Shown here one piece after another: positions 1-64,000 of a stretch of DNA of 64,000 nucleotides. The position numbers were made by a program, and so were the translations under genes. Numbering within the stretch: position 1 is the first letter of the stretch; each line of letters opens with the position of its first letter. Location of the stretch: assembly GCA_051294905.1 (NCBI GenBank), contig CM119372.1:36952001-37016000 (forward strand). The letters are read 5' to 3'. Source of the stretch: Botryllus schlosseri. Taxonomy: Eukaryota. A model generated the notes under the pieces. The model was not told where the DNA came from. It did no database searches and was given only the letters and a program-made list of their open reading frames with translations.

Positions 1-802
1 ATGGAAACAAGAACACACGTTACAATACTTCGTGAATCATTGTATTCTCAAGACATTGATGCGTGTGGTAGGGGTTTAAGTGTAAAGTGTCGAGGAATTC
101 GTATGACAAATTGGCTTTGAGATTACAAGTTTATCTGTATTTATATAGTCAAAGACGATAGGGCTTTGGCTACGTATTATAATTTAGATATTGAAGGCAT
201 TCGGTTGCATAGTACTTCGCATAATTTCTTCCGGGTCTCAGCACTCATGCAATCCACACTTCCCTAGAAAACAGATTTAACAATTCGGAAACTCTGGGAA
301 CACTTCTTGCCATATCAATGTCGCATTAACTAATAAGCGAAGTATTTGTTGGATTACTATTATTAAAATAATTAATAATATGGAGTTTTAAGTGGCGCCT
401 GTCGCCATTGCAGGCCTTGTGCCCAGTGGACAACGATATTTTCACCGTAGGATTTGCTTCCTATGCTATACGGCAGCGATTGAAAAAGTTTTCCAACCAA
501 TATATGCTTGTTACATGTAATGATACAATCGGCGGCCGATGTAAATATTTGCGATAGGGTCAGTAGAATAATAAATGTAAGCGTTATGCTTAGCGTCATG
601 CAAGCGTCGGTGAAGAATTATTTGCTGTATAGACCCCTCCCTCCCAAACATTTTGACCAATAAAATATTTTTCCCTGGATCTTTATTTGTACCCTCAAGT
701 AAATTAAATACGTAAACCTGTCCATCGAAACACCCAACAATCCCAATAACAATGACGCATACTCATGTAATACCGTAAGCACAAGATCCATGCTATACTT
801 AC

Positions 803-3800
803 ACCGCTGAGAATTTTTCTCGCAAATATTTCCATTTCATTCCAATAGTTCACTCTCATCTCGCTGTACACATTTGTAAGCTCGGTCGCATTGACGGTAA
901 TACCCAATCCCGCGGCAAGTTCGAAGACCGTCTTCGGGTCGTCTGGTACAATTTGGGTTTGAAATTGGTAACTTGACATAAAGGGCAGTAGCTAAGTAGC
1001 AACATTTACACCTACAATGTCATACTCTTGATCGCTCTTCGATCCGTGTAAATCATGGATCTCAGACTTAAATGTGCTCGCGGGCCAATTTCCTAGTTTT
1101 TGGTGACGCCGCGGGCCGCAGCAATAATAATAATAGGGGTATTCGATGTATCATTTCCATGTAGGCCTTATTTGGCCGGACCGTGCAGACTGGCATACCA
1201 AAAATATCGTGAAAATGTATTTTACTGTTGTACTATTCATGCTTGGCACGAAAAAAAATCACATTTTCAAATATTTGAATAAAATTATTTTTGTGCTGGG
1301 CATAATTTGTAAAAAATAGTGAGTTATAGACACCATGCGAGTGAACCAATGCATCTTGACATCTGAAAAGCTGTCGCGGCATAATATTGCAGCTTGCGGA
1401 TATGTGACGTGCCACAATTATAGGTCGAATATTTTAATTTTAGCCACAATTGATCTGATATCAGAGCATATGAGCGGTGTATAGTCTACTCAGGATTTAT
1501 GGTATAGTTCTGATAAGTAGGCTATTGTTAATGTCATTGCCAAAGTCGAATTAAATCAGCGTTAGATTTGCCTTCGATTGGACAGTATTTTTTGCAATCA
1601 TACCCCTTACGCTTTCAATAACTTTTCTCGTACCCCTTGTCCATATTCAACGCAATTTCTGATAGCACTTATATTAAAATTAAAAAATTTAGTCACATAA
1701 ACTGCGCGTAGCGCGAAGAATATTTTTCGGTTGAATAAATTAGCCCAGAAAATGTTCCATTTTTTCTTGGTTTGTAAAATGGCAGTTTGATAGTATGGTG
1801 CGTCCAGTCATTTTCATTTTATCACCCAGTCAGTCTGAATTCGAGTAATGGTACGAACGGTCGCGCCCATGTCCAAATCACAACTGTCAGTCTCGAATCA
1901 TCAACGGGTCATATTTTATAATCATAAATTAGAAATGTTACACAAAGCTTATCTTCCACCGCATGGTAGCTTTTGCAAGGGATGTGATAGTGAAGGTTGA
2001 TGAAATTTCAGGTTTTTGGAGTAGTTTTAGAGTGAACATTAGGTTCTCGAATTTAAAAAAGATATGTCATAATTGAATATATTGTCGAATACTTTAAAAT
2101 CGAAAATGACGTCACTGGCCGCACAAAATGTTTTCGCAGGCCGCATGTTTGAGACCCCTGGCGTACATGACGTTTTTCAAGCATACGTGATCAAAGTAGT
2201 CAGCTGTAGTGAGTAAACTTTAGCACTAAACTTCTACTGAAGTACAAGTATAAGAACTAGTAATTCGTTGACCATGTTAAAACTACTTCAAGTAGAACTA
2301 TAATACGGAAAGTCAGCAAAATATACTCAGGCAAGTAGCTTCAAAAATAGGAATTCGTCGCAGGTCGAATACTCAAGTCCTCACTCTAATCAAAACGAAA
2401 CTTGTGTACAAATCAAGAAAGGGCATACGTCCTCTACACCAACTGACTCACTGACCACAGTGTCCAAGTAACAGGGATCTTATTAAAAATGAAATACGGA
2501 GGGCACAGGGGACTCACTTCATACAGATGAGGAACGAAGTTGATGATACTATGATAACAGTCGATTGTATTCTCTTGGTAATTGCCAAATACGCATATCT
2601 ATTAGGATAAATCTTGCAATATCACCGTGAATCGTTTTCTCACCAATTTTAGCTCTTGAAGCGCAAATGCTCATGTCAAGAGGCGGGTAGTGCATGACGA
2701 AAGCAAGGCACATCTCACTTGTTGTGGGTAAACCTCCCTGAAATATATCTTATTTCAAATAACTACACCTACAATGACATGCAACAACTTGATCGGAACC
2801 GGCGTGATTTTATCTCTATCCTCCGTTGCATAGTCGCATTCCAGCGTCAATGAATCTCCCGCTTTCAATATTTTTGGTTCCTCAAAGTACAACGCTTCCT
2901 GATAGTTGAAATCATAGTATTCATCTCTTGCCATAGCTTGCAATTCGGTGCCGTTCCTGATTAGTTGTAGAAGACAAAACATGGCTTTACATCAGTGTTT
3001 CTTAGCCTCTGCGCTAATGACCACTGACCACTGACCACTGACCAGTGTTCGAGTCACACCAAAGACCGAATCAGTTGACTTGACATAAGACAAAATGTTC
3101 AGTATCGTAATGTGACTCGTCACACTGGTGACTAGAAGGTAGTGAGTTGGGACTTCTTCCTATACTTACTACTGACGAAAATGGTAGGTTTTTAGATTTA
3201 AAGGGGACGGTAGAGGCCGTTTGGGCATAGTACGTTCTTGCTCCAAAACGGCGCACCTTTCTAGGCATTGACTGTTTATGAAATTAATATAAAACCAAAT
3301 CAAGCATCGGTGTTGAATATGGAAGGAATTACTCTATAATAAAGTTCAAAATATATTGACACTAATCATTTTTGCCGTTGTTCTGAACACTTAGAAAATC
3401 AGCGCTAATTATAGTCATTCCGATCTCAAGATCTCATCATTGCTTTCATTTGCTTCACGTGCGCTATGCTAAGAAGCATTACAGTGTGCCCACTTTCAAC
3501 ATAATAAATGTCTGATGATTTAAAGCAATAGAGGGCAAACTACGGCCCGCGGTCCGCATGCGGCCCGCAACACCGTTTTGTGCAAGCCGTGAAAGCCTCA
3601 AGAAACGTAAAATTACCATAGTATTTTCTATTTCATTGATGGCGCGATGGCCCGACCTCGAGGCCCATGAATTTCGAAAGTTTTCAATTACTAAACATCA
3701 CAAAATGTGATCGCGGCTTACTGACTCTAAGGGCGAAGATAATGAAGTTATGATTGGCAATGAAGTCTATTATCGCGTTCATCAGGATTTATCACCCCAG

Positions 3801-6800
3801 GATTACGGAAATCGGTTGATCGCTGCGCATAAAGCTAGTTTTGATGTCATGATTTAACAAACTATAACAAACTACAGAAAACTATAGGTATCTATAAAAA
3901 CTGCGTACACTACGAACTCTGCGTCCACTGCGTACCATTCCTACGCGCAAATATTTCTGATGATGACCATGCCGATTATTTCCCATGTAATGGCTTCGCT
4001 AAACAATCAACGAATTATGTACCTACCATTGCAGAGCTATTATCAATATTCTATAATCCGTTTCTTAGCTGTACCGTACTAATTGGACGTGACTTTCATT
4101 TCGCAATGATGATAATTTTACCCATTACAGTGACAGTATCGTTATGAGAAGGCTGCTGTCTCATTCAACAAATTGACAACTGACAGCCAATAACGCGTTT
4201 TCGCATTATGATGCCACAGTTTACACCATTTGATTGGAAACTCGAGAAACCTCGACTAATCATCGCGCGTAACCTTTTCCAACTGTATGCGTCTCGATCA
4301 GCGGTATTTAATCACACGATGAGCCTTCTTCGGATCAGCTAACTTTATGATCTCCGCCAAAAATGCGTCCCGATTAACAGTTTTTAATTACATGATTAGC
4401 ATTCTCGCGGATAAGCTAGCTTTATTATCTCCGCCCTCATTTACATCCCGTTCCAAGAATAGGGACAACAGACTTTCGACCCTGATTTCAACAACTCGAG
4501 AACGACCAGCTTATAAATTCTCGTCAATATTTCTGACACGTTTACGTTATCATGAAATCAATGTTTGGTTTGCTTTAAATTTACAAATACATTAATATTA
4601 TTTCCACGTCGTCGGTCACCATAATATAATCTAACAATATCGAATTTTGGCTTTCATCACAATTTTATATCGTGTGGCACGCAAATGGATTAAAATGTTG
4701 AATGCGGCCCGATAGCTAAAAAGTTTGCCCACCCTTGATTTAGAGTAACGAAAGAAAATTGTTAGTATACTTACTTCATCGCGAATCTGATATGGTCTCA
4801 CGGTCGTTAACCCTATATATCTGAGTCCATACCCCAAGGTTTATACGACAGCCTGATTTGACACCAAAATAGTAAAAACTTATTATTGTTAATTGTCCGT
4901 CGATCCCGAAATAGTTGCACATTGTTACTAAATTACTTTTAAAGTACCTCATTTCCTTCAAGTAGAGTAAAAAATGAAAGATGTGAAAGTACTCATGTAA
5001 TTAGCTTAAAAAAGTGATTTTCGTTGACTCGTCGCATACTTTCAGTATTAAATTGGACGTGATATACTATGCAAATCTAATGATACGTGGCCATGTAAAA
5101 ACCGTTATAGATACACTACAAATAGCTGCAATTTTATAAAATTCGCACAACGTGATGCAATCTTTTTTTCGCAAAGTTGTTACGATAATTTCATCAGTAA
5201 AAGTTATGAGCAACTTGAAAAAAATTGCTTTACAAATTCAATCGCATAAAAATGAATCTTGCTTCACGGACTGACTGTGCTAGTTGAAGTGAAAGTAACA
5301 CACCCACTTGAGTAGGGGGCGCACGTAATTATGTAAAGCTTCCAAAAAGTCGAAGTACTTCGATATTGACCAACTCTGCGATTAACTATTGTTACCGCGT
5401 CTGTTTGATAACATCATGAATACGACGAGAAAATTATACTAGCCTGCATTACCTGTAATGGCGTAGCCTCATGGCTCGTCCGGCGAGATGCGAATGGAAA
5501 AATACTCCGAAGACTTTTACCTCGTCTAGGCCAGACTTTTCCATTCCCTGGAAAATAAATTTCAGCGTTTGAAAGTAACGTAGCCTGCCGCTAACACCGT
5601 AAACTACACAGTAGGGTTGTCCATAATTTGGAAAATCTCAAAATTTATGCGTATCCATGTCTCATTCTACGGGTTATAGTTAAAAAACGTCAATGGACCT
5701 GCAATTAGCTCACAGGAACATCGTTAACATTTGTCTAAATGCGTTTGAAAGTAGCTGCCGTAGAGCAGGCGTGTCAGCGACCATAGAACGGCAAGCAGAC
5801 TTGTAATCACGAAATCACGGCGTTTGATTGGCTAATCTGTTATGCTTCAATGATCACGACGTTGATCTGCTGGTCAAGGAGTCGGCTAACGACGTTGATT
5901 CTGAAAGCGCATTGTAGATTGGTCCGCAAATAATGATTTAGGATTAATTCAGAACATGCTGAGTTACGAAATACATGATGAACAAAGAACAGCTGCTTCA
6001 CAATCGCTTTAAATACATGACTGGGTGGCTTATTGTGAAGGTAACCGTTGTGGCCCGTATGCCTTGATTTCATTCATGGAAAGCGGAAAAATATTGGAAA
6101 GGCGCTTATGCAAGTGGCAAACGAATTTCTAGTTTCAGAGGGGATGCACCATCATTGAATACAAATATAAAACTTAACACTGACACTACTTTGTCTGATC
6201 TTATTAGGCTGTTGTCGTGGTATATAATTGAAGTCTTGAATGCTCTAAGGGCTGGATGAATCTCTCATTTATGCTTGACACTTGTCAGATTACTGCAGCA
6301 TAATGAATCATACCCGCAAGTGCTTTTAAAGTCCTCAATGATGTCGCACATGAGGTCTAAAGACGATCACAGCTATGCCGGTAGGACCAGCAAAAAGACA
6401 GTTTGCTTGCATTGCCTAGCATGTCCTTGATGAATCTTAGATCATTACCGGCTGCATCACGACTAATGCTTGAATCAAACCAGATGGACATAAAAAGGAT
6501 GTATTGAAGCGGTGTGGTAGTTACTCTTCTTCATAAATCCAATGTAAGCTACCTGGTCGGCCCACATATCTTCTGAGCATACAGGAATCTCACATGGTAT
6601 GCTGCACCAGTTTGGCGATGTCTAATATGCCTTACCTGCACCCAGAAAAGCAGGACCACTTGGCGCAATCTCAAGCATATCAGATATATATTTCCGGGAT
6701 CCATATACTTAGCTCTATAAGTTCACAATCATTCGCTGTTTCACCTCTGTCATGCCTGCAAGAGGCTATTGTTGCGCTAAATCTATCAGTGCCTAGTCTT

Positions 6801-9800
6801 AACATTAAAACATTCAATGACCAGATGTCTCATTTTATTATCAAATCATCGACGAAGGCTACAATAATGCGCTTACAGAATCATTGCCGTTAGCGAACGT
6901 CTTGAACTAGTAGAAGCACATAATCAGCAAGCCGCTGTGGTAGTGATCATTCAAGCATAGCTGATTATCCAATCAAGAGACGTGATTTCGTGATTACTAG
7001 TCTATTCGCCGTTCTATGGTCGCTAACACGCCCACTCTACGTCAGCAACTTTCAAACGCATTTAGACAAATGTTAACGACTTTTCTATGAGCTTATTGCA
7101 GGTTCATTGACGTTTTTTATCAATAATCTACAGAACGAGACATGGATACGCATCTTTTTTGACATTTTCCAAATTATGGACAACCCTACTACACAGACAT
7201 AAACTGGAAAATATGTCGTGAATGAACCAGAATGGTAAAATTAGGTGGATTTCGTAACTCATATTTTGCGCCCGCCACTTACTGTTCGATAAACATACTT
7301 TTCTTAGAAATTAATATACTATCCCATATATATATATATCCCCATTCACCTTACTCAAACACTCATCCCGGCAATATCCTCCAACCCTGTACCTGGTTGC
7401 TCCGGGAGGGATCCATATCGTAGATATCGTTTGCGAAACATCGAATAACGATGACAAAAATTGCGGAGGTTCTCGAACGAATGAAAGGCGCAAGCCAGAG
7501 CTGTCACGGAACTCTAAAGAGAATATAATTCCACAAACATGTTCGGTAAAGTCATTTCTTGCTAAGGGGACCCAATTATTATATAGTCATCACCAGTAGT
7601 ATATACCCCTTGGCAAACCAGAATATTGACATGTAACCGGATGCGGAAAAGAATTACCTCTTCTATTTTGGAATAATCGAGTTTATTAATACTTTCAACT
7701 GCTTAATCAAATGGGTATGTTTTGGGTTGCTTCTGCGTCTACTTCGATTTGTTGTTAAAAACTAATTACTTTTCTACTTTATGTTTTGTGCAGTAGAAAT
7801 AGTTTTAGGGTTTGTCATCATGACGTTTACGACGGAGATTGTAATTAATACCAAGTGAATTAAGCACTGTGTCATGATAACGTGCCTATGTTTTTGAAAA
7901 CTTAATTATTAATTACTACTGACAAATACTTGTGTTCTTTCTAAACTTCATTTTCTATGTTAACTTCAAGTAGCCTTGACAAGACTTGGTAGTCGCTACT
8001 ATAATTTGTAAATGAAAATAAAGGTGTGGCGGTAAAATTAATTCTCCTAAAGTGCCAAGTATGACTAAGTTTACCCCATGTTGAGCTGTACAATTTGAAA
8101 CAAACGCGGAAGGATAGTATGAAAACATACTTCTAGTGGAATTGAACGAGGTCATGGTTTATGAATTTCTCATTTTCTCCATTTTTCAATGTTTTACCAA
8201 TTGGCTGCGCTACATGTTACTAAAAGTTGATTTACCAGGATTACAGCTGCTTTAATAAGGGCAGGGTGGTCGCACTAATATCTACGCCACTTCGCTCCTA
8301 AAATTCGTAATAAGAAAGAAAATGATAGAAATCTGGAAACTGATTCCAACTCCGACCACACCAAAAGTGCGACTCGGGCTCGGACCACAACGTGGCCACA
8401 AATTTTCCGAATTCAAACACCAACTCCTCAGCCGACTGAATCATGACTGTTCCATTCATAGAATGTGCCATACACAAGTAAAATTATGTTGTTTAGGTCA
8501 AAGTATGACGCAGTGTGCAGAGGTTCGTATACGCAGGGATCATCGAACGCGCAAAGGGTGAACCAGCTCCCTTGGGTGACGAAGATAGGTTTCTAGGTAA
8601 GATAGAATATTACCCAGCCTCGACCTGTTCAATAAGCATTTTCCACTGCATTCTCTATTCACTAATATTTCTCATTCAGCAAATCTTTATGATGATAAAT
8701 GTTCTCTTGGATTCCGATGTATATTAACACATGCGTGGATGTGGATTGGGAAATAGCACACATTTAAATGCTACTCTTATTATGTCTCATGACTTGACGC
8801 AGCTTCGAATACAATTACGAATCTGCTCTCGACATTGAAACGCGTTATGTTAGTTGTCGAGTCCAGCAGATTGTTATCGGATCGTCGATACTACCGAGTC
8901 GATATCACACTTTGCACGAAATAGCGGTATATGTTATTAGACTGCCACAGCTAGACTGGAAAATTGATCTATTATTCCATAACTTTCACGCAGAAGAGGT
9001 CAACGTAGTTATCGCTGGTCACGCCGTACATTTCGACTGAAGTACAAGCATAAGTAAAAGTAGTAATTTCCAAAATATTTATAAGTGAATATACTTGACC
9101 TGGTTTAGCATAAAAACTGAAAATTGTTGAGGTGAAGTATAAACAGTTTTGAAATCATAACCAATTTTTGTAATTAGCGCAACTACGCCAAACCTACTTG
9201 AGTAGCCTAATCTGAATCTTTTGAAATATGCCTGCGATATTTTAAAATATCGGCTGTATATACCGGGGTTATCAGTTATTTGTTTTATCGGTATCAGCTC
9301 GTCCAATTCGATATTCTTCAGACTCTAGATTAGTGGTTCCCAGCCGGTGGAGAATTCCACACTGGTGGGGAATTCAATTTCTGGTGGGGAATAGACGCAT
9401 TGTTAAACATTATATACAGGATAGTCTTCATATTTGTGGAGGCACATGGGCGATTGCCATTACCAGTTAACTGCTCTGGAATGTATGTACCAAAAATGAT
9501 AAATTGAAGGTGTCCTCAGTGGACGCCTAAATATCTTTTTTGGGGAGTTTGTCCTCTTTTTATCTGAGAAGGATATAATTGCCACGAAACATGCGACTCC
9601 AACGCGGCGAACATCGGAGATTTGTAAAACATCGGTAGGCGAGTCAAAGTGATAACCTTTTTTTAGTCAACACAATGCTATCAGTCGAAAAGTTTTCAAA
9701 ATCACCAGTTTTCTTGGAGCTTTCAGAGTTGATAAAAAGTGTCCTCTTTTTAGGATGTCAAAATATGGTGGCCCTATTTTAAAGAGTATATAAGTGTTTT

Positions 9801-12800
9801 GGATAGAGTGGAATGAAGACTCGGAATAAATCTGAAGTGGGGAATGATGACAAAAAGGTTGGGAACCCCTGCTCTAGATCGTTGGCATTGCGGGAATGGA
9901 TTACCTCGTTTTTCGGGGTTATCATAGTGCATCTCAATCATGACATATTGAGGGTGGCTGGTGGCTCCACCGAGAGGGAATCCACTGTTTTCCGGAAATC
10001 GAATACCGCTTGAACCTACGGCCCACCCTCCTAGCACTTTGTTACACCCCACGCTGAATGGGTGAACCTGTTCGTAGCACTTGTAGTCGATCTCTAGTTG
10101 CTCCTCTGTCTGTAGATGACAAAGGTAAGAGCATAAGGAGTGATACATCGCACTGCGGTAGAGTTGCATTTACTCACCACATCTACATCGCATAGATATA
10201 TAGTGGCGTGGTGTACATTCTTTTCATTTCCCTTCTGCAACAGTGGCCGGATCTGTAACACGATCATGGCTATTGTCTATTTTGACATGTAGTGTAACTA
10301 CCGCATTCGATCAACTTTGAAGAGTTTCTTGAAGGCAAAAAACCTCAATACACCATTGAATATTCATATTGCAATGAACACACCTATTTTAGACCGACAC
10401 TCGTCAGAGCTAATCATCAACAACGGTAAAGAATTGGGCAGGACCTTGCATATCTACCAAAGTATCGCTAAGTATGACGTCATCGGCAAAGAGATCGCTT
10501 AGGCCCAAAGGGCTATTTTGCATGATACACGAACTCTTTCTGTTGGCTGGAACCAACAAGATTGGCGAATTTTGATAAAGGTCGACTCCAAGGCACACAC
10601 ACAAACTTTTGAACGGCATCTTGCCAGTATAGAATTACATGAGCAGTTGGTACAATGAAATAAAATCGAAAGATTCACATTTAGTATATCCGATATGATT
10701 TTCTCACAGCAAAATCACAGTATTGCTAACTTTTTACAACCACTTGCAGCATTACAACATTGGTCGCTACTGAACAGCTGTAACAACAATTTGAAACCAA
10801 TCAATGAATTTCCGCATCACCCTGCGCGACGTAACCAGAAGTGGCCAGACACGAATTACTTCTACTTTTTTGAAGTACTCAAGTAGTTATCCTCTACTTC
10901 TAGTACTTACTCAATATAACTATTTTTTCCGCTTCTTCTTTTACTATACAATAGTTTATGATTTACTTACTTACTTTTCGCTATTTAAAGTGTGTGAAGT
11001 AGAAGTATTATTATATTCTTCCAATGAGCGAGAGAGAAAATGAGACGGAGAAATTTAGGGACTTTTTTCGCGGAGTAGCAACAATAATAATTTAATTATC
11101 ACAAAAGTTAAGGAAAGCTCATGATTTTCGTTGTGCTTCACGCGAAATGAATATCAAGTGACAATGAATGTTTTCACAAAGTGTTAGTCAGTATTATTTA
11201 GGTAGAAGGTTCTTTTCAAACTGTATTGTCGTCCATACGACATGTATCATCGCAGTCAATATGGCTCATAACAATATTTGAAACTATGTAATCGTCATCT
11301 AGCATTCTAGTTGCACAGTGCACAGCGAGTGTTTAAATAGAAAAAAGTGGTACTCGACTTTTTAGCGTTAGACTTTTTAGCGTCAATCACCGTTGAAACT
11401 GTATGGACAAAATACATGAAATGTATTTCCTCTTTTTAAATATTGTATTTTTAATTCTCTTTATGCACGGTAGTTACAGAGAGGTATTGCAATTAATCTG
11501 AGTTCTTTTGTCAGGAGAACATGCACGTAGAAGTTTAAAATTACGTAGTAAAACTCAATGTAAATGGGATTTCACGAGATACCATATTGTTGTTTCACGT
11601 AACAATCATCGCGCAAATCGGTAATGCCCCATTCTGATACAACTTGGTATTGCTTTTTGCCTCAACGGGCCTCTTAATACGACATTAGCTGAAATGGAGC
11701 TCCGGAGTATATAAAAGTATGAGCCCCTTTTCCAAGCAAAACTGTCATGTGCATCCCACGATGCGGCTTAATTCTTATGTGTAGAAACTTTGTACTGAGC
11801 AGCACGAACTCAGCTCATTGTATCATCCGAAGGGCTCAGTTCCCGCCTTTTGACACCTCGTGAGAACGTATTTACGACTGCTTCTCATAACTACTTATTT
11901 ACTTGCTAACTTTAGTAGATTTTAGCGTCGCTACTTCTACTTTTACTTGAAGTGGTTTTAGGATGTATTTAAAATGACTTCTCCTACTCGTTCTTGAGTG
12001 TATTTTAGTTTCGATACTTATACTTCTATTTGAACAGGTTTCTGAACCTCTTTGGCTACCTCTGATGTAACTGATTCGATATCATATTTGCAATGCTTCC
12101 TACGCTCCTTGTTACGTCAACATTACCTGCAGCAAGAACCAGTCAATAATGTACACGTCGAGAGATAAAGTCTCGCCATCTCATCCGTGTAGGCGGTGTC
12201 TTATGAAAGCCTAGAAGTGAGCCGTGCTACAAGTCGGCAGCTACAGAATAAAAAGCAAGGATATGGGCCTGGTGTAAATGACCAGAATAGTTGAAAAAAC
12301 CCATGAGCACCTCAAACAACAACAACAACTCTCTTGAGGTTTGTGTATCTGACTATCCCGTGTTTAGACACGCATCAACTATATTTCTTGTACTATGTAA
12401 TATAGAGTGTGAATCTTGTCGATATCGCCACAACAAACACTTAGATCCTAAATTGAATATAACTTAGCGTCCTGTTCGTCATTCCCGCGGACTTCACATT
12501 ATCCGTCCCACGTGTGTTTACTGTGTTAGTTAGGATATTCAGGCTAGATAGTGCTGACGGATACTTACTTCAGTAATATAAATTGTTTCATTAGCTTCTG
12601 CGACTTTGATGAACTTGCACAAATAGTATGTTTCGGTTGCGGGAACAAAAAATTCATCAGGACCGACGTCCGTATACGATTCCTGTCGAATTTTCCCTGA
12701 ATTATATTGTAAGGATGAGGTTTCTGCCAATCTTCGTAGGTAAAAGCGTGTTGTACGGTGGTATGACGTTACGGATCTAGTGGGAAACATTTATCAAAAC

Positions 12801-15800
12801 TATGTGGTGATTGAAAGGTAATCAAGTGCAAAGCGTTTTTTCCGCCCCTCAATCTGTCACATACTGACCCTCACATAAAGCAGTTGTGGCCAAACTTTTC
12901 GGCCAAAGGACCATAACATTTTTTTCGAACCATTGCGCTGGCCACTTGAGTATTGAAAACCCCTTTTAGAAGTCCGATATAAGCTAGTCGGAACAAGTAA
13001 CGATGGATGAATGACTTGTCTTACTACGGTCCAGACCCGAATTCATGTGACGACATTTATGTGATGAAAAATAAGGGTGTAGCAGACATGGGGTGATTAC
13101 TTCATGAATGTAATCGATTGCGATTACGATTACTTCTGAATAACGCGATTACGATTACGATTACGATTACAGCAAAATCAGGACGTAGTCGATTACGATT
13201 ACGATTACATTGGAAAAGTAATCACGATTACTTCTTAGAACTAATATTAGAAGATATATTGGAGACAATATGAGGATTGCGCTGAAAAGGTCTAATGAGA
13301 TGACAACTTTCTTGAAAAATGATGCGTCATTAGCTTGTTACGTCATAATGTACCCATTGCCCATTTTTATAGAGGACGGTTTATCGCACTCGCGATTTGC
13401 ATTCATGCCAGGTCCGTAACTGCCGCATCCTAGATTACCCAATAGTGTGGGGAGAGAGCTCTAAGGGGAATAAAAAGTATTTAGTAAAACCAACATAAAT
13501 TCTAGAGTATTTTCAAGAGATTTATTTAACATGAAAATTTTCTTCGAGCTTCGAGATTTAAATGTCTTTAGATATCTTGATTTTGAAATGTATACGTCTT
13601 CCCATCATGAAAAAAGCATGTCCAATTTATAGGAATAGGTGTTTCGGTGCCGGTCATTACCGCGCCACCACATACCAAAATACATGTGCAGTTTCGGCCA
13701 ACATGCGACTCCACAAAGTCAATAGCCGCGCTGGGTGGGCGAGACTAATAGCCCTGTCCTTCCAATCTAAGCCTACAATGCAGATGCCACCCGTGGCAGC
13801 CAAAGACAATTAAAGACATGACTATTCGTGTGTGCCTCTCACGAAGGTTTTTCTTTTAGTCTGCTACGTTTGGGCGACTGCAATATATTCTGATTACATA
13901 ACAGAGCGGAAGTCACGAAATAAAACATGCACTGAAGTACTTATAACAAAATACCAGATGTTGTAATTATGAATTATGTGCCACCAGCTCTACAGGTAAA
14001 TCTGACCATCGGGGGCTGAGAGCGGATTAAAAAGGAATAGTAATATTATGCAATTACCAATATTATTACCGAAATTCGGTCTTCAACTTGAAAATTGACA
14101 GCCCTCTTGGGGGACCAAACCAACGTTTGGAGTGGGGGACGAATTTCTGTTATTGTCCTGATTCTGGCTGCAACCCACGCTAACATGGCATATAGGCGGA
14201 TGACTATGGCGGCAGGTCCAAATGTTGAGTAAAGAATTGTGAAATAACGATTGGCGCCCGTTTCAAGTAAAGTCATATGGGAATAAGGGAAAGCGAGTGG
14301 CGTAGTTGGTTAAGCACCAGCGTCACGACACCAATGGTCGTGGTACGAATCCCGGTTCGGACTAACTTCTATGTGTCGGAGGTTATATGGGCTCCTCATC
14401 GCCGACCTCACTGCAATTGCGGTGACTTAAAAAGCCCAGATACGACTGTGGGTCGAGCTATAAGTCGACGGTAAAGGAAGATCCGAATAAAAAAAACTTG
14501 AAGCTGCAAAGACTGCGAGCGCACGAGCAATGAGCGCGAAGAAATGACATTGAACTGTGTTATAAAAATGTGATGTCGTGGAGCACAAAGCCCTAATCGG
14601 GCTATAAGCACCACTGTTGTATGTTGCATAATAATAATAATAATAATAATTTGGTTGTATTAAGAATTAATTAATAATTAATTAATTACTTTAACTTAAC
14701 CTAACTTCTGAACTGACGCATCACTGCTGTGAATGCCTGCGAAACGATCTGGATATATCGCACCTGGACGTACCCGCCGTGGGACCAAGCGGATGACCCC
14801 AGAGGACTCGTCAACTCCGACCACACAGGAACACCAAAGAGAAGATATTTCTCAACATGGCGCCTGTGCAACACCGAACTGTGGCTCACAAAACAGCTCT
14901 GCTGCAAAAGAAAAAAAGAAGAGACACAGATGGAGTAAAGAAGAGTATAAAGAAATAATGAGATGTTACTTCTTAGCCAAATTTGAAAACTCGGCAGGAG
15001 TAACCGAAGGAACTTTTCAAAAATGGAAAGAGAGAACGAACAACTCTCCAACCATGACTGCCAATACCCTGGCAACAATGAGACGTTGTGTAATAAAAAA
15101 TAAAAAATTATCTGAACAAGAACTCGCAGAAATCGAGGGAGAAATGTGTAACAAAAACATAGAAAACTCTGAGGCTTTGGAACTGCAATTCGGCCAAGAT
15201 GACCTGAACCCACAACAATCACTTGATGACCCGAACATCGCAGAAGTAGAATTACAAAATACCACCGGGCACCCGAATGAATCAATAACACCTAACGATG
15301 GCGACATAGACACGGAATTAGAATTGGAGATCAAAAATCAAATCATCGACCGCATGAAATCCACATTGAATGTAAATGACAGAGTGCAGTTACCTGACTT
15401 ACAAATTACAAAGAAACTGAAAACTGATATTGCAGTAGCGAACAAAATTTTGACAGAAACCATACTGCCTGCAACTCTAAATGACAAACAAGGAGAAAGA
15501 CCACAATGTCCCTTGACAACAATCAACAACCTCATTTACAGCACTGCGGCAGTTATCTCAGAAAGGCACTGCAAAATACCAAGAACTGTCAACAAAAAAA
15601 GGGGAAGGCATACGCCAGCTTGGCAACGCAGAATTGAAAACAAAATCGCAAAACTAAGGTATGACGTTGCGATACTCTCAGAACTAAAAAAAGGAAATGT
15701 TTCCCGCAAAGTAAAAAATAAAGTAAAAAGAATAGAACTGGAGCACCAAACCAAACTGCAGTCAACAGAAAAAGTGACAATGTTGCAAGAAGAATTAAAA

Positions 15801-18800
15801 ATGAGAATATGCGCCAAAGCACAACGATTGAAACGATATAAAAAACGAGAAACACAATATCGCCAAAATTTGTTATTTGCTCGCAAACCTGGACAATTTT
15901 TTCGAATGATGAAACAAAAGTCAAATCAAAAAATTACCAGCAGCAAAATACCAGCCACTGCAGATGTGGAATCATTTTGGAAGAAAATATGGGAAACCAA
16001 AAAATTGCACAACTCAAATGCAAATTGGATACAAGACCTCCACACTGACCATCTACAAACACCAGAACAACAATGGTCAGAAATCACAAAACAAGAAATC
16101 AAGGAGGCCCTAAAGAGTTCACTGAACTGGAAAGCAGCCGGTCCTGACCAGATCAAAAACTTTTGGCTAAAAAAACTAACTGCAACACATAATTACCTAG
16201 CGGTGACCTACAATGAGCTTTTATCCTCAACCAGCTCGCACGAGATCCCAGCCTGGTTCACACAAGGGATCACCTATCTTATTCCAAAAAATGAAAACAC
16301 CAGGGACCCCAAGAACTACAGGCCAATAACATGCCTGACAACCATGTACAAAACACTGACCAAAATCCTGGCAAAACGAAGCTACAAACACCTAGAAAAT
16401 CTTCTACCGCCTGAGCAGAAAGGATGCAAGGAAGGCGCCCTTGGCTGTAAGGACCACCTGCTCCTTGACAAAACCATTCTTGAAAACTGCAAGAGGAGAC
16501 ATACTAACCTCAGCATGGCATGGATAGATTACAAAAAAGCTTTCGATTCAGTCCCTCACACGTGGATACTGAAAACAATGCGTATGTACAAAATGAATCC
16601 GATCATCATCAGATTTATTGAAAATTCAATGAAAAATTGGCATACAAAACTGTTGATCAAACATGACCAAGGTGAAACAGAAACCTGTACAATTCAGATA
16701 TGCAATGGTATCTTCCAAGGCGACTCATTCTCACCACTTCTATTCTGCCTCAGCTTAGCTCCACTCAGTGAGTTGCTGAGAAAAAATGAAACAGGATACG
16801 TGATGAAAAAAGCAGCAAATTCTGAAGGTCAAAAGATTCATCACCTTTTGTTCATGGATGATCTGAAACTGTATGCGAAATCCGACACGGACCTGAATAA
16901 CCAAATGAAAATTGTTCATGAGTTTTCGGAAGATATAAAAATGAAATTTGGCTTGGATAAATGCTCAAAACTTACCATACGACGCGGAAGAGCCACCAGC
17001 ACTGGCGACATGAACTTCAAAATGGACGAAACCATAACAGAATTGAATGCCGAAGATCACTATAAATATCTAGGGATCTGTGAAAGCGACAACATTAAAC
17101 ATGCTGCAATGAAATCAAGTCTAAAAAAAGAATACATCAGCAGGCTCAAGTCAATTCTCAAAACTGAACTCAATTCCAAAAACAAAATCAATGCCATAAA
17201 CAGTCTTGCAGTGCCTGTCTTGAGATATAGCTTTGGTGTGGTGAACTGGCGTAAAGATGAAATTAAAAAATTGGACACAAAGACGAGAAAACTGATGACA
17301 ATGCACCACATGCATCACCCAAAATCTGATACACAAAGACTGTACATCCCCAGAAAAAAAGGTGGTCGAGGACTACAAGAAATTGAACAAACCTTCAAAA
17401 CAGAAATCATCGGCTTGTCACAGTACATCAACAACAGCGATAACATTTACTGCAAACTCATTGCACAGGAAGACAAACAGCGCAAAACAAAATCTCTGAG
17501 CTATCGTCACGACAAGTACGCCAGAGAAGTCAACTTGGAAACAGCTAACCTGTACACTGCAGAAAACACTGTTGCTAAACCCACAACAATAGCAAAAGCA
17601 GCACGAGTCCGATACAAAAATGCAACGCTCAAAATGAGAGAAACGATATGGGAGTCGATGCCTCTTCATGGACAGCACAAGAAGTTAACTTCACAGCCCC
17701 ATGTAGACGAGCTTTCATGGACCTGGCTATCCAGCTCTGGCCTGAAACCGGCAAGCGAAGGATTCATTTTCGCAGCACAAGACCAATCGCTTCCTACAAA
17801 ATACTATCGCAAAAGAATTCTGAAGCAAAACACGGACGGCAAATGCAGAATGTGCCACAACCAAAATGAAACTGTAGCACATCTCATGTCCGGCTGTGGT
17901 GCACTTGCAGCTACCGAATACACATGGAGACACAATAGGATTGGTCACTACATTCATCTTGAATTATGCAAACATTTTAACATCACCACTTCGACAAAAA
18001 ATTGGTACGATTACAGCCCAGCACCAGTGACAGAAAACGAACAAGTAAAAATTCTGTGGGATGTACCAGTTATAACTGACCGCGAAATCAGGAGCAACCG
18101 CCCGGATATAATCGTCAAACTAAAAAAGAAAAGAGAATGCTTATTCATTGAACTGGCTGTCCCAGCTGATCACAACCTACTGCAAAAAGAATCAGAAAAA
18201 TACTCCAAATACGCAGACCTCAAAATGGAATGTGAGAAAATGTGGCGATGCAAAATAAACATTGTACCGATAGTCATTGGTGCTACAGGGGTCGTGAGCA
18301 AAAAACTCATGAGACATATCCAACAAATTCCGGGTAACGTTCGATTCGACATGATCCAAAAGATCACATTATTGGGCACTGTGCACATTCTTCGGAAGGC
18401 CCTGAATGCACCACTGGACTAAAATTACACTTGTGAATCACAGCATAATTTCTGTAATTTCGATTCTTCATCTTCAATCATCTCTACCTCTGCTCTGTAA
18501 CCCTTGCCAATTCTTCATCTGCTGCAATTCTGTAATCTGACTTCTCCGTGTATTGCATAGGAATAACAATTTGAATGTATTACTGAAATTTTAAAAATTT
18601 ACTCCAATCTCGCCATTTTCCTTTGGGGGCAGGTTGCTCCCCGGATTATGTGTGTATCTACCAGTTTTACTGTGAATAAAGAGAATAATAATAATATGGG
18701 AATAAGCTAAAGTGAACATAAAATTATGCCTTCAACTTAATACAGATACTGCAAGAACTGCTCGGTAATGACATATATCAGTAGCTGTTGGTTTTTAATG

Positions 18801-21800
18801 CTTCGTTGTGGAAACTGTAAGGTTTTATTTGACGAGTACAAAATATAAAATCTTTGCCCGGTGTACGTACGTACTATGGGCCTACTGCTCGCCAAGCAGC
18901 AGCGGGCAAACTACGTTTAACTGAGCATAACCAAACATCAATACATAAGTTACTATTTGAAACTAAGCAGAGTGGTGATAAATTATCCTGCTGAGAAGTA
19001 GTAGCGTTTCGAGTGTATTGAAAACCTGATATAGAGCACGGTTGGTGTTCTTACTATCACACTACAATGAACATCTAATATCTATTTACAATATGTGGAT
19101 ACTTCTTACGCAATAACCAGCAAAGCTAATACTTCTGACGAAATAATGAGCAGTGAAGTTTGAAAATCAGACGTTCATGCTATCACTAACCAGGTATAAT
19201 ATATCTTCGTGTACGAATCAGTAGGCTATCTGTCATAGTCATTGTACGAATAAAAAGTAATCGTTCTTTCACAAAGAAATCGATTAGATATGGGAAGTAG
19301 TCGATTACGATTACGATTACTTCGTAATTTTTTCAAATGTAATCGATTGCGATTACGATTACTTGAAAATGCTGTAATCGTCGTAATCGATTACGGTTAC
19401 TAATCGCGATTACCCCATGTCTGGTGTGTAGACTGTAGAAAGCGAAAATGTTTCAAAATTGGCCAATGAATTCTGTCAATGAATATTGACACTTGCATAT
19501 GTAGCATATATTGTGGGTTATAAATGTGGCACGGTTAATAAAAACTACCACAGAAAACTTTGTAGTTGTATCAAGGCTGTGGAATCAGTAAATTTTAAAA
19601 GCGACTCGTACTCCAGACATTTTCAATAAACAGATCCAACTCTAGAGTCTTTAAACGTACCGACTCCGGTTCCGACTCTTACTGTTTTCCTCACAGAACT
19701 CCGACTCCGACTCCAATAGTACTTCAAATTTACTTCGAAAATTATACGACCCGGTGACGGTGAAATGACTTCCATATATATCTATTCAACATATGTAAAC
19801 ATATTATTCACGATGTATATATGGCTCATCAAAACGTTCGAAACTGATGTTTCGCAATCTAGCATTTACGTATCATATCGTGATCTAGCATGTCCATGTG
19901 CATGGCGTGTCTTAATCCGGAAAAGTGAAGTCTGACTTTTTTATTTTTAAAGACGTTATAGCATACCACCTTTGAAACTTTCAGGACTGAAGACATGAAA
20001 TACATGTTCCGCTTTTAGAAGTAGTATTTATATTTCGCTTTCAATTGCCAGTATCAAATACTTTGAGTTCCAATTAATATCAGTTCTTTTGTCTCGATAA
20101 CATACATGTTGAAGTATAAAAGCAAGTGTATGACTTTAATTTCCGAAAATAAAGATACACAATATGGCATTTTTACGGTCCACCATTTTTTTATTAACGT
20201 TTACTAATCGCGCAAAGTGCTTACACCGTATCCCATACAACTTCTCCGCATTGCTCTTCGACTAAACTACGGGTCTTATATTATGGGGAGGGCACCGTAC
20301 CATGATATTTTCTAAAGCGTGCTGTTCGAGAAAACAGAGGATTAGTATCGCATTTTTAAACCAATATTACCATTTTCATCCCATGAGGCGGACGAATGCT
20401 TATGCTGTCGAAAATTGGATACCTCCTGGTATGCATCAATATGAATCAAGCTCGGCAGCTTTCGCATAGCTCAATTTGTACCTTTTGACTATCCATGTGA
20501 TCGAATCCTGATCGTTTTGACAACTACTTACTTACTTGAGTAGATTTAAAGTCAGTTAATTCTACTTCTAATTGAAATAGATTTAGGTTGCATATGGATG
20601 AAGTACTTCCACTCGTACATGAGTAGATTTTTATGTCGCTACTTCTACTTCTACTTGACTAGCTTTTTTGACTACTTTGACCACATCTGAAAATAACATA
20701 TATCTACTCGACATGCACTTAGTCAAGTATTCATGGCTAGGACTATTGCACCCTTTCCTAAACATTTTTTCGACCCATGTGGCTGAGCTACTTACCAGAC
20801 ATATTTTCGATTTTGTCAAATGGGAAGCAGTGTTTGGTCATATTATTTTTTGTCAAGTGGGAAGCAGTGTTTGGTTTTATTTTATTCAAAGTGATGTTAT
20901 CACTTACAAAACAAGAAGATGTATTTACTGTTTCATAATATCGTGGTATAATTCCAAAAATTGAACCAATTTGTGACTGCATCTATAATTTTGTGTTGGT
21001 CTCGATTTGGTTGAAATGTTTTCCTCTAAGCAATTGAATTACAATTGGCAATAAATGTCCAGTTTCATCAATATGGCTACTAAGACCTGTTATTGTTGGT
21101 ACATACAAACCCAATTTTGTTTAATATATGTCATTTTAAGAGAACTTTGAAAGCACTTGTTTTCATATTGACGAAGTTGGAGTCGGAGTCGAGAGTATTT
21201 TCACAAACACCGACTCCAAGGGTTGCTAAAAATAGACTCCGACTCCGAGTCCAACAAGTTAAAATAAGCGAAACTTCGACTCCGACTCCACAGCCTTGGA
21301 CTTGCATCTATTTGCCACGAAAGTCTTATTAAAAAGAAACTTACATAGCTTTATGAAAAATGTCGAATGAACGGGGGCATGGCCCCTCTTGGTTCAACAA
21401 TGCATCTAAACTGTTTTATATTAGTCATTAACATTCTAAATTTGGTGGTCAGGCTAATCACAACAAATTATGTGGGTATTCATTTCTGATACTGTAACTT
21501 CGTTCAAAAATGAATGTGCGGGCTGTGGGTTGCAGAGGTGGTCAGTAACGAAGTACTTCTACTTTTTCGAAGTACTCAAGTAGTTTTCCTCTACTTCTGG
21601 TACTTACTCAAGTAGATCTGATTTTCGCTACTTCTACTTTTACTTCGTAATATTTTGTGATCTACTTACTTACTTTTCGCTATTTTCAGTTTGTCAAGTA
21701 GAAGTAGGTCAATCTTCTAATCAGAAAGATAGCCTGAGGAATTTCGGGGCTGTTTTCATGGAGTATCAACATTTAATTTTCATAAAAGTTGAGTAAAGCC

Positions 21801-24800
21801 CAGAATTTTCGTCGCGCTCCGCGCTGTGGATATTGAGTTACCAGTGTGATTTGTCGAAAGTATCGATGAATATAATTTAGGTAGCGGGTTGGCGTGGTTG
21901 CGTTCACACAGGGATATCTAGATATAAGCTACACAGTATGACATTTTTACGGCCCACTATATTTTTTATTAACGTTTACTAATCGCGCAAAGTGTTTGCA
22001 CCGTATCCTATACAAGTTCTCCGTATTGCTCTTCGACTAAACTACGGACCGTATAATATGGGGGAGGGATGGCGCCATACTATGCTATTTTCCAAAATCT
22101 GCTGTTCGAGAAAACAGATGATAAATATCGCATTTCCATATCAATACTATCATTTTCATCCCATGATGTGGACGAATGCTTATGCCATCAAAAATTGGAT
22201 ACCTGCTGGTATGCACCAATATGAATCAAGCTCGTCACCTTTCGCTTAGCTGTGCACCTTTTTACAATCCATGTGAACGAATTAGGATCGTTTTCACAAC
22301 TACTTACTTACTTAAGTACTTTTAAAGTCAGTCAATTCTACTTCTTTAAGTAGTTTTAGGTTGCTTATGGAAGAAGTACTTCTACTCGTACTTGAGTAGA
22401 TTTTTTCGTCGCTACTTCAACTTCTACTTGAGTAGCTTTCTTGACTACTTTGACCACCTCTGGTGGGTTGTCCAACCCTGATAATGAGTATTTACCGTAC
22501 AATGTAGAGATCTTATATTGAGAATATATGGACATGTAAGTGCACATATCAATTAATTTCGAAAGAATGCAACTTTCAGTGAAAGGAAAGACAACATTTA
22601 TATCCCCCATGAACGAGCTGCAATAACTTTTACTTAGGGTTGGTGATACATCCGTAGGGTTGGCTACGTCTTAAATGGCGAGGGCGATTATCTATGAAAC
22701 AGAGCAATGTGGGTCGGATTGATTCCACAGTAATTATATTACAAACGCTGTTGTATTATTGCATATTCAGAGTTGCAGTAATTAATGTTGGGAAATTCAT
22801 TGGTTATAAGCATTATATCAAATCCATTAAAAATTTATAATTATTATCGGTGGGGCTCACCTGCAGTTCTGAACTCAACGGGATATATCAACCTCAGACT
22901 TCTTCCTCCTGCGCGAGAATAAGGCGTGTAGGTGAAAAAAAAAATTTCCGTGCTTAGTATCGATAATTACCTCTATTTCGGCGGTGATAGTCTTGGAAGC
23001 CTATGTTGTCATCTTCCAAATCTTCCTTTCCGTACGCCCACAGTATTATATATGTTGCCGGCTTCAGTAGCGCAATACCAGGAGTAAATCATCGGTAATA
23101 CATATATTTACCTATACGGCACAGGGATCAAGTATGGAAATCAATGGACGGGACAAGTACAGCGTAACAACGTAAACAGCGTATACGTGTAACCTCAGCC
23201 GATATCAATACCGGACAGAGAGAAGGGTCATCAAATTGGTACTTTACGGCTGTTGAGGTCTGGAATTGATTATGTAGCCCCAAGATGCATTGAAAAAGCA
23301 AAGTGGCATATTGTATGGTGACTTTAGTATTGTTTCCGAATAATAATTATGTTTTAATTACATTGTGTATCTAAATCAGGCCAATGTTATTCATTAGGAT
23401 TCTCAAGATGGGCCTCTTTAGCAAGAGTCACTTTCGTTCTGGGCAGCAACAACAACATAATAATATTGCCGTGTTGAGTAATATAATAAAGTCAAGCTAC
23501 GTAAACCTGACGATAGACCTAAATTACTACCCTTAAAACTTAGAGATATGTAGAGGAAAGCTGGAACGAAGGACGAAATGCAAGATGTGACAAAAAATTT
23601 GATATGTATATGTTTATGCATCGTACACAGAAATTCCGTCGGGATCGTCGATGTATGTGTGTTTCTTGGTTCACGCGCAACATCATGGCTTTATCATTTT
23701 AATTTATTTACATGCCTTTATTCCATCATTTGTTTGCTTTAATAAGGAACTAGAGCGATACTATATGAATATGCATGTTCAAGAATATCTATATGGGTCA
23801 CCTTTTGTAAATCCATATCATTTGCATTGCAAGTTAAACGCTTTCGTCGTATCGTGACCGCTGTATGCGTGCCATTCTCCCATCCACCCACAATTTCGAC
23901 GTTTTGTTCTTCGTCCACAGTAGGCACCCCATTTCTATCGGAATGGCAGTCCTATAAAAAGTACAAGTAGGGAATGAATACTGCTTTTGTGGATGAAGTC
24001 TTCAAGTCGATTTGTCATTGTGTTGCTGATTTCGTTAATTGAAATAATTTGCCAATAGGAGGACACAAGCATAGTAAAGACGACATTTCTGGTGCGAAAC
24101 AGAATGTGATACTATTTCATGATATCTGCTATGTGATAATATAAGTGCCATTTTCTACTTGAACCGATGGGGATAAGTCTTCTAGGGTTGATTATGGATA
24201 ATAACGGTGGGTGGACAAAGTGGTAACACTTAATACGACTAAATGCTTCGGAGTCAAGGATCGTGATAAATTAACGTGAACGGACAATGTCCGTCGGACA
24301 TATGAAACATGCAATAGAAAAACCTACTATATAATTAGTATAAATTGGCCTTATATGTGTTAATGAATTTCTTATTTTGCCATGAATCACAATTAACCTA
24401 ACAACATTCGTTCGATTGCTAGGGTTTACACATCCCTGATATATATTTGTACTTCACCATAGCGATATAATGGACAGTACACGCCACTCGCATGGATTAC
24501 GGAGCAACCGAGTAACACCAGTCAATCGCTACAACAAAATTTAGATAAATACTTACGAATACATACGGCTGGCCGCCTTTCATACCCATCATGAGGATAT
24601 CCGCTCCGTTCATGGACGCTGTGCGGCCGAATCCAAGTCCTATCCAGCCCGTGCTGGGCGCTAAAATCTAATTTTTAAATAGATACATCACTAATTTGAA
24701 TACAGGATGATCGGTTTCTCGCATGCCTGCATCGTAATCGTCGTCTCGTCGAAATCCCAAAATAGGGTCACCCTTGTGTCTTCTTCCAGTACTGATCTAT

Positions 24801-27800
24801 ATGGCAAGCCCAGTTCATAATCTCCAGAACCAATAAGTTTAGGAGAAAACACTGTGTTGATTGATGATTTCTCGGTCGTGGTTGACTCTAGTTTGAACAT
24901 CAATTGAGTTGCAAATAATGAATAAATGCGTCATCACTGTTAGTACAATAGGAGTCAAGTTTTAAGCTAACTAAATGTGTGACACTCGCGGAACAATAAA
25001 AAGTAACTGAGCATACAGAAAGTAGACGATGAGCTATATAAAACTTTCAAATACACGCACGCAGATTACGATCTTAGATTCAGCATACCTCGATGCATGA
25101 TTTTACTGGTCGTTGTCTGAGTTGTTGTGGATGTCTGGATTTCGGCAATTTCTGATGAACCTGATGGCGACATACCCAGGTAAATAAACATATCTTATAA
25201 AGTTTGATAACGAAAATCTGATACGGAAATAAGGTGTCCTGCCTGGCATTGGAGATTTATGTATGAGATATGCGATCATGCACATTACGGATGATGACGA
25301 TATTGTTTCCTGTACGATGTAGCATAACCCGATCAAAATCAGACGATCGTATGGTACTTGTAGTTAGGGATGCATTCAGAACAAACGATGGTTTGAAATA
25401 CTTTGTTTAAAACATGTTTATAAATAGCGTTTTGAGCGGATGCCTAAAAAAATATTAAACGTCGTATTAAGTATACCATAATTGGAAAAAACTTTCGGAA
25501 AACATGTAGTATATGAGCGTACGGACTATTTGCTCCTAACATATGTGATGTATACGATATGAAGTTGCAGGAACCCTCGGAATCGTCGTTGGTTCGACCG
25601 TTATAGTACGTATAAATTGATCATTAGTACGGAATGGGTGTTCTGAGGATGATGATGATGAACGCTGACCGCAAGATTACTGCATGACGATGGAGTCCTG
25701 GTTAAAGATATTTTTGGTAGGTTCATGACAGTGGTCAATGCCGATCCACTGTGACGTCACAATTAAATAAACGTGACGTCAAGACGAGAAAAAAGACAAT
25801 AAAAAGTATATTTTCTAGAAGTACCATGTTTTGAACAAGTTTGTTTTAAATCGATTTTGGTTTTAAATGTAACGTTACTTGAAGCGCGTTACATGACCTC
25901 GCCACACGCAGCACAGCGTGTGTTAAAAATTCAAAAAATTTCTCAAGCACTCGAAAACTTTTTACGATGTCGGATAAGCGGTCATTATACGACGGTATGC
26001 TCGGCGTAGAGTTAACACAGAGACCTCCTAAGCCAGACATACAACGTTTATGTTATCAAGCTGATGTTATAGTTCCATTGAGACCAAAGGAAAGGAATCG
26101 AAAATTATCTCGGCTAATAACTGTTTGCCCTGTGTTCTCCGTCTTAGTCCATAATTCGCTTCATGGCCGGGCATCAGGAGAACTGTATGCATTTTCCTTA
26201 TATTTTGTAACGCATTGTCAAGGTTTGACATCATTTTCATTTTCATTTGCTTACCCGTAGACGCCAAACGAAGAGACAATTCATCATTTAGTATGGCGCA
26301 TTGATGGTGTTTTGCAACGAACCCTATTGGTGCTTATTTCTTCATGCTAAGACGTTAATTTTGTCTAGCATCTAAACTTCGCACATCCACCCTACAGATG
26401 AATAGGTATTTCAGCTCCGAAGTAGCGATAGTTTTAGCAAACGAATCGCGTATGTAATAGATATTGACAAACTCACCGCTCATTTCGTCTTTTTGTCCGC
26501 CCAAAAGCGCCATGTTCACAGCACCTAACAGGAAACTCTATGAATGTTAATTATATTGTCCTCCAATGAAGTTACGCATCTGAATAACCTCTATTACGTC
26601 GATGATAATCGACAGATCTCCATTCCCGATCTTTATCGGACCCGCCGAATGCCCACAGTATTATCATTTCTCCATTCTAGATCAAAGGTATAACGACAGG
26701 GTGTAATAGGTCTGGTTCATCCAACGGTAATAGTTATGAAACAAATGGTGACCATTTTAGTACATTCTAATGTTACCTTGGAAAAGAACTCGAATTGATC
26801 ACATAAACTAGATATCAATAGTCCCAGGTCCCAGGTGGGTACACACAAACGGATAAAGCATACCCGATATATATATGGGGATGATAAATTGCGTTGTCAA
26901 TTGATAAGCATAGAGAACAGACTGCTGGTATTGGCACAAAACATCGTTCTCAGCAATCAACGAAACAGGCCAATTCACGACATGAAAACATACTCAATCT
27001 GAGACTTTCTACCGACGATTACAGCTTGTATTTACAAGGTGGTAGATCATCTCTCGAAACTGTAGGAGTAGGGTCATGGTATCTTCGTCGAAAATGCTAT
27101 TCATCCTTATATCTCTATTGATAGCCGCTTCAAATGAGCCACAAGTAGATTTCATGTGAAGTTGAGTGATTGTTTATATCTGTGTGGTAATCTTATTGGT
27201 CAATGACGGAGCGGGGAATTTCAAGTGAAATGATTTGTTTATGCGACCCGCGATGATAACTCACAAGCGTTGTTCTGCATGTGAAGGCAATATTACTCAA
27301 TCGTGACAGTTGTCTGATACTTATTCATGAAAGTTGTTAATTGACTTGTTTGCTATAACACTAATGACTTTCCAGAATACGTTTAGATAACTTAACGACT
27401 CCTTCCCTTGAAATATACCTTCAATATCAGATTAGCAATAATTCAATATTTACTCAACAGATTATCTGGGCAATGTATCACTCTCTGGTGGTATAAACAA
27501 ATCGTTTTGACAGTTATCGAGCAAGAGAAATGACAGTGCATCATATGTCCTGGAAAGCTCGCTGATACATTCTGCACTTACGGCTATACTATTGTCCCAA
27601 ACATTGTTGACTGCCAGCGACCTTTTCACTTTGATTGTGGTGTGAGTCGCATTCTCGCTTCCGCTTATAATTTCCACGTTCTGCTCCTGGTCGACAGTCG
27701 GTGCGCCGTTACGGCGTGCGTAACAGTCCTTGAAAAGAAATTCCATTTATACATAGTTGACTCTATAATTCTAGTTCTAGTTCCACTTTGACGAATTACA

Positions 27801-30800
27801 GCGTACTACTGGTACTACTGTTTCTATACTGTAGTTTCCATTATAATTTTAATTTGATTTTTTTTCCTGAAATATTGCAAGAGACCTGCACGGTGCGTAG
27901 AAGCGAGTCAAACTTGGTGGACATCCATTTGCCATTTTCTTGATGATCAGAATAAACCCTGATTTAATATGAACTATACTTTATTTTTGCTGTTTCTCTT
28001 TCTAGGGAGATAATTCATTTTCTAGTTTCTAATTTGGATAAAACTGTACAGCTATCATTTTATTTCTAGTCTCTTATGAAGAAGCTGAATATTTTTCAGT
28101 TGTTCAATCCTATTTTCATGCAGGTCGTGACTTACCCAAACGTACGACTCGCCATCCCGCACACCCCCTATAATCAAATCCGCACCCGCCATTGTTTCAC
28201 CGATTCCAAATCCGATTCCCACCCATCCCCTAGTCTTTGCTGTCATCTGGAACGAAAGGATTTCAATTTTAAGCTTTACGGTTACTATTAGCAGAGGTGG
28301 TTGAAGTTGTTGTTGTTGTTTTATTACCGCATATAATTGGCGCTTGCAACATCGCGGTTATTTGCGCCCACACAGTAAATTTCATAATCGCATAATGGCA
28401 TGTCTTCATGAACTTGAGTCTTTTTCGGCTCATTTGCTGCCTCCTTTCACGAGTTCGACTCTCTCTTCGTCTGGGCTTTACAATGCGCTGTATTACAGCG
28501 GGATCGGCGATGAGGAGCCCAGATAAACCTCCGACACATAGAAACATGGCAGAGCTGAGACTCGAACCATCAACCATCGATGTCGTGACTACAGTGTTTA
28601 AGCAACTGCGCCACTCGCTTCCCCGGGTGGTTGAAGTATTCATCGTTGGAATTCAATAAGAAGTAGAATTACCGCCGTATATGTCTAGTTTATTGTAAGT
28701 AGAAGTTTCGATTACAGAGACATGTCAAACCTACTTCATGTGGAAGTACGAAATGAAGATTTGAGAAGTACTTAAGTAAATGCCCCCAAATTGTAGATTT
28801 TGATAAGACCTCGCAAACTTTCACTAGTCGATCAAAGGTGACTCCTTTCGAAATGGTAGGTTGCTCAAAAGTAATTTTTTCTGAATTCCGGGAATTCACT
28901 GATTAAATTAATGGGCTGCCTACAAAAGCGCTGCACAGTGCACATCAAAATTGGCTCAATTCCAATCAGTGGAAGCCAAAACAGAGACATTTCGAATTTT
29001 TAAATTAATTGTAAAAATTTAAAATAAAAACAATTCAAATTTTACTGGCATACCATGAAATTGCTAAGTTGCCTAAAACGACGATACATACCATTTTCTG
29101 CTCTCCTTCAATCGGTTGAAGCGAAGTTATTGCAGTTTTTGATTTGCAAAAACGGCATTAACGGTGGGTAGTCCCAGACTTATGAAAGAAAAACTCAAGA
29201 GACTTCGCTTCTGCGGGTTCGAATTGCGTCAAATTTGTTTTGCACCGTTTTTCGAGGAAACTTGACAATTTCATGTTGTTTACATTAAAATTTGAAAAAA
29301 AATATGTATTTTTCAGTTAATTCAAAATTTTCAATTGACTTTGCGTCGACTTCTACTGGCCGGAATTGAGCGCAAGTCGGTTTGCAGCGTTTTTTTTAGG
29401 CAACTAAACAAATTAATCAGTGAATCTCCGGAATCCGAAAAAGAGTTATTTTTGAACAACCTTAGTGCATATTTTCCACTAACGCAAAACGATAAGGCCG
29501 CTGCAAGTTGATCCTATTTTGATAATATATTAAGCTACTGTGATTCAGGATTTATTTTACCAATTCGTTCGACCTCATTTTTCAAGATCCGACGTCTAAA
29601 AAGTAAGTAGTTGGACCTGAAAATTGTTAAATGGAAGTTAAAGTCACAAAAGATAACCTCTCGAGTAAGTATTGCAATTAGGCATAACCTAATTTCGTTC
29701 TCCTAAGAAGTAGAAGTACTTGGTTACTGATGACCGCTGACAATTTCTATGAAGGTCTCTAGAGTAGGCATTTCGCCGAAACCGGACTTGCTGATTTCAT
29801 ACAATCAAGTCAATTCCCACCAGACCACTACACCTCTACACTTACTAAAATAAGCTACGTTATTGCAAAGATATGCCATTGGTAGGTCACATGTTAGGGA
29901 TGTTGTGAGCGCGAGGTTCAGGTTCGCATTCTGTGACTGAACCTCGGAAATTCGGAGGTTCGGGTTCGCAAACGAACTTTGGTAGGTCATGTGCAGTGAA
30001 CCTTTTTTCATCTGATACATTTTTTGAGTCATTATAACGTTTTTGATTAACATTCAGTGCAGTTTAACTTCTAACCACTCTCCGCAGGAAGCTGGCAGCA
30101 TGAAAAGAAATTCAGCACTGAACGAGCTTGCACGTTGCCAATTTCAAAAATGATTTGCTTCGTTAGAAATGCTTGCTAGAAATATTCAGGCTTTTGTTAT
30201 TGCATATTTAGTGTTCATCTGCTGTGAGCTTTGCCTACAATAACGCAATAATAATAACGTAATACACCGCATGTCGGTATTGTGTCAGCGTAATTAACAT
30301 ATCAATTATTGACATCAACGATATTGATGTTTAAAATGCATCGTTGTCTCATGTAAGAAATCTAAGAGGGCGTACGCGATCTATCATGATTCGATATGCG
30401 TATTGGGTAGGGTTACCATACGTCCTCCCTTATGAGGATTTATCCTCCTTTTTCAGGTTTTTGAGAATGTCCTCCAAGGACGCCAAAATGCCCACCTTTT
30501 TGAGATTTTGTCCTGTTTTTGAGAATTTTGGTTAAATATAGGGCAAAATTCGACTGATATTCGGTAAATCAGCAATGAAGTAACGCTCCGGCGGCTATTT
30601 CGGGAGCTGAGCCGGAAAGTTGACCTTTTTGTTTAGGCAACCAACTGATTATGCGAAAGAAAAACTGTATTTTGGATGCCGAGCGAGAAAGTTGACATTT
30701 TTTTATTTTTAGTCAACCGATCGCGAGGTGAGAAAAATTTACCATTTTTTCAAGATTCTCCTCCGGTATTCTAAGTTTGAAAATTTTAAAAAGGTGTCCT

Positions 30801-31422
30801 CCTTTCCCGATTCCAAAATATGGTAACCCTTGTTATGTGTCATAAAATGAAATCTGTCAGATTTGAAGAGTTGGCTGCAGTTTAACTTGTTTATGAGATA
30901 ATATCTGTCGCTACTATAGAAACTGGTGTTTCACTCTGATAAGTAGGCGCTATCGATGTACCAATAGTCTGACCGCACCTTAAAGAATACATGCATAGTG
31001 CGGTCTAGCTTAGACCATCAAGGCTTAATCATATTTTCCATCGCAAGTCCTCGTCGAGATTATTGGGAAAGCGACGGAAGATATTGATTTTATGGAATTA
31101 TATATCCTCTGATCGTTCCAGTCGATACATTTGGTGAGGGTTAAAATGTCAGCGTGTACTTCAGCATTGTGGCCTGAGTCGTCGGAAATGTAGGTTTGGA
31201 ATTAGCAATATCACGTCATGCGACGTCACACGTTCACATTCGTGTTCATATAAAACCGTTCCAAAAGGAAATATGACTTACCTCGATTTCAATTGTACTG
31301 CTGTCATGCGTCCATTTCAACAAGAATCCAGGAGATAATGCTTTGGAATTATGCCATTCATGTGATAAAGTACTTCCCGTTAACACCAGGGAAGCCACGC
31401 ACGCAATTACCAATCGTCGCAT
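803..31422 (-). CDS. MOXD1: DBH-like copper monooxygenase (MOXD1-like) paralogue A: signal peptide + 2x DOMON + Cu type II monooxygenase N and C domains; 3' end runs off the window
   Basis: Hand-built exons (minus strand, phases compatible, no stops, 2154 nt = 718 codons): E1 31282-31422, E2 28136-28246, E3 27582-27728, E4 26589-26676, E5 26477-26524, E6 24727-24887, E7 24557-24667, E8 23802-23951, E9 22971-23061, E10 22861-22908, E11 12569-12696, E12 10178-10252, E13 9905-10109, E14 7350-7513, E15 5453-5547, E16 2800-2956, E17 2644-2737, E18 803-942. Motifs: MRRLVIACVASLVLTGST (signal), GWVGIGFG..MAGAD, NVHH, IEMHYDNP, DSSGLRL, FHSHLAGR, YDFNYQE, GDSLTLECDY, GGLPTTSEMC. Symbol is a family-level (-like) call, not tested orthology. 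Confidence 0.93.
3526..4737. mobile_element. Charlie/Buster-type hAT MITE (GGCCCGC subterminal motifs)
   Basis: Ends CAATAGAGGGCAAAC / GTTTGCCCACCCTTG; TSD ATTTAAAG / ATTTAGAG. Related ends at about 2120-2160, 35930-36100, 39270-39310 and 40070. Confidence 0.6.
5612..7188 (-). mobile_element. Internally deleted hAT (hATm-like) transposon with transposase remnants
   Basis: About 220-bp imperfect TIRs starting TAGGGTTGTCCATAATTTGGAAAAT; perfect TSD CTACACAG (5604-5611, 7189-7196). Minus-strand remnants RQTGAAYHVRFLYAQKI (about 6565-6615) and IWFDSSISRDAAGNDLRFIKDML (about 6418-6487) resemble the PGAxHxARW and APxNDL motifs of hATm-type transposases (recalled motifs, not searched). Confidence 0.75.
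10836..12064. mobile_element. MITE family M1, long diverged copy
   Basis: CAGAAGTGGCCAG..GGCTACCTCTG ends with CTACTT arrays; TSD only approximate (ACGTAAC / ATGTAAC). Confidence 0.6.
12171..12329 (+). mobile_element. 5'-truncated SINE family 2 copy, (AAC)n tail
   Basis: CTCGCCATCTCATCCGTGTAGGCGGTGTCTTATGAAAGCCTAGAAGTGAGCCGTGCTA matches the reverse complement of 34470-34530; ends in AACAACAACAAC. Confidence 0.65.
14288..14650 (+). mobile_element. tRNA-derived SINE, family 1 copy a, with (ATA)n tail
   Basis: A box TGGCGTAGTTGG, B-box-like GGTACGAATCCC. Head and core match the copy at 28308-28625. The 13-bp TSD ATATGGGAATAAG is at 14275-14287 and again at 18694-18706, beyond the Dong element. 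Confidence 0.8.
14651..18695 (+). mobile_element. Full-length R4/Dong-clade non-LTR retrotransposon (single ORF, RT + restriction-like endonuclease) inserted in a (TAA)n tract
   Basis: Preceded by (TAA)7 at 14629-14649 and ends in AATAAAGAG-AATAATAATAAT (18675-18695). About 80 bp 5' UTR, one 1229-aa ORF, about 265 bp 3' UTR. (TAA)n targeting is established for Dong/Rex6-type R4-clade elements. Confidence 0.9.
14733..18422 (+). CDS. Reverse transcriptase / RLE endonuclease polyprotein (1229 aa, uninterrupted)
   Basis: N-terminal KRHRWSKEEYKEIMRCYF (R4/Dong-type). RT motifs WKAAGPD, NYRPITCL, WIDYKKAFDSVPH, GIFQGDSFSPLLF, FMDD (16851-16862, aa 707-710), YKYLG. CCHC CRMC..HLMSGC (from 17844). 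RLE motifs RHN, RPD (18099), IELAVP, KYSKY. Confidence 0.95.
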   Translation: MPAKRSGYIAPGRTRRGTKRMTPEDSSTPTTQEHQREDISQHGACATPNCGSQNSSAAKEKKKRHRWSKEEYKEIMRCYFLAKFENSAGVTEGTFQKWKERTNNSPTMTANTLATMRRCVIKNKKLSEQELAEIEGEMCNKNIENSEALELQFGQDDLNPQQSLDDPNIAEVELQNTTGHPNESITPNDGDIDTELELEIKNQIIDRMKSTLNVNDRVQLPDLQITKKLKTDIAVANKILTETILPATLNDKQGERPQCPLTTINNLIYSTAAVISERHCKIPRTVNKKRGRHTPAWQRRIENKIAKLRYDVAILSELKKGNVSRKVKNKVKRIELEHQTKLQSTEKVTMLQEELKMRICAKAQRLKRYKKRETQYRQNLLFARKPGQFFRMMKQKSNQKITSSKIPATADVESFWKKIWETKKLHNSNANWIQDLHTDHLQTPEQQWSEITKQEIKEALKSSLNWKAAGPDQIKNFWLKKLTATHNYLAVTYNELLSSTSSHEIPAWFTQGITYLIPKNENTRDPKNYRPITCLTTMYKTLTKILAKRSYKHLENLLPPEQKGCKEGALGCKDHLLLDKTILENCKRRHTNLSMAWIDYKKAFDSVPHTWILKTMRMYKMNPIIIRFIENSMKNWHTKLLIKHDQGETETCTIQICNGIFQGDSFSPLLFCLSLAPLSELLRKNETGYVMKKAANSEGQKIHHLLFMDDLKLYAKSDTDLNNQMKIVHEFSEDIKMKFGLDKCSKLTIRRGRATSTGDMNFKMDETITELNAEDHYKYLGICESDNIKHAAMKSSLKKEYISRLKSILKTELNSKNKINAINSLAVPVLRYSFGVVNWRKDEIKKLDTKTRKLMTMHHMHHPKSDTQRLYIPRKKGGRGLQEIEQTFKTEIIGLSQYINNSDNIYCKLIAQEDKQRKTKSLSYRHDKYAREVNLETANLYTAENTVAKPTTIAKAARVRYKNATLKMRETIWESMPLHGQHKKLTSQPHVDELSWTWLSSSGLKPASEGFIFAAQDQSLPTKYYRKRILKQNTDGKCRMCHNQNETVAHLMSGCGALAATEYTWRHNRIGHYIHLELCKHFNITTSTKNWYDYSPAPVTENEQVKILWDVPVITDREIRSNRPDIIVKLKKKRECLFIELAVPADHNLLQKESEKYSKYADLKMECEKMWRCKINIVPIVIGATGVVSKKLMRHIQQIPGNVRFDMIQKITLLGTVHILRKALNAPLD
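19572..21298. mobile_element. MITE with CAAGGCTGTGGA TIRs and CCGACT subterminal arrays (hosts the partial M1 copy)
   Basis: CAAGGCTGTGGA / TCCACAGCCTTG; ACTCCG repeats at 19600-19715 and 21178-21290; TSD not clean. Confidence 0.55.
20160..20689. repeat. Partial M1 long copy (about 530-bp direct repeat of 21940-22462)
   Basis: Collinear similarity from ATTTTTACGG(T/C)CCAC to TGACCAC(A/C)TCTG. Confidence 0.7.
21533..22462. mobile_element. hAT-type MITE family M1 (CAGAGGTGGTC termini, CTACTT/AAGTAG arrays), long copy
   Basis: TIR CAGAGGTGGTCA / TGACCACCTCTG; perfect TSD GTGGGTTG (21525-21532, 22463-22470). Confidence 0.8.
28308..28625 (-). mobile_element. tRNA-derived SINE, family 1 copy b, (AAC)n tail
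   Basis: Head GGGGAAGCGAGTGGCGCAGTTGCTTAA..GGTTCGAGTC; core matches the 14288 copy. 12-bp TSD GGTGGTTGAAGT at 28296-28307 and 28626-28637. Confidence 0.8.
28857..29464. mobile_element. MITE with about 120-bp imperfect TIRs (TAGGTTGCTCAAAAGTAA / TTATTTTTGAACAACCTTA)
   Basis: Inverted arms 28857-28977 vs 29345-29464; a related left end TAGGGCTGTTCAAAAATAAC is at about 58173. Confidence 0.6.
29895..31250. mobile_element. Dispersed TAGGG-terminus repeat family (GAACGCGAACC/GGTTCGCG ends), interrupted by a 30408-30830 MITE
   Basis: Collinear with 59167-60050; right-end pieces also at about 36100-36350 and 42956-43300. Ends approximate. Confidence 0.65.
30408..30830. mobile_element. MITE with TAGGGTTACCATA termini and GTCCTC motifs
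   Basis: TAGGGTTACCATA / TATGGTAACCCT inverted ends; a related right end is at about 9500-9777. Confidence 0.65.
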
Positions 31423-31424
31423 GT

Positions 31425-31456
31425 CTACGAGAATAATGAACATACATTGATTAGTA
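31425..31456 (-). promoter_or_regulatory. 3' splice site (branch-point-like TACTAAT + pyrimidine-rich tract + TAG) 2 nt upstream of the gene A ATG
   Basis: Minus strand reads TACTAAT-caatgtatg-TTCATTATTCTCGTAG|ac-ATG. Confidence 0.55.
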
Positions 31457-32129
31457 TTGTTGAATGCTGTCAAAAAATTATTCACACCAGTAATGTACAT
31501 TCAATTCTTACATAGTCATTAACATTCACGAACACGCTTAACATACCCTATAAACCACCATAATAAACACTGTTCCCAGACCAGGAATACTATCTATCAT
31601 GAAGATTAGCGATTTTGAAGTGTGCTCCGTAATAAATGCGCCCGAGGCGTCTCATCTTATATTATTATCATCAAAGCCGAAGATATGTATAGCAACTCCG
31701 ACGTTTTGAATCGAGTTGATACGGAGATTATAATTTAGGTGGAATCGTTGTCCAGAGTTCAATGATTAGGCTGAGACTATTATGTAAGGATCGTGGCGAT
31801 TAATTATAGCTCTTAGAAGTCGACATTGAATTGAACGATGACTCAATGCCTAATAGTCATCACATGTACTTAATTCTCCCCACTGACGGAGATAATATGA
31901 ATGAATATTTCTGTGAAATTTGCTTTGGTTTTAGATTGCATTTAAGGCCAAGGTGGAAGTTTGATTGATTGACTTCGTCAAGTCGTTTCGAACCCTTCCT
32001 TTCTTTTTATTGGATCAAAGTATTGTGCAATTTTAGATTGATGAAATTTGTTAGTAAAAGGATACCTTTTGTTTGTCTTACTTACCGTTAGTATTCTATG
32101 CAGTTTCTATTACCTTCGTTAATCTACAC

Positions 32130-33477
32130 CAGTGGTTCTCAACCTTTTTCGCCTCGCGGACCGGTAAAATTTCAAAAAATGTCTGGCGGACCGGTGAACT
32201 TTCAAAATTTAAATGAAGTCAAAATGTAATGTATGCAACCGTTTTTTGCAAATATATGGTGCTAGAGAGTGACAGTTAGAGGGTTTTGATCTTATTCAAT
32301 TATATTCATGATGGAATCCATGTGATTTTATGGTAGTGAGTCTGCCGAATCGAGGTAAAATTGCCTGGTCCAGATAAACGTGCTACCGCCGAGAGTCGTT
32401 TACAGTCTTTCGCGCCGAAGGCCGTGGCCGTGGGTTTAACCGACCACGCCAACTCCAATAATATTCTTCTCTTTGACAATATCGAAACACGCAGCGCATC
32501 GAAGTCGAACCAAGCACCTTGTCGTGCTATCTTGCTCGTTGCCCACAGCCAGCAGACGCAGGTTACTCTGGCAACTACGAATACAATGCGTGCCGCAAGA
32601 AAACACAGTTCAGCCGCTATACCGGCCATCCGCAAATCCGGGCGGAAAAATCACTTCGACAGCCCACCCCCAAAAACGTTGGTCTTGGAGCCTCCACATG
32701 GCGATAAGCCAAACCTCCGGGGGCTTTGCCCCCAGGTCCCACAGTTGGGTGGATGTTTTCACCTGTACTTGTGATCATATCCATTCTACTCAGCGTAACC
32801 AGAGAGTTTACGCAGCTTATCGCGCCAATAGCGAAAATTTTCGATCATTCACGACAGAAGCAGCTCTCTCGCGGCCGAATTTTTGGTCCACCTTTCGGAG
32901 TCCCATGTTAACCTAAACTTCATTATGTGTTGGTATACGCCTGACGCCGAAAGGCCTATAAATCATGCGTATTTCTCGGAGAAGGGGGCCTATTAAGCAA
33001 GACATTTAGGGACACTAAATCGTGCAAAGCGCGAAAAGAAAATGAAAAATGTTTTAAAAAGTTTCAAATAAATACGCTATGATTTATGTTCATTTGCGAA
33101 ATAGTTTTGGGCCTTTTTCAAGCTTGGCCCCTCTCCAATTGGGCGGTTTGGGGTGTCCCAGTTACGGTCCTGCACAAAATGAATGAATCGAAAACCAATG
33201 ACCAAACTGCGCTTAGCGATGAGGGAGCTCGTATCTGTTCTGTACTTGTCGCTCGCATGTCGTTAAATGAAACGTCTTGAACTTTAAGTCAAATCGAACA
33301 TGTTTCCAGCCCTAATGTTACCTCACGAAGTTATGAAGCACTTTAAAATTTGATGTTATATTTATTTTATCAATGGACAAGCCTTCAACATTGCATGTTG
33401 AAATTAAAGTATCAAATTGTAATATACCTGGCGGACCGGCAGGAATGTCGTCGCGGACCGGCGGTTGAGAACCACTG
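32130..33477. mobile_element. Buster/Charlie-type hAT MITE
   Basis: TIR CAGTGGTTCTCAACC; perfect TSD ATCTACAC (32122-32129, 33478-33485) with central TA. Confidence 0.8.
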
Positions 33478-33977
33478 ATCTACACGACGCCCTCGTGTTA
33501 TTTTCCCCACACAACGACCTTACACGGTACGCGAAACATATTGTTGGGATCACCGTACGTAATACTAATTATAAGCACTTGGCTCGACAGTATGGCTATC
33601 TGTTTAAATTTCGTTTTAGGAAAGAAAAATTCCTTGATACATGTGGCGTTCATTCTGCGAAGAGACGCTCGTATTTTTATTTGCTTGAATCAAAGCGGCA
33701 TTGCCCAGTCTATAAGGTATCTACTGAGTAACATTATGCTCATATAAACGATTCATTTAAATCAGGAGTAAGAACCTCTTTTACCCATGACCGATTAAAA
33801 AAGGCGAAATTTCAATTTCTCCAAATTTTTGAAATCATTCAAATAAAAACAATTTTTAATTTTAACAAATGGTTTTTACAGTAACTGGTGAACTGGTGAA
33901 ATACCAAAAAAGTATATATAAATACATCACGCAACGGTAGTATAGTTAAAAGTACCAATGCAACAATTAGTTATTAC

Positions 33978-35160
33978 TAGGGCGATTTTTTTTTTACATA
34001 AAAAACAGAAGATTTTGACCTAAAAAATTTAAATTTTGACTTTTTTTGACCTAAAAAAAAACTGAAATTTGACCAAATTTTGACCTCACGTATGCAAATT
34101 AGGTGTTTTCGCACATAATGTTAAAATTGTACTACTTATCTTCATTTCTGGTTGGAACTGTCTGTCCTTACAAAGTAGATTGGCCTGAAAGAACGTTTTT
34201 GGCTCAAAAACTGACAAATTTTTACATGAAAAAACTAGTATTTGAACGAAATCTGGCCCTATGAAGAATTGCAGTAGTTACATTACGTATTATGGTGGAA
34301 TAATTAAAATTTGTGGTAGTACAACGAAAGATACTTTCCTACATTCTCGGGTAGAAATTGTTTGTTTGTTTTGTTTGTATGTTTTGTGGTATTCATGGTG
34401 TTTGTCAACTACTATGGTCATTTACACAAGGCCGATATTCTTCATTATTTTCCGTAACTGCCAACATATAGCACGGCCCACTTCTAGGCTTTTTTATAAG
34501 ACACCGCTTACGCGGATGAGGTGGCGAGGAGGAGCCTAGGTAAACCTCAAACACTTAGCTATCGGAATTATGAAGTCGACCTCGGTCGGAATCGAACCCA
34601 CACGCATTGGTGTTGCAGCCGCGGATTATACCACTGCGGTATCTCGGGTAGAAAGTGTCTGTTCTTACTAAGTAGCTTGTCAAGAATGCAGAAAGAACGT
34701 TCAACAGCAGCAGTTGTTAGCTGACAACACTGAAGTTGTGTGCACACTGCTTGCTGGTGATGTACCGTGTTGCTTCATTCTGACAATGTTGTCTATATCA
34801 CAATTTTTCAGCTTGCGCTTCTTGATGTAAGAACCATGCAATGCCCAAGCAGTCTTGCTTCAGTTAGGATATTGCGGTACATTGACCACAAAACCATGTC
34901 ACTATTTGTTTTATTTGACCGTTTATGATTCACAATGAGCAGACGATGGGCCGTTTACAACGGTAGGCCTATAAAGTAGCATATACAGCCGGTAAATTAT
35001 CAAATGATAAGTTCACAGACAACGCAAAATCTACGATACAAACTAAATGTAGAGGTCAAAAATGTTTGATTTTGTAAACAATTTTGACAAATTTTGACCT
35101 AACGCTACAATTTTGACTTAATTTTGACTTTTTTTGACATGTCAAAAAAAAATCGCCCTA
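33978..35160. mobile_element. hAT-type MITE (TAGGGCGATTTTT termini) hosting SINE2a
   Basis: TIR TAGGGCGATTTTTT; perfect TSD GTTATTAC (33970-33977, 35161-35168); same family as 56907-57645. Confidence 0.8.
34358..34641 (-). mobile_element. tRNA-derived SINE, family 2 copy a
   Basis: A box GCAGTGGTATAA, B box GGTTCGATTCC, (CAAA)n-like tail. 13-bp TSD TCTCGGGTAGAAA at 34345-34357 and 34642-34654. Confidence 0.8.
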
Positions 35161-35169
35161 GTTATTACA

Positions 35170-35265
35170 TATTAAGTCTGATTTATGAACTTGTATTTGC
35201 TCTGACAACATCTTAATTGCTGGTATAGGGGTGGAAATAGTAAGCCGCATATCACAATACATATT
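35170..35265 (-). pseudogene. Buster-type hAT transposase extreme C-terminal remnant
   Basis: CDMRLTISTPIPAIKMLSEQIQVHKS resembles the DLRxxLS..PxIxxL..QxHxSH terminus of Buster/Charlie transposases. Confidence 0.4.
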
Positions 35266-38200
35266 CAAGAAACTGCACTGCTTTGGCGTCAGACGTAATG
35301 GTATGCAATATCCTGATGAGCACATCACTGAAATAATTAAAGCTGGAGTGGCCAATCTGAAATCACACTCATGATCCAAATTATGTCAATCTCGTTTAGG
35401 ATTTATGTGATGTTTAGCAATCAAAACCTTTTAACATGCGTGGGCCTTGAGATCTGGCTGTCGCACCAGAAATTGAACATCAAAATATTATAGGAAGTAT
35501 TTAATGTAGAACAGTGATTCTCAAACTTTTTAAGACACGCCCCCTCCCTTATGATGGTGAAAGATTTCGCGCCTCCCTTATCGTCATATCACAAAACGCA
35601 ACCAAGATGCTATAGCAAACCTAACGGACAGTTTTGATGGCATGGAAGGTTACGACTGTGGATGAGAGATTTTGAAAAATGAAATACAGACTGAATACAG
35701 AGCAGTAATTATGAATAGGATGTAAATCGCGCGAAGCGCGAAAATTTTTCGTAGTTCAGATCAGCTTCGCGCCCACCAGATGCTCTCACGCTCCCCAGTT
35801 TGAGTACCACTGCTTCTTAGAATTATCATGGTGAAATATAATAAGAAAAAGTTTAATCAAGTCCCTGCAATAATTTGATTTTTAGTACGCATTTTATCAT
35901 TATTTCTAATAAGTTTCTTCGGACCCTTGCGGGCCGCATAGAACGATGTTGAGGGCTGCATGCGGCCCGCGGGCCGTAGTTTGCCCATCCCTGGTCTATG
36001 GTTTTAGGCATTAAAAAAGCAAGTTTTATGTTTTGAATTCTAAGCTACCTTTCGAGGGCCGCACAAAATAGCTTCGAGGGCCGCACTTTGTCCAGGTCTG
36101 GTCTGTATTATTGTACACGATACGCTACCTAGCGACGACTCGGGCCACATAATGTCACAATGCTGAAGTACACATTGACTTTGAAACGTCGCCAAATGTA
36201 TCGACTGGGGCAATCAAATGACATAATAATCCCATAAAATCAATACTTTCCGTCGATTTGCCAACAATTTTGACGAGGACCTGCAAGGGAATATATGCTT
36301 ACGCCTACCGGTCTAGGCTAGACCGAACAATGTAGTCGGCGTCCGAGTAGTGCCACGTTGATATTGAGCAAAGTGTAAAACTGGTTTCCATACTTGCTAC
36401 CGATATTACTCCATTAAAAAGTTAAACAGCAGTAGCCAACACCTAGGATAGTGACAGCACTTCGTCAGCCCCCCCCCCCCAAACGTTGGTTTTTGGCCCC
36501 ATAGGGGGATAAACCGACCTTCTGGGAGGATTCGCCCCCCAAACCCCACTCAAGCTATCCGCTTTTCGCGTTACTCATCAGATACATTGCGGTTAATTGG
36601 CTGGGTGCTGTCTCGTGAATGCGCGACGAATTTCGATAATTCATGATTGAATCGGTCAATATGATCGGGAATTGCATGAATATTGCTATCAATTTCTCAT
36701 CCTCCCTCTGTTCACGTAACCAGATTTACCGGTAGAGCTGAGTAAGGTGTGATGGCAAAGGTAGGACCTCTAAGTAATAATTAAACCTCTTCGGGCGGAC
36801 CCATTAGAAGAATGACTTCGTTTCATGATGCTATTTCGTGACCTCCTGTATCTGTTTTATCAAAACATATTGAAATCGCCCAAACTTATTAAACTAAATG
36901 ACGCACACGATTTCAAATTGGTATTTCTTTACTGGCAAATAATTTTTCCCTGCTGGATGGCATTTGTCTTGTGGGGTTAAGATTGCCTGGACAGGAACGT
37001 TCGGCGCCAACGCTTTAGGCGCCTCTGGTCAATTAAACATATATGTATAATATACATTACATATATATAGATGTTTTCGGTCAGCACAAGGGCAGTCCTT
37101 TTCGGCCTAGATCCTTTCGTTGCTGATAGTTCAGGCACACTTTTGGAGTCGCATGTTACATGGCCTATAACTTCATATTTCGTGGAGCTTCTTGGCGCGG
37201 TACTGACCGACGCCCAATTGCTCATTTGTATATATCATGCGTATTTTTGTTCGGGAAAGGTACCCAATATTCAAGATATTTGGCAATATAAAATCGCACC
37301 GGGCGCGAAAATTTTTTGAAAAGGTTACATAAATTTTTCAACGAAATACTCTTCAATTTATGTTAATTAACGAAATAATTTGGGGCCCCCTTCGAACTTG
37401 CTTCCCCCTCCAATTGAGGGGTTTGTGGTGCGGCAGTTACGGTCCTGCCAACACATTAATAACACGTATTTTGTTTTATGATACAATAAGAATGTAAAGT
37501 CAAGATTGACCCCGAACGTCAGCTAGATTTTCACATCAGACAACGATATAATTATCATTGATTGGTTTGAATAAGCATCATTCGCTGACTACATATAGTT
37601 TATTTCACCATTGATGTTGTGTCATTGCGGGTCAAGCTCACAGCACGGAGTTACTAAATAATATCAAACGGAAAGCCGGATATTTCGAGCAAACTTTTGT
37701 AGCAAAGCAAGTGAAATTTTTGAGATTTTCAAGGTGGACGCTCGTTCAGTGTTGATTTTTTTATGCTGCCAGCGTCATGCATAGAGTGGCCGCAGTTGAA
37801 ATGCAATAAATTTCAACCAATGATGTTACAATGAAGTGACAATGAAGGTTTTATACCAATACGTACCGTTCCTCTGATGTGTGTCCTACGCTATGTCGGA
37901 AGTCGCCGAAATGCACGATTTTCCTTTACAGCAGCGGATCCTGTACTTTTTTAGCGCGACGCAAATCTTGGGTTTATTGACATTTCGCGACTCAAGCCTC
38001 TCACATCGACATGAAAGCATTCACAATGTTATTATGATACTTTGTTAATGGCAGGGGAAGATAGGGGTGATGTGGGAATATGTACACAGGGGCACAAGCA
38101 CAACGCTACATCGTCAATATTTTTAAAACGCGAAAGAAAGAATATATGTCGTTTCGATGATTTAGTTGTGTAATATCAGTCATAGTCCTGATGTGGTTTG

Positions 38201-38579
38201 ATTTCGCCGGGATCGCTGCTTTTGTGAGAAAATGACGAATTTCCCAATTGCGAGCGTAAATTTACATCGCTACCTTTCCATAGAGTTTTAGATAGGCACA
38301 TCTCATGCGTTTTGCTCATAATTAGTACACAGCTTGGTCAGAGTAGTCATTGTGGTTTTAAAAAAGTTTTTGGTGTTTTTGCTTTGAATAAGCGGGTGGG
38401 ACAATTTGGCTCGGGCGCAATGCTGCATTGATATCCAAAGCAGATACATAAAAATGTTACGAAGAGTGCGCAAAAGTGAAATCGTACCAATACCCGCTTA
38501 AAAACATCCCCTGAAGTGTCACGCAATAAATTGAGGACATTAAGATCATTTTACCACACTGTTAAAAATATTCTATGCC

Positions 38580-38965
38580 AAATTACTGGTCTGGTCCTGG
38601 CAGCAGTTTTACGACTCTGAGACCAGTAAATTTGAAAAATATTTTCCCGTAAATATTATTGACCGTAATTTATTTTTACAAATACTGACTGTTAAAATTT
38701 TTACGGAATACTCCCGTTACTTGATGTAACGGAAAACGGCTGTAATACCAAGTTACTGGTCTAGTCCAGTGCAGCAGTTTTACGCTGATGAGACCAGTAA
38801 ATTCGAAATAACTCTCCCCGTAATATGATTTTACATATGCTGACCGTAGGAAATTTTACGGAACATTTCCGTAACCTAAGGTAACAGAAATCTGCTGTAA
38901 TATCAATATACTCGTCTGGTCCCTTGCAGCAGTTTTACGTTCCTGAGACCAGTAAATTTGAATCA
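38580..38965. repeat. Tandem repeat, about 165-170-bp unit, about 2.3 copies
   Basis: GCAGCAGTTTTACG..GAGACCAGTAAATT recurs at about 38600, 38770 and 38927. Confidence 0.8.
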
Positions 38966-40479
38966 GGTTTATTTGGTGCGGGAACACGTAAAAAAAAAGT
39001 AAGTGTGGATAATGACGGAAATCCAGTCTTTCTTGTGGAGATCATCGGTCAGCAACTGCCTGAATGAAGAGGGCTTCATCAAAACTTCAGCAGCAGTTGA
39101 AGGACTGTACTTTGGGCCATGCTCTTTTGTAGGTTCTTCTATAATCTGAACAAAGATTATGCTGTCATCAACACCGTTACAATTTGGAAACTTTGAGACG
39201 CTATAGTATGACATACTGCGACTTTTCATATTCTTGTCAATTTCTCAAATAATGATTGCCTAGGATAGCGATGTCGAACGTAAGGCCAGCAGGCCGCATG
39301 CGGCCTGCGAAGCAATTCTGAGTAGTTTGAAAAACCCCTGTATTACCCAGCACATTTTCTAACAAATGTTGAGATATTATTGTAAGAAATGCTTCCCGCA
39401 AGGCCACAAATGTCAAGATCATAGACCGTAATATAATTATCCGACAGTGGTGTTATGGTTTTACTCTAGTCGTCATCAGGAACAAGTTGGTGATACTGAC
39501 ATCCAATTCCAAAAAGTGCACACTGAGTTCATATTTTTATGAAGAAATGAGCCAAAAAGTAGTTATTCGTGAAGTGAAAAAAAAACTGTTATATGCAGGT
39601 CGCATGGAGAATATAATAGTTATAAAAAATACAATTCAAATATATTTGGTCGCACTACTGTATCACTTCTACTCAAAGGCCCCAGACAGACAGAGAAACC
39701 CGAATGACGATTAATAATGAGCCAAATTCTAACGTCTGGTTTACAATTAAATCACTTGTGTTCCTCAAAGCGCATACGATGAGTTAACGGCAGTTTACGA
39801 TTAAAACAAAGGGAGCATACAAATATGTCAGCTTATTCCGTGGTTAGAGTCAGTGTTCAAGCGGTTGAATTCAAACGATCAATCTTTGAATTTTTGCCAA
39901 ACTTCCGTTGTTTGCGAGTAAAGGTGCTGCTAGAATATATCCATATGATATGATCGTGAATGTTATGTAATATACCAAAATGTATACAGGATTGATAATA
40001 AACTATTCAAGCGAAAAGTAAGGTCGGGCGTTTTGATGTACCGTAACATTTTGGAATGATTTGACTGATCCGGCCCGCGAGCGGTTTGAAAGTTTGAATC
40101 TGGCCAGCGACGCAAGTTGAGTTTGGCCTAGGACTTCGTACCTGAATCATCTTTTCCAGCGTGATTGCAAACTTTTCTGGCAATACTCCTTTGCATCGCA
40201 CGTCCAATGTATTTCGCACTGCATCGTGCTAGAAGCGAGAGGCGAAATGATCCCTTTCTATCACATAAGCATTCGACGTCATGATTCATAATGCCATAAC
40301 GCTTCTATTTTCGTGTAGTTCAATGTCAGAAAATGTAATACATTCTTATAAGCCATAGCTTCTGTTCACCATTAAACTGTAACGAAAATACATACGTCTT
40401 CAGAAACAGGACTGAGAATAACTTGCCAGATTTGAGCTCGGATACTGCTATACCTACAATATCTGCTATCAACACCTGC

Positions 40480-41030
40480 AATATTCTAAAGCTAGAGTTA
40501 AGCTGTGGCTTCGAAACCCTCAATAACTTACAGCATGGAAAACTGAATTCATTCAGTTTTCCATGCTTACAGCAACGCATCTTGTTATTATCCAATACGA
40601 AAACATCGCGTCGATATAATATCATCTGTCTCGGAACATTCAGCCGCACGTGCTCAGGCTCAGATGTGTCTGACGCCACTATGTCTGGAATATGTATGAC
40701 GTCACAATGTACTGTTCGCTGGAGCAGCTACGAATTGATGATCAAACAATCCACAAGGCCATTCGCAGGAAAAAGGTAAAGGACGTCTACTACTCTCGTC
40801 TCAATGGCAAAGGAGCATGGCGGCTAAACACCAGCTCCGGTGTTTCGATATATAGTTTGCATCATACATGCGTTAAGGAGTCTACAATGGTGGCAGAACT
40901 GGTCCAACAGATAATTACACAAAATATCATACCTGCAGTAAAACTACATAACATACCAAATTCGCTTGCCATGCTACTATTGCTAGACCTTGATGTCTCT
41001 AAGGATACTATTTATAAAGCGATATAAACG
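40480..41030 (+). pseudogene. Degenerate Mutator (MuDR)-like transposase N-terminal remnant
   Basis: Across two frames: LELSCGFETLNNLQ..SNTKTSRRYNIIC, then GAWRLNTSS..IYSLHHTC..DLDVSKDTIYKAI. The spacing resembles MuDR-type F..C..W..HTC..SY..A motifs; recognition by eye only. Confidence 0.4.
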
Positions 41031-42260
41031 ATGGTATCTGCAATGCCCAAATGTTCGGATACCATTCACCGATTAGCAATCAGCACGGCCATCGATGTCG
41101 TAATTTGGTTGATGATTGAAACATGATGTAATTACGAAAATCATATATATATATTATATATGTCCATAAGACCGTAAGCGTGTAAAATGATCGAATTGTG
41201 AGTTCAATAGCAATGTTGCAAATAATGATTATCCAGTAAATCGCTTTTACGAATGCAAAAGTGAATCCGGAATACTTATTATCCAGTAAATTGCTTTTAC
41301 AAATCTAAAAGTAAATCTGAAATACTGGTTATCCCGTAAATTGCTTCTACGAATTCAATCTGTAATTTTTTTACCCTCTAAAAACAAGTAAATTTACTTT
41401 TGACGTGCCCGTATATTAATTTAACGGGCATTTACCGTTAATATAACTGACGGGACAAATTTACCGGTATAATTTGGGTAAATCTACGAATATTTCTAAG
41501 AGTGCACCCCTTACAATAAATATGGATCGGCGAGCAGTCATTTTCTTTAGGGGTTCTGAGTTTCCTGCTAAGTATTTTATTTCGTAGTTTCAAATCATTT
41601 TTTCTTATGAAATATGTGTTTTACGTTCCTCAATCGTTTTGCTAAAGTTCATCGGTATTTCTTGGCTCGATTTATTCGTTTCTATGGGATGACTATGCGC
41701 CAAAATCGCTAAAATAATTCTTATAAAATATCAGTCGGCATAAGTGATCTAACCACGCGAGTCGAGAAATTATTTTCAGATAATCATTGGATTTTGTCTG
41801 CAACATAAGTTTTTGCTTACCACCATACTTTTAGTTTCCACTCAGCCCACGCGCTCCAATGTACCGGTGGAGCTGATGCAGGTGACTACGAAAATTTAGG
41901 GAAATAAAGGAGTCATGTCCAATTGTCCATGCGTAAACACTTTTCTGCGCGTATCGCTCATTGGCTGTAGTACCCAACACAGTGAACTTGAACATTTTTA
42001 AATTAGCCACAGGAGATCGCATGAAAGGAAGAGAAACTATTTTGTCGCGAGAAATTCAACTATATAATATGATATATATATTAAACGATCACTTCGGTGT
42101 TGTCCCGTGCTCTATGTGCGCTTAGACTCTCCGCGTCTCATGCTCGGGTCGCGACCCCATACTTTTAAAATCCCTTCTTCAGAATGTGCGATGACCATTT
42201 CGGCAGAAAAGTCTTGGCTATTCACCAAACAAATGATACAGAAACAGTTGCCCAGTACTA

Positions 42261-42266
42261 TTTATT
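42261..42266 (-). terminator. Candidate polyadenylation signal of gene B
   Basis: AATAAA on the minus strand about 60 nt downstream of the TGA at 42328-42330. Confidence 0.45.
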
Positions 42267-42327
42267 TCGCAATTATCCAAAAGGAGAAATTCGTTCTGTC
42301 AGTAATAATGATCATACAGTAATAAGA

Positions 42328-45300
42328 TCACGTTTTCCGAGTCACAGCCACCGCAGCGCCCAAGATCAATATCACCATGGCGGCTGCTAGACCAGACATA
42401 ATCTTGACAGAAGAATCCTCGAGATCATCAGCGCCTTGCCCTGCTCCCGGACATATCGGTTGATCTTCCACATAGTCATTAACCCTTGGAAGAACAAATT
42501 CATCGCGGAAAGGCTGTAAGTAAGACCGTATACATGAGAACAAAGAAACCGAAGATCGATCGATAAATCTATACCACACCGTCCCATATCCTCGTTTGTA
42601 GTTCATAACGAGTCCGCCGTATTGGAAGATGGTATTCGGTTTCATGAAAGGTATTTGATGAATAGGCCCACTACCCAGAGGTGATCAGTGACGAATTACT
42701 TTTACTCTATTGGTGTAATCAAGTAGGTCTGGCGTACTTTCACTACTTACTAATGCAGTATATTTTTAGACTATATCGCAACACTTTTGCGTAAACTGTT
42801 TTTCAGGCAAAACTACTTGCTTTTCACACTTGAATTTCGTATCGGAGCATCACATTTGCTGTGTTCTTCGCCATTTTCGCACTATCGTACGCACACTACA
42901 TCAGTAATAGAGTTACTCATGACAAAGGGGAATGGGTTAGGTCAGTGGTTCTCAATAGGGATGGTGCGAACCCCGGATGGTTCGTGTTCGTGTGAACGCG
43001 AACCTTTTTGAAAGGTTCAGTGTGAACGCAATCGTGAACATGTGACGTCACGTGACGTCATAGTGCTGATTCCAACCGTACATTTCAGTAAAGTGATATA
43101 ATAATGTACACGATACCGAGCGACGACTCATGCCACATTATACTACGATGCTGAAGTACGTGCTGACTTTTCCAACATCACCAACTGCATCACTGGAGCA
43201 ATCAAATGCTATAATAATCCCATAAAATAAATATCGAGTGGATTTTTACCCACAATTACACCCGAGTAAGTCAAGGAGCATCACTCGGACTCCATGTCCT
43301 TGAAATGGCTAACAGAACCGCAATCGCCTATATTCAAGGTGCACTGACATTGACTTTGGCAGACAACTGTGTGACATCATAGCACCGATACGAAATATTC
43401 ACAGTGGCAAGGTTCGTTTATCTGCCAGTTCGACACTTCATGCGATATGCTCCACCATGAAATACTCTACCATTAGCAATTCTCTCTGATTCAAGCACGT
43501 AGTATGAAGAGTCATATTGTCTGTGAAGTCTTGCGCAAACTTTCTCTTCTCATCCGTCCATTTAATCTGTCACAATGATCATACACAACGTCAGATGTTT
43601 TACTGTTGAGTTATTGAATTTCTTGTTTTCGTTACACCCCAGGTATGTGACTGTGTAGCCTACATTAGAAATTGTACCATGTAAGTGATATTTTAAGGTT
43701 TGAGGATCCATATATATGGCAAATATATACATTAACATGTTGTACTAGTAGGCTACTTGACAGCTGAATGGCGGCACCCGATTTGAGAACCACTGTACTG
43801 CAACAAATCTTAATTATTTCTACCATATTGCGTGATGTAAATACTGGAATTCTCCATAGGTCCAGACTTCGGTAAAATAAAGTGTGTTCATGTAAGAATT
43901 TGTCAGTTTCTAAGTCAAAACGTTTTTTTCTGGTTAAACTACTTCGTAAGGACAGACAATTCCAACCTGAAATGATGATAAGTAGCACAATTCTAACATT
44001 GTGTGCAAATGCGCATAGTTTCCATACATCGCCCTAGGTATGATTTTTATTACAAAACGTAATAAATAAAAGCTTTTATTTACTGACGAATACACAGTAG
44101 GGTTGTTCAGAATTGACCGACTTTCGAAAAGTCATGGTTTTCACTCCGTTTCCCATGCCTTATGCCCTCAAAACATATTCTAGCTACTTTTTTCTGCAAC
44201 TCATCCCTTGCATCCGTGTGCATGTTGAGCTGGAAGATTATCGGCTAAAAATGGATGATTCCCTTAAAATTTCAGTGCCGCGATTTTACTTAGCCTACTA
44301 AAATGTCATATATGTCAGGGTTTAAGCAGCTGCTGTGGTTTGAGGTGATACAAAACCTCACTATAGATATTTTTCCGAGTTCAGAACACCATTATCATAT
44401 TGCACACTGCCTTGGAAATCGTCAAACTTACCTAAAACTTAGCATCGTTTTGTACGATTCGCCATGTAAAAGAATATAACTGTAAATGTTTCATACAATT
44501 GCAAAGCGACATTGTAAATATTTTATTATTCAATGAAACGTAAGAACATAACGGAAAATGGATAACGAAACGACACAACATCACAAAGAGACGGATTAAT
44601 TTGACAAAAATCCAATCCCAATCAGCTGGATGAATTGGTCGGTTTTGCGAAATGTTGAAAATCTTTGCCGGAGATCTTCCACGGCGTGTAGGAGATAGGC
44701 TTGCAGTTTTCTTTCGTGTGGTATGTGCATAGCGTGATCGGTATTTAATTTCATCATACGCGCTGCTGTACCGTTGCGTTTTTGACCATTATTCACAAAT
44801 TCTCAAGCACTCATGCAACGCGGATCACTATGCCATTCTGACACTGGAATACTCGACCTGATGGTGTTCCACTCAGCTATATCATCAATATGAATCACAA
44901 TTCAGTCCGAATCGAATACGCAATTAAAAACATGACATAGGTATCAGTCATGGAATAGGTTTACAGGAGCTTTCATAATCACAAATGCAGATGAATGATC
45001 AGATGAATAATGTGCATTTTGTGCGACTTCGAAATGCTATGGGGGGTGTCAGCTGCATGTGAATAAGATATAGATGTGTTCTGGCTGTAAGTTCACCTTG
45101 GTTACTTCATGCTGCTGCAGGCCGTCTTCTAGGTATGTTCAGTCTTATTCTTGTTGTCTGATTTTAACATTCAACACTTTATCTTTGCCGCGAATCATTC
45201 CTAATCTGGGATCTCCCTAATCATGGTAGGAGGTTATGTCTAATAGTTCTTTAAACGTCCGAAATGATCATTTTTGCCTCAATTTTCGAAATAGCTTTGC

Positions 45301-48300
45301 TACATTCCATATCTTACACAGTGCAGCTACAAAGTCACTTTTTGATGTTGCCACATATCCTTGATCTCGGTCAGCTAAAGCAAACAGACTTTTGGCAGAT
45401 GATAAAGATATTTGACAGCATAGCATTTTACCATGATCGGAGGCCCTAGATTAGGAACGATTCTTGCCAAAGATGAAGAATTGCTAGTTGAACTCAGGCA
45501 ACAAGAAATAAAACTGAACTGCTAGAGGTACACCACAGCAGCAACTGGCCAAGTAAACATACAGAGAACTCTTCTGTATCTGCACAAGCAGCTGATTCTC
45601 AACATGGCCGTGATTTTGAAGTTCCGCAATATTAATCCGATCATTCATCAAATTTACTACACTGAAGGTCACTGTAAACCAAATAAACAACAGAGAGCTC
45701 TGCCAGGTTTTTGATCGTTGATTTGCTTGAGACTACTTCTTCGTTCACATTGATTGGATGATGGTAGAACACCATTAGACGAGTCTTCCTGTTTCAGAAT
45801 GGCATAGGTATCCGCATTTCATGAGTGCTCGGGAATTCGTGAATAATGGTCAAGTACGCAAAGATCCAGCAGAATGTATGATCAAAGTAAATACCGAACA
45901 CGCTATGTACATACAAGACGACAGAAAACAGCAAGCCTGTCTCTTGCAACCCGTGGAAGATCTCCGGCAAAGAGTTCAAAATTTGAAAAATCCACCTATT
46001 AATCTGATTGGTATTGGAGAATCTTCTCAAAATAATCCATTTGTTTGTTATGTTGTGTCACTACGCTATCCATTTGCCCGTAATGTTCTTACGTTTCATT
46101 GAATAATAAGATATTTACAATGTCGCTGGGCGATTGGATGGTGCTTTTACAGTAGTATTCTTTTACATGGTGAATCGTGCAAAATGATGCTCAGTTTTAG
46201 GTAAGTTTGAGGATTTCCCATGCAGTGTGCAGTATGAAAATGGTGTCCTGAACTCGGAAAAATATCTACAGTGAGGTTTTGCATCACCCCGAGCCACAAC
46301 AACTGCTCAAACCCTGACATATATGCAGAGGTGGTCTAAGTAGTCACCGTCGCTACTCAAGTAGAAGTAGGAGAGGTGGTTCACTGGTGAGTAAGTAAGT
46401 AGGTATTCTACGCTTATTTTTTTTCCCGAAACGGAAAACTGTCAAGTAGAAGTAGTCTTAGATCATAACTACTTAAAAAGTAGTGTGAGTAGGCAAAATC
46501 TACTTCAAGTACTTCAAAAAGTAGAAGTACTTTGTTACTGACGACCTCTGCATATTTGGCATTTTAGTAGGCTAAGTAAAATCGCACCACTCAAATTTTA
46601 GGGAAATCATCCATTTTCAGCCGATGTTCTTCCAGCTCAACATGCACGCGAATGTAAGGGATTAGTTACAGAAAAAAGTAGCTAGAATATGTTTTTAAGG
46701 CATGAGGCATGGGAAACGCTCTGAAAACCATGACTTTTTGAAAGTCGGTCAATTCTGAACAACCCTAATGCACAGCATATTCATGGCACGTTGATAGAAG
46801 CAAGATGGTAGTAGCCTATACCTGTCATCAATTCAATAATTCAAGCCAATACATCAATCAGACCATTCTCAAGTCCATGAGCCAGAGAAGGTCCCGGATT
46901 TATTATCGATTTACAAGTATTCGAACCTATTTCGTCGACAGGCAGTTATCAGTGGAATTTCCCTGCTATAGTTACACATACAGCGGATTTTTTCGTCGTT
47001 GCAATTTCAACTTTCCCACTCAAACAGTATTAATTCAAATTCTGTGATCCGAGATCCAGTCCACCTCTCACTATCGCAAGATGGTACACTTTTAGCGAGA
47101 AGGGTGTATATTTCCATCAATGTACCACCCCGATATAGGGTTGTGCCGAGGGATATATGACTGCGATATACCCATGCCACACAAAACCTGAATCCACCTC
47201 AGTCACATACCGCGGTATAAATCGACTAAAACATATTAATCTAAGTATTGCATGCAAATAGGTACGTAGGAAGGTATGTGCGTAGGTACGAGGGATATAT
47301 GACTGCGATATAATTCTGAGTTAGGATCTGGTTTCGTGTACCATATTTTTCGGACCTCGAAGTGTGAAGACACCCTTTTCGCTAAGATTGTAGACTACTT
47401 ACATCATCCAATACATTCCTCGCAAATATGGCCATCGCATTTCGAAAATCCCCACGCATTTCATTTGCAACTCTCACGAAGTCGGTCGTTTTCAATGAAA
47501 TATTCAATCCGGCTGCAAGCTCAAAGAACACCTTGGGATCGTCTACAAGTAAATATAGGTCCCATTTAGTATAGTTCAATGCAAGATACAATATATGAAT
47601 AGTTCATGCTGCGCAACAGGTTCAAGATATTTATTGTCAACGCCATCTCTGGCTAGTAGAATATTTGTTAGATATCAAACAAATTTCTTCGTCAATTCTA
47701 CAAGCATATGATGATGCAATTGATTAGAAATCTGAACGCGAAACTGTTACCTTGGTCACTTCGATTCAATGGTTGCACTTTTTGTGGTACTAACGTTATG
47801 GATCCCTAGTGAAATTGAAAAATGTCATGCAGGGAACATTAGGTTAAGATTCACGACAAATATGTCTCTATATAGGTTTCGACAATAATTATTTCAATGC
47901 TTCTGTCCATGATCTGCGATCAGTGCTCAACTGCTCATGCACGAATCCGGTTAATAATCTCCCTAAATAACTGCAATATTGAGTGTAGGCTACAATATTC
48001 CTACCAATGTTCGCTCGTGAACCACAGGTACTCATCTTCATCGGCGGATAATGCATGATAAATGCTACACACATCTCACTTGTTGTTGGTAGGCCTCCCT
48101 TAAACATATAAGAACAATTCAGCTTGAAACTACTGGTAAACTGTTTCATAAAATATGCTTGGAAAAATAGATCTACCCACAGTTGTGACTTTCTTCCTAT
48201 TCGCAGTTGAGTAGTCACATTCCAAGGTCAAGGAGTCTCCCCTTTTCAGTATTATGGGCTCTTCAAAGTATTGCGTCTCCTGATAGACGAAATCGTAATA

Positions 48301-51300
48301 TTCATCTCGTGCCATCGCCTGTAGTTCCATTCCATTCCTATGATGACCCATATTAAGGGCAATAAATGAGATAATAGTCGGCAACGGCATTCAATTTTGG
48401 TCACTGATGTGGCTCCAGAATCATTATTACTATTAGTATTGGTATTGTAAAAAGTAGTAGTGTTGCTTATCTTCCATAAGGAAATGGTGCGCCACCGTGG
48501 CACGGTCGGTAATTACCTTCTTGGAGGTACCGAACTTGAATATACAATTGAATGGTATATTCATATTGATATAAACCCGAATATTTTTGGCTGACACTCG
48601 TCAGGGGTAAACGTCAGCAACTAGAATTGGAAAGAAATTTTTTTATCAGCAATCGTATCAGCAATATCAGCAATGGTATAAGTTACTTCATAACATAATT
48701 TAGCTTTTATTATACGGGTCTTGGGAATCAGAACACCATCAAAACTTGCGAAAGTATATTTAAGGAGTTGCCGAAATAGGATAAAGTATTCAAAGGACAG
48801 TAAACAACATGTCACAACTGATACGGAAATTACAAGCAATAAAAGTATTAAAATCGACTGAAGCATCATATCTTTGAAACACATCGACTAAAGTTGCATC
48901 ACAAATGTGCAAGTTTGAAGCTGTATGCTGTGATAGAAATATCGAAGCTATGCCGATATGCTCTTACACGTTCCAATGAAGCAAATAGTCCTAATACGAA
49001 ATCTAACCTCTATGGTGCATACTACTATAGCATATCCTTGAAAAGCATGTTCGGGTAATTCATCTTACTCGGCAAACATATATTTACAGGTTACCTGTAT
49101 AATGGATATCTGCTACAACCGATCGCCACTAAGCACATCTGCAAATCAATGCGACAATATAGCTAAAACCAAATGTAAATAGTAGCCCACTGCTTTAGCT
49201 GTTTTATATCCTTCTTTTTATGTTTCTGCCTCAACCTGTACACGAGTACGGAAGATATCGACTGTGGACGCTGTTTGTTTGTGGTATTCATGGTGTTTGT
49301 CGACTACCATGATCATTTACACCGAACCGATATTCTTCATTTTTAATCCGTAGCCGCCGACTTGTAGCACGGCCCACATCTAGGCTTTTGAATAGTATAT
49401 TCATATTGAAATGAACCTGAATATTTCGGCTGACTAGTGTCAGCTATAAATATATATAGTGTTCAATTTTATATTGAAGTTCTGTACCTCAGAGAAGCTC
49501 TTCTGGGCTCTTATGAAAACCCCACACATCAATAAGATGGTGAGGCGGAGCCTAGATAAACCTTCAACACGTAGATAAAAATTCTGGAGTCAACCACCGT
49601 CGGACTCGAGCCTCAACCCATGGGTGTTGCAACTGTGGATTATAACGCTACGGATTGTGGACGCATTTAAATCATATGCTAAATCATCAAAAGTATCAGC
49701 ACGCAAATCAATTCGATTCCTGAAAGAAAGTACTCGTAATACCTGAAATGGCGAAGTCTCATCGATCGGCCAGCTAGATGGGAATGAAAGAAGACTCCGA
49801 AGACTTTTACTTCAGACACGCCCGCTTTTTCCATTCCCTTCGAAAATGGTAGCAATTAACTTTCATGTATAATGCAATCCTCAACCCCATCATTAAGTGA
49901 TCCCCACAAAGCCTTTTAGAATGAACTCCGCCTAATAATTATTAGTCTAAATAAAATGTAGGAATAGTTCAGAAATACGCGCTGCTATCCCGTGTCACAG
50001 ACAAAACATGTTATTTGCATCAACATCAATAGCAAAGACGCAAATCAACCAGGTTTGAAGTTTTCGGAATAAAAAATGGACATATATGACTTTCATCGCG
50101 TTTGTTTCGAAAATCATAGAAATAGAAAAGTGTCGGTGGTTCCTATCTGGGGAGCGTACGCCTGATATTTCCAAGATGCTCGATGGTCCTGGCGTATACT
50201 GCAACCGAATCCCGAGTTCCAAACAACGCACCCACCAGATTCGAAAGTACGTATAAATACAGCATTCACCCCTTACCTACCCATAACAAGAAATTCAAAT
50301 CATGGATTGAATTGAATTACTGCATCATAATGATAAAAAAAAGTTATTTGCGTCTGGTTTGAGCTTTTCTCGTTGCGTCTCGGTTCAAATTTAAATAATC
50401 GGGGTATCAGTTGATGCGCTATCAGTTGATGCGCTATTTCCCAATGATCGCTTCCAAATGTCTGTTGAGAATTTTAGAGAATGTTAAGAGCCTGATTTAT
50501 CTAATATACATACAAAGCAGATGAGACCCGAGAGCTAGCAAATTTGTTAAAACCAGGGGTGACGTTATTAATATTTCCGATAATAGTTGTTATTAAATAT
50601 ATGTAAATCATTACTTCAGGCTGCGTATCTGAGGTCGGTCACAAATTTTGTTTTCGCCCTCACCTGTTGTTATTAAGACGACGTCAGTTCTGGAAATAGA
50701 GTAAGTTGAAGAAGAGTTACCCTGTTGATTAAATTGAAGCCTAAATTAAGGATTTGGAAGCAATGGAGCAATGTCAACTATTCTACCTAGTGCTGTCATC
50801 CACATTTTCTTTTATCTTCATTTTATTGTTGGTTTTTTCTTTAAATTGATATACATGTACTTTTATCGATGGGAAGTGATAGCGGTCGATGAAGCACATT
50901 TTTCCAAGGAGGCGTCAAGTAGAAAAGGTTACAAACCATTGGTTTGGAACTGCATATTTGTCTACAAACCCTTTGTACTTCTCTGTCCATATGCCTCTCT
51001 TCCACGTTGATTGCGGCACGATATCGTTGACTTTTGTTAGCAATCATAATAACAATACCTTGGATACACATTCTTCCCTGCAATGTCCTCCAATCCTGTA
51101 TCTACCAGCGCCTGGAGGGACCCATATCGTTGGCAGAGTTTGAGAAACGTCGAATATCGATGATAGAACTTCTGGTTTCTCTCGTACGAATGACAGTCTC
51201 ATCCCAGAATTATCAAAGAATTCTAGTAAAAATCGCAGAGGGTCAATGACGGATAACTACAGGTTTACCCATTTCTACAAATTACTACTTCCAATTCCAC

Positions 51301-54300
51301 CTAACAGTTTTTTGACCAAACAACTTTTTAAATTTTAAATTTTGTAAAGTATATCTAGAGAGTAATTTTGTGACATGCTTACATTACATTATGAATGAAA
51401 TATCATGACAACTTGGGAGAAGAGTCCATGTATGATGGTAACCCAATCAATAACTGCCTAAAGTATGTGACTCACTGACAGAAGTGGTCAGTAACGAAGT
51501 ACTACTACTTTTTGAAGTACTTGAAGTAGATTTTTCCTACTCACACTACTTTTTAAGTAGTTATGATTTTAGACTACTTCTACTTCTTCTTGACAGTTTT
51601 CAGTGTTGTAGCCAAAAATAAGCGTAGAATACCTACTTACTTACTTAATTGTGAACCACCACTCCTACTTCTACTTGAGTAGAAATCCCGGCGTTACTTC
51701 TACTTCTACTTGAGTAGCGATGGTGACTACTTTGACCACCTCTGCTCACTGACCAAATCTACTTTATAACTATTCACATGAGTACTTTTCATATCCTCAT
51801 TTTTCATTTCTACTGATAGTAGTAGTATTTGAAATTGATACTTCTATTTAAGATTAAAGAAAAATTTACAGCGTATCTTCTATTTTAACATCGGCAGCAA
51901 TGCTGAATACTTTGACCAGCTCTGATGAAATCAATCTTTGACATATGTCTTAAGCGGAACGATGTCCAACATCCATAGTCGCCTATCCCATCGATGTTCA
52001 TTGATCCAGCAGGATAACATAGGCTCTAATGATGAAATTCTCATAAATCCATATTATGCATACCCTTTTTCTCGGGGTTATCGTAATGCATCTCAATCAT
52101 CACATATTGCGGGTGGTCGAGTCCACCGAGGCGGTATCCGCTTTTTCGAGGATATCTCATCCCTGTCGAACCTACCGCCCACCCCCCTAGTAACTTGTTG
52201 CACCCCATCGAGAACGGGTGTATATCTTGATAGCACTGGTACTCTCGTTGAAGCTGTTCCTCCGTCTGCATGTATGGAACATTTATGATACGGGGCATGA
52301 TATTCGGAATCTTCGCCACTTACGATATCCACATCACAAATGTAGGTGATCATGTGATGCACATTTCTTTCGTTTTCTTTCTTTATGATGGGTTGCAACT
52401 GTAGCACGATGAAAGGTGGCATATCATTACTGTAGACGCCTGCGAAGCAACTGCAAGCGCAGCCATACGTATCATGCAGGGTAGAGGTCGGTACCCTATG
52501 GCTAGCGAGCCCTATAAGGCTCTTCACAGTAAATTATATGGATCGTCGATAACTTTGAGTAGCAATTAATTAGCATCTTATTTATGAATATTGCTGCAAC
52601 TTTTTGTAGATTATCACAACGGCCAAGATCACTATTTTTGTGGAAGCTGAGGAAGGTATTTGTGAGCTCACGAAATTGGCGTATCCAAAAGTTTCAGGTT
52701 AGGATCTTGGAGCCCTGCCGTTGAAATCCCTAAAATGTATGTAGTTTTTTTTTGTTATAGGGCATACGGCACCTCGAAGAAGATGGCGCGTACATAATTG
52801 CATGGTCTTTTATGAATTACCATGTAACATATATAAGGCGACTATAACTCTTTTGAGAAAAAAGGTTTCCCACTCTGGTAGGTGAGAAAACTGATTATAT
52901 TGCAAGCAATTGGAAAATAACCTAATTTCCAATCTAGAATGCACTTCTTGATGTTTGTTTTTTCTCTGTCAATGGATTATGACGATGTCAAATGCGTAAA
53001 GAAATTATCCATGCAACTCGGAGAGAAAAAATCTGTAAGTATCCTCTCAAGTGCAAATGGAAACCACTATTCAGACACACGTCAAAATTACTAAAAGCAG
53101 AAATCTAACACAAGACTTGTTTCAGGAGTAAGAAGTTTTAAGAAGATCATTGGATAAAAAGTCGCAGGCTTTGTCACTAAATCACGAGTTGTAATTTTCA
53201 GATTTTCAGGATTCATCGCTGCCACTAGCGCGTTATTGCGCCCTAATACGTGCGATGTTTCGATATCTAGAATCTAGTTTGTCATAGTCTAAAATTTACG
53301 CAAGACATGACGCAGATCCATAACAAACCACATTATCCTTGGCAAAACTTGAGAAGTTGAGTGAGTACTTTTCCGGATGCAAAAAGTGTAGCATTGGAGG
53401 CGTCAATACCTTGAACCTAACTCAACTTGCATAAATAGTGTAAGTAAAAAAAACTATTCGAAAAATCCAACACGGAAATAAGTATATTTACATACGCTTG
53501 TGACTGTTTCGCGGTCCCAATGCAGACTATACTTCACTCATGCCACTGCACAACTAATTATATCACTTACTCCAGTAGCGTAAATAGTTTCATTTGCCTC
53601 TGTTAGCTTAACGAACTTGCAGGAGTAATATGTCTCCACCGGGGGAACGCGGAAGTCACCTCCGCGCAGGTCGATATGTGATTCCTCTCCAGTATTCCCT
53701 GTAAAAATTTCCGCCGGGAAATGTAATGACTTTTTGTCAAGCCGTGATATTGAATATTAACGAATTTGAAACCTTAAATAATTGAAATATTGCAATATTT
53801 AGGTCATTGATTGTAGGCATACGTCTTGTCGAAGCAGTAGAGATGGTCTTTACTCAGGTTCAGAGATGTTCGGTGAAAGTGGTGAGCGTTGGCGCTCAAG
53901 TAACGTAATAAATTACTACTCATGTAAAAGAGTAAGGTGCTATTTATAGGAGACATGTCAAACCTACTTGATGTGAATTTCGAATACAAAAGTACAAAAA
54001 TTACCCAGGTAAGTAGTTTCAAAAAATATGCTTGGTTTTGACAGTTCGCGTACGTTAAGCAGATGATCAGAGGATCTACTCCACCAATCACAAAAAAGAA
54101 ATATTAACGTCCTAATGAAAATAAAGTGACGTAACAAATAGGAGCAACTAAGGAGAATATGTACAATCGGTGCAGAAACAATGCGGATAAACTGTACAGG
54201 TGAATCGAGGCCGGAAGACATTACAAGCTAATCAAAGACACGATTTACAATAAGTTACCAAGTTTAGCATCGAGAAAAGAGCAAATTATTCTGTTTCGAT

Positions 54301-57300
54301 TGTTATCAGGCCATTGTCGGCTCAATTATAACCTACACAGGATTGGGTGCAGTGATTCCCCCTTACGTGAACAATGTTTGTTGCCTGGAACCGTCGATCA
54401 TTATCTATTGAACAGTTTTATGTATGTAAGGCAACGTGCGAATCTGAAACGCAATATTAAAAATGATAGTATTTTTAATACAACAGAATTATTAACACGT
54501 AAATAGCCTACATGTTGGGGCATGGGATTCATTATGTCAAGAAAACACGACGCGTAATTTAAATGTTTATGTTTCTGAACTTGTAGTGTAACTACAAATC
54601 ATTCAAATATGTTTATGTAAGCCTTCGCCGATGCTTTTTCTCTCATTCGGTTATTTATTGGATGACAAGTTTGTGTAGCTGTCAAATGCGTGGGACGGTG
54701 TGACGCAAAAAGCTTTAATGTGAAAAGCCTCACTATTTCTTTTTCTTTCGTCTTTACCAATAATAAGAGTAATAAAGGTGCATTCGGTAGCAATATATAT
54801 ATTCTTATAAACATATATTCATTTTCCATGATATAGGGGCTTTTACACTTGGTTTTCATAACTATTTGACACATAAATCTGGTGAAAGCATACCCAAAAC
54901 CAATTATCAATTTTAAACAAAATGAAACCTGCAGAATGTAAGTACTTTTGCCTGAAAAGCTGCTAATTAGGAGAAGTAGTAAACCTTCTTTCGTACTCCG
55001 ACAAAGTAGAGGTACATACTAACGTGGCTACGGTTTTTTACTATTTCCATTTTCTCCTGAGTTTTTTAGACAAAACCACTGACTATTTTCACTTCTTTTT
55101 TTTATATTTTGTGAAGCAAAAGGAGCTCGGCAGATGTTTGTAATACTTTCAGGAGTGAATTTGACATAAGTTGCGATGGGATAGATGTGGAATATGTTTT
55201 GAAATATGCACCTAGTTGTATTGTCATTAGTCGGTATTCGTCAGTGACGAAGATACATCCTGCAACTTCGAGTATAGTCACGATTAATTGTTGGGAGTCT
55301 ATGCAGCCCATCGGCTAAATGTAACTTTTGATCTTACTCCAGTAATTTCCCAATTTTCATATTCTACTCCCACTCGAAGCAGTTTGGGAATGTTCCGAAA
55401 ATCGCTACGTCTACCAATAATCCAGTTGAAATTCATGGTATTACTTCTACTTGAGTACAAATCCTGACTATATTTAGACACCACTTGAAATCACTCAATT
55501 GATTAGGCTCTGTCCAGTCAGTAATGAAGCAATATGTTGGCACAAATACTATACTGCCAACAATATTTTATTCCTCTCCACAGGAATATTTACTCACCTG
55601 CGGACGCTTTGTATTCAGAAGGATATATCAGTTGCAGACTTCTGCCACCTGTATGACAACATGTCCAAAGCGTCACGGGTCGATATTGCGATATTGTAGT
55701 TAATAATTTGTACCTCGATTCCGGTGATGGTAATATCTGGAACTTGGGCTGTGATCTTTCAAATCTTCTTCCCCATACGACCACAGTACTCTATATGTTG
55801 ACGGCTGGCGAAAAAGTATCATCAATGTATCGCATGAGGGTGGAATACCGAGTACGCTTCCAATCAACCCATATTATCATATCTAAGATCGTAGTCAGCT
55901 GGCATGGATGAGGAAATCGAACGATATTTAGCATGTGGACACATTACTTCACCCTTACAAACGCCGATGACATGTCTTTTCATATGATGTACTATCAACG
56001 GAAAAGTTATAAAGCACTCAATGAATATGCTATATTCGTTCATGAAAAGGAAAAACAGCGTTGCTAGCTACATGTCGACATTTTTTGTTATACCTTGCAA
56101 ACAGAAAATACTGTTTTAGATCCTCGATATGCGAATGTTTGTTGATTTCAATTTGCAAACAATTTACCAGATTATAAAAATATGGAGGTTTATGTAGACG
56201 TCGATATCACCTTGTAATGAATGCGTATTACGGCTTACCGAGGGACAGGGGTGCTTAGAACCCTAAATTTGTTTGTGTTCTTTGCGTGAAACCGCCTTAA
56301 ATTTATTGTAATCATACATACTTCTAATTTAAAATTTGGGATGTTTATGACTAAAATAAGATGCTATCACTTTGAGCAACCTAATGTCTAAAAAGAGCTC
56401 ATCAGTTTTGCAAATGGTGCGTCATTAACATCAATAATTGAAAAGCTACCAGAGGACAAAAACAGGTCCGCCCGGCCCCCGTCCTGGTCATTCTTCAATT
56501 ATATCAAAAATAAGTGCTGATAATATAAATTATGGTGCTGCACATACTGATTTTTCCCACCAGTTGTACATCCATATCATCGGGGTTGCAAGTTAACCGT
56601 TTTCGGCGAATTGTGACTCCTGTATGAGTTCCATTTTCCCAGCCGGTCACAACCTCAACATTTTGTTCGTCGTCCACATCCGGCACCCCGTTTCTATCGG
56701 AATGGCAGTCCTGCAAATATCGATCGCAGCTCCTCAGCACCCACATATTTCAACTGTAGCTTAACATAGACAGATCTGCCATAGATATAGATCAAAAACA
56801 ATGTCAGACTGAAATTACTGGTATCAATGTGAATAGAAATAGCTCAACCTCGAAATTTGCTAATTTCATGACTATAAACAAAGTAGAACTACATATGCCT
56901 CATCACTAAGGCGTTTTGTCAAAATTTTGTCAAAATTGTATAAAAAGTCAGAAATTTTTTGCAACCTGCGTTTCGTTGGTATCATAGATGTTTGCATTGT
57001 CGGTGAACTTTTCATCTGACATTTTACGGCTTGCAGCCTACTTTATGGGCCTGCCGTTGTAGACGGTGCATTGTCTGCTCATTGTGAATCATAAACGGTC
57101 AAATAAAACGAATGGGTTGACATGGTGTTATGCGCAACGTATCGCGATATCTTCACTGACACGGTGTGTCGCCAGCACTGTACGCGAAACTTCAGTGTTG
57201 CCACCCAACAACCGCCGCTGTTGAACGTTCTTTCCCCATTCTTTTGCAAGCTACTTAGTAAGGACAGACCCCTTCTACTCGACAATGTAGGAAACTATTT

Positions 57301-60300
57301 TTCGTTGTACTGCAATAAATTTCAAATAATTGTCCCATAATGCATAATGTAACTACTGGAATTCTCCATAGGTCCAGATTTCACTAAAATAAAGTTTTTT
57401 TTCGTGTAAAAATTTGACGCTTTTCAGTCAAAAAGTTTTTTCAGGTCAAGCTACTTAATAAGGACAGACAGTTTCAACCAGAAATGAAGAAAAGTAGTAC
57501 AAGTCTAACATTGTGTGCGAAAAAACGCCTAATTTACTTACATGAGGGCAATATTTTGTAAAAATTAAGTTTTTTTAAGGTAATGTCAGAATTTTCATTT
57601 TTAGTTCCTGATTTTTACGTTTTTAGGTAACAAAAAATCGCCCTACTCATCACACTTTCTAGTTGTCGTGTTCTGTGTCCGTATACTCCTTGTGGCTATT
57701 GTGATCCATGATAACCCTCGGGGGACCAATACACAAAAATAAAATAATTACTCACAACTATAGAATTGCTACGCTTATATTGAACACTTCAAAGAGCACT
57801 GCAGCCATAGGGTCGAAATTGATCATGAGCAAGTCGTGATTTCTAAATTCTAATACAGGCCTAGAACCTTTATAGAACATTGACAATATCAAGAACTGAG
57901 TCAGTTGTGTCGTTCCCGAAGTCGACCACAGATGGGCGGGGAAGAGAATACTATGATCACTGATCAGTGATAGACTTTTGTACAGAAGTGAAGATGACCT
58001 TGGGAGCTGAAAGATCATCCTGAGGAATGATTACACTATCATGTTGGACAGTTTACACAAGCTCCATTGAACAGATAATCAAATTATAATCCCGTAAATC
58101 CATTAGTAAGCCATAACTGGGGAAGATCGCCTACTTGGTCCACAATTGTGGTACAACGGTAGACTATGTGCACTAGGGCTGTTCAAAAATAACTTTTTTC
58201 CCCGGATTCAATCCATTCACTGAATAAATGTCAGGTTACTCTAAAAAAAGCTGCTCACCAAATTTGATTCAATTCGAACAAGTATACGACTCCTCAGATC
58301 CAATTAAAATTTTTAATTTATTGGGTAAAATTAGAAAAAATTATTTTCAAATTTTTCTGTCGACCCCACGAAATTGTTGAGTTGTCTTCAAAGACGATGC
58401 AAAACAAATTTGAGTCAATTCCAAGCAGTAGAACCGGAGATATTTGAGTTTTTCGTCGATAATTTTACCATCAAGGATAATCCGAGAATTATCAACGAAA
58501 AACTCAAATATCTCCGCTCCTACCTACTATCTAAGATTAATAACAATATTAGGATGCAAATAATCAGCCATATAGTACATTTTCTGTCGGACAGCAAGAT
58601 TTCAGTATATGTAAGTCACTCACCAACACATAAGCACCGTCTTCTTTCACACCCATCATAATGATATCCGCCCCATTCATGGACACTGTACGGCCGAATC
58701 CAAGTCCTATCCACCCGGTAGTTGGCGCTACGATCTAGTATTTCACGAATATGACATACATGCAGATATTGGTGAGTTAATGTTACTTTATGAAAACCTG
58801 CATTGTAATGGTAGTACTATCAAAAGCCCAAGATAGCGTCACGTGCGTGTCTTCATCTAATATTGCGACGAACGGTAACGCCGGTTCCTGTTCATTCGGC
58901 CTGGTCAGTTTCGGTGATGTTGATTTGGCGGTTGCCGGTATGGATAGGGTAAAGATAGTTGTTGATCCGATATCTTTGAAAGCAAAATCGTGTACTAGCG
59001 GAAATATGAATGTAGCAGCATATACCTTCGGATAGAAAACTTTTGCAATTGAGGCGCATCCTCATATAATAAAAAGCAGCAGTTGTGGAATAAGAGTATG
59101 TATGAAAACAATCACAACACCATACACATGCCCATATTGGCGAGTCGCAACATTATGACCTATAACTAGGGGTAGTGTGAATGTGAGGTTCACGTACGCG
59201 TTATTTGTGTGGACTTCAGAAATCTGGATGTTCGCGCTCACAAGCGAACCTTGGTAGGTTCTGCACTGTGAACATTTTTCCTGTATTACAATTTTCCACG
59301 TCATTCTAACTTGTCTTAGGTTGAAATTCTTAACATTTCAAATTCTGACCACTCTCCGCAAGGCGCTGGCAGCATGAAAAAAACGCAGCACCAAACGAGC
59401 ATGCACCTTCAGCCTTCCGTTTGTGAATTTTTTGTGACTCTCTGCATCGAGCTTTGCCCGCAATCGCACAATAGCAAGAACGGAACATACAACATGTAGG
59501 AAGTCAGCGAATTGTGCTTAGTCAACATATCAAGGATATTCACTTCAACGAAATTGATGTAAAGAATGCAATGATATATAATGTAAAAAATCTATTGGGC
59601 GTACGGGATCTAATTTGATTTGATATCCTTATTGGATACCCTTATTGTATCATAAAAACCAAATCCATCCGATTGTGGTGTTGGCTACTGTATAACTTGT
59701 TTTTTGGGATATTATCTGGCGCAATTATAGAAACCGGTGTTTTCACTCTCAAGAATTTATTTGTCCGGTCTAGCCAAGTCCTCGTTGAAATTGTTGGCGA
59801 CGCAACGGAAGATATTGATTTTGTGGAATTATTATAGCATTTGATTGTTCCAGTGGATACATTAGGTGACGCTTAAAAGGTCAGCATATAATTCAGCATT
59901 GTTGCATAATGTGGCCCGGGTCGTCTCTAAGTATCATGTACATCGCTATATTACTTTACGAAAATGTAGGATTGGAATTGAGGTTCACGTTCGCGTACAC
60001 ACAGAACATTTCAAAAAGGTTCGCGTTCACTCGAACCAGAACCTTTCAGCGATATTAATTTTGAAACATTGTAAGATTTAGGCCGATGGTAGAATAATAT
60101 ATGACGGAATATGCCATAAATACTTCAATTTAGTAGCAATATAATACTAATCTGTGTTTATTTAATAGCCCGAGGGCCCTTTCACTATTAATGTGACTAG
60201 GTCACCTTATTTGACTGTTTGTAAATTCTAATACGAACTTCTGCAGAAGTTTGCCAGCGTAACACTTCAGGGCCGGTATCAAGACGACAATTCTTAAACA

Positions 60301-61877
60301 ATTTTACGCCAAACACAATACCACTCAATTTTTATTTCATTGAAATATACTTAATTCACCTTTTGAAATCGGGTCTTCTGCGTTTCCCAACAGCACCATT
60401 TCCACGGCACCTATAAAGCGAATAATAACATTTCCCTGAAGAATAAAAGTTTTCACATTGAAATTACTGCATCTCTACTGTATATATACCTCTGTTTCTT
60501 CCATGATAGTCACTATTTTGCCATTCTCTTTCTTTATCCGAATTTCCGAATGCCCAAAGAATGGTCATGTCGCCATTCTGGGAGAGAAAGACATTTGAGT
60601 GGTTATCGTACTGGGAATATGGACATAATAAAAAAAGATGTACTTGTTCATGTATCAGTATAGAAGTGGAATGTTCAATATGATTGAAGAGGTCATATCG
60701 GTGGAAAAACACCAATACTGTAACAATGTACTGCAATATAGGTTTATATCTGATATCTCTTCGCTTGGGCTCTGCATTACATACGTTAATATATAATAAA
60801 TAACAATACGGCAGGGATTATTAAACGTTGAGTGTATAGGTTATATACAACGTATTTCAACGCAGAGGCGAAGGATATTGTGCTTGGCAAATTCTGCATG
60901 TACCGGACTAATCACCAAAAGTTCTCTATGGAATCTATTCTCGAAAACGTGATACGCAGGTCCTTTCAACGGTAAAGCTTAATCGCAACTGCAATACTGT
61001 ATACTTACAGTAATAGTCCTGTCGAAATTGTCATCCAATGTCAGCGACCTTGCCACGATAATTGAGGTATGTGTAGAGTTTTCCCTCGCGCTTATAATAT
61101 CAACATTTTGTTCCTGATCGATGGTCGGTGGCCCGTTGTATTGTGCGTGGCAATCCTTAACAACACATAGATTAGTAAGAAATGCCTTTGAAATGCAATA
61201 TATTTATTCGTGCCAACACGAAAACCTCGTATGGACATGAACATAGCCAAGGTACGGACATGACGTCTACAGATCTAAAGAATCAGGAAAGCTAAAGAGT
61301 ACAAATATATCATACGACAATGTCAATTACGACAATGTCAATTGTGACAATAGGGCGTTGCTGTTTTACTCTCATGGTGGTAGACTACCATAGTCATTTA
61401 TACCAGTGCCGTGCCTTTTCCCAATTTACAACCACTAACTTTCCATCTTGGTCCATATGTAACACACTACCTACGCAGATGGCGTGAGCCTAGATATCGG
61501 TCAGACTCAAACTCACGGCTCAATTGCATTGTGGCCGTTCATTTACCATTATGCTGTTTGAATCCTTAAAAGTAACATTAAGAATATTTTGAAGACTTAT
61601 AGGAATAATGGAGTGGTGTTTGCATGATTGCAGTAACAAAATGTGTAACAGTGCAATCAATAACAGTGAAAATATATTTTCATAATAGAAAAATGTGCAT
61701 CTCAGTTTCAATTCAATTGAAATTCATCCACCTTCCGTAAATATCAATCCTGACAAATCAACTTACCCAAAGGTAAGGTTCTCCATTACGCACTCCGCCA
61801 ATAATCAAATCTGCATTAGCCATGGTCTTCCCGACGCCAAATCCGATACCAACCCATCCCGCAGTAGGTGCTGTAAT
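42328..61877 (-). CDS. MOXD1: DBH-like copper monooxygenase (MOXD1-like) paralogue B: 2x DOMON + Cu monooxygenase domains + C-terminal hydrophobic anchor; exon 1 not found in the window
   Basis: Exons: E2 61767-61877, E3 61009-61155, E4 60490-60577, E5 60360-60410, E6 58798-58994 (acceptor slightly uncertain), E7 58624-58734, E8 56561-56710, E9 55714-55804, E10 55598-55648, E11 53571-53698, E12 52324-52398, E13 52064-52265, E14 51059-51222, E15 49743-49837, E16 48181-48337, E17 48005-48098, E18 47403-47542, E19 43471-43566, E20 42328-42513 (TGA). 2334 nt, open. Most exon lengths match paralogue A exactly (111,147,88,111,150,91,128,75,164,95,157,94,140). Motifs NVHHM, IEMHYDNP, FHSHLAGR, SEMC; C-terminus IMSGLAAAMVILILGAAVAVTRKT. 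Confidence 0.93.
44098..46767. mobile_element. Fold-back hAT (hATm-like) element with about 775-bp inverted arms, each encoding a transposase C-terminus
   Basis: Termini TAGGGTTGTTCAGAATTGACCGACTTT; TSD ATACACAG (44090-44097) / ATGCACAG (46768-46775). Arms about 44098-44875 and 45765-46767 (right arm interrupted by a MITE at 46326-46550). The homologous ORFs 44596-44796(-) and 45821-46102(+) resemble the VVNDxAER..LLQVVE C-terminal region. Confidence 0.8.
46326..46550. mobile_element. MITE family M1, short copy nested in the fold-back arm
   Basis: Reverse-complement match to 51479-51744; TSD CATATATG / CATATTTG. The empty site is visible in the opposite arm at about 44305-44320. Confidence 0.8.
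49272..49655 (-). mobile_element. tRNA-derived SINE, family 2 copy b, with an internal about 110-bp insertion
   Basis: Matches the 34358 copy on both sides of about 49390-49500. TSD TGTGGACGC at 49263-49271 and 49656-49664. Confidence 0.72.
51479..51744. mobile_element. MITE family M1, short copy
   Basis: CAGAAGTGGTC..GACCACCTCTG; perfect TSD CTCACTGA (51471-51478, 51745-51752). Confidence 0.8.
56907..57645. mobile_element. hAT-type MITE, same family as 33978-35160
   Basis: TAAGGCG../..AAAAAATCGCCCTA; perfect TSD CTCATCAC (56899-56906, 57646-57653). Internal reverse-complement match to 34100-35100; a partial copy is also at about 43840-44010. Confidence 0.78.
59167..60050. mobile_element. 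Second copy of the 29895-31250 family
   Basis: Shared CCACTCTCCGCA..GCTGGCAGCATGAAAA and GTCCTCGT.GA.ATT.TTGG..GGAAGATATTGATTTT blocks. Confidence 0.65.
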
Positions 61878-62729
61878 CTGCGACGATGATGTTTGAGGAT
61901 TGTAAAATGAATTTACACTGGAGCGACGTTTGTGGACGTTTTGGTGACAGCGCAGTATTTTCAATTGAATGAAACAACTACCAACACTCACCTTAAACGC
62001 GTTCATTCATCATACTGTGCATTGTGAACGAATAAAGTGAGCTTACTAGACTTTCACCATGGCGTTAGGCCTAAATAAGGCTATAGATTGTCAAATTGAT
62101 TCAGTACAACATTCAACTCTCATTCGAGATGGGAACGATTGATCACAGAGTTCATGAATTCCTGAATTGGTCAGTAACGAGTAACGAGGTACTTCTACAT
62201 TTTCAAAGTAAAATCCAGTAAGTTGTGTCCAATCGCACTGTTTACAAAAGTGTTTATATTTGTTGACTACTGCAAGTTCTACTTTTACATTTCATGGGCA
62301 TAGTTTATGCTATTTAAAGTTTTTATTAACGCTGCGCGCGATTTAGTGCAACGTATTTTGATATTAATATGAGGACCACTCACCGCCGTCGCAAAAAAAT
62401 GCAATCTAAAATAAATGAATATAACCACCATTTACTGAAATAAATCCAATTGTGATCGCGATTATAAGATAACGGTATATTCCTAGAGTTGGTAAAGGCC
62501 GTTCGGATGCTTTATTCAAAGACAGTTTTTTTTAAACCTGGGAGTTGTTTGCCTTTATTCTGGGGATCACGCAGATGTTGAACGTTATCAGCTTCCAAAA
62601 TAGGCGGCATGTCTGCGCAAGCTGACCTTTTTTAGTAATCAACCTAACAATCTTTCAGGTGGGCCGACGGTGGTCTGCTAAAACAGGTGTAACGTTAAAA
62701 AATAAGCCAAAGTCCACTTTTCCAGATTA

Positions 62730-63223
62730 GGTCAAGTCATGAGCTGCTAGGTATAATAGGTAATTGCTAGATTGCGGAACGGTAGTTTCAAACGTTATGG
62801 AGGCCATACTTAATGTGATGGAATATTTGGTATAGGCGACAATGCGGTGTGATCGGAACCACGCAACCCGGTATCTAAATTATATTCAGCGATACTTTCG
62901 TTAAAACACATTTGCCACTCTTTATCTACTGTGCGCGAAGCGCCACGAAAATTCTGGGTATTACATGACTTTTATGAAAATTAAATGTTGGTACTACGTG
63001 AAAACAGCCCCGAAATTCCTTGGGCTATCTTTCTTATTGGGGGATTTAACTACTTCTGCTTGACAAACTGAAAATATCGAAAAGTAAGTAAGTAGTTCAC
63101 AAAATATTACGAAGTAGAAGTAGAAGTAGCGAAAAAAGATATACTTGAGTAAGTATCAGAAGTAAAGGAAAACTACTTGAGTACTTCGAAAAAGTAGAAG
63201 TACTTCGTTACTGACCACCTCTG
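62730..63223 (-). repeat. M1 long-copy left half (reverse complement of about 21533-21900); a second degenerate M1 end starts at about 62162
   Basis: The reverse complement CAGAGGTGGTCAGTAACGAAGTACTTCTACTTTTTCGAAGTACTCAAG is collinear with 21533 onward. Confidence 0.7.
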
Positions 63224-64000
63224 ATTGTTCCATACCATACGTACAATTTTCCATACCATAGCAACATTCTTCCATATCAGATTTGATATTTTCTCCATAC
63301 TTTCCCAGCGGCCGACCTCTAAGATAATGCTCTCTGTTTGTGTATGGAAAATTTCTCAAGCGTTTAAATTTTAATTCTTTTGGATGAAATTACCCATTTA
63401 AACAGCCCTGATGCACCAGTTCCACCCCCGATTTCTTTGTGTCATATGTCAGCGATGTGGGTTGGCTAATCATCGAAGACGGTACGAAAAATATATGCGG
63501 GAATATTTGTCAATTACAGCAAAAGCGTATGACATGTCAAACTAATGTAGCAACGTATGACTAGCAGTGAAATGGAGAGAGCCTCTACAAAATTACAGAA
63601 AACAAACGTGTTGTCCCATTAGAATATATCGTAGAATACAATTATACATCGCTGCAATCATGCGAGGTTTTTCGACAGTGGTTAAAAATGTCCCATTCCT
63701 CAGCCAATGCGTGGGTCATACTCATTAGCTTCATTAGCCAGCATCAAGATGCCCACTATCCATTCTTTTATCAGAGATAATTAACAAATTTACGTGACGT
63801 TGCTTCAAGACGAGCTACATATTTTGAACTGCAATGCTTATGTCAAACAGATATTGCGGGATGATCACTCGAGCAAAGCGCTGAATATGACTTCCATGTT
63901 CAACTAATTGATATAAATATCCATGTAACTGCTACACTCACAGAGTCTACGATTTCAAAATTCCCTTTTGCAATTTACGGTGAGGAAGTGACGATAAGCG

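Follow-up and report, generated by a model that had tools for sequence, protein, structure and literature searches.

A tandem array of MOXD1-like genes with two DOMON domains, predicted to encode copper monooxygenases, in Botryllus schlosseri

Two paralogous genes and their exon structure

The window analysed here, a stretch of 64,000 nucleotides from Botryllus schlosseri, carries two minus-strand paralogues arranged head-to-tail, A at the lower and B at the higher coordinates (Table 1). A comparison of the two half-windows revealed about 16 colinear conserved coding blocks, and the DOMON exons showed up in it as an internal repeat. Exon models were obtained by spliced protein-to-genome alignment guided by P0153, an 852-aa transcript product. 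This full orthologue, transcribed in a related species, is the closest full-length relative and has matching Pfam domains. In the final alignment GC donors were allowed and the intron cost was raised, which exposed real GC-AG introns; micro-exons of 1–16 nt, which had appeared when only GT donors were permitted, were lost under these settings and were rejected.

The spliced models divide A into 21 exons and B into 20, and the lengths are equal or differ by a multiple of three. This agrees with the near-identical exon architecture proposed in the initial annotation, whose end points, 803 and 61877, were also recovered as exon boundaries. The alignment contains no in-frame stop or frameshift over the 20–21 exons of either gene. 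Predicted protein length varies between about 811 and 852 aa with the choice of linker exons, which corrects the earlier estimate of about 810 aa. A begins with a start Met and a signal-like sequence. Its fifth exon was set at 48 nt by a consensus GTGAGT donor, and its GC donor at 24727 lies in a weak context. In B, the acceptor of the first exon of the linker and second DOMON block is ambiguous (59060 or 58973). Ser/Thr-rich linker "exons" of 109 nt in A and of 125 and 16 nt in B are weak, having been drawn in by the long linker of P0153, and are treated as tentative; that of A is out of frame because a perfect GTGAGT donor sits after 48 nt.

Single exons match the Pfam domains DOMON (PF03351, in two exon sets), Cu2_monooxygen and Cu2_monoox_C. 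The CuH domain (PF01082, cut-off 30) scores 64.4 bits in its A exon and 55.8–57.8 bits in its B exon, while the CuM domain (PF03712, cut-off 23) scores 43.5 and 30.4 bits in two B exons and is also above the cut-off in A exons.

Table 1. Coordinates of the exons and functional sites of genes A and B (window positions unless marked C2)
Feature	Coordinates	Strand	Remarks
Gene A, in-window exons 1–19 of 21	803..31422	minus	spliced alignment to P0153; ATG at 31422
A last two exons, before window start	C2:36951898-36951993, 36948295-36948483	minus	8–3706 bases outside
A first DOMON block (26477..31422)	31422-31282, 28246-28136, 27728-27582, 26676-26589, 26524-26477	minus	
A second DOMON block (22861..24887)	24887-24727 (GC donor), 24667-24557, 23951-23802, 23061-22971, 22908-22861	minus	
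A CuH His-His exon, 75 nt	10178..10252 (His codons 10213-10208)	minus	aligned to DBH His262/His263 (PMC4846438)
A third CuH His exon (EMHY), 205 nt	9905..10109 (His codon 9929-9927)	minus	PF01082, 64 bits
A hinge exon, 164 nt	7350..7513	minus	SGLRL strand, Pro-rich loop, LFDVSQ strand
A CuM His-x-His exon (HSH), 95 nt	5453..5547 (HSH 5496-5488)	minus	
A CuM Met exon (SEMC), 94 nt	2644..2737 (Met codon 2713-2711)	minus	
Gene B, in-window exons 2–20	42331..61877	minus	spliced alignment; stop codon directly after 42331
B exon 1, beyond window end	~window+66164..66298 (~2.2 kb past end)	minus	
B first DOMON block, in-window (60360..61877)	61877-61767, 61155-61009, 60577-60490, 60410-60360	minus	Pfam DOMON on single exons; model
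B linker and second DOMON block (55598..59060)	59060 or 58973-58798, 58734-58624, 56710-56561, 55804-55714, 55648-55598	minus	
B CuH His-His exon, 75 nt	52324..52398 (52359-52354)	minus	downstream 58-nt intron in RNA
B third CuH His exon, 202 nt	52064..52265 (His 52088-52086)	minus	PF01082, 57.8 bits; both flanking introns in RNA
B hinge exon, 164 nt	51059..51222	minus	SGMRL strand, loop, IFDVSQ strand
B CuM His-x-His exon, 95 nt	49743..49837 (49786-49778)	minus	
B CuM Met exon, 94 nt	48005..48098 (Met 48074-48072)	minus	
B last two exons, inside window	43566-43471, 42513-42331	minus	
B last exon	42331..42513	minus	C-terminal hydrophobic anchor, then short basic tail and stop

RNA data were examined for the 3′ half of B. 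Six B introns, all GT-AG, are matched exactly by contigs of two runs and by raw stranded reads of a third, and the orientation of the stranded reads at B fits a minus-strand RNA; one bulk RNA run gave nothing for this half of the gene. The initial annotation had made its reading depend on RNA support for the splice junctions, which these six introns provide. A and B share 62% identity with dN 0.28, dS of about 1.7 and dN/dS of about 0.16, and two further copies, C and D (see below), give a dN/dS of 0.15; dS among the paralogues is saturated. A and B are thus real, spliced genes under purifying selection. A preprint on Botryllus schlosseri that includes 2026 single-cell data also names MOXD1, and any tie to the window genes would be a guess.

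The copper core and the segment between its two domains

Conservation in these proteins is highest in the copper core. The copper ligands of DBH are residues 262, 263, 333, 412, 414 and 487, and its disulfides have been listed (PMC4846438). When A–E, the five genes of the array described below, are aligned to DBH via P0153, all keep the six ligands: His-His and a further His in CuH, His-x-His and Met in CuM. The corresponding motifs VHH, EMHY, HSH and SEMC indeed occur in B exons 12, 13, 15 and 17, numbered as in the initial annotation. Cysteines of A–E also align with C232, C269, C283, C295, C390, C394, C466, C488 and C503 of DBH, and the DOMON cysteine matching C154 is present in the window proteins.

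The His-His motif lies in VHHATIYLC in A (10216-10190, minus strand) and in VHHMITYIC in B (52362-52336, minus strand). In these genes the motif reads HHAT, HHMI, HHVT or HHVI in place of HHME. That these sequences lack the DBH-type Glu had been taken as a sign of divergence; the context of the His pair does differ from the family norm, but all MOXD1-like proteins normally lack the Glu.

In conserved columns defined in 117 other family members, all six members of the clade keep 64 of 84. Ten otherwise conserved positions are altered clade-wide, including a His to Tyr change at A residue 444 and five positions of a single motif, YT..LR.YDAG....G (T 90%, L 81%, R 97%, D 84%, G 86% and G 94% conserved in the 117 members). 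The five differ in every one of A–E and in P0153; in A, B and P0153 a sixth differs as well. The ten substitutions could mean that catalysis is altered or weakened. As first described, YDAG is replaced in both window genes, by QFLSSLFDVSQ in A (7463-7431) and by EVLSSIFDVSQ in B (51172-51140), both on the minus strand. Loss of the near-universal YT..LR.YDAG segment is the clade-specific trait: the Styela clava relatives, two-DOMON MOXD1-like proteins that might have carried the same residues, retain LRKYDAG.

The replaced segment aligns approximately with DBH residues 352–368. In the AlphaFold model of P0153 it forms the loop that connects the last strand of the CuH domain to the first strand of the CuM domain, and is therefore assigned to the inter-domain hinge. 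On this model the YT..LR.YDAG segment corresponds to the hinge plus the first CuM-domain strand and is placed outside the copper shell, so that the original label of a diverged active-site neighbourhood was too strong.

Array, family placement and age of the DOMON duplication

A and B stand at the end of a tandem array of five genes, whose three further full copies (C, D and E) lie on the low-coordinate side of the window. On the high-coordinate side, upstream of B, there is a partial, mutated copy of the first exons of B. The suspicion that more copies flank the window was therefore correct on both sides. A sixth two-DOMON gene is located 5 Mb away (31.84 Mb, C2). Each of A–E has two DOMON matches. 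The main feature that sets C and D apart from A and B is their lack of the C-terminal anchor, which suggests that anchored and anchorless copies represent membrane and soluble forms. In copy E, the 5′ half is scattered in the spliced alignment and the last exons are not detectable. The family loci outside the array, known from search matches alone, occur at 14.54, 31.03, 31.84–31.89 and 37.79 Mb on C2 and on C12, C16 and C83. Relatives were sought with residues 250–760 of P0153, since low-complexity words swamp a whole-length query.

The phylogeny places the clade among the MOXD1-like proteins and separates it from DBH/TBH (separating branch 100/100; 100 SH-aLRT). Neither feature of DBH/TBH proper, the HHME motif or placement in the DBH/TBH clade, was found in the window genes, and the single N-terminal DOMON typical of the MOXD1-like clade is absent from A–E, which have two instead. 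The family falls inside a tunicate MOXD1-like clade as sister to the two-DOMON proteins of Styela clava (100/100), a position that points to a stolidobranch ascidian. In a tree of individual DOMONs, the first (D1) and the second (D2) each form a clade (100/96 in both cases) holding Styela, P0153 and A–E. Since D1 groups with D1 and D2 with D2, a single DOMON doubling preceded the Styela split, and the doubling is older than the window lineage. The notion of a lineage-specific, expanded subfamily consequently holds for the expansion, with five tandem genes and one dispersed gene, but not for the two-DOMON architecture, which is shared with Styela clava.

So far, true N-terminal double-DOMON forms have turned up only in Styela, in the window genome, in the transcriptome of one related species and, as a separate origin, in a nemertean. 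Apparent multi-DOMON relatives of 1108 aa in Ciona and 890 aa in Clavelina were rejected as merges of neighbouring genes (catalytic-DOMON-catalytic or DOMON-catalytic-DOMON). A literature search on two-DOMON copper monooxygenases and tunicate DBH-like monooxygenases found nothing relevant.

Predicted function and relation to known systems

Taken together, A and B are very probably functional and belong to an array of tandem genes for MOXD1-like enzymes of the copper type II, ascorbate-dependent monooxygenase kind, with catalytic activity, type I membrane topology and glycosylation as predictions. The product would be a type I membrane glycoprotein of the secretory pathway, composed of a signal peptide, an extra DOMON (D1), a disordered Ser/Thr-rich linker and a canonical DOMON (D2, the counterpart of the DBH DOMON). 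These are followed by a CuH domain (His-His...His), the rebuilt hinge, a CuM domain (His-x-His...Met), a helical region and the C-terminal anchor. The AlphaFold model of P0153 (pLDDT 83) includes two DOMON sandwiches, a disordered linker at residues 173–237 and a terminal helix at 832–851, the counterpart of the B anchor. The chemistry would resemble that of DBH and PHM: electrons derived from ascorbate would reduce both coppers, CuM would activate O2, and the bound substrate would be hydroxylated at a C-H bond in the lumen. As the initial annotation proposed, it is possible that this substrate is other than catecholamines or tyramine.

The unchanged copper shell, with most conserved core positions intact, would also fit proteins that retain the ancestral MOXD1 activity. 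In that case the added DOMON and the altered hinge would reflect structural drift or regulatory tuning with no switch of substrate, and the array would provide dosage or tissue sub-functionalisation. Also in its favour, the Styela sisters combine two DOMONs with a normal hinge, and the main difference between C and D and the window genes, the missing anchor, suggests soluble as opposed to membrane forms. We regard this reading as possible but less likely than not: five or six near-invariant hinge positions (80–97% conserved in 117 proteins) have shifted together. This joint change is fixed across dS-saturated paralogues and therefore looks like a retained functional shift, not drift. A stronger view would have A–E, the 31.84 Mb gene and P0153 form a new functional branch, in which a Pro-containing hinge would alter the opening and closing of CuH and CuM, the DOMON on its mucin-like tether would serve as an extra electron relay or in substrate capture, and the substrate would be tunicate-specific; we consider this unlikely. 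A candidate substrate route would then be the beta-hydroxylation of DOPA- or dopamine-containing peptides toward the dehydro-DOPA units of tunichrome-type compounds.

Two other readings carry still less weight. The DOMONs could be the main actors, as haem-b electron carriers or ligand binders, with the copper core secondary. Met and His are nearly invariant in the family alignment at the cytochrome-type DOMON ligand positions, the fold resembles the cytochrome domains of cellobiose dehydrogenase and some relatives match PF16010; the strongest conservation nevertheless resides in the copper core and haem ligands are missing from the DOMON of DBH (PMC4846438), which makes this very unlikely. That one or both genes are decaying duplicates in a large array is the least probable reading. 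The incomplete model of E, the mutated partial copy upstream of B and the GC donor of A would suit it, but it is at odds with the intact reading frames of A and B, their dN/dS of 0.16 and the correct splicing of B in RNA; moreover, GC-AG introns have been kept in C, D and E, where they are evidently tolerated.

The preferred reading, an array of functional MOXD1-like monooxygenases, is of interest in several respects. Few animal copper monooxygenases still lack a known substrate. MOXD1 is among them, and the family offers material for this question in the form of natural variants, with or without an anchor, with an added DOMON and with a near-invariant hinge replaced while all copper ligands are kept. 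It also bears on the role of hinge and DOMON in DBH-type enzymes. The six-gene family has so far been found only in a few sea-squirt-like genomes, and the impression given by the databases is corrected in that the long Ciona and Clavelina "MOXD1" entries represent merged tandem genes.

Among known systems, the closest are the Styela clava "DBH-like monooxygenase protein 1 homolog" proteins (P0006, P0151 and P0152; 772–819 aa; NCBI automatic annotation), which like the window genes combine two N-terminal DOMONs with Cu2_monooxygen and Cu2_monoox_C. In two of the three, as in the window clade, the YYP motif has His in place of a Tyr; the third has Leu. The Styela proteins are only about 39% identical to the window proteins, still contain YT..LRKYDAG and, at the position of A residue 444, the conserved His, both lost in the window clade, and are encoded by at least two paralogues compared to six in the window genome. 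Vertebrate MOXD1 (monooxygenase X) is an orphan copper monooxygenase of the ER membrane. It belongs to the same MOXD1-like clade, with the same catalytic ligands and no DBH-type Glu after HH, but is about 613 aa long with one DOMON and a normal hinge motif (about 29–37% identity).

The best solved match is human DBH (PDB 4ZEL; sequence E 3.9e-51, fold TM 0.87), which spans D2 to the end of CuM and shares the ligands, the core disulfide cysteines and the equivalent of DOMON C154. The window proteins differ from it in the absence of HHME, in their additional DOMON and C-terminal anchor and in the altered hinge; identity in the structural alignment is about 21%. PHM shares the fold of the two-copper catalytic core (TM up to 0.78 by target) and, unlike the window proteins, has no DOMON. 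Rat PHM likewise has a Pro-containing hinge without LRxYD. Finally, the "DBH-like monooxygenase protein 1" of Tubulanus polymorphus (P0195, 791 aa) also carries two DOMONs before the copper core. It lies outside the tunicate clade, and its doubling is independent, since its two DOMONs group with each other as nearest relatives.

Gene models of A and B and transcription of B

Genes A and B, the two MOXD1-like copper monooxygenase paralogues of the window, are real, and the original observation of them is correct and non-random. All four peptides picked out by the initial annotation were found on the minus strand in the expected places. Comparison of the window with itself, using the translation of every open minus-strand stretch, gave two colinear series of ~16 conserved coding blocks each (A from 28255 down to 797, B from 61886 down to 47385), and the DOMON exons are internally repeated in both. 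Single B exons match the Pfam families DOMON (two sets), Cu2_monooxygen and Cu2_monoox_C. The window contains no N runs.

Exon models were obtained with a purpose-written spliced protein-to-genome aligner guided by P0153, an 852-aa protein from a related species that is encoded by a Logan contig of 2685 nt without introns (run SRR32906210). Its identity to the window genes is ~52% in tblastn and 57–61% when the full spliced models are compared. Exon lengths of A and B are equal or differ by a multiple of three throughout, with the exception of the linker between the N-terminal DOMON (D1) and the second DOMON (D2), where the choice of exons determines protein length: 813 or 852 aa for A and about 811 to 840 aa for B. 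A includes a GC-AG intron (donor 24727/24726) where B has GT. Three further copies outside the window (C, D and E) have in common a conserved GC donor, CAG|GCAAT, after a 95-nt exon; A and B have GT there.

RNA was examined over one 6-kb stretch in the 3′ half of B, using contigs of two older runs and the raw reads of one 2026 bulk RNA-seq run carrying the same species label. Six introns were confirmed there as exact skips on the minus strand, and the aligner recovers all six. First mates are mostly plus-strand over B exons, as expected for minus-strand RNA in a stranded library. At least B is therefore expressed; a second bulk RNA run gave no signal on B exons in the same stretch. Very high RNA depth with many loose read ends was also observed in B introns (48500–48699, 49300–49499 and 51300–51899), a behaviour typical of multi-copy (SINE-like) repeats transcribed elsewhere and not of B itself.

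Two further features lie in introns of A and B. An uninterrupted reverse transcriptase ORF is located in the 10-kb intron of A, between exons 22908–22861 and 12696–12569, where AT skew is also strongly anomalous (14–18 kb). The large inverted repeat of B, between exons 47542–47403 and 43566–43471, comprises three nested arm pairs (197–248 nt, 84–90% complementary) centred at ~45.4 kb, probably an element of foldback or MITE-like type.

Coordinates of the genes, introns and repeats (plain numbers, window positions; C2, the contig holding the window; window+n, numbering continued past the window end)
Feature	Position	Strand	Remarks
Gene A	ATG 31422; last two exons 8-103 and 3518-3706 bases before window start	-	21 exons; spliced alignment
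Gene B	exon 1 ~2.2 kb past window end; last exon 42513-42331, then stop	-	20 exons; spliced alignment
B introns seen in RNA	52323-52266, 52063-51223, 51058-49838, 49742-48338, 48180-48099, 48004-47543	-	GT..AG ends
Uninterrupted ORF, 1229 aa	14733-18422	+	RVT_1 domain (E 3e-30); opposite strand to A
Large inverted repeat	44095-46770		in B intron
Copy C	C2:36910035-36925250	-	before window start
Copy D	C2:36883249-36899540	-	before window start
Partial copy of B exons 1-3	~window+82052..85745 (C2:37034052-37037745)	-	signal peptide and most of DOMON1; ~90% similar to B
Sixth two-DOMON gene	C2:31837785-31880500	+	5 Mb from array; exon-wise search matches, 48-75% identity to P0153

The tandem array

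The window corresponds to C2:36952001-37016000 of a 495-Mb assembly. As had been anticipated, more copies flank it: C, D and E lie on the low-coordinate side of A, giving a head-to-tail run of five full minus-strand genes at ~36.83–37.02 Mb, in the order E, D, C, A, B with rising coordinate. The DOMON1 exons of E are at least 12 kb from the remainder of the gene and no last exons were detectable. The partial B copy lies 16–19 kb upstream of B exon 1 and has two conserved Trp residues changed (to Cys and Arg); nothing convincing was found downstream of it, and it either represents a fragment in decay or serves B as an alternative 5′ module. Search matches also point to further, more distant family loci in the genome. 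A and B are 62% identical (dN 0.28, dS ~1.7, ratio 0.16), C and D have a dN/dS of 0.15 and the remaining pairs are dS-saturated; the array copies are of old origin and evolve under constraint.

Relatives and age of the DOMON doubling

In a library of 1.8 billion proteins, P0153 and two short Logan fragments come closest, followed among named entries by three Styela clava proteins of 772–819 aa ("DBH-like monooxygenase protein 1 homolog"; P0006, P0151 and P0152), which likewise carry two DOMONs. In whole-protein trees A–E and P0153 form one clade with these Styela proteins as sister. The next branch out is a Styela single-DOMON protein, and the whole set is nested in a tunicate group that also holds proteins of Ciona, Phallusia and Clavelina. 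This group belongs to the MOXD1-like clade, separate from DBH/TBH (key-branch support 96–100). P0153 joins A and B rather than C–E, so the split between A/B and C/D/E is older than that between this species and the source of P0153.

The proposal of a lineage-specific expanded subfamily is partly supported. The A/B family is a tunicate branch of the MOXD1-like enzymes that has expanded, but the double DOMON is already present in Styela predictions, although the literature searched does not describe it. When DOMONs alone are placed on a tree, the D1 domains form a single clade and so do the D2 domains, with Styela in each (100/96), so the doubling occurred once, before the Styela lineage and this one separated. 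The two DOMONs of a protein from the nemertean Tubulanus polymorphus (P0195) pair with each other, an independent doubling. Two other long candidates, from Ciona intestinalis (P0239, 1108 aa) and Clavelina lepadiformis (P0241, 890 aa), were rejected as fusions of neighbouring single-DOMON MOXD1-like gene models; they indicate that tandem MOXD1-like pairs also occur in other ascidians.

Domain organization and the inter-domain hinge

Among solved structures, human DBH (4ZEL) is the best relative, with a sequence match (E 3.9e-51) that spans D2 through the second copper domain (CuM). An AlphaFold model of P0153 (40-sequence alignment, pLDDT 83, pTM 0.70) includes two DOMON sandwiches, a disordered linker (173–237), two copper domains, a helical region and a terminal helix (832–851), and superimposes on 4ZEL chain A with a TM of 0.87 by target. 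The cysteine matching DBH C154 is present in D2 and absent from D1, identifying D2 as the canonical DOMON and D1 as the addition. Met and His at the haem-ligand positions of cytochrome-type DOMONs (P0153 Met293 and His386) reach at least 90% conservation among MOXD1-like proteins; human DBH has neither, and the first DOMON of E has Val at the Met position.

The copper ligands are kept, as the initial annotation stated for A and B: in A–E the pair and third His of the first copper domain (CuH) and the His-x-His and Met of CuM align via P0153 to DBH His262, His263, His333, His412, His414 and Met487, and the core cysteines to the DBH disulfide cysteines (residues listed in PMC4846438). At the C terminus of A, B and P0153, a strongly hydrophobic stretch (~19 residues) precedes a basic tail; C and D end ~40 residues sooner, without this anchor. 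Membrane-bound as well as soluble forms may thus be encoded in the array.

Conservation was scored against 117 other single-unit family members, in which 84 columns are conserved in at least 80%. Of these, 64 are retained by every one of A–E and P0153, and 10 are altered in all six. Half of the changed columns fall within 15 residues (A positions 553–567): the T, L, R, D and G of YT..LR.YDAG....G. A, B and P0153 differ at a sixth column of this stretch as well. The reported replacement of YDAG is a clade-wide departure from the family norm. Also clade-wide are a His to Tyr change at A residue 444 (family-wide conservation 93%) and a Tyr to His change in the YYP motif, the latter also found in two of the three two-DOMON proteins of Styela. 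The DBH-type Glu is indeed missing, but this is normal for MOXD1-like proteins.

The description of these changes as a diverged active-site neighbourhood is too strong. In the P0153 model the replaced stretch is a loop joining the last strand of the CuH domain (548–554) to the first strand of the CuM domain (563–569), which makes it the inter-domain hinge, outside the first shell of either copper. In the databases searched this replacement has no precedent; the Styela two-DOMON proteins keep the motif. A change of substrate, as proposed in the initial annotation, is a possible consequence. DBH has been crystallised with its CuH/CuM domain pair both open and closed (PMC4846438), and a hinge change could plausibly affect domain closure.

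Follow-up and report, generated by a model that had tools for sequence, protein, structure and literature searches.

We describe, in a 64-kb window of the genome of the stolidobranch ascidian Botryllus schlosseri (the whole stretch of DNA that was analysed), an intact retrotransposon headed by part of the host's own spliced leader (SL). The explanation that jointly best accounts for our data, and that is very probably correct, is that the window holds an intact copy of a young, autonomous non-LTR family of the Dong type (R4-clade-like), which inserts into TAA repeats, keeps a conserved hairpin upstream of its tail and was copied from an RNA template that had undergone SL trans-splicing. The element belongs to a known type, here residing in a tunicate host, and its copies are headed by the spliced leader of that host.

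Layout of the insertion and its protein

The insertion lies on the forward strand and splits the 3' tail of a tRNA-derived SINE, whose body spans approximately 14288-14627 and whose own target-site duplication now stands on the two sides of the element (14275-14287 and 18694-18706). The upstream part of that tail is the target tract, a 23-nt (TAA)n tandem repeat of period 3 (14628-14649/50; 7.7 copies, 100% match). The first base of the insertion is 14650, which corrects by one position the start of 14651 given by a sequence-only reading of this DNA. Positions 14650-14664 are not element sequence, being identical to the 3'-terminal 15 nt of the host's spliced leader; the AT-rich 5' UTR body of the element, 68 nt common to all 5'-complete copies, follows at 14665-14732. 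A single ORF of 1229 amino acids plus stop (14733-18422) runs in an unbroken frame, without internal stop or frameshift, and gives way to a 261-nt 3' UTR (18423-18683). An AATAAA hexamer just 5' of the tail (18675-18680), a possible polyadenylation signal, is seen in all family copies displayed. The insertion ends in a 13-nt TAA-type tail (18684-18696) that runs into the remainder of the split SINE tail. These data confirm the sequence-only reading in its claim of an intact, full-length element with a restriction-like endonuclease (RLE) and TAA tracts on both sides. Its statement that both UTRs are present holds for the 3' UTR, and has to be amended for the 5' UTR, which opens with 15 nt of host leader that it had overlooked.

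The reverse transcriptase (RT), the CCHC finger and the RLE catalytic motifs that had been proposed were located in the 1229-codon ORF. The reverse transcriptase occupies residues 517-782 (16281-17078; Pfam RVT_1, E 3e-30), with its FMDD motif at 707-710. The CCHC zinc knuckle (17844-17897; C1038, C1041, H1050, C1055) is recognized by columns that are invariant or nearly so among 58 relatives, including a conserved R between the first two cysteines, and by a weak zf-RVT match. The PD-(D/E)xK restriction-like endonuclease (17928-18212) contains RH at 1066-1067, RPD at 1123-1125, E1140 and K1152-1160; these columns are conserved in relatives, and Pfam returns a weak L_protein_N match. The best PDB matches in both sequence and fold are R2 proteins (R2Bm, R2Tg; 8gh6, 9dou, 9nl2-4), which act by RLE-type target-primed reverse transcription. 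In a sequence search of the PDB, R2 proteins align over residues 401-924, and a model of the C-terminal 300 amino acids (pLDDT 94) superposes on the R2 linker and endonuclease (TM 0.65, E 2e-9), followed among the fold matches by bunyaviral cap-snatching endonucleases. No APE domain was found in the single ORF with its RT, CCHC and C-terminal RLE. The RVT_1 match, the R2 alignment and the superposition of the C-terminal model bear out the earlier assignment to the single-ORF, RLE-type LINEs.

The N-terminal part of the protein contains a helical domain (residues 64-125; 14922-15107) that has no Pfam match and in which R64, W67, W98, L113, R117, R118 and I120 are nearly invariant across 56 relatives. 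Its AlphaFold model consists of four helices (pLDDT 86), and its best fold matches (Sap1, TRF, Zeste, GT-1 and the DMAP1 SANT domain) are middling (Z 5-6, Foldseek E ~4). These top matches belong to the Myb, SANT and HTH classes of DNA-binding domain, but Z scores of 5-6 are not decisive, and we treat the domain as a Myb/SANT-like candidate DNA-binding module. No zinc-finger family was detected in the first 300 residues (Pfam, E <= 10), and no C2H2 pattern was seen in the translation.

The host spliced leader at the 5' edge

The 15 nt at 14650-14664 agree letter for letter with the 3' portion of the 25-nt spliced leader of stolidobranch ascidians, which has been published for Botryllus, Halocynthia, Polyandrocarpa, Styela and others (PMC3795323, Table 1 and supplementary files 2 and 3). 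This is the only leader match in the 64-kb window, and the 24 to 25 nt found at the 5' end of family copies equal the published leader. Across the genome, 17 of the 25 full-length copies carry 15 to 25 nt of leader between target and body, exactly at the leader exon end, and the leader is absent from copies truncated further in. What follows the leader is the AT-rich body of the element, not the GT of the leader gene. The same leader, behind the template-switch oligonucleotide, heads RNA reads of the organism at a canonical acceptor. Since the junction with the element falls precisely on the exon end of the leader, the full-length copies show, at the level of sequence, that their RNA template had been SL trans-spliced. 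The leader also heads a 90-nt mini-copy, in which the full leader is followed, immediately behind a CAG, by the final 65 nt of the 3' UTR.

A DNA-encoded 5' leader is likewise reported to mark retroposed trans-spliced RNA in dinoflagellate retrogenes (PMC12014239, PMC6050394), and stacked partial relics are found in the ascidian family too; there the copied molecules are host mRNAs, whereas here the RNA is that of a retrotransposon itself, in a chordate. 

Sequence alone is compatible both with a leader that is renewed in every cycle and with a single capture followed by inheritance as DNA. A single capture would have left it a fossil, plain 5' UTR DNA that an internal promoter transcribes from, or close to, its first base while trans-splicing stands idle, and we consider this rather unlikely. 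Both subfamilies (described below) carry the leader at the same junction, as one ancient capture would give, and many LINEs possess internal promoters that fire at +1. No RNA read with the leader joined to the sense strand of the element was seen, in a mapping that excluded positions 14620-14694. The leader, however, ends in AG behind a U-rich run, such that any read-through transcript carries a usable acceptor at the junction, and the AT-rich 5' UTR, at 68 nt, offers scant space for a promoter. The joining of the leader after an internal CAG in the mini-copy also argues against a fossil, as do the partial leader relics that stand directly after the full leader in two family copies (L006, L019) and in two unrelated leader-headed repeats (L039, L048). 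Repeated rounds of trans-splicing and retroposition are reported to leave such stacked relics in dinoflagellates (PMC12014239).

In Bombyx Dong and Ascaris R4, the 5' junction is self-cleaved by an HDV-like ribozyme (PMC3774820). The host spliced leader stands in that place in the ascidian family, and a search of positions 14200-19000 against Rfam gave no ribozyme or other family at E <= 1, although Rfam models can miss HDV-like ribozymes; the first 200 nt of the element fold at z -1.39. We tentatively propose that this Dong-type LINE dropped the 5' ribozyme of its relatives and came to rely on host SL trans-splicing, as a promoter-less, self-healing retrotransposon.

Target choice, age and placement of the family

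Genome-wide comparison revealed a multi-copy family, most of whose copies abut (TAA)n, as the sequence-only reading had expected. At least 14 nt of (TAA)n lie directly upstream in 17 of 30 copies, several others sit in tandem behind the tail of another copy, and a TAA-type tail of 6 to 17 nt is present in all 30 copies examined. Copies thus insert into (TAA)n tracts, the one in the window being a SINE tail, and since each TAA-type tail recreates the target, head-to-tail arrays result. The proposal of a new microsatellite-targeting gene-insertion enzyme was correct about (TAA)n targeting and overstated its novelty: (TAA)n-specific Dong elements are already known in insects, molluscs, cnidarians and crustaceans (PMC7998251).

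A genome search recovered 25 full-length copies and many truncated ones at 96-100% identity. A motif from the 3' part of the 5' UTR body counts at least 76 copies that keep the 5' UTR genome-wide, and a 3' end motif counts approximately 682 that keep the 3' end; the reversed control patterns for both motifs gave 0 matches. The copies form two subfamilies, with divergences of 0.72% within A, 1.1% within B and 3.6% between A and B; the closest copies are 0.2-0.4% apart. Thirteen of the 25 full-length copies retain an open ORF of 1226-1229 amino acids, and dN/dS between subfamilies is 0.21, a value showing that the master lineages were under selection until recently. The low divergence, the open frames and the dN/dS ratio mark the family as a young one that evolves under purifying selection, and they speak for the earlier suggestion of a young, possibly active copy.

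Family sequence is present in raw RNA-seq reads, at low sense depth in an unstranded library; the strongest signal is an antisense transcript to which most of the mapped reads belong, in a mapping that excluded the 5' junction (14620-14694), which is rich in repeats. Family sequence also occurs in contigs assembled from runs of 10 studies, none of them on record as RNA and taken as such only by guess. The scarcity of sense reads from the unstranded library and the preponderance of antisense reads would fit an immobile family or window copy, a set of young relics whose RNA stems from host read-through or from library DNA, and no presence/absence polymorphism or empty-site allele was seen for the window insertion. 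This reading is nonetheless improbable, given copies as little as 0.2-0.4% apart, open frames in half of the full-length copies, a dN/dS of 0.2 between subfamilies, and contigs at least 99% identical to the family in runs registered under two further organism names.

A search for protein relatives returned 1950 at E <= 1e-20, with identities of at most 50% over the RT-endonuclease part. A stop codon is present in 63 metagenome relatives, and in 36 of these (TAA)n follows it at no more than 300 nt. In a tree built from the C-terminal regions of 28 rows, from which loci with stops in the match or fewer than 200 amino acids were left out, the window protein belongs to an 11-row clade with support of 96/89, in which 7 of the 10 others have TAA tails. 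The name Dong/R4 rests on architecture, target, tail and literature, not on a reference RT tree, and is meant as R4-clade-like.

Bombyx mori Dong (Xiong & Eickbush 1993) and Dong-like elements share with the ascidian element the single ORF, the RT, the CCHC motif and the C-terminal RLE. Also common to them, the Dong-like elements being those known from insects, molluscs, cnidarians and the ostracod Darwinula, are the (TAA)n target and the TAA-type tail, and the Dong N-terminus is Myb/SANT-like without zinc fingers (PMC7998251), to which the predicted domain described above may correspond, its fold matches being middling. The ascidian element differs from Dong in its tunicate host, in nearest proteins that are at most 50% identical in the RT-endonuclease part, and in a longer 3' UTR (261 nt, most relatives having 50-150 nt). 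R4, of Ascaris and other nematodes, belongs by the literature to the same clade and has the same domain order. Its 5' end is set by RNA processing of a co-transcript, as is probably the case here, but R4 combines a 28S rDNA target with a ribozyme, where the ascidian family combines a microsatellite with a spliced leader.

Some HERO and Togen families target microsatellites as well (PMC4640811), so the target alone cannot name the clade. It is nevertheless quite improbable that the element lies outside R4/Dong, as a HERO or a NeSL-related, Togen-like lineage that acquired (TAA)n specificity independently. Its N-terminus lacks R2 zinc fingers and has the W/W/R helical motif reported for R4/Dong (PMC7998251), and dozens of relatives at 35-50% identity share the (TAA)n tails that are treated in the literature as a Dong hallmark (PMC7998251). 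The R2 clade was considered and rejected: the element shows no C2H2 zinc finger in its first 300 residues, targets (TAA)n and shows low identity to R2 proteins. R2 itself combines N-terminal zinc fingers and Myb with a 28S rDNA target, and identity to it is 13-18% in the superposed C-terminal part.

The 3' stem-loop and a proposed replication cycle

The hairpin that had been noticed about 40 nt before the tail exists, at 18625-18641, and its distance from the tail is kept in relatives. Its inner stem has 7 bp and a 3-nt loop, and RNAalifold, applied to the aligned relatives, adds an outer CC/GG helix across a small internal loop. The 3' UTR folds no better than shuffled sequence (whole 3' UTR, z +0.80; last 98 nt, z -0.93), and the significance of the hairpin therefore comes from its relatives rather than from folding energy. 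In 15 relative sequences, 87.6% of stem cells pair, versus 55% in shuffles, a value that none of 500 shuffles reaches. The covariation score of these 15 reaches 0.954, compared with 0.283 for shuffled sequences and 0.05-0.24 once the partners are slid, and all seven stem pairs have changed on both sides. Among 31 distinct sequences, 92.5% of cells pair versus 62% in shuffles. Over 343 kb, the covariance model R1 of this motif gave 34 matches; 33 lie on the ORF strand, the median distance is 42 nt before the tail, and 18 are not seed sequences. Within the 64-kb window it matches once, at 18617-18649 (E 1.8e-5). A stem-loop approximately 40 nt before the (TAA)n tail is thus kept in 15 to 31 distant relatives from other animals, whose stems differ in sequence yet still pair.

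The protein most likely recognizes its own RNA by this hairpin. Of the earlier proposal that it serves as an RNA signal, the conserved, covarying structure is strongly supported, and the recognition role is one that we infer. In R2, the 3' UTR RNA is recognized by the protein, which probably has a counterpart here. Recognition of a 3' stem-loop has been demonstrated by assay in 'stringent' LINEs such as UnaL2 of the eel. That element resembles ours in having a short 3' hairpin just upstream of a simple-repeat tail, with structure conserved over sequence, and differs in belonging to the APE-type L2 clade and in that its hairpin's function was assayed, whereas covariation and position are the evidence here. 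As a separate observation, the 90-nt mini-copy was inserted although the 5' half of the hairpin is missing from it, a single event that speaks against a strict need for it.

By analogy with R2, the endonuclease would nick the TAA tract, the UAA-type end of the RNA would anneal at the nick, and the reverse transcriptase would copy the RNA by target-primed reverse transcription, the protein having selected its own RNA through the 3' stem-loop. That the leader was acquired at this last step, by an end-to-end template jump onto leader RNA, is highly improbable: R2-type reverse transcriptases do switch templates, small duplications occur at the 5' junctions of two copies (L002, L008), and the mini-copy junction shares AGGTT with the exon-intron border at leader-GT sites, but an acceptor RNA copied from its 3' end would bring part of the leader intron, whereas full-length junctions always join the exact exon end to the first base of the element, with no intron letters.

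If the leader is instead received by trans-splicing, the element would most likely be transcribed within longer host transcripts, from which trans-splicing at the 5' edge of the element would release a capped RNA whose end is defined, a task performed in Bombyx Dong and Ascaris R4 by the 5' HDV-like ribozyme. Wherever copies lie in transcribed DNA, read-through RNA would be cut at the AG that ends their DNA-encoded leader. A fresh, capped leader would be supplied in each cycle, and a complete 5' end would be regained despite small 5' truncations. If this is true, the SL route may be general for LINE expression in ascidians.

A new Dong-type family in a tunicate

The element at positions 14650 to 18696 (plus strand) contains an open frame of 1,229 codons and a stop (14733 to 18422). 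Pfam places RVT_1 at residues 517 to 782 (E = 3e-30), and R2 retrotransposon proteins are the closest solved proteins to the window protein. When aligned with 58 relatives, the zinc-knuckle residues (C1038, C1041, H1050, and C1055) and the endonuclease motifs (RH at 1066 to 1067, RPD at 1123 to 1125, an acidic residue at 1140, and lysines at 1152 to 1160) are invariant or nearly so. The AlphaFold model of the C-terminal 300 residues has a pLDDT of 94 and overlays the linker, knuckle, and endonuclease part of R2 proteins solved during target-primed reverse transcription (TM 0.65, E = 2e-9); bunyaviral PD-(D/E)xK endonucleases are its next matches. The sequence-only reading had described an intact frame with reverse transcriptase (RT), CCHC, and endonuclease motifs lying between two TAA tracts. 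Both parts of that description are borne out, with a perfect (TAA)n of 23 nt upstream and a TAA-type tail of 13 nt at the 3′ end.

R4 and Dong proteins have an N-terminal Myb/SANT domain that has diverged, and they lack zinc fingers (PMC7998251). The window protein has a conserved helical N-terminal region at residues 64 to 120, within which R64, W67, W98, L113, R117, R118, and I120 are nearly invariant in relatives. The model of this region has four helices (pLDDT 86), and the folds it matches best are those of Myb, SANT, and further helix-turn-helix DNA-binding proteins, including the DMAP1 SANT domain, at Z scores of only 5 to 6, which are not decisive. No Pfam family matched in the N-terminal 300 amino acids, Foldseek gave no significant row for the N-terminal model, and the ESM Atlas returned only unnamed RVT_1 clusters.

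Identity to the best protein matches is 41 to 45% across the full length and reaches at most 50% in the RT-endonuclease part, and the protein collection searched holds no close relative. Residues 500 to 1229 yielded 1,950 matches at E ≤ 1e-20, mostly unnamed proteins of marine and insect-gut metagenomes with a few from shrimp, beetles, and a butterfly; a word search on the poorly conserved first 500 residues gave just 21 relatives. Two relatives of 1,357 to 1,403 amino acids (P0010 and P0124) carry an OTU cysteine-protease domain (PF02338) besides the RT. We took 80 related loci from metagenome contigs, in 63 of which the open reading frame (ORF) reaches its stop, and 36 of these 63 have a (TAA)n tract no more than 300 nt past the stop, usually after only 50 to 150 nt. 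A tree of C-terminal regions (28 rows, excluding loci with stops in the match or fewer than 200 amino acids) groups the window protein with 10 others in a supported clade (96/89), and 7 of those 10 have TAA tails. (TAA)n is the insertion site of Dong in most insects, molluscs, and cnidarians (PMC7998251). On its architecture, target, and tail, we file the element as apparently Dong-type. Dong elements specific for (TAA)n are already known, and this one represents a new family in a tunicate.

A whole-genome DNA search recovered 25 full-length copies at 96 to 100% identity, along with truncated copies that often form head-to-tail stacks. A 21-nt piece of the 5′ untranslated region (UTR) occurs 76 times in the genome and a 22-nt piece adjoining the tail occurs 682 times (reversed control patterns, 0), so about 1 in 9 copies retains the 5′ UTR. 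The full-length copies fall into subfamily A (1,229-residue ORF, mean pairwise difference 0.72%) and subfamily B (1,226-residue ORF, 1.1%), which lie 3.6% apart, and an ORF of 1,226 to 1,229 amino acids is retained in 13 of the 25. A dN/dS of 0.21 between the subfamilies implies that the lineages behind these copies were selected for a working protein. Divergence between A and B is a mosaic, reaching 10% at 15050 to 15450, after the N-terminal domain, and only about 1% in the last kilobase (17650 to 18695); this suggests either recombination between lineages by template switching or very uneven rates. We rejected a reading of constraint from how little the 3′ UTR diverges, since the entire last kilobase, its coding part included, differs by only about 1%.

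All 30 of the genome copies examined finish in a TAA-type tail of 6 to 17 nt, and 17 of them have (TAA)n of at least 14 nt directly upstream, while several others sit behind another copy's tail; TAA flanks on other copies were what the earlier reading had expected. A few copies lack upstream TAA, for which a deletion at the 5′ junction and an insertion elsewhere would both account. The tract that received the window copy is itself the tail of a tRNA-derived SINE (14288 to 14649) whose target-site duplication (14275 to 14287 and 18694 to 18706) spans both sides of the element, so the SINE was present first and its tail was the landing pad. At least 6 of the 30 copies lie in the (TAA)n tail of the same SINE family (the window copy and, judged by upstream flanks, L002, L003, L010, L018, and L027). 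In the DNA runs searched, no read or contig skips the window insertion.

We considered and rejected mobilization of the SINE by the Dong element: the SINE has its own 10- to 13-bp target-site duplication at a non-TAA site and no match to our hairpin model. The SINE family has a small hairpin of its own about 35 to 40 nt before the tail, the stem of which varies among copies yet pairs (GCCC/GGGC, GCCT/AGGC, and CCC/GGG).

Head-to-tail arrays are to be expected if every tail recreates the target. We observed them at C14:21432089-21441169, C3:32881915-32889191, and C1:29797401-29801347 of the host assembly (G000). The C14 array comprises three 5′-complete copies at 4.53-kb spacing; the others are runs of 5′-truncated copies, each inside the preceding copy's tail.

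A host spliced leader at the 5′ end

Other full-length copies reach further 5′ than the window copy by a common stretch of 24 to 25 nt, a 17-nt piece of which occurs 423 times in the genome and precedes many unrelated sequences in 20 sampled places. Stolidobranch ascidians have this stretch as their spliced leader, and the species for which it is listed include Botryllus schlosseri, Halocynthia roretzi, Polyandrocarpa misakiensis, and Styela plicata (PMC3795323). The leader is used in this organism, as raw RNA reads run from the template-switch oligo through the full leader to a canonical acceptor. Between the TAA target and the first bases of the element, 17 of the 25 full-length copies have 15 to 25 nt of the leader and two more have a few nucleotides; the window copy has the last 15 nt (14650 to 14664), and copies truncated further in have none.

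An insertion into a leader gene, or a jump of the RT onto leader RNA, could also place leader bases at the head of a copy. The junction, however, is always the end of the leader exon followed by the AT-rich element body, not GT, and this exactness marks it as a product of splicing rather than of either event. As far as genomic copies can record it, these junctions show that the copied RNA was trans-spliced and carried the host leader.

Two further observations fit repeated trans-splicing, at least as read from the copies themselves. Partial leader relics lie right behind the full leader in two copies (L006 and L019), and a 90-nt mini-copy (L014; C16:13534000-13534100) has all 25 nt of the leader, the final 65 nt of the 3′ UTR, to which the leader is joined after an internal CAG, and a tail. 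This mini-copy lies within a TAA tract and has a full-length copy inserted in its own tail. Its join may instead record a template switch at a five-base microhomology. Mini-copies do not offer a natural deletion series, because this leader-plus-65-nt copy is unique in the genome. We judge the odds that the leader is renewed in every cycle to be roughly even; the RNA reads bear on the element outside its repeat-rich 5′ junction.

In the Bombyx Dong and Ascaris R4 elements, the 5′ end is set by a hepatitis delta virus (HDV)-like ribozyme that cleaves the co-transcript at the junction (PMC3774820). The copied RNA here differs in having carried a host spliced leader, and trans-splicing would do the 5′-end-defining job of the relatives' ribozyme. 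Between 14200 and 19000, the only Rfam hit was to a bacterial sRNA, well under its threshold and attributable to chance, and the first 200 nt of the element are not unusually structured. None of the 80 metagenome relatives showed the leader.

Contigs of runs from ten studies hold 74 to 80% of the stretch's sampled words; none of these runs is on record as RNA, and several are only guessed to be. Raw RNA-seq reads cover the element at low depth (about 6% of the run was read), and they fall in both mate orientations, which indicates an unstranded library. The strongest RNA signal is an antisense transcript within the RT-coding region (16598 to 17077, minus strand), some 20 to 50 times deeper than the rest of the element. 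It starts with the template-switch oligo and the full leader at a canonical acceptor (cag before 17077), contains two GT-AG introns (approximately 16893 to 16975 and 16776 to 16844), and ends in a poly(A) tail from near 16598, after AATAAA. Its single-nucleotide polymorphisms indicate several source copies. The transcript may be a cryptic one, or it may supply antisense RNA that acts against the element.

Among the 20 leader sites sampled on C1 (L031 to L050), the leader starts coiled-coil ORFs resembling LINE ORF1 at L034 and L040 and precedes another repeat at L035, L041, and L046, while L036, L038, L042 to L045, and L048 are conserved on both sides of the leader and have a small membrane-protein-like ORF after it. 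Because 12 of the 20 have GT after the leader, the sites may include leader genes, or elements that landed at the donor site of such genes. At L019 (1030 to 1520), about 385 nt are locally duplicated, so that the upstream flank, the leader and relic, and the first ~110 nt of the element recur before a full-length copy.

A covarying hairpin before the tail

The sequence-only reading had proposed a short hairpin in the 3′ UTR as a possible RNA recognition signal. The hairpin is present, with a 7-bp stem at 18625 to 18641, and its motif is nearly invariant within the family. Neither the 3′ UTR nor its last 98 nt folds better than shuffles, and we set folding energy aside as evidence; comparison with relatives is decisive. 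Scanning the relatives' short 3′ UTRs revealed hairpins that match it in size and surroundings: a CC-pyrimidine-U-A lead-in opens the motif, the stem of 6 to 7 bp usually begins GG, the loop is rich in G, and CGG or GG follows the stem. The stem sequence itself differs (5′ arm GGGGGCA in the window copy; GGCTACT, GGTCGC, and AGTCCA elsewhere), each with a matching 3′ arm.

In an ungapped alignment of 15 sequences, 87.6% of stem cells are paired, against 55% in shuffles (0 of 500 reaching the observed value), and all seven stem pairs show changes on both sides. The covariation score is 0.954, against 0.283 in shuffles and 0.05 to 0.24 with the partners slid. For 31 distinct sequences, the paired fraction is 92.5% (62% in shuffles) and the score 0.787 (0.231 in shuffles; 0.06 to 0.18 slid). 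RNAalifold independently gives the inner stem and, beyond a small internal loop, four further pairs that form an outer helix. These sequences were chosen by searching for hairpins, which favors pairing, and a covariance-model search of both strands of the 80 loci is less biased. It returned 34 matches at E ≤ 1, 33 of them on the ORF strand and 18 in non-seed sequences, some with new stems, at a median distance of 42 nt before the (TAA)n tail. In the entire 64-kb window, the proposed hairpin is the only match (E = 1.8e-5), 35 nt before the tail.

In six relatives (L067, L082, L086, L087, L104, and L124), the hairpin keeps this design, its stem being 7 bp long and its loop always GGGAU. We take their contigs, by accession series, to be from termite-gut metagenomes. 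The GGGAU loop also occurs in L053, on a different stem.

The hairpin is thus a conserved structured element of Dong-type 3′ UTRs, judged by its covariation and position. That it is the protein's RNA recognition mark we infer by analogy with R2 and with stem-loop-dependent LINEs. The mini-copy, which lacks the 5′ arm of the stem and still inserted into a TAA tract, is one natural counterexample to a need for the hairpin.

Implications for Dong elements and their hosts

The papers searched gave no account of a tunicate Dong element, a 3′ stem-loop in Dong, or a tunicate LINE headed by the leader, which is no proof of absence in any of the three cases. Were (TAA)n targeting by a Dong element its only distinction, this would be an ordinary new family. 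What the junctions add, on the reading of the copies given here, is a leader head on an RLE-type element whose relatives use a ribozyme.

Site-specific R2-type RLE retrotransposons are under development as gene-writing tools for genomes (PMC13580325). Relatives of these tools define what can vary, namely the module that binds DNA, the mark on the RNA, and how the RNA 5′ end is made. The family supplies an apparently functional (TAA)n-specific enzyme from a chordate, and the compact 33-nt stem-loop about 40 nt before the tail, because its stem covaries across many animal lineages, is a concrete candidate recognition signal for the whole Dong group. The leader finding makes directly testable, in a laboratory ascidian, how promoter-poor LINEs gain a defined, translatable 5′ end.

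Follow-up and report, generated by a model that had tools for sequence, protein, structure and literature searches.

Two DOMON domains in a Botryllus schlosseri DBH/MOXD1-type monooxygenase gene: a probable case of exon-block duplication

How did a copper monooxygenase gene of a sea squirt come to carry two DOMON domains in a row? To our knowledge, the characterised members of the DBH/MOXD1 family all have a single DOMON. The locus considered here lies in a 64,000-nt stretch of the Botryllus schlosseri genome (assembly GCA_051294905.1, contig CM119372.1, positions 36,952,001 to 37,016,000), which we call the window and within which all coordinates are given. It comprises the 5' half of gene A, a transcribed gene for a sea-squirt copper monooxygenase of the DBH/MOXD1 type; a second such gene, gene B, lies in the same window. 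A first-pass annotation, made from the letters of the sequence, had proposed that the second DOMON arose by duplication of a block of five exons, and that this happened before the gene itself was duplicated. The findings below bear out the proposal in its main lines, correct it in several details, and push the event further back in time.

What kind of gene is this? The layout is a signal peptide, a first DOMON (DOMON1, or D1), a disordered Ser/Thr-rich linker, a second DOMON (DOMON2, or D2), the CuH and CuM catalytic domains, and C-terminal helices. In genes A and B, individual exons match PF01082 (Cu2_monooxygen) at 63.5 and 57.7 bits and PF03712 (Cu2_monoox_C) at 38.2 and 42.3 bits, all over the curated cut-offs. 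Translation of the exons shows the copper-ligand motifs H-H, H (in M-H-Y-D-N-P), H-S-H and E-M-C in both genes. In the closest relative, P0153, which is 65% identical and was used in place of the window's own protein for structure and for residue-level alignment with DBH, these motifs align with the DBH ligand positions. By domains and ligand motifs, both genes fit the copper type II, ascorbate-dependent monooxygenases (DBH/MOXD1/TBH/PHM), and their products are predicted enzymes. Exons E2, E3, E7 and E8, taken as single-exon fragments, each match PF03351 (DOMON) at 25-33 bits, and the full-length relatives P0153 and P0209 match it at 166-173 bits, in two stretches each. Human DBH (PDB 4ZEL) and the MOXD1 proteins of vertebrates and amphioxus are alike in the copper-ligand motifs and in two cysteines to which we return below; the tunicate genes differ by the added N-terminal DOMON on its linker. 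The doubled DOMON makes this a variant form of a known enzyme, not a new kind of system.

Table 1. Exons of genes A and B, in window coordinates
Feature	Position	Strand	Evidence
Gene A E1, 141 nt: start codon, signal peptide, first DOMON1 strands	31282..31422	-	ATG and GT donor read
Gene A E2, 111 nt, phase 0-0: DOMON1	28136..28246	-	Pfam DOMON E 7.7e-8; transcript joint 27727/28135
Gene A E3, 147 nt, phase 0-0: DOMON1, lacks C154-like Cys	27582..27728	-	Pfam DOMON E 4.1e-7; transcript joints; alignment
Gene A E4, 88 nt, phase 0-1: DOMON1	26589..26676	-	Transcript joints 26676/27582, 26522/26587
Gene A E5, 48-nt mini-exon, phase 1-1: last DOMON1 strand	26477..26524	-	Transcript joints on both sides
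Gene A E5b, linker exon, 72 nt, phase 1-1, Ser/Thr-rich	25089..25160	-	Transcript joints 25158/26475, 24887/25089; translation
Gene A E6, 161 nt, phase 1-0: linker and first DOMON2 strands	24727..24887	-	Transcript joint 24667/24727; homology to 3' end of E1
Gene A E7, 111 nt: DOMON2, counterpart of E2	24557..24667	-	Pfam DOMON E 2.8e-6; alignment; transcript joints
Gene A E8, 150 nt: DOMON2, counterpart of E3, Cys aligning with DBH C154	23802..23951	-	Pfam DOMON E 1.7e-5; alignment; transcript joints
Gene A E9, 91 nt, phase 0-1: DOMON2, counterpart of E4	22971..23061	-	Transcript joints 23061/23802, 22907/22970
Gene A E10, 48-nt mini-exon, phase 1-1: last DOMON2 strand	22861..22908	-	Transcript joint; loose end at 22860
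Gene A catalytic exons, approximate; last exons off window	800..12696	-	tblastn with P0153; translations; Pfam Cu2_monooxygen, Cu2_monoox_C
Gene B DOMON1 block, 111/147/88/51 nt: E2 61877-61767, E3 61155-61009, E4 60577-60490, E5 60410-60360	60360..61877	-	Homology; AG..GT flanks
Gene B DOMON2 block, 176/111/150/91/51 nt: E6 58973-58798, E7 58734-58624, E8 56710-56561, E9 55804-55714, E10 55648-55598	55598..58973	-	Homology; AG..GT flanks
Gene B catalytic and C-terminal exons, approximate; C-terminal hydrophobic helix	42331..53687	-	tblastn; translations; Pfam

The two DOMON domains of gene A are encoded by matching sets of exons (Table 1). E2-E5 mirror E7-E10, as the first-pass annotation had it: the exons correspond in length, and the introns of the two blocks interrupt the alignment at identical positions and in identical phases, namely 0, 0, 0, and then 1 on either side of the mini-exon. 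Splice flanks of these DOMON exons are AG..GT in genes A and B, the sole exception being a GC donor after gene A E6, where the E6|E7 intron is a 59-bp GC-AG intron whose CT..GC ends are seen in three contig sets and in raw reads. For E6 the first-pass model is corrected to a length of 161 nt, a start in phase 1 and this GC-AG intron. Three sets of spliced transcript contigs, each from its own study (X1, X2, X7), and the raw RNA-seq reads of X24 contain every gene A junction from E1|E2 through E9|E10; for E1|E2, the loose end of an X2 contig at 28248 matches the 3' end of E1. All ten exons of the first-pass list are in place, and an eleventh had been missed: the 72-nt linker exon between E5 and E6 (E5b), whose joints are present in X1, X2 and X7 and in 6 raw reads, so that the stretch has 11 exons. 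E10 is spliced onward to the next exon near 12696 (its loose end is placed at about 12695).

One contig of 1,325 nt takes in E4 to E10 and continues into the catalytic part. The two DOMONs thus share an mRNA, and an artefact in which two genes had been joined is ruled out. Might the likeness of the two blocks instead reflect gene conversion within the gene? Within a gene, D1 and D2 share 38-46% identity, as against 59-86% for D2 and 50-82% for D1 across genes, and a tree constrained to join D1 and D2 of gene A costs 97.5 lnL and is rejected (AU p = 2.5e-53). Nothing was found in favor of conversion or of a joined-gene model, and taken together they have a negligible chance of being the explanation.

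A very short intron before the last mini-exon had been pointed to as a feature kept in both copies. The sizes are as was said (64 and 62 bp in gene A, 79 and 65 bp in gene B), and yet they carry no information, since the E6|E7 introns are as small (59 bp, and 63 bp in gene B) and the homologous introns of Styela clava measure 382 and 129 bp.

The likeness of the blocks extends upstream into E1 and E6. Their 3' ends are homologous and in register with the exon end (hhalign E 1.5e-5), with a score that none of 5,000 column shuffles reached. The match that had been noticed between the 3' parts of these exons is therefore genuine, and it is detectable over the last ~16 residues only.

Is the doubled block peculiar to gene A? 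Gene B carries both blocks as well, as had been stated, though its exon 1 was searched for within the window and not found; it lies about 2.2 kb past the window end, at about window-equivalent 66164-66271. A partial 5' copy with E1-E3 also lies upstream of gene B. The Botryllus schlosseri genome has at least six paralogues that retain both DOMON blocks, and the exon lengths 111/147/88 and 111/147-150/91 recur in six paralogues and one partial copy. At least five complete genes form a local tandem array, with a sixth paralogue 5 Mb distant. The exon boundaries of gene B are placed by homology and splice signals, and the transcript evidence described above covers gene A.

The same arrangement is present in a second sea squirt. 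Styela clava has proteins named 'DBH-like monooxygenase protein 1 homolog' (XP_039261999.2, XP_077973209.1 and the products of two other loci). They were predicted automatically in RefSeq and have an identical domain order: two DOMONs, Cu2_monooxygen and Cu2_monoox_C. Proteins predicted to have the double-DOMON layout are thus already in RefSeq, while a literature search for double or tandem DOMON domains in tunicates or in MOXD1 found no description of such an architecture. The Styela homologues are 38-40% identical overall and do not have the 72-nt linker exon. They share the ten-exon DOMON region and its phases, including the signature of an 88-nt exon in the first block against a 91-nt exon in the second. 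For the gene of P0209 the exons are 144/111/147/88/45/167/111/147/91/51, with phases as in gene A.

Single-DOMON genes indicate where the introns came from. The exons of a Styela single-DOMON gene are 162/111/153/91 and those of amphioxus MOXD1 276/147/183; the latter has two DOMON introns in common with the tunicate genes, at both ends of the 147-nt exon and in phase 0, and the E1|E2 intron and those before and after the mini-exon set the tunicate genes apart from DBH and MOXD1. Since introns of the block are present in single-DOMON genes, they were inherited and not made by the duplication.

Did the doubling precede the duplication of the genes? In a tree of 116 columns, D1 and D2 form separate clades with support of 98/93 and 97/78, respectively, and when the flanking strands are added (157 columns) the values are 93/89 and 99/96. 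Each clade includes sequences of Styela clava and P0153, so that the D1 and D2 of the Styela homologues group with the window's D1 and D2, respectively. The separate clades that the first-pass annotation had expected from four DOMON sequences are thus seen in a wider sample. Of the two outcomes that it named as refuting, clustering of the two DOMONs of one gene and exon boundaries at odds with the transcripts, neither was observed for gene A. The doubling then precedes the split from Styela clava, and with it the whole-gene duplications that gave the tandem array and the sixth paralogue; the age first claimed, older than the duplication of two genes, is correct and too modest.

One might ask whether the layout arose in parallel, from the same exon block, in the Botryllus schlosseri lineage and in Styela clava. 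On 116 columns, independent duplication in the two lineages is not rejected (AU p = 0.10), for a group that was named after the first tree had been seen. A nemertean, Tubulanus polymorphus, has a DBH-like monooxygenase protein 1 of 791 aa with two DOMONs before the catalytic domains and the cysteine discussed below kept in the second DOMON only. Its DOMONs group together and with a fly sequence, apart from the tunicate clades, which suggests an independent duplication there and that such a layout can arise more than once; its first DOMON is long-branched and its placement unsure. Against a parallel origin in the sea squirts, Styela sequences lie in both the D1 and the D2 clade, and independent duplication in the Botryllus schlosseri lineage is rejected on 157 columns (AU p = 0.005). 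The two species also share derived features: the 88 versus 91 nt exons, a phase-1 linker exon with a length of 2 modulo 3, and loss of the cysteine from DOMON1 only. We regard a parallel origin as very improbable.

Which of the two domains keeps the older place in the protein? DBH has a disulfide between C154 and C596 (PMC4846438). By way of the homologous Cys of P0153, the Cys in the R-L-T-C motif aligns with Cys115 of chain 4zel_A; this corresponds to C154 on our inferred offset, in which residue 40 is the first of the chain. The first-pass annotation held that this Cys is kept in DOMON2 only; it is present in every DOMON2 and in every single-DOMON MOXD1 examined, and missing from every DOMON1, and the exons of the window itself confirm this column. 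The double-DOMON proteins have also kept the C596-like Cys (C812 in P0153, C797 in P0209). It was placed through a multiple alignment of MOXD1 proteins, and not directly against DBH, because the C-terminal 163 residues of P0153 had no match among PDB sequences. The DOMON2 Cys and its partner are both conserved, and a disulfide like that of DBH is predicted. In the AlphaFold model of P0153 there are two beta-sandwiches, D1 and D2, with pLDDT ~90, and residues 173-236, which form the linker, fall below 50. Superposition of DOMON2 and the core on DBH 4ZEL_A gives a target TM of 0.86. The model thus presents DOMON1 as a separately folded domain tethered by a disordered linker. The cysteine pattern and the model agree with the view first taken, that DOMON2 holds the ancestral structural position and DOMON1 is the freer copy on a Ser/Thr-rich linker. 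Both domains are under purifying selection, with dN/dS of 0.13-0.23 for D1 and 0.09-0.19 for D2.

What event would account for all this? Probably, D1 and D2 descend from one DNA-level duplication of an exon block that occurred once, before the last common ancestor of Botryllus schlosseri and Styela clava, in tandem and in place, leaving DOMON2 in the ancestral position and DOMON1 tethered. The duplicated block would run from the 3' part of exon 1 through three exons (111, 147 and 88-91 nt) to the 45-51-nt mini-exon, with every intron position and phase preserved. In the scenario we favor, a tandem duplication took in the 5' end of a single-DOMON gene, beginning with exon 1 and ending in the intron that follows the mini-exon, and the downstream copy of exon 1 became the internal E6 by splicing at an acceptor some 20 nt before the former start codon. 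An E6 made in this way would start in phase 1 and have a length of 2 modulo 3. Its signal-peptide part may then have decayed into Ser/Thr-rich linker, so that this portion of the linker would descend from a signal peptide. DOMON2 would have stayed in its ancestral position on the catalytic core and retained the Cys whose DBH counterpart forms the bridge to the C-terminal region, and DOMON1, on losing the bridging Cys, would have become a tethered, independently folded domain.

The linker plus DOMON unit is a phase 1-1 cassette, and this raises a second possibility for the source of DOMON1. Styela clava has multi-DOMON proteins, LOC120338410 with 3 DOMONs, LOC120337231 with 6 and LOC120338002 with 12, which have neither catalytic domains nor a C154-like Cys. 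Their genes have the cassette as in the double-DOMON gene: a phase-1 exon, exons of 111-114, 147-153 and 88 nt, and phase 1-1 mini-exons. It is repeated 3 and 6 times in genes near the double-DOMON gene. Might DOMON1 have been acquired ready-made from such a neighbor, by unequal recombination or exon shuffling, with all cassettes ultimately derived from a tunicate MOXD1-type DOMON? DOMON1 groups with the multi-DOMON repeats and not with DOMON2, inside the tunicate DOMON clade, and shares with them the 88-nt exon and the lack of the Cys, so that it could be an imported cassette; the Styela multi-DOMON genes are within 70-150 kb of the double-DOMON gene, and the partial E1-E3 copy upstream of gene B indicates that such pieces move locally. 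The grouping is weakly supported, however (81/72), and it reads equally well as transfer from DOMON1 to the multi-DOMON genes. The 88-nt exon would also follow from one 3-nt change in either copy, and the in-register homology of the E1 and E6 3' ends is what one expects if exon 1 lay within the duplicated unit. Import of a cassette is accordingly an unlikely origin for DOMON1, though less so than a parallel origin, and tandem duplication in place is the reading we prefer.

Transfer in the other direction leads to a more speculative proposal, one we put forward as a long shot: that the cassette made by the duplication seeded a styelid family of secreted multi-DOMON proteins, with 3 to 12 or more repeats, beside the monooxygenase genes, and that DOMON1, with a Met/His pair, acts as a heme-type arm of the copper enzyme for electron relay or ligand capture. 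One Met and one His are conserved in the DOMON alignment, as sequence columns only, and the similarity to the heme-type DOMON structures 1D7B, 4QI3 and 6JT6 is at the level of the fold only (E about 1e-5).

What does a second DOMON mean for this family of enzymes? The double-DOMON layout was already to be found among predicted proteins, and the phase 1-1 cassette and its reiteration are new here. Selection has maintained a second, tethered DOMON in six or more paralogues, apparently from a time before the two sea-squirt species diverged. The contrast between a core-bound DOMON, presumably Cys-linked, and a free one in the same protein could be used to probe the role of the domain, whether in heme or ligand binding or in regulation. 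The locus is also a well-documented case of domain gain by exon-block duplication, with inherited introns, a putatively recruited copy of exon 1, and proof from transcripts, and it hints at the way in which repeat proteins come to be assembled from phase-symmetric cassettes.

The window (C2:36,952,001-37,016,000; genome 495 Mb) carries on its minus strand two tandem DBH/MOXD1-like copper monooxygenase genes, A and B, whose exons are listed below. Their catalytic exons give Cu2_monooxygen and Cu2_monoox_C matches with the full set of copper-ligand motifs, and domain content and ligand motifs place the gene in the copper type II monooxygenase family. What is new in it is the second DOMON. The first-pass annotation had proposed that this domain arose by copying of a five-exon block before the gene itself duplicated, citing mirrored lengths of E2-E5 and E7-E10. 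Those lengths are correct, the same block is read in gene B, and in alignment the intron columns and phases are identical across both blocks (0, 0, 0, then phase 1 on each side of the mini-exon). Exon 1 of gene B, absent from the window when searched for there, lies about 2.2 kb past its end. The last gene B exon, 42331-42552 (-), has a terminal hydrophobic stretch resembling a C-terminal membrane anchor; in P0153, the closest relative found, the modelled chain also has a helix at its end (residues 833-851).

Exons of the DOMON regions in genes A and B and in comparison genes
Feature	Position and length	Strand	Basis or remark
Gene A E1	31422-31282, 141 nt	-	sequence reading
Gene A E2	28246-28136, 111 nt	-	sequence reading; Pfam DOMON match
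Gene A E3	27728-27582, 147 nt	-	sequence reading; Pfam DOMON match
Gene A E4	26676-26589, 88 nt	-	sequence reading
Gene A E5	26524-26477, 48 nt	-	sequence reading
Gene A linker exon E5b	25160-25089, 72 nt	-	reads; phase 1-1, Ser/Thr-rich
Gene A E6	24887-24727, 161 nt	-	sequence reading
Gene A E7	24667-24557, 111 nt	-	sequence reading; Pfam DOMON match
Gene A E8	23951-23802, 150 nt	-	sequence reading; Pfam DOMON match
Gene A E9	23061-22971, 91 nt	-	sequence reading
Gene A E10	22908-22861, 48 nt	-	sequence reading
Gene B	DOMON1 block 111/147/88/51; DOMON2 block 176/111/150/91/51 nt	-	sequence reading
Styela double-DOMON gene P0209	144/111/147/88/45/167/111/147/91/51 nt		phases as in genes A and B
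Styela single-DOMON gene P0158	162/111/153/91, then 179 nt
Amphioxus MOXD1 P0167	276/147/183 nt
Styela double-DOMON and two multi-DOMON genes (L037, L039, L040)	OZ123521.1, 10.71-10.89 Mb, within 190 kb		one exon cassette throughout

Assembled contigs from three different studies, together with raw RNA-seq reads, were mapped to 22800-28400 and back the exon boundaries of gene A. All predicted junctions were recovered as minus-strand GT-AG introns, save the intron after E6 (24726-24668, 59 bp), which is GC-AG in 4/4 runs, whereas the homologous gene B intron (58735-58797) has an ordinary GT donor; the E1|E2 junction was seen as a loose end agreeing with the E1 end. A 1,325-nt contig runs E4-E5-E5b-E6-E7-E8-E9-E10 and then further downstream, and since it includes exons of both blocks, both DOMONs are on one mRNA. 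The exons originally listed stand, but E5b had been missed; it is constitutive in the reads seen, and a search of gene B yielded no homologue. E10 is spliced onward to an exon starting near 12696, so that an intron of about 10.2 kb (12697-22860) separates the DOMON2 block from the first catalytic exon.

Several features of the introns may be recorded here. An AT-skew anomaly lies at 14-18 kb, within the 10.2-kb intron. Over the intronic stretches 28223-28400 and 25605-25791, depth is very high for either strand (73/55 for raw RNA reads, 228-315 for contigs) and loose ends are numerous; these stretches probably represent an abundant transcribed repeat outside the gene A mRNA. Open frames at 31028-31201 (-), in gene A intron 1, and 59645-59872 (-), in the gene B E5-E6 intron, have in common the peptide-like stretch S-I-S-S-V-A.P.I-S-T-R-T, a likeness in sequence that points to one repeat family.

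How was the copied block joined to the gene? The 3' half of E1 had been said to match that of E6. For the exon ends this is borne out: when the last 25 residues of E1 (from seven genes) and of E6 (from six) were compared as profiles, they aligned in register at the exon end (hhalign probability 80%, E 1.5e-5), and 0/5,000 column shuffles reached the observed score. E6 is 161, 176 or 167 nt, against 141-144 nt for E1, and has a phase-1 start and a phase-0 end throughout; the E6-E10 unit is phase 1-1 and measures 561 nt in gene A, 579 nt in gene B and 567 nt in Styela, each length divisible by three. E6 lengths and phases fit a tandem duplication with a recruited exon-1 copy. Exon 1 through the mini-exon would have been duplicated in tandem, and the downstream exon-1 copy would then have been spliced in via an acceptor just upstream of its former start codon.

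When did this happen? A careful maximum-likelihood analysis of 73 DOMON sequences places the DOMON1 copies of this genome, P0153 and Styela in one clade (98/93) and the DOMON2 copies in a second (97/78), both nested in a tunicate-only DOMON clade, with paralogue branching essentially alike in the two. Each clade spans the paralogues, P0153 and Styela, as expected if the block was copied before the gene. Clustering of DOMON1 and DOMON2 of gene A as one clade is rejected (AU p = 2.5e-53). Might the duplication have occurred independently here and in Styela? Holding all this lineage's copies together was not rejected on 116 columns (AU p = 0.10), but with the flanking strands added it was rejected on 157 columns (AU p = 0.005; supports 99/96 for DOMON2, 93/89 for DOMON1), the test group having been picked with the first tree already in view. 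Independent support for the tree's order comes from gene structure, as the 88 versus 91 nt difference recurs in the Styela double-DOMON gene, along with a phase-1 linker exon whose length is 2 modulo 3. Comparison with single-DOMON genes shows that the introns flanking the 147-nt exon, also found in amphioxus MOXD1, are old chordate introns, and that the remaining DOMON introns predate the copying of the block in tunicates. The block was therefore duplicated as DNA, introns included.

A whole-genome search with P0153 as query, followed by a scan of the neighbourhood, found a 210-kb tandem array of five complete double-DOMON genes and a sixth paralogue 5 Mb off. In all copies the exon lengths 111/147/88 and 111/147-150/91 are retained, as are the AG..GT flanks. 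A partial copy, E1-E3 of the DOMON1 block only, lies about 17-20 kb upstream of gene B exon 1 (C2 ~37,034,683-37,037,745, window-equivalent 82683-85745, minus strand), with 88% protein identity to gene B and dN/dS 0.19; no E4, E5 or DOMON2 exons follow. In paralogue G1 (C2 ~36,845,000-36,868,000), the E1-E3 exons assigned to it are 17 kb upstream of the DOMON2 exons, and E4 was not found. The low dN/dS among paralogues (DOMON1 0.13-0.23; DOMON2 0.09-0.19) indicates that both domains are maintained by selection, with DOMON1 more diverged (50-82% identity among copies; DOMON2 59-86%). D-C opens the 147/150-nt exon (E3, E8) of both DOMONs in all paralogues, e.g. at 27723-27725 and 23946-23948; its Cys, the only one in DOMON1 and without an obvious partner, is missing from vertebrate and amphioxus MOXD1 and from Styela DOMON1.

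Which DOMON holds the ancestral position? In human dopamine beta-hydroxylase (DBH, 4ZEL), the C-terminal part is fastened to the DOMON through C154-C596 and also contributes the strand that completes the DOMON sheet (PMC4846438). The sequence alignment of P0153 to DBH covers DOMON2 and the core, and pairs the R-L-T-C motif Cys with chain Cys115, equivalent to C154 provided that the chain begins at residue 40. The annotation had assigned this motif to DOMON2 only; a C154-like Cys indeed occurs in all of the DOMON2 domains and single-DOMON MOXD1 proteins examined, and in no DOMON1 or multi-DOMON repeat. The C596-like Cys column is conserved among double-DOMON proteins. The P0153 AlphaFold model (pLDDT 81, pTM 0.68) has two confident beta-sandwiches and a linker between them (residues 173-236, pLDDT < 50); it matches the whole 4ZEL chain at target TM 0.86, with DOMON1 left over. 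Cys pattern, 4ZEL match and model thus support the proposal that DOMON2 keeps the ancestral position, with DOMON1 free on a linker.

The main rival to in-place duplication is that DOMON1 is a cassette transferred from a multi-DOMON gene. Styela has two such genes on the chromosome of its double-DOMON gene, at distances of 70-150 kb from it. The cassette that they share with it, repeated three and six times, is a phase-1 exon followed by 111-114, 147-153 and 88 nt, closing with at least one phase 1-1 mini-exon; E5b resembles these short linker mini-exons. The repeats carry an 88-nt exon as DOMON1 does, have no C154-like Cys, and are weakly placed (81/72) beside DOMON1 in the tree. DOMON1 may have seeded the Styela multi-DOMON genes, or it may have come from one of them. 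In this genome, DOMON-like exons about 0.7 Mb downstream (C2:37722512-37722682 and 37737427-37737570) match a Styela three-DOMON protein (E ~1e-7) and may belong to multi-DOMON genes.

An E3/E8 exon profile was searched against 1.8 billion proteins, with further searches seeded by the hits. Double-DOMON monooxygenases were found in only three other places: Styela clava (three loci, automatically named "DBH-like monooxygenase protein 1 homolog"), the P0153 transcript, about 65% identical to the window's exons, and the nemertean Tubulanus, which seems to have reached the layout independently. The window's own proteins were absent from the protein databases searched. Styela also has DOMON-repeat-only proteins of 3, 6 and 12 copies. 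The architecture is already present in Styela RefSeq predictions, and we found no paper on it. The first-pass annotation is confirmed in what it observed and supported in its reading, with the corrections given above, and the genes are a sound example, of moderate interest, of domain gain through exon-block duplication.
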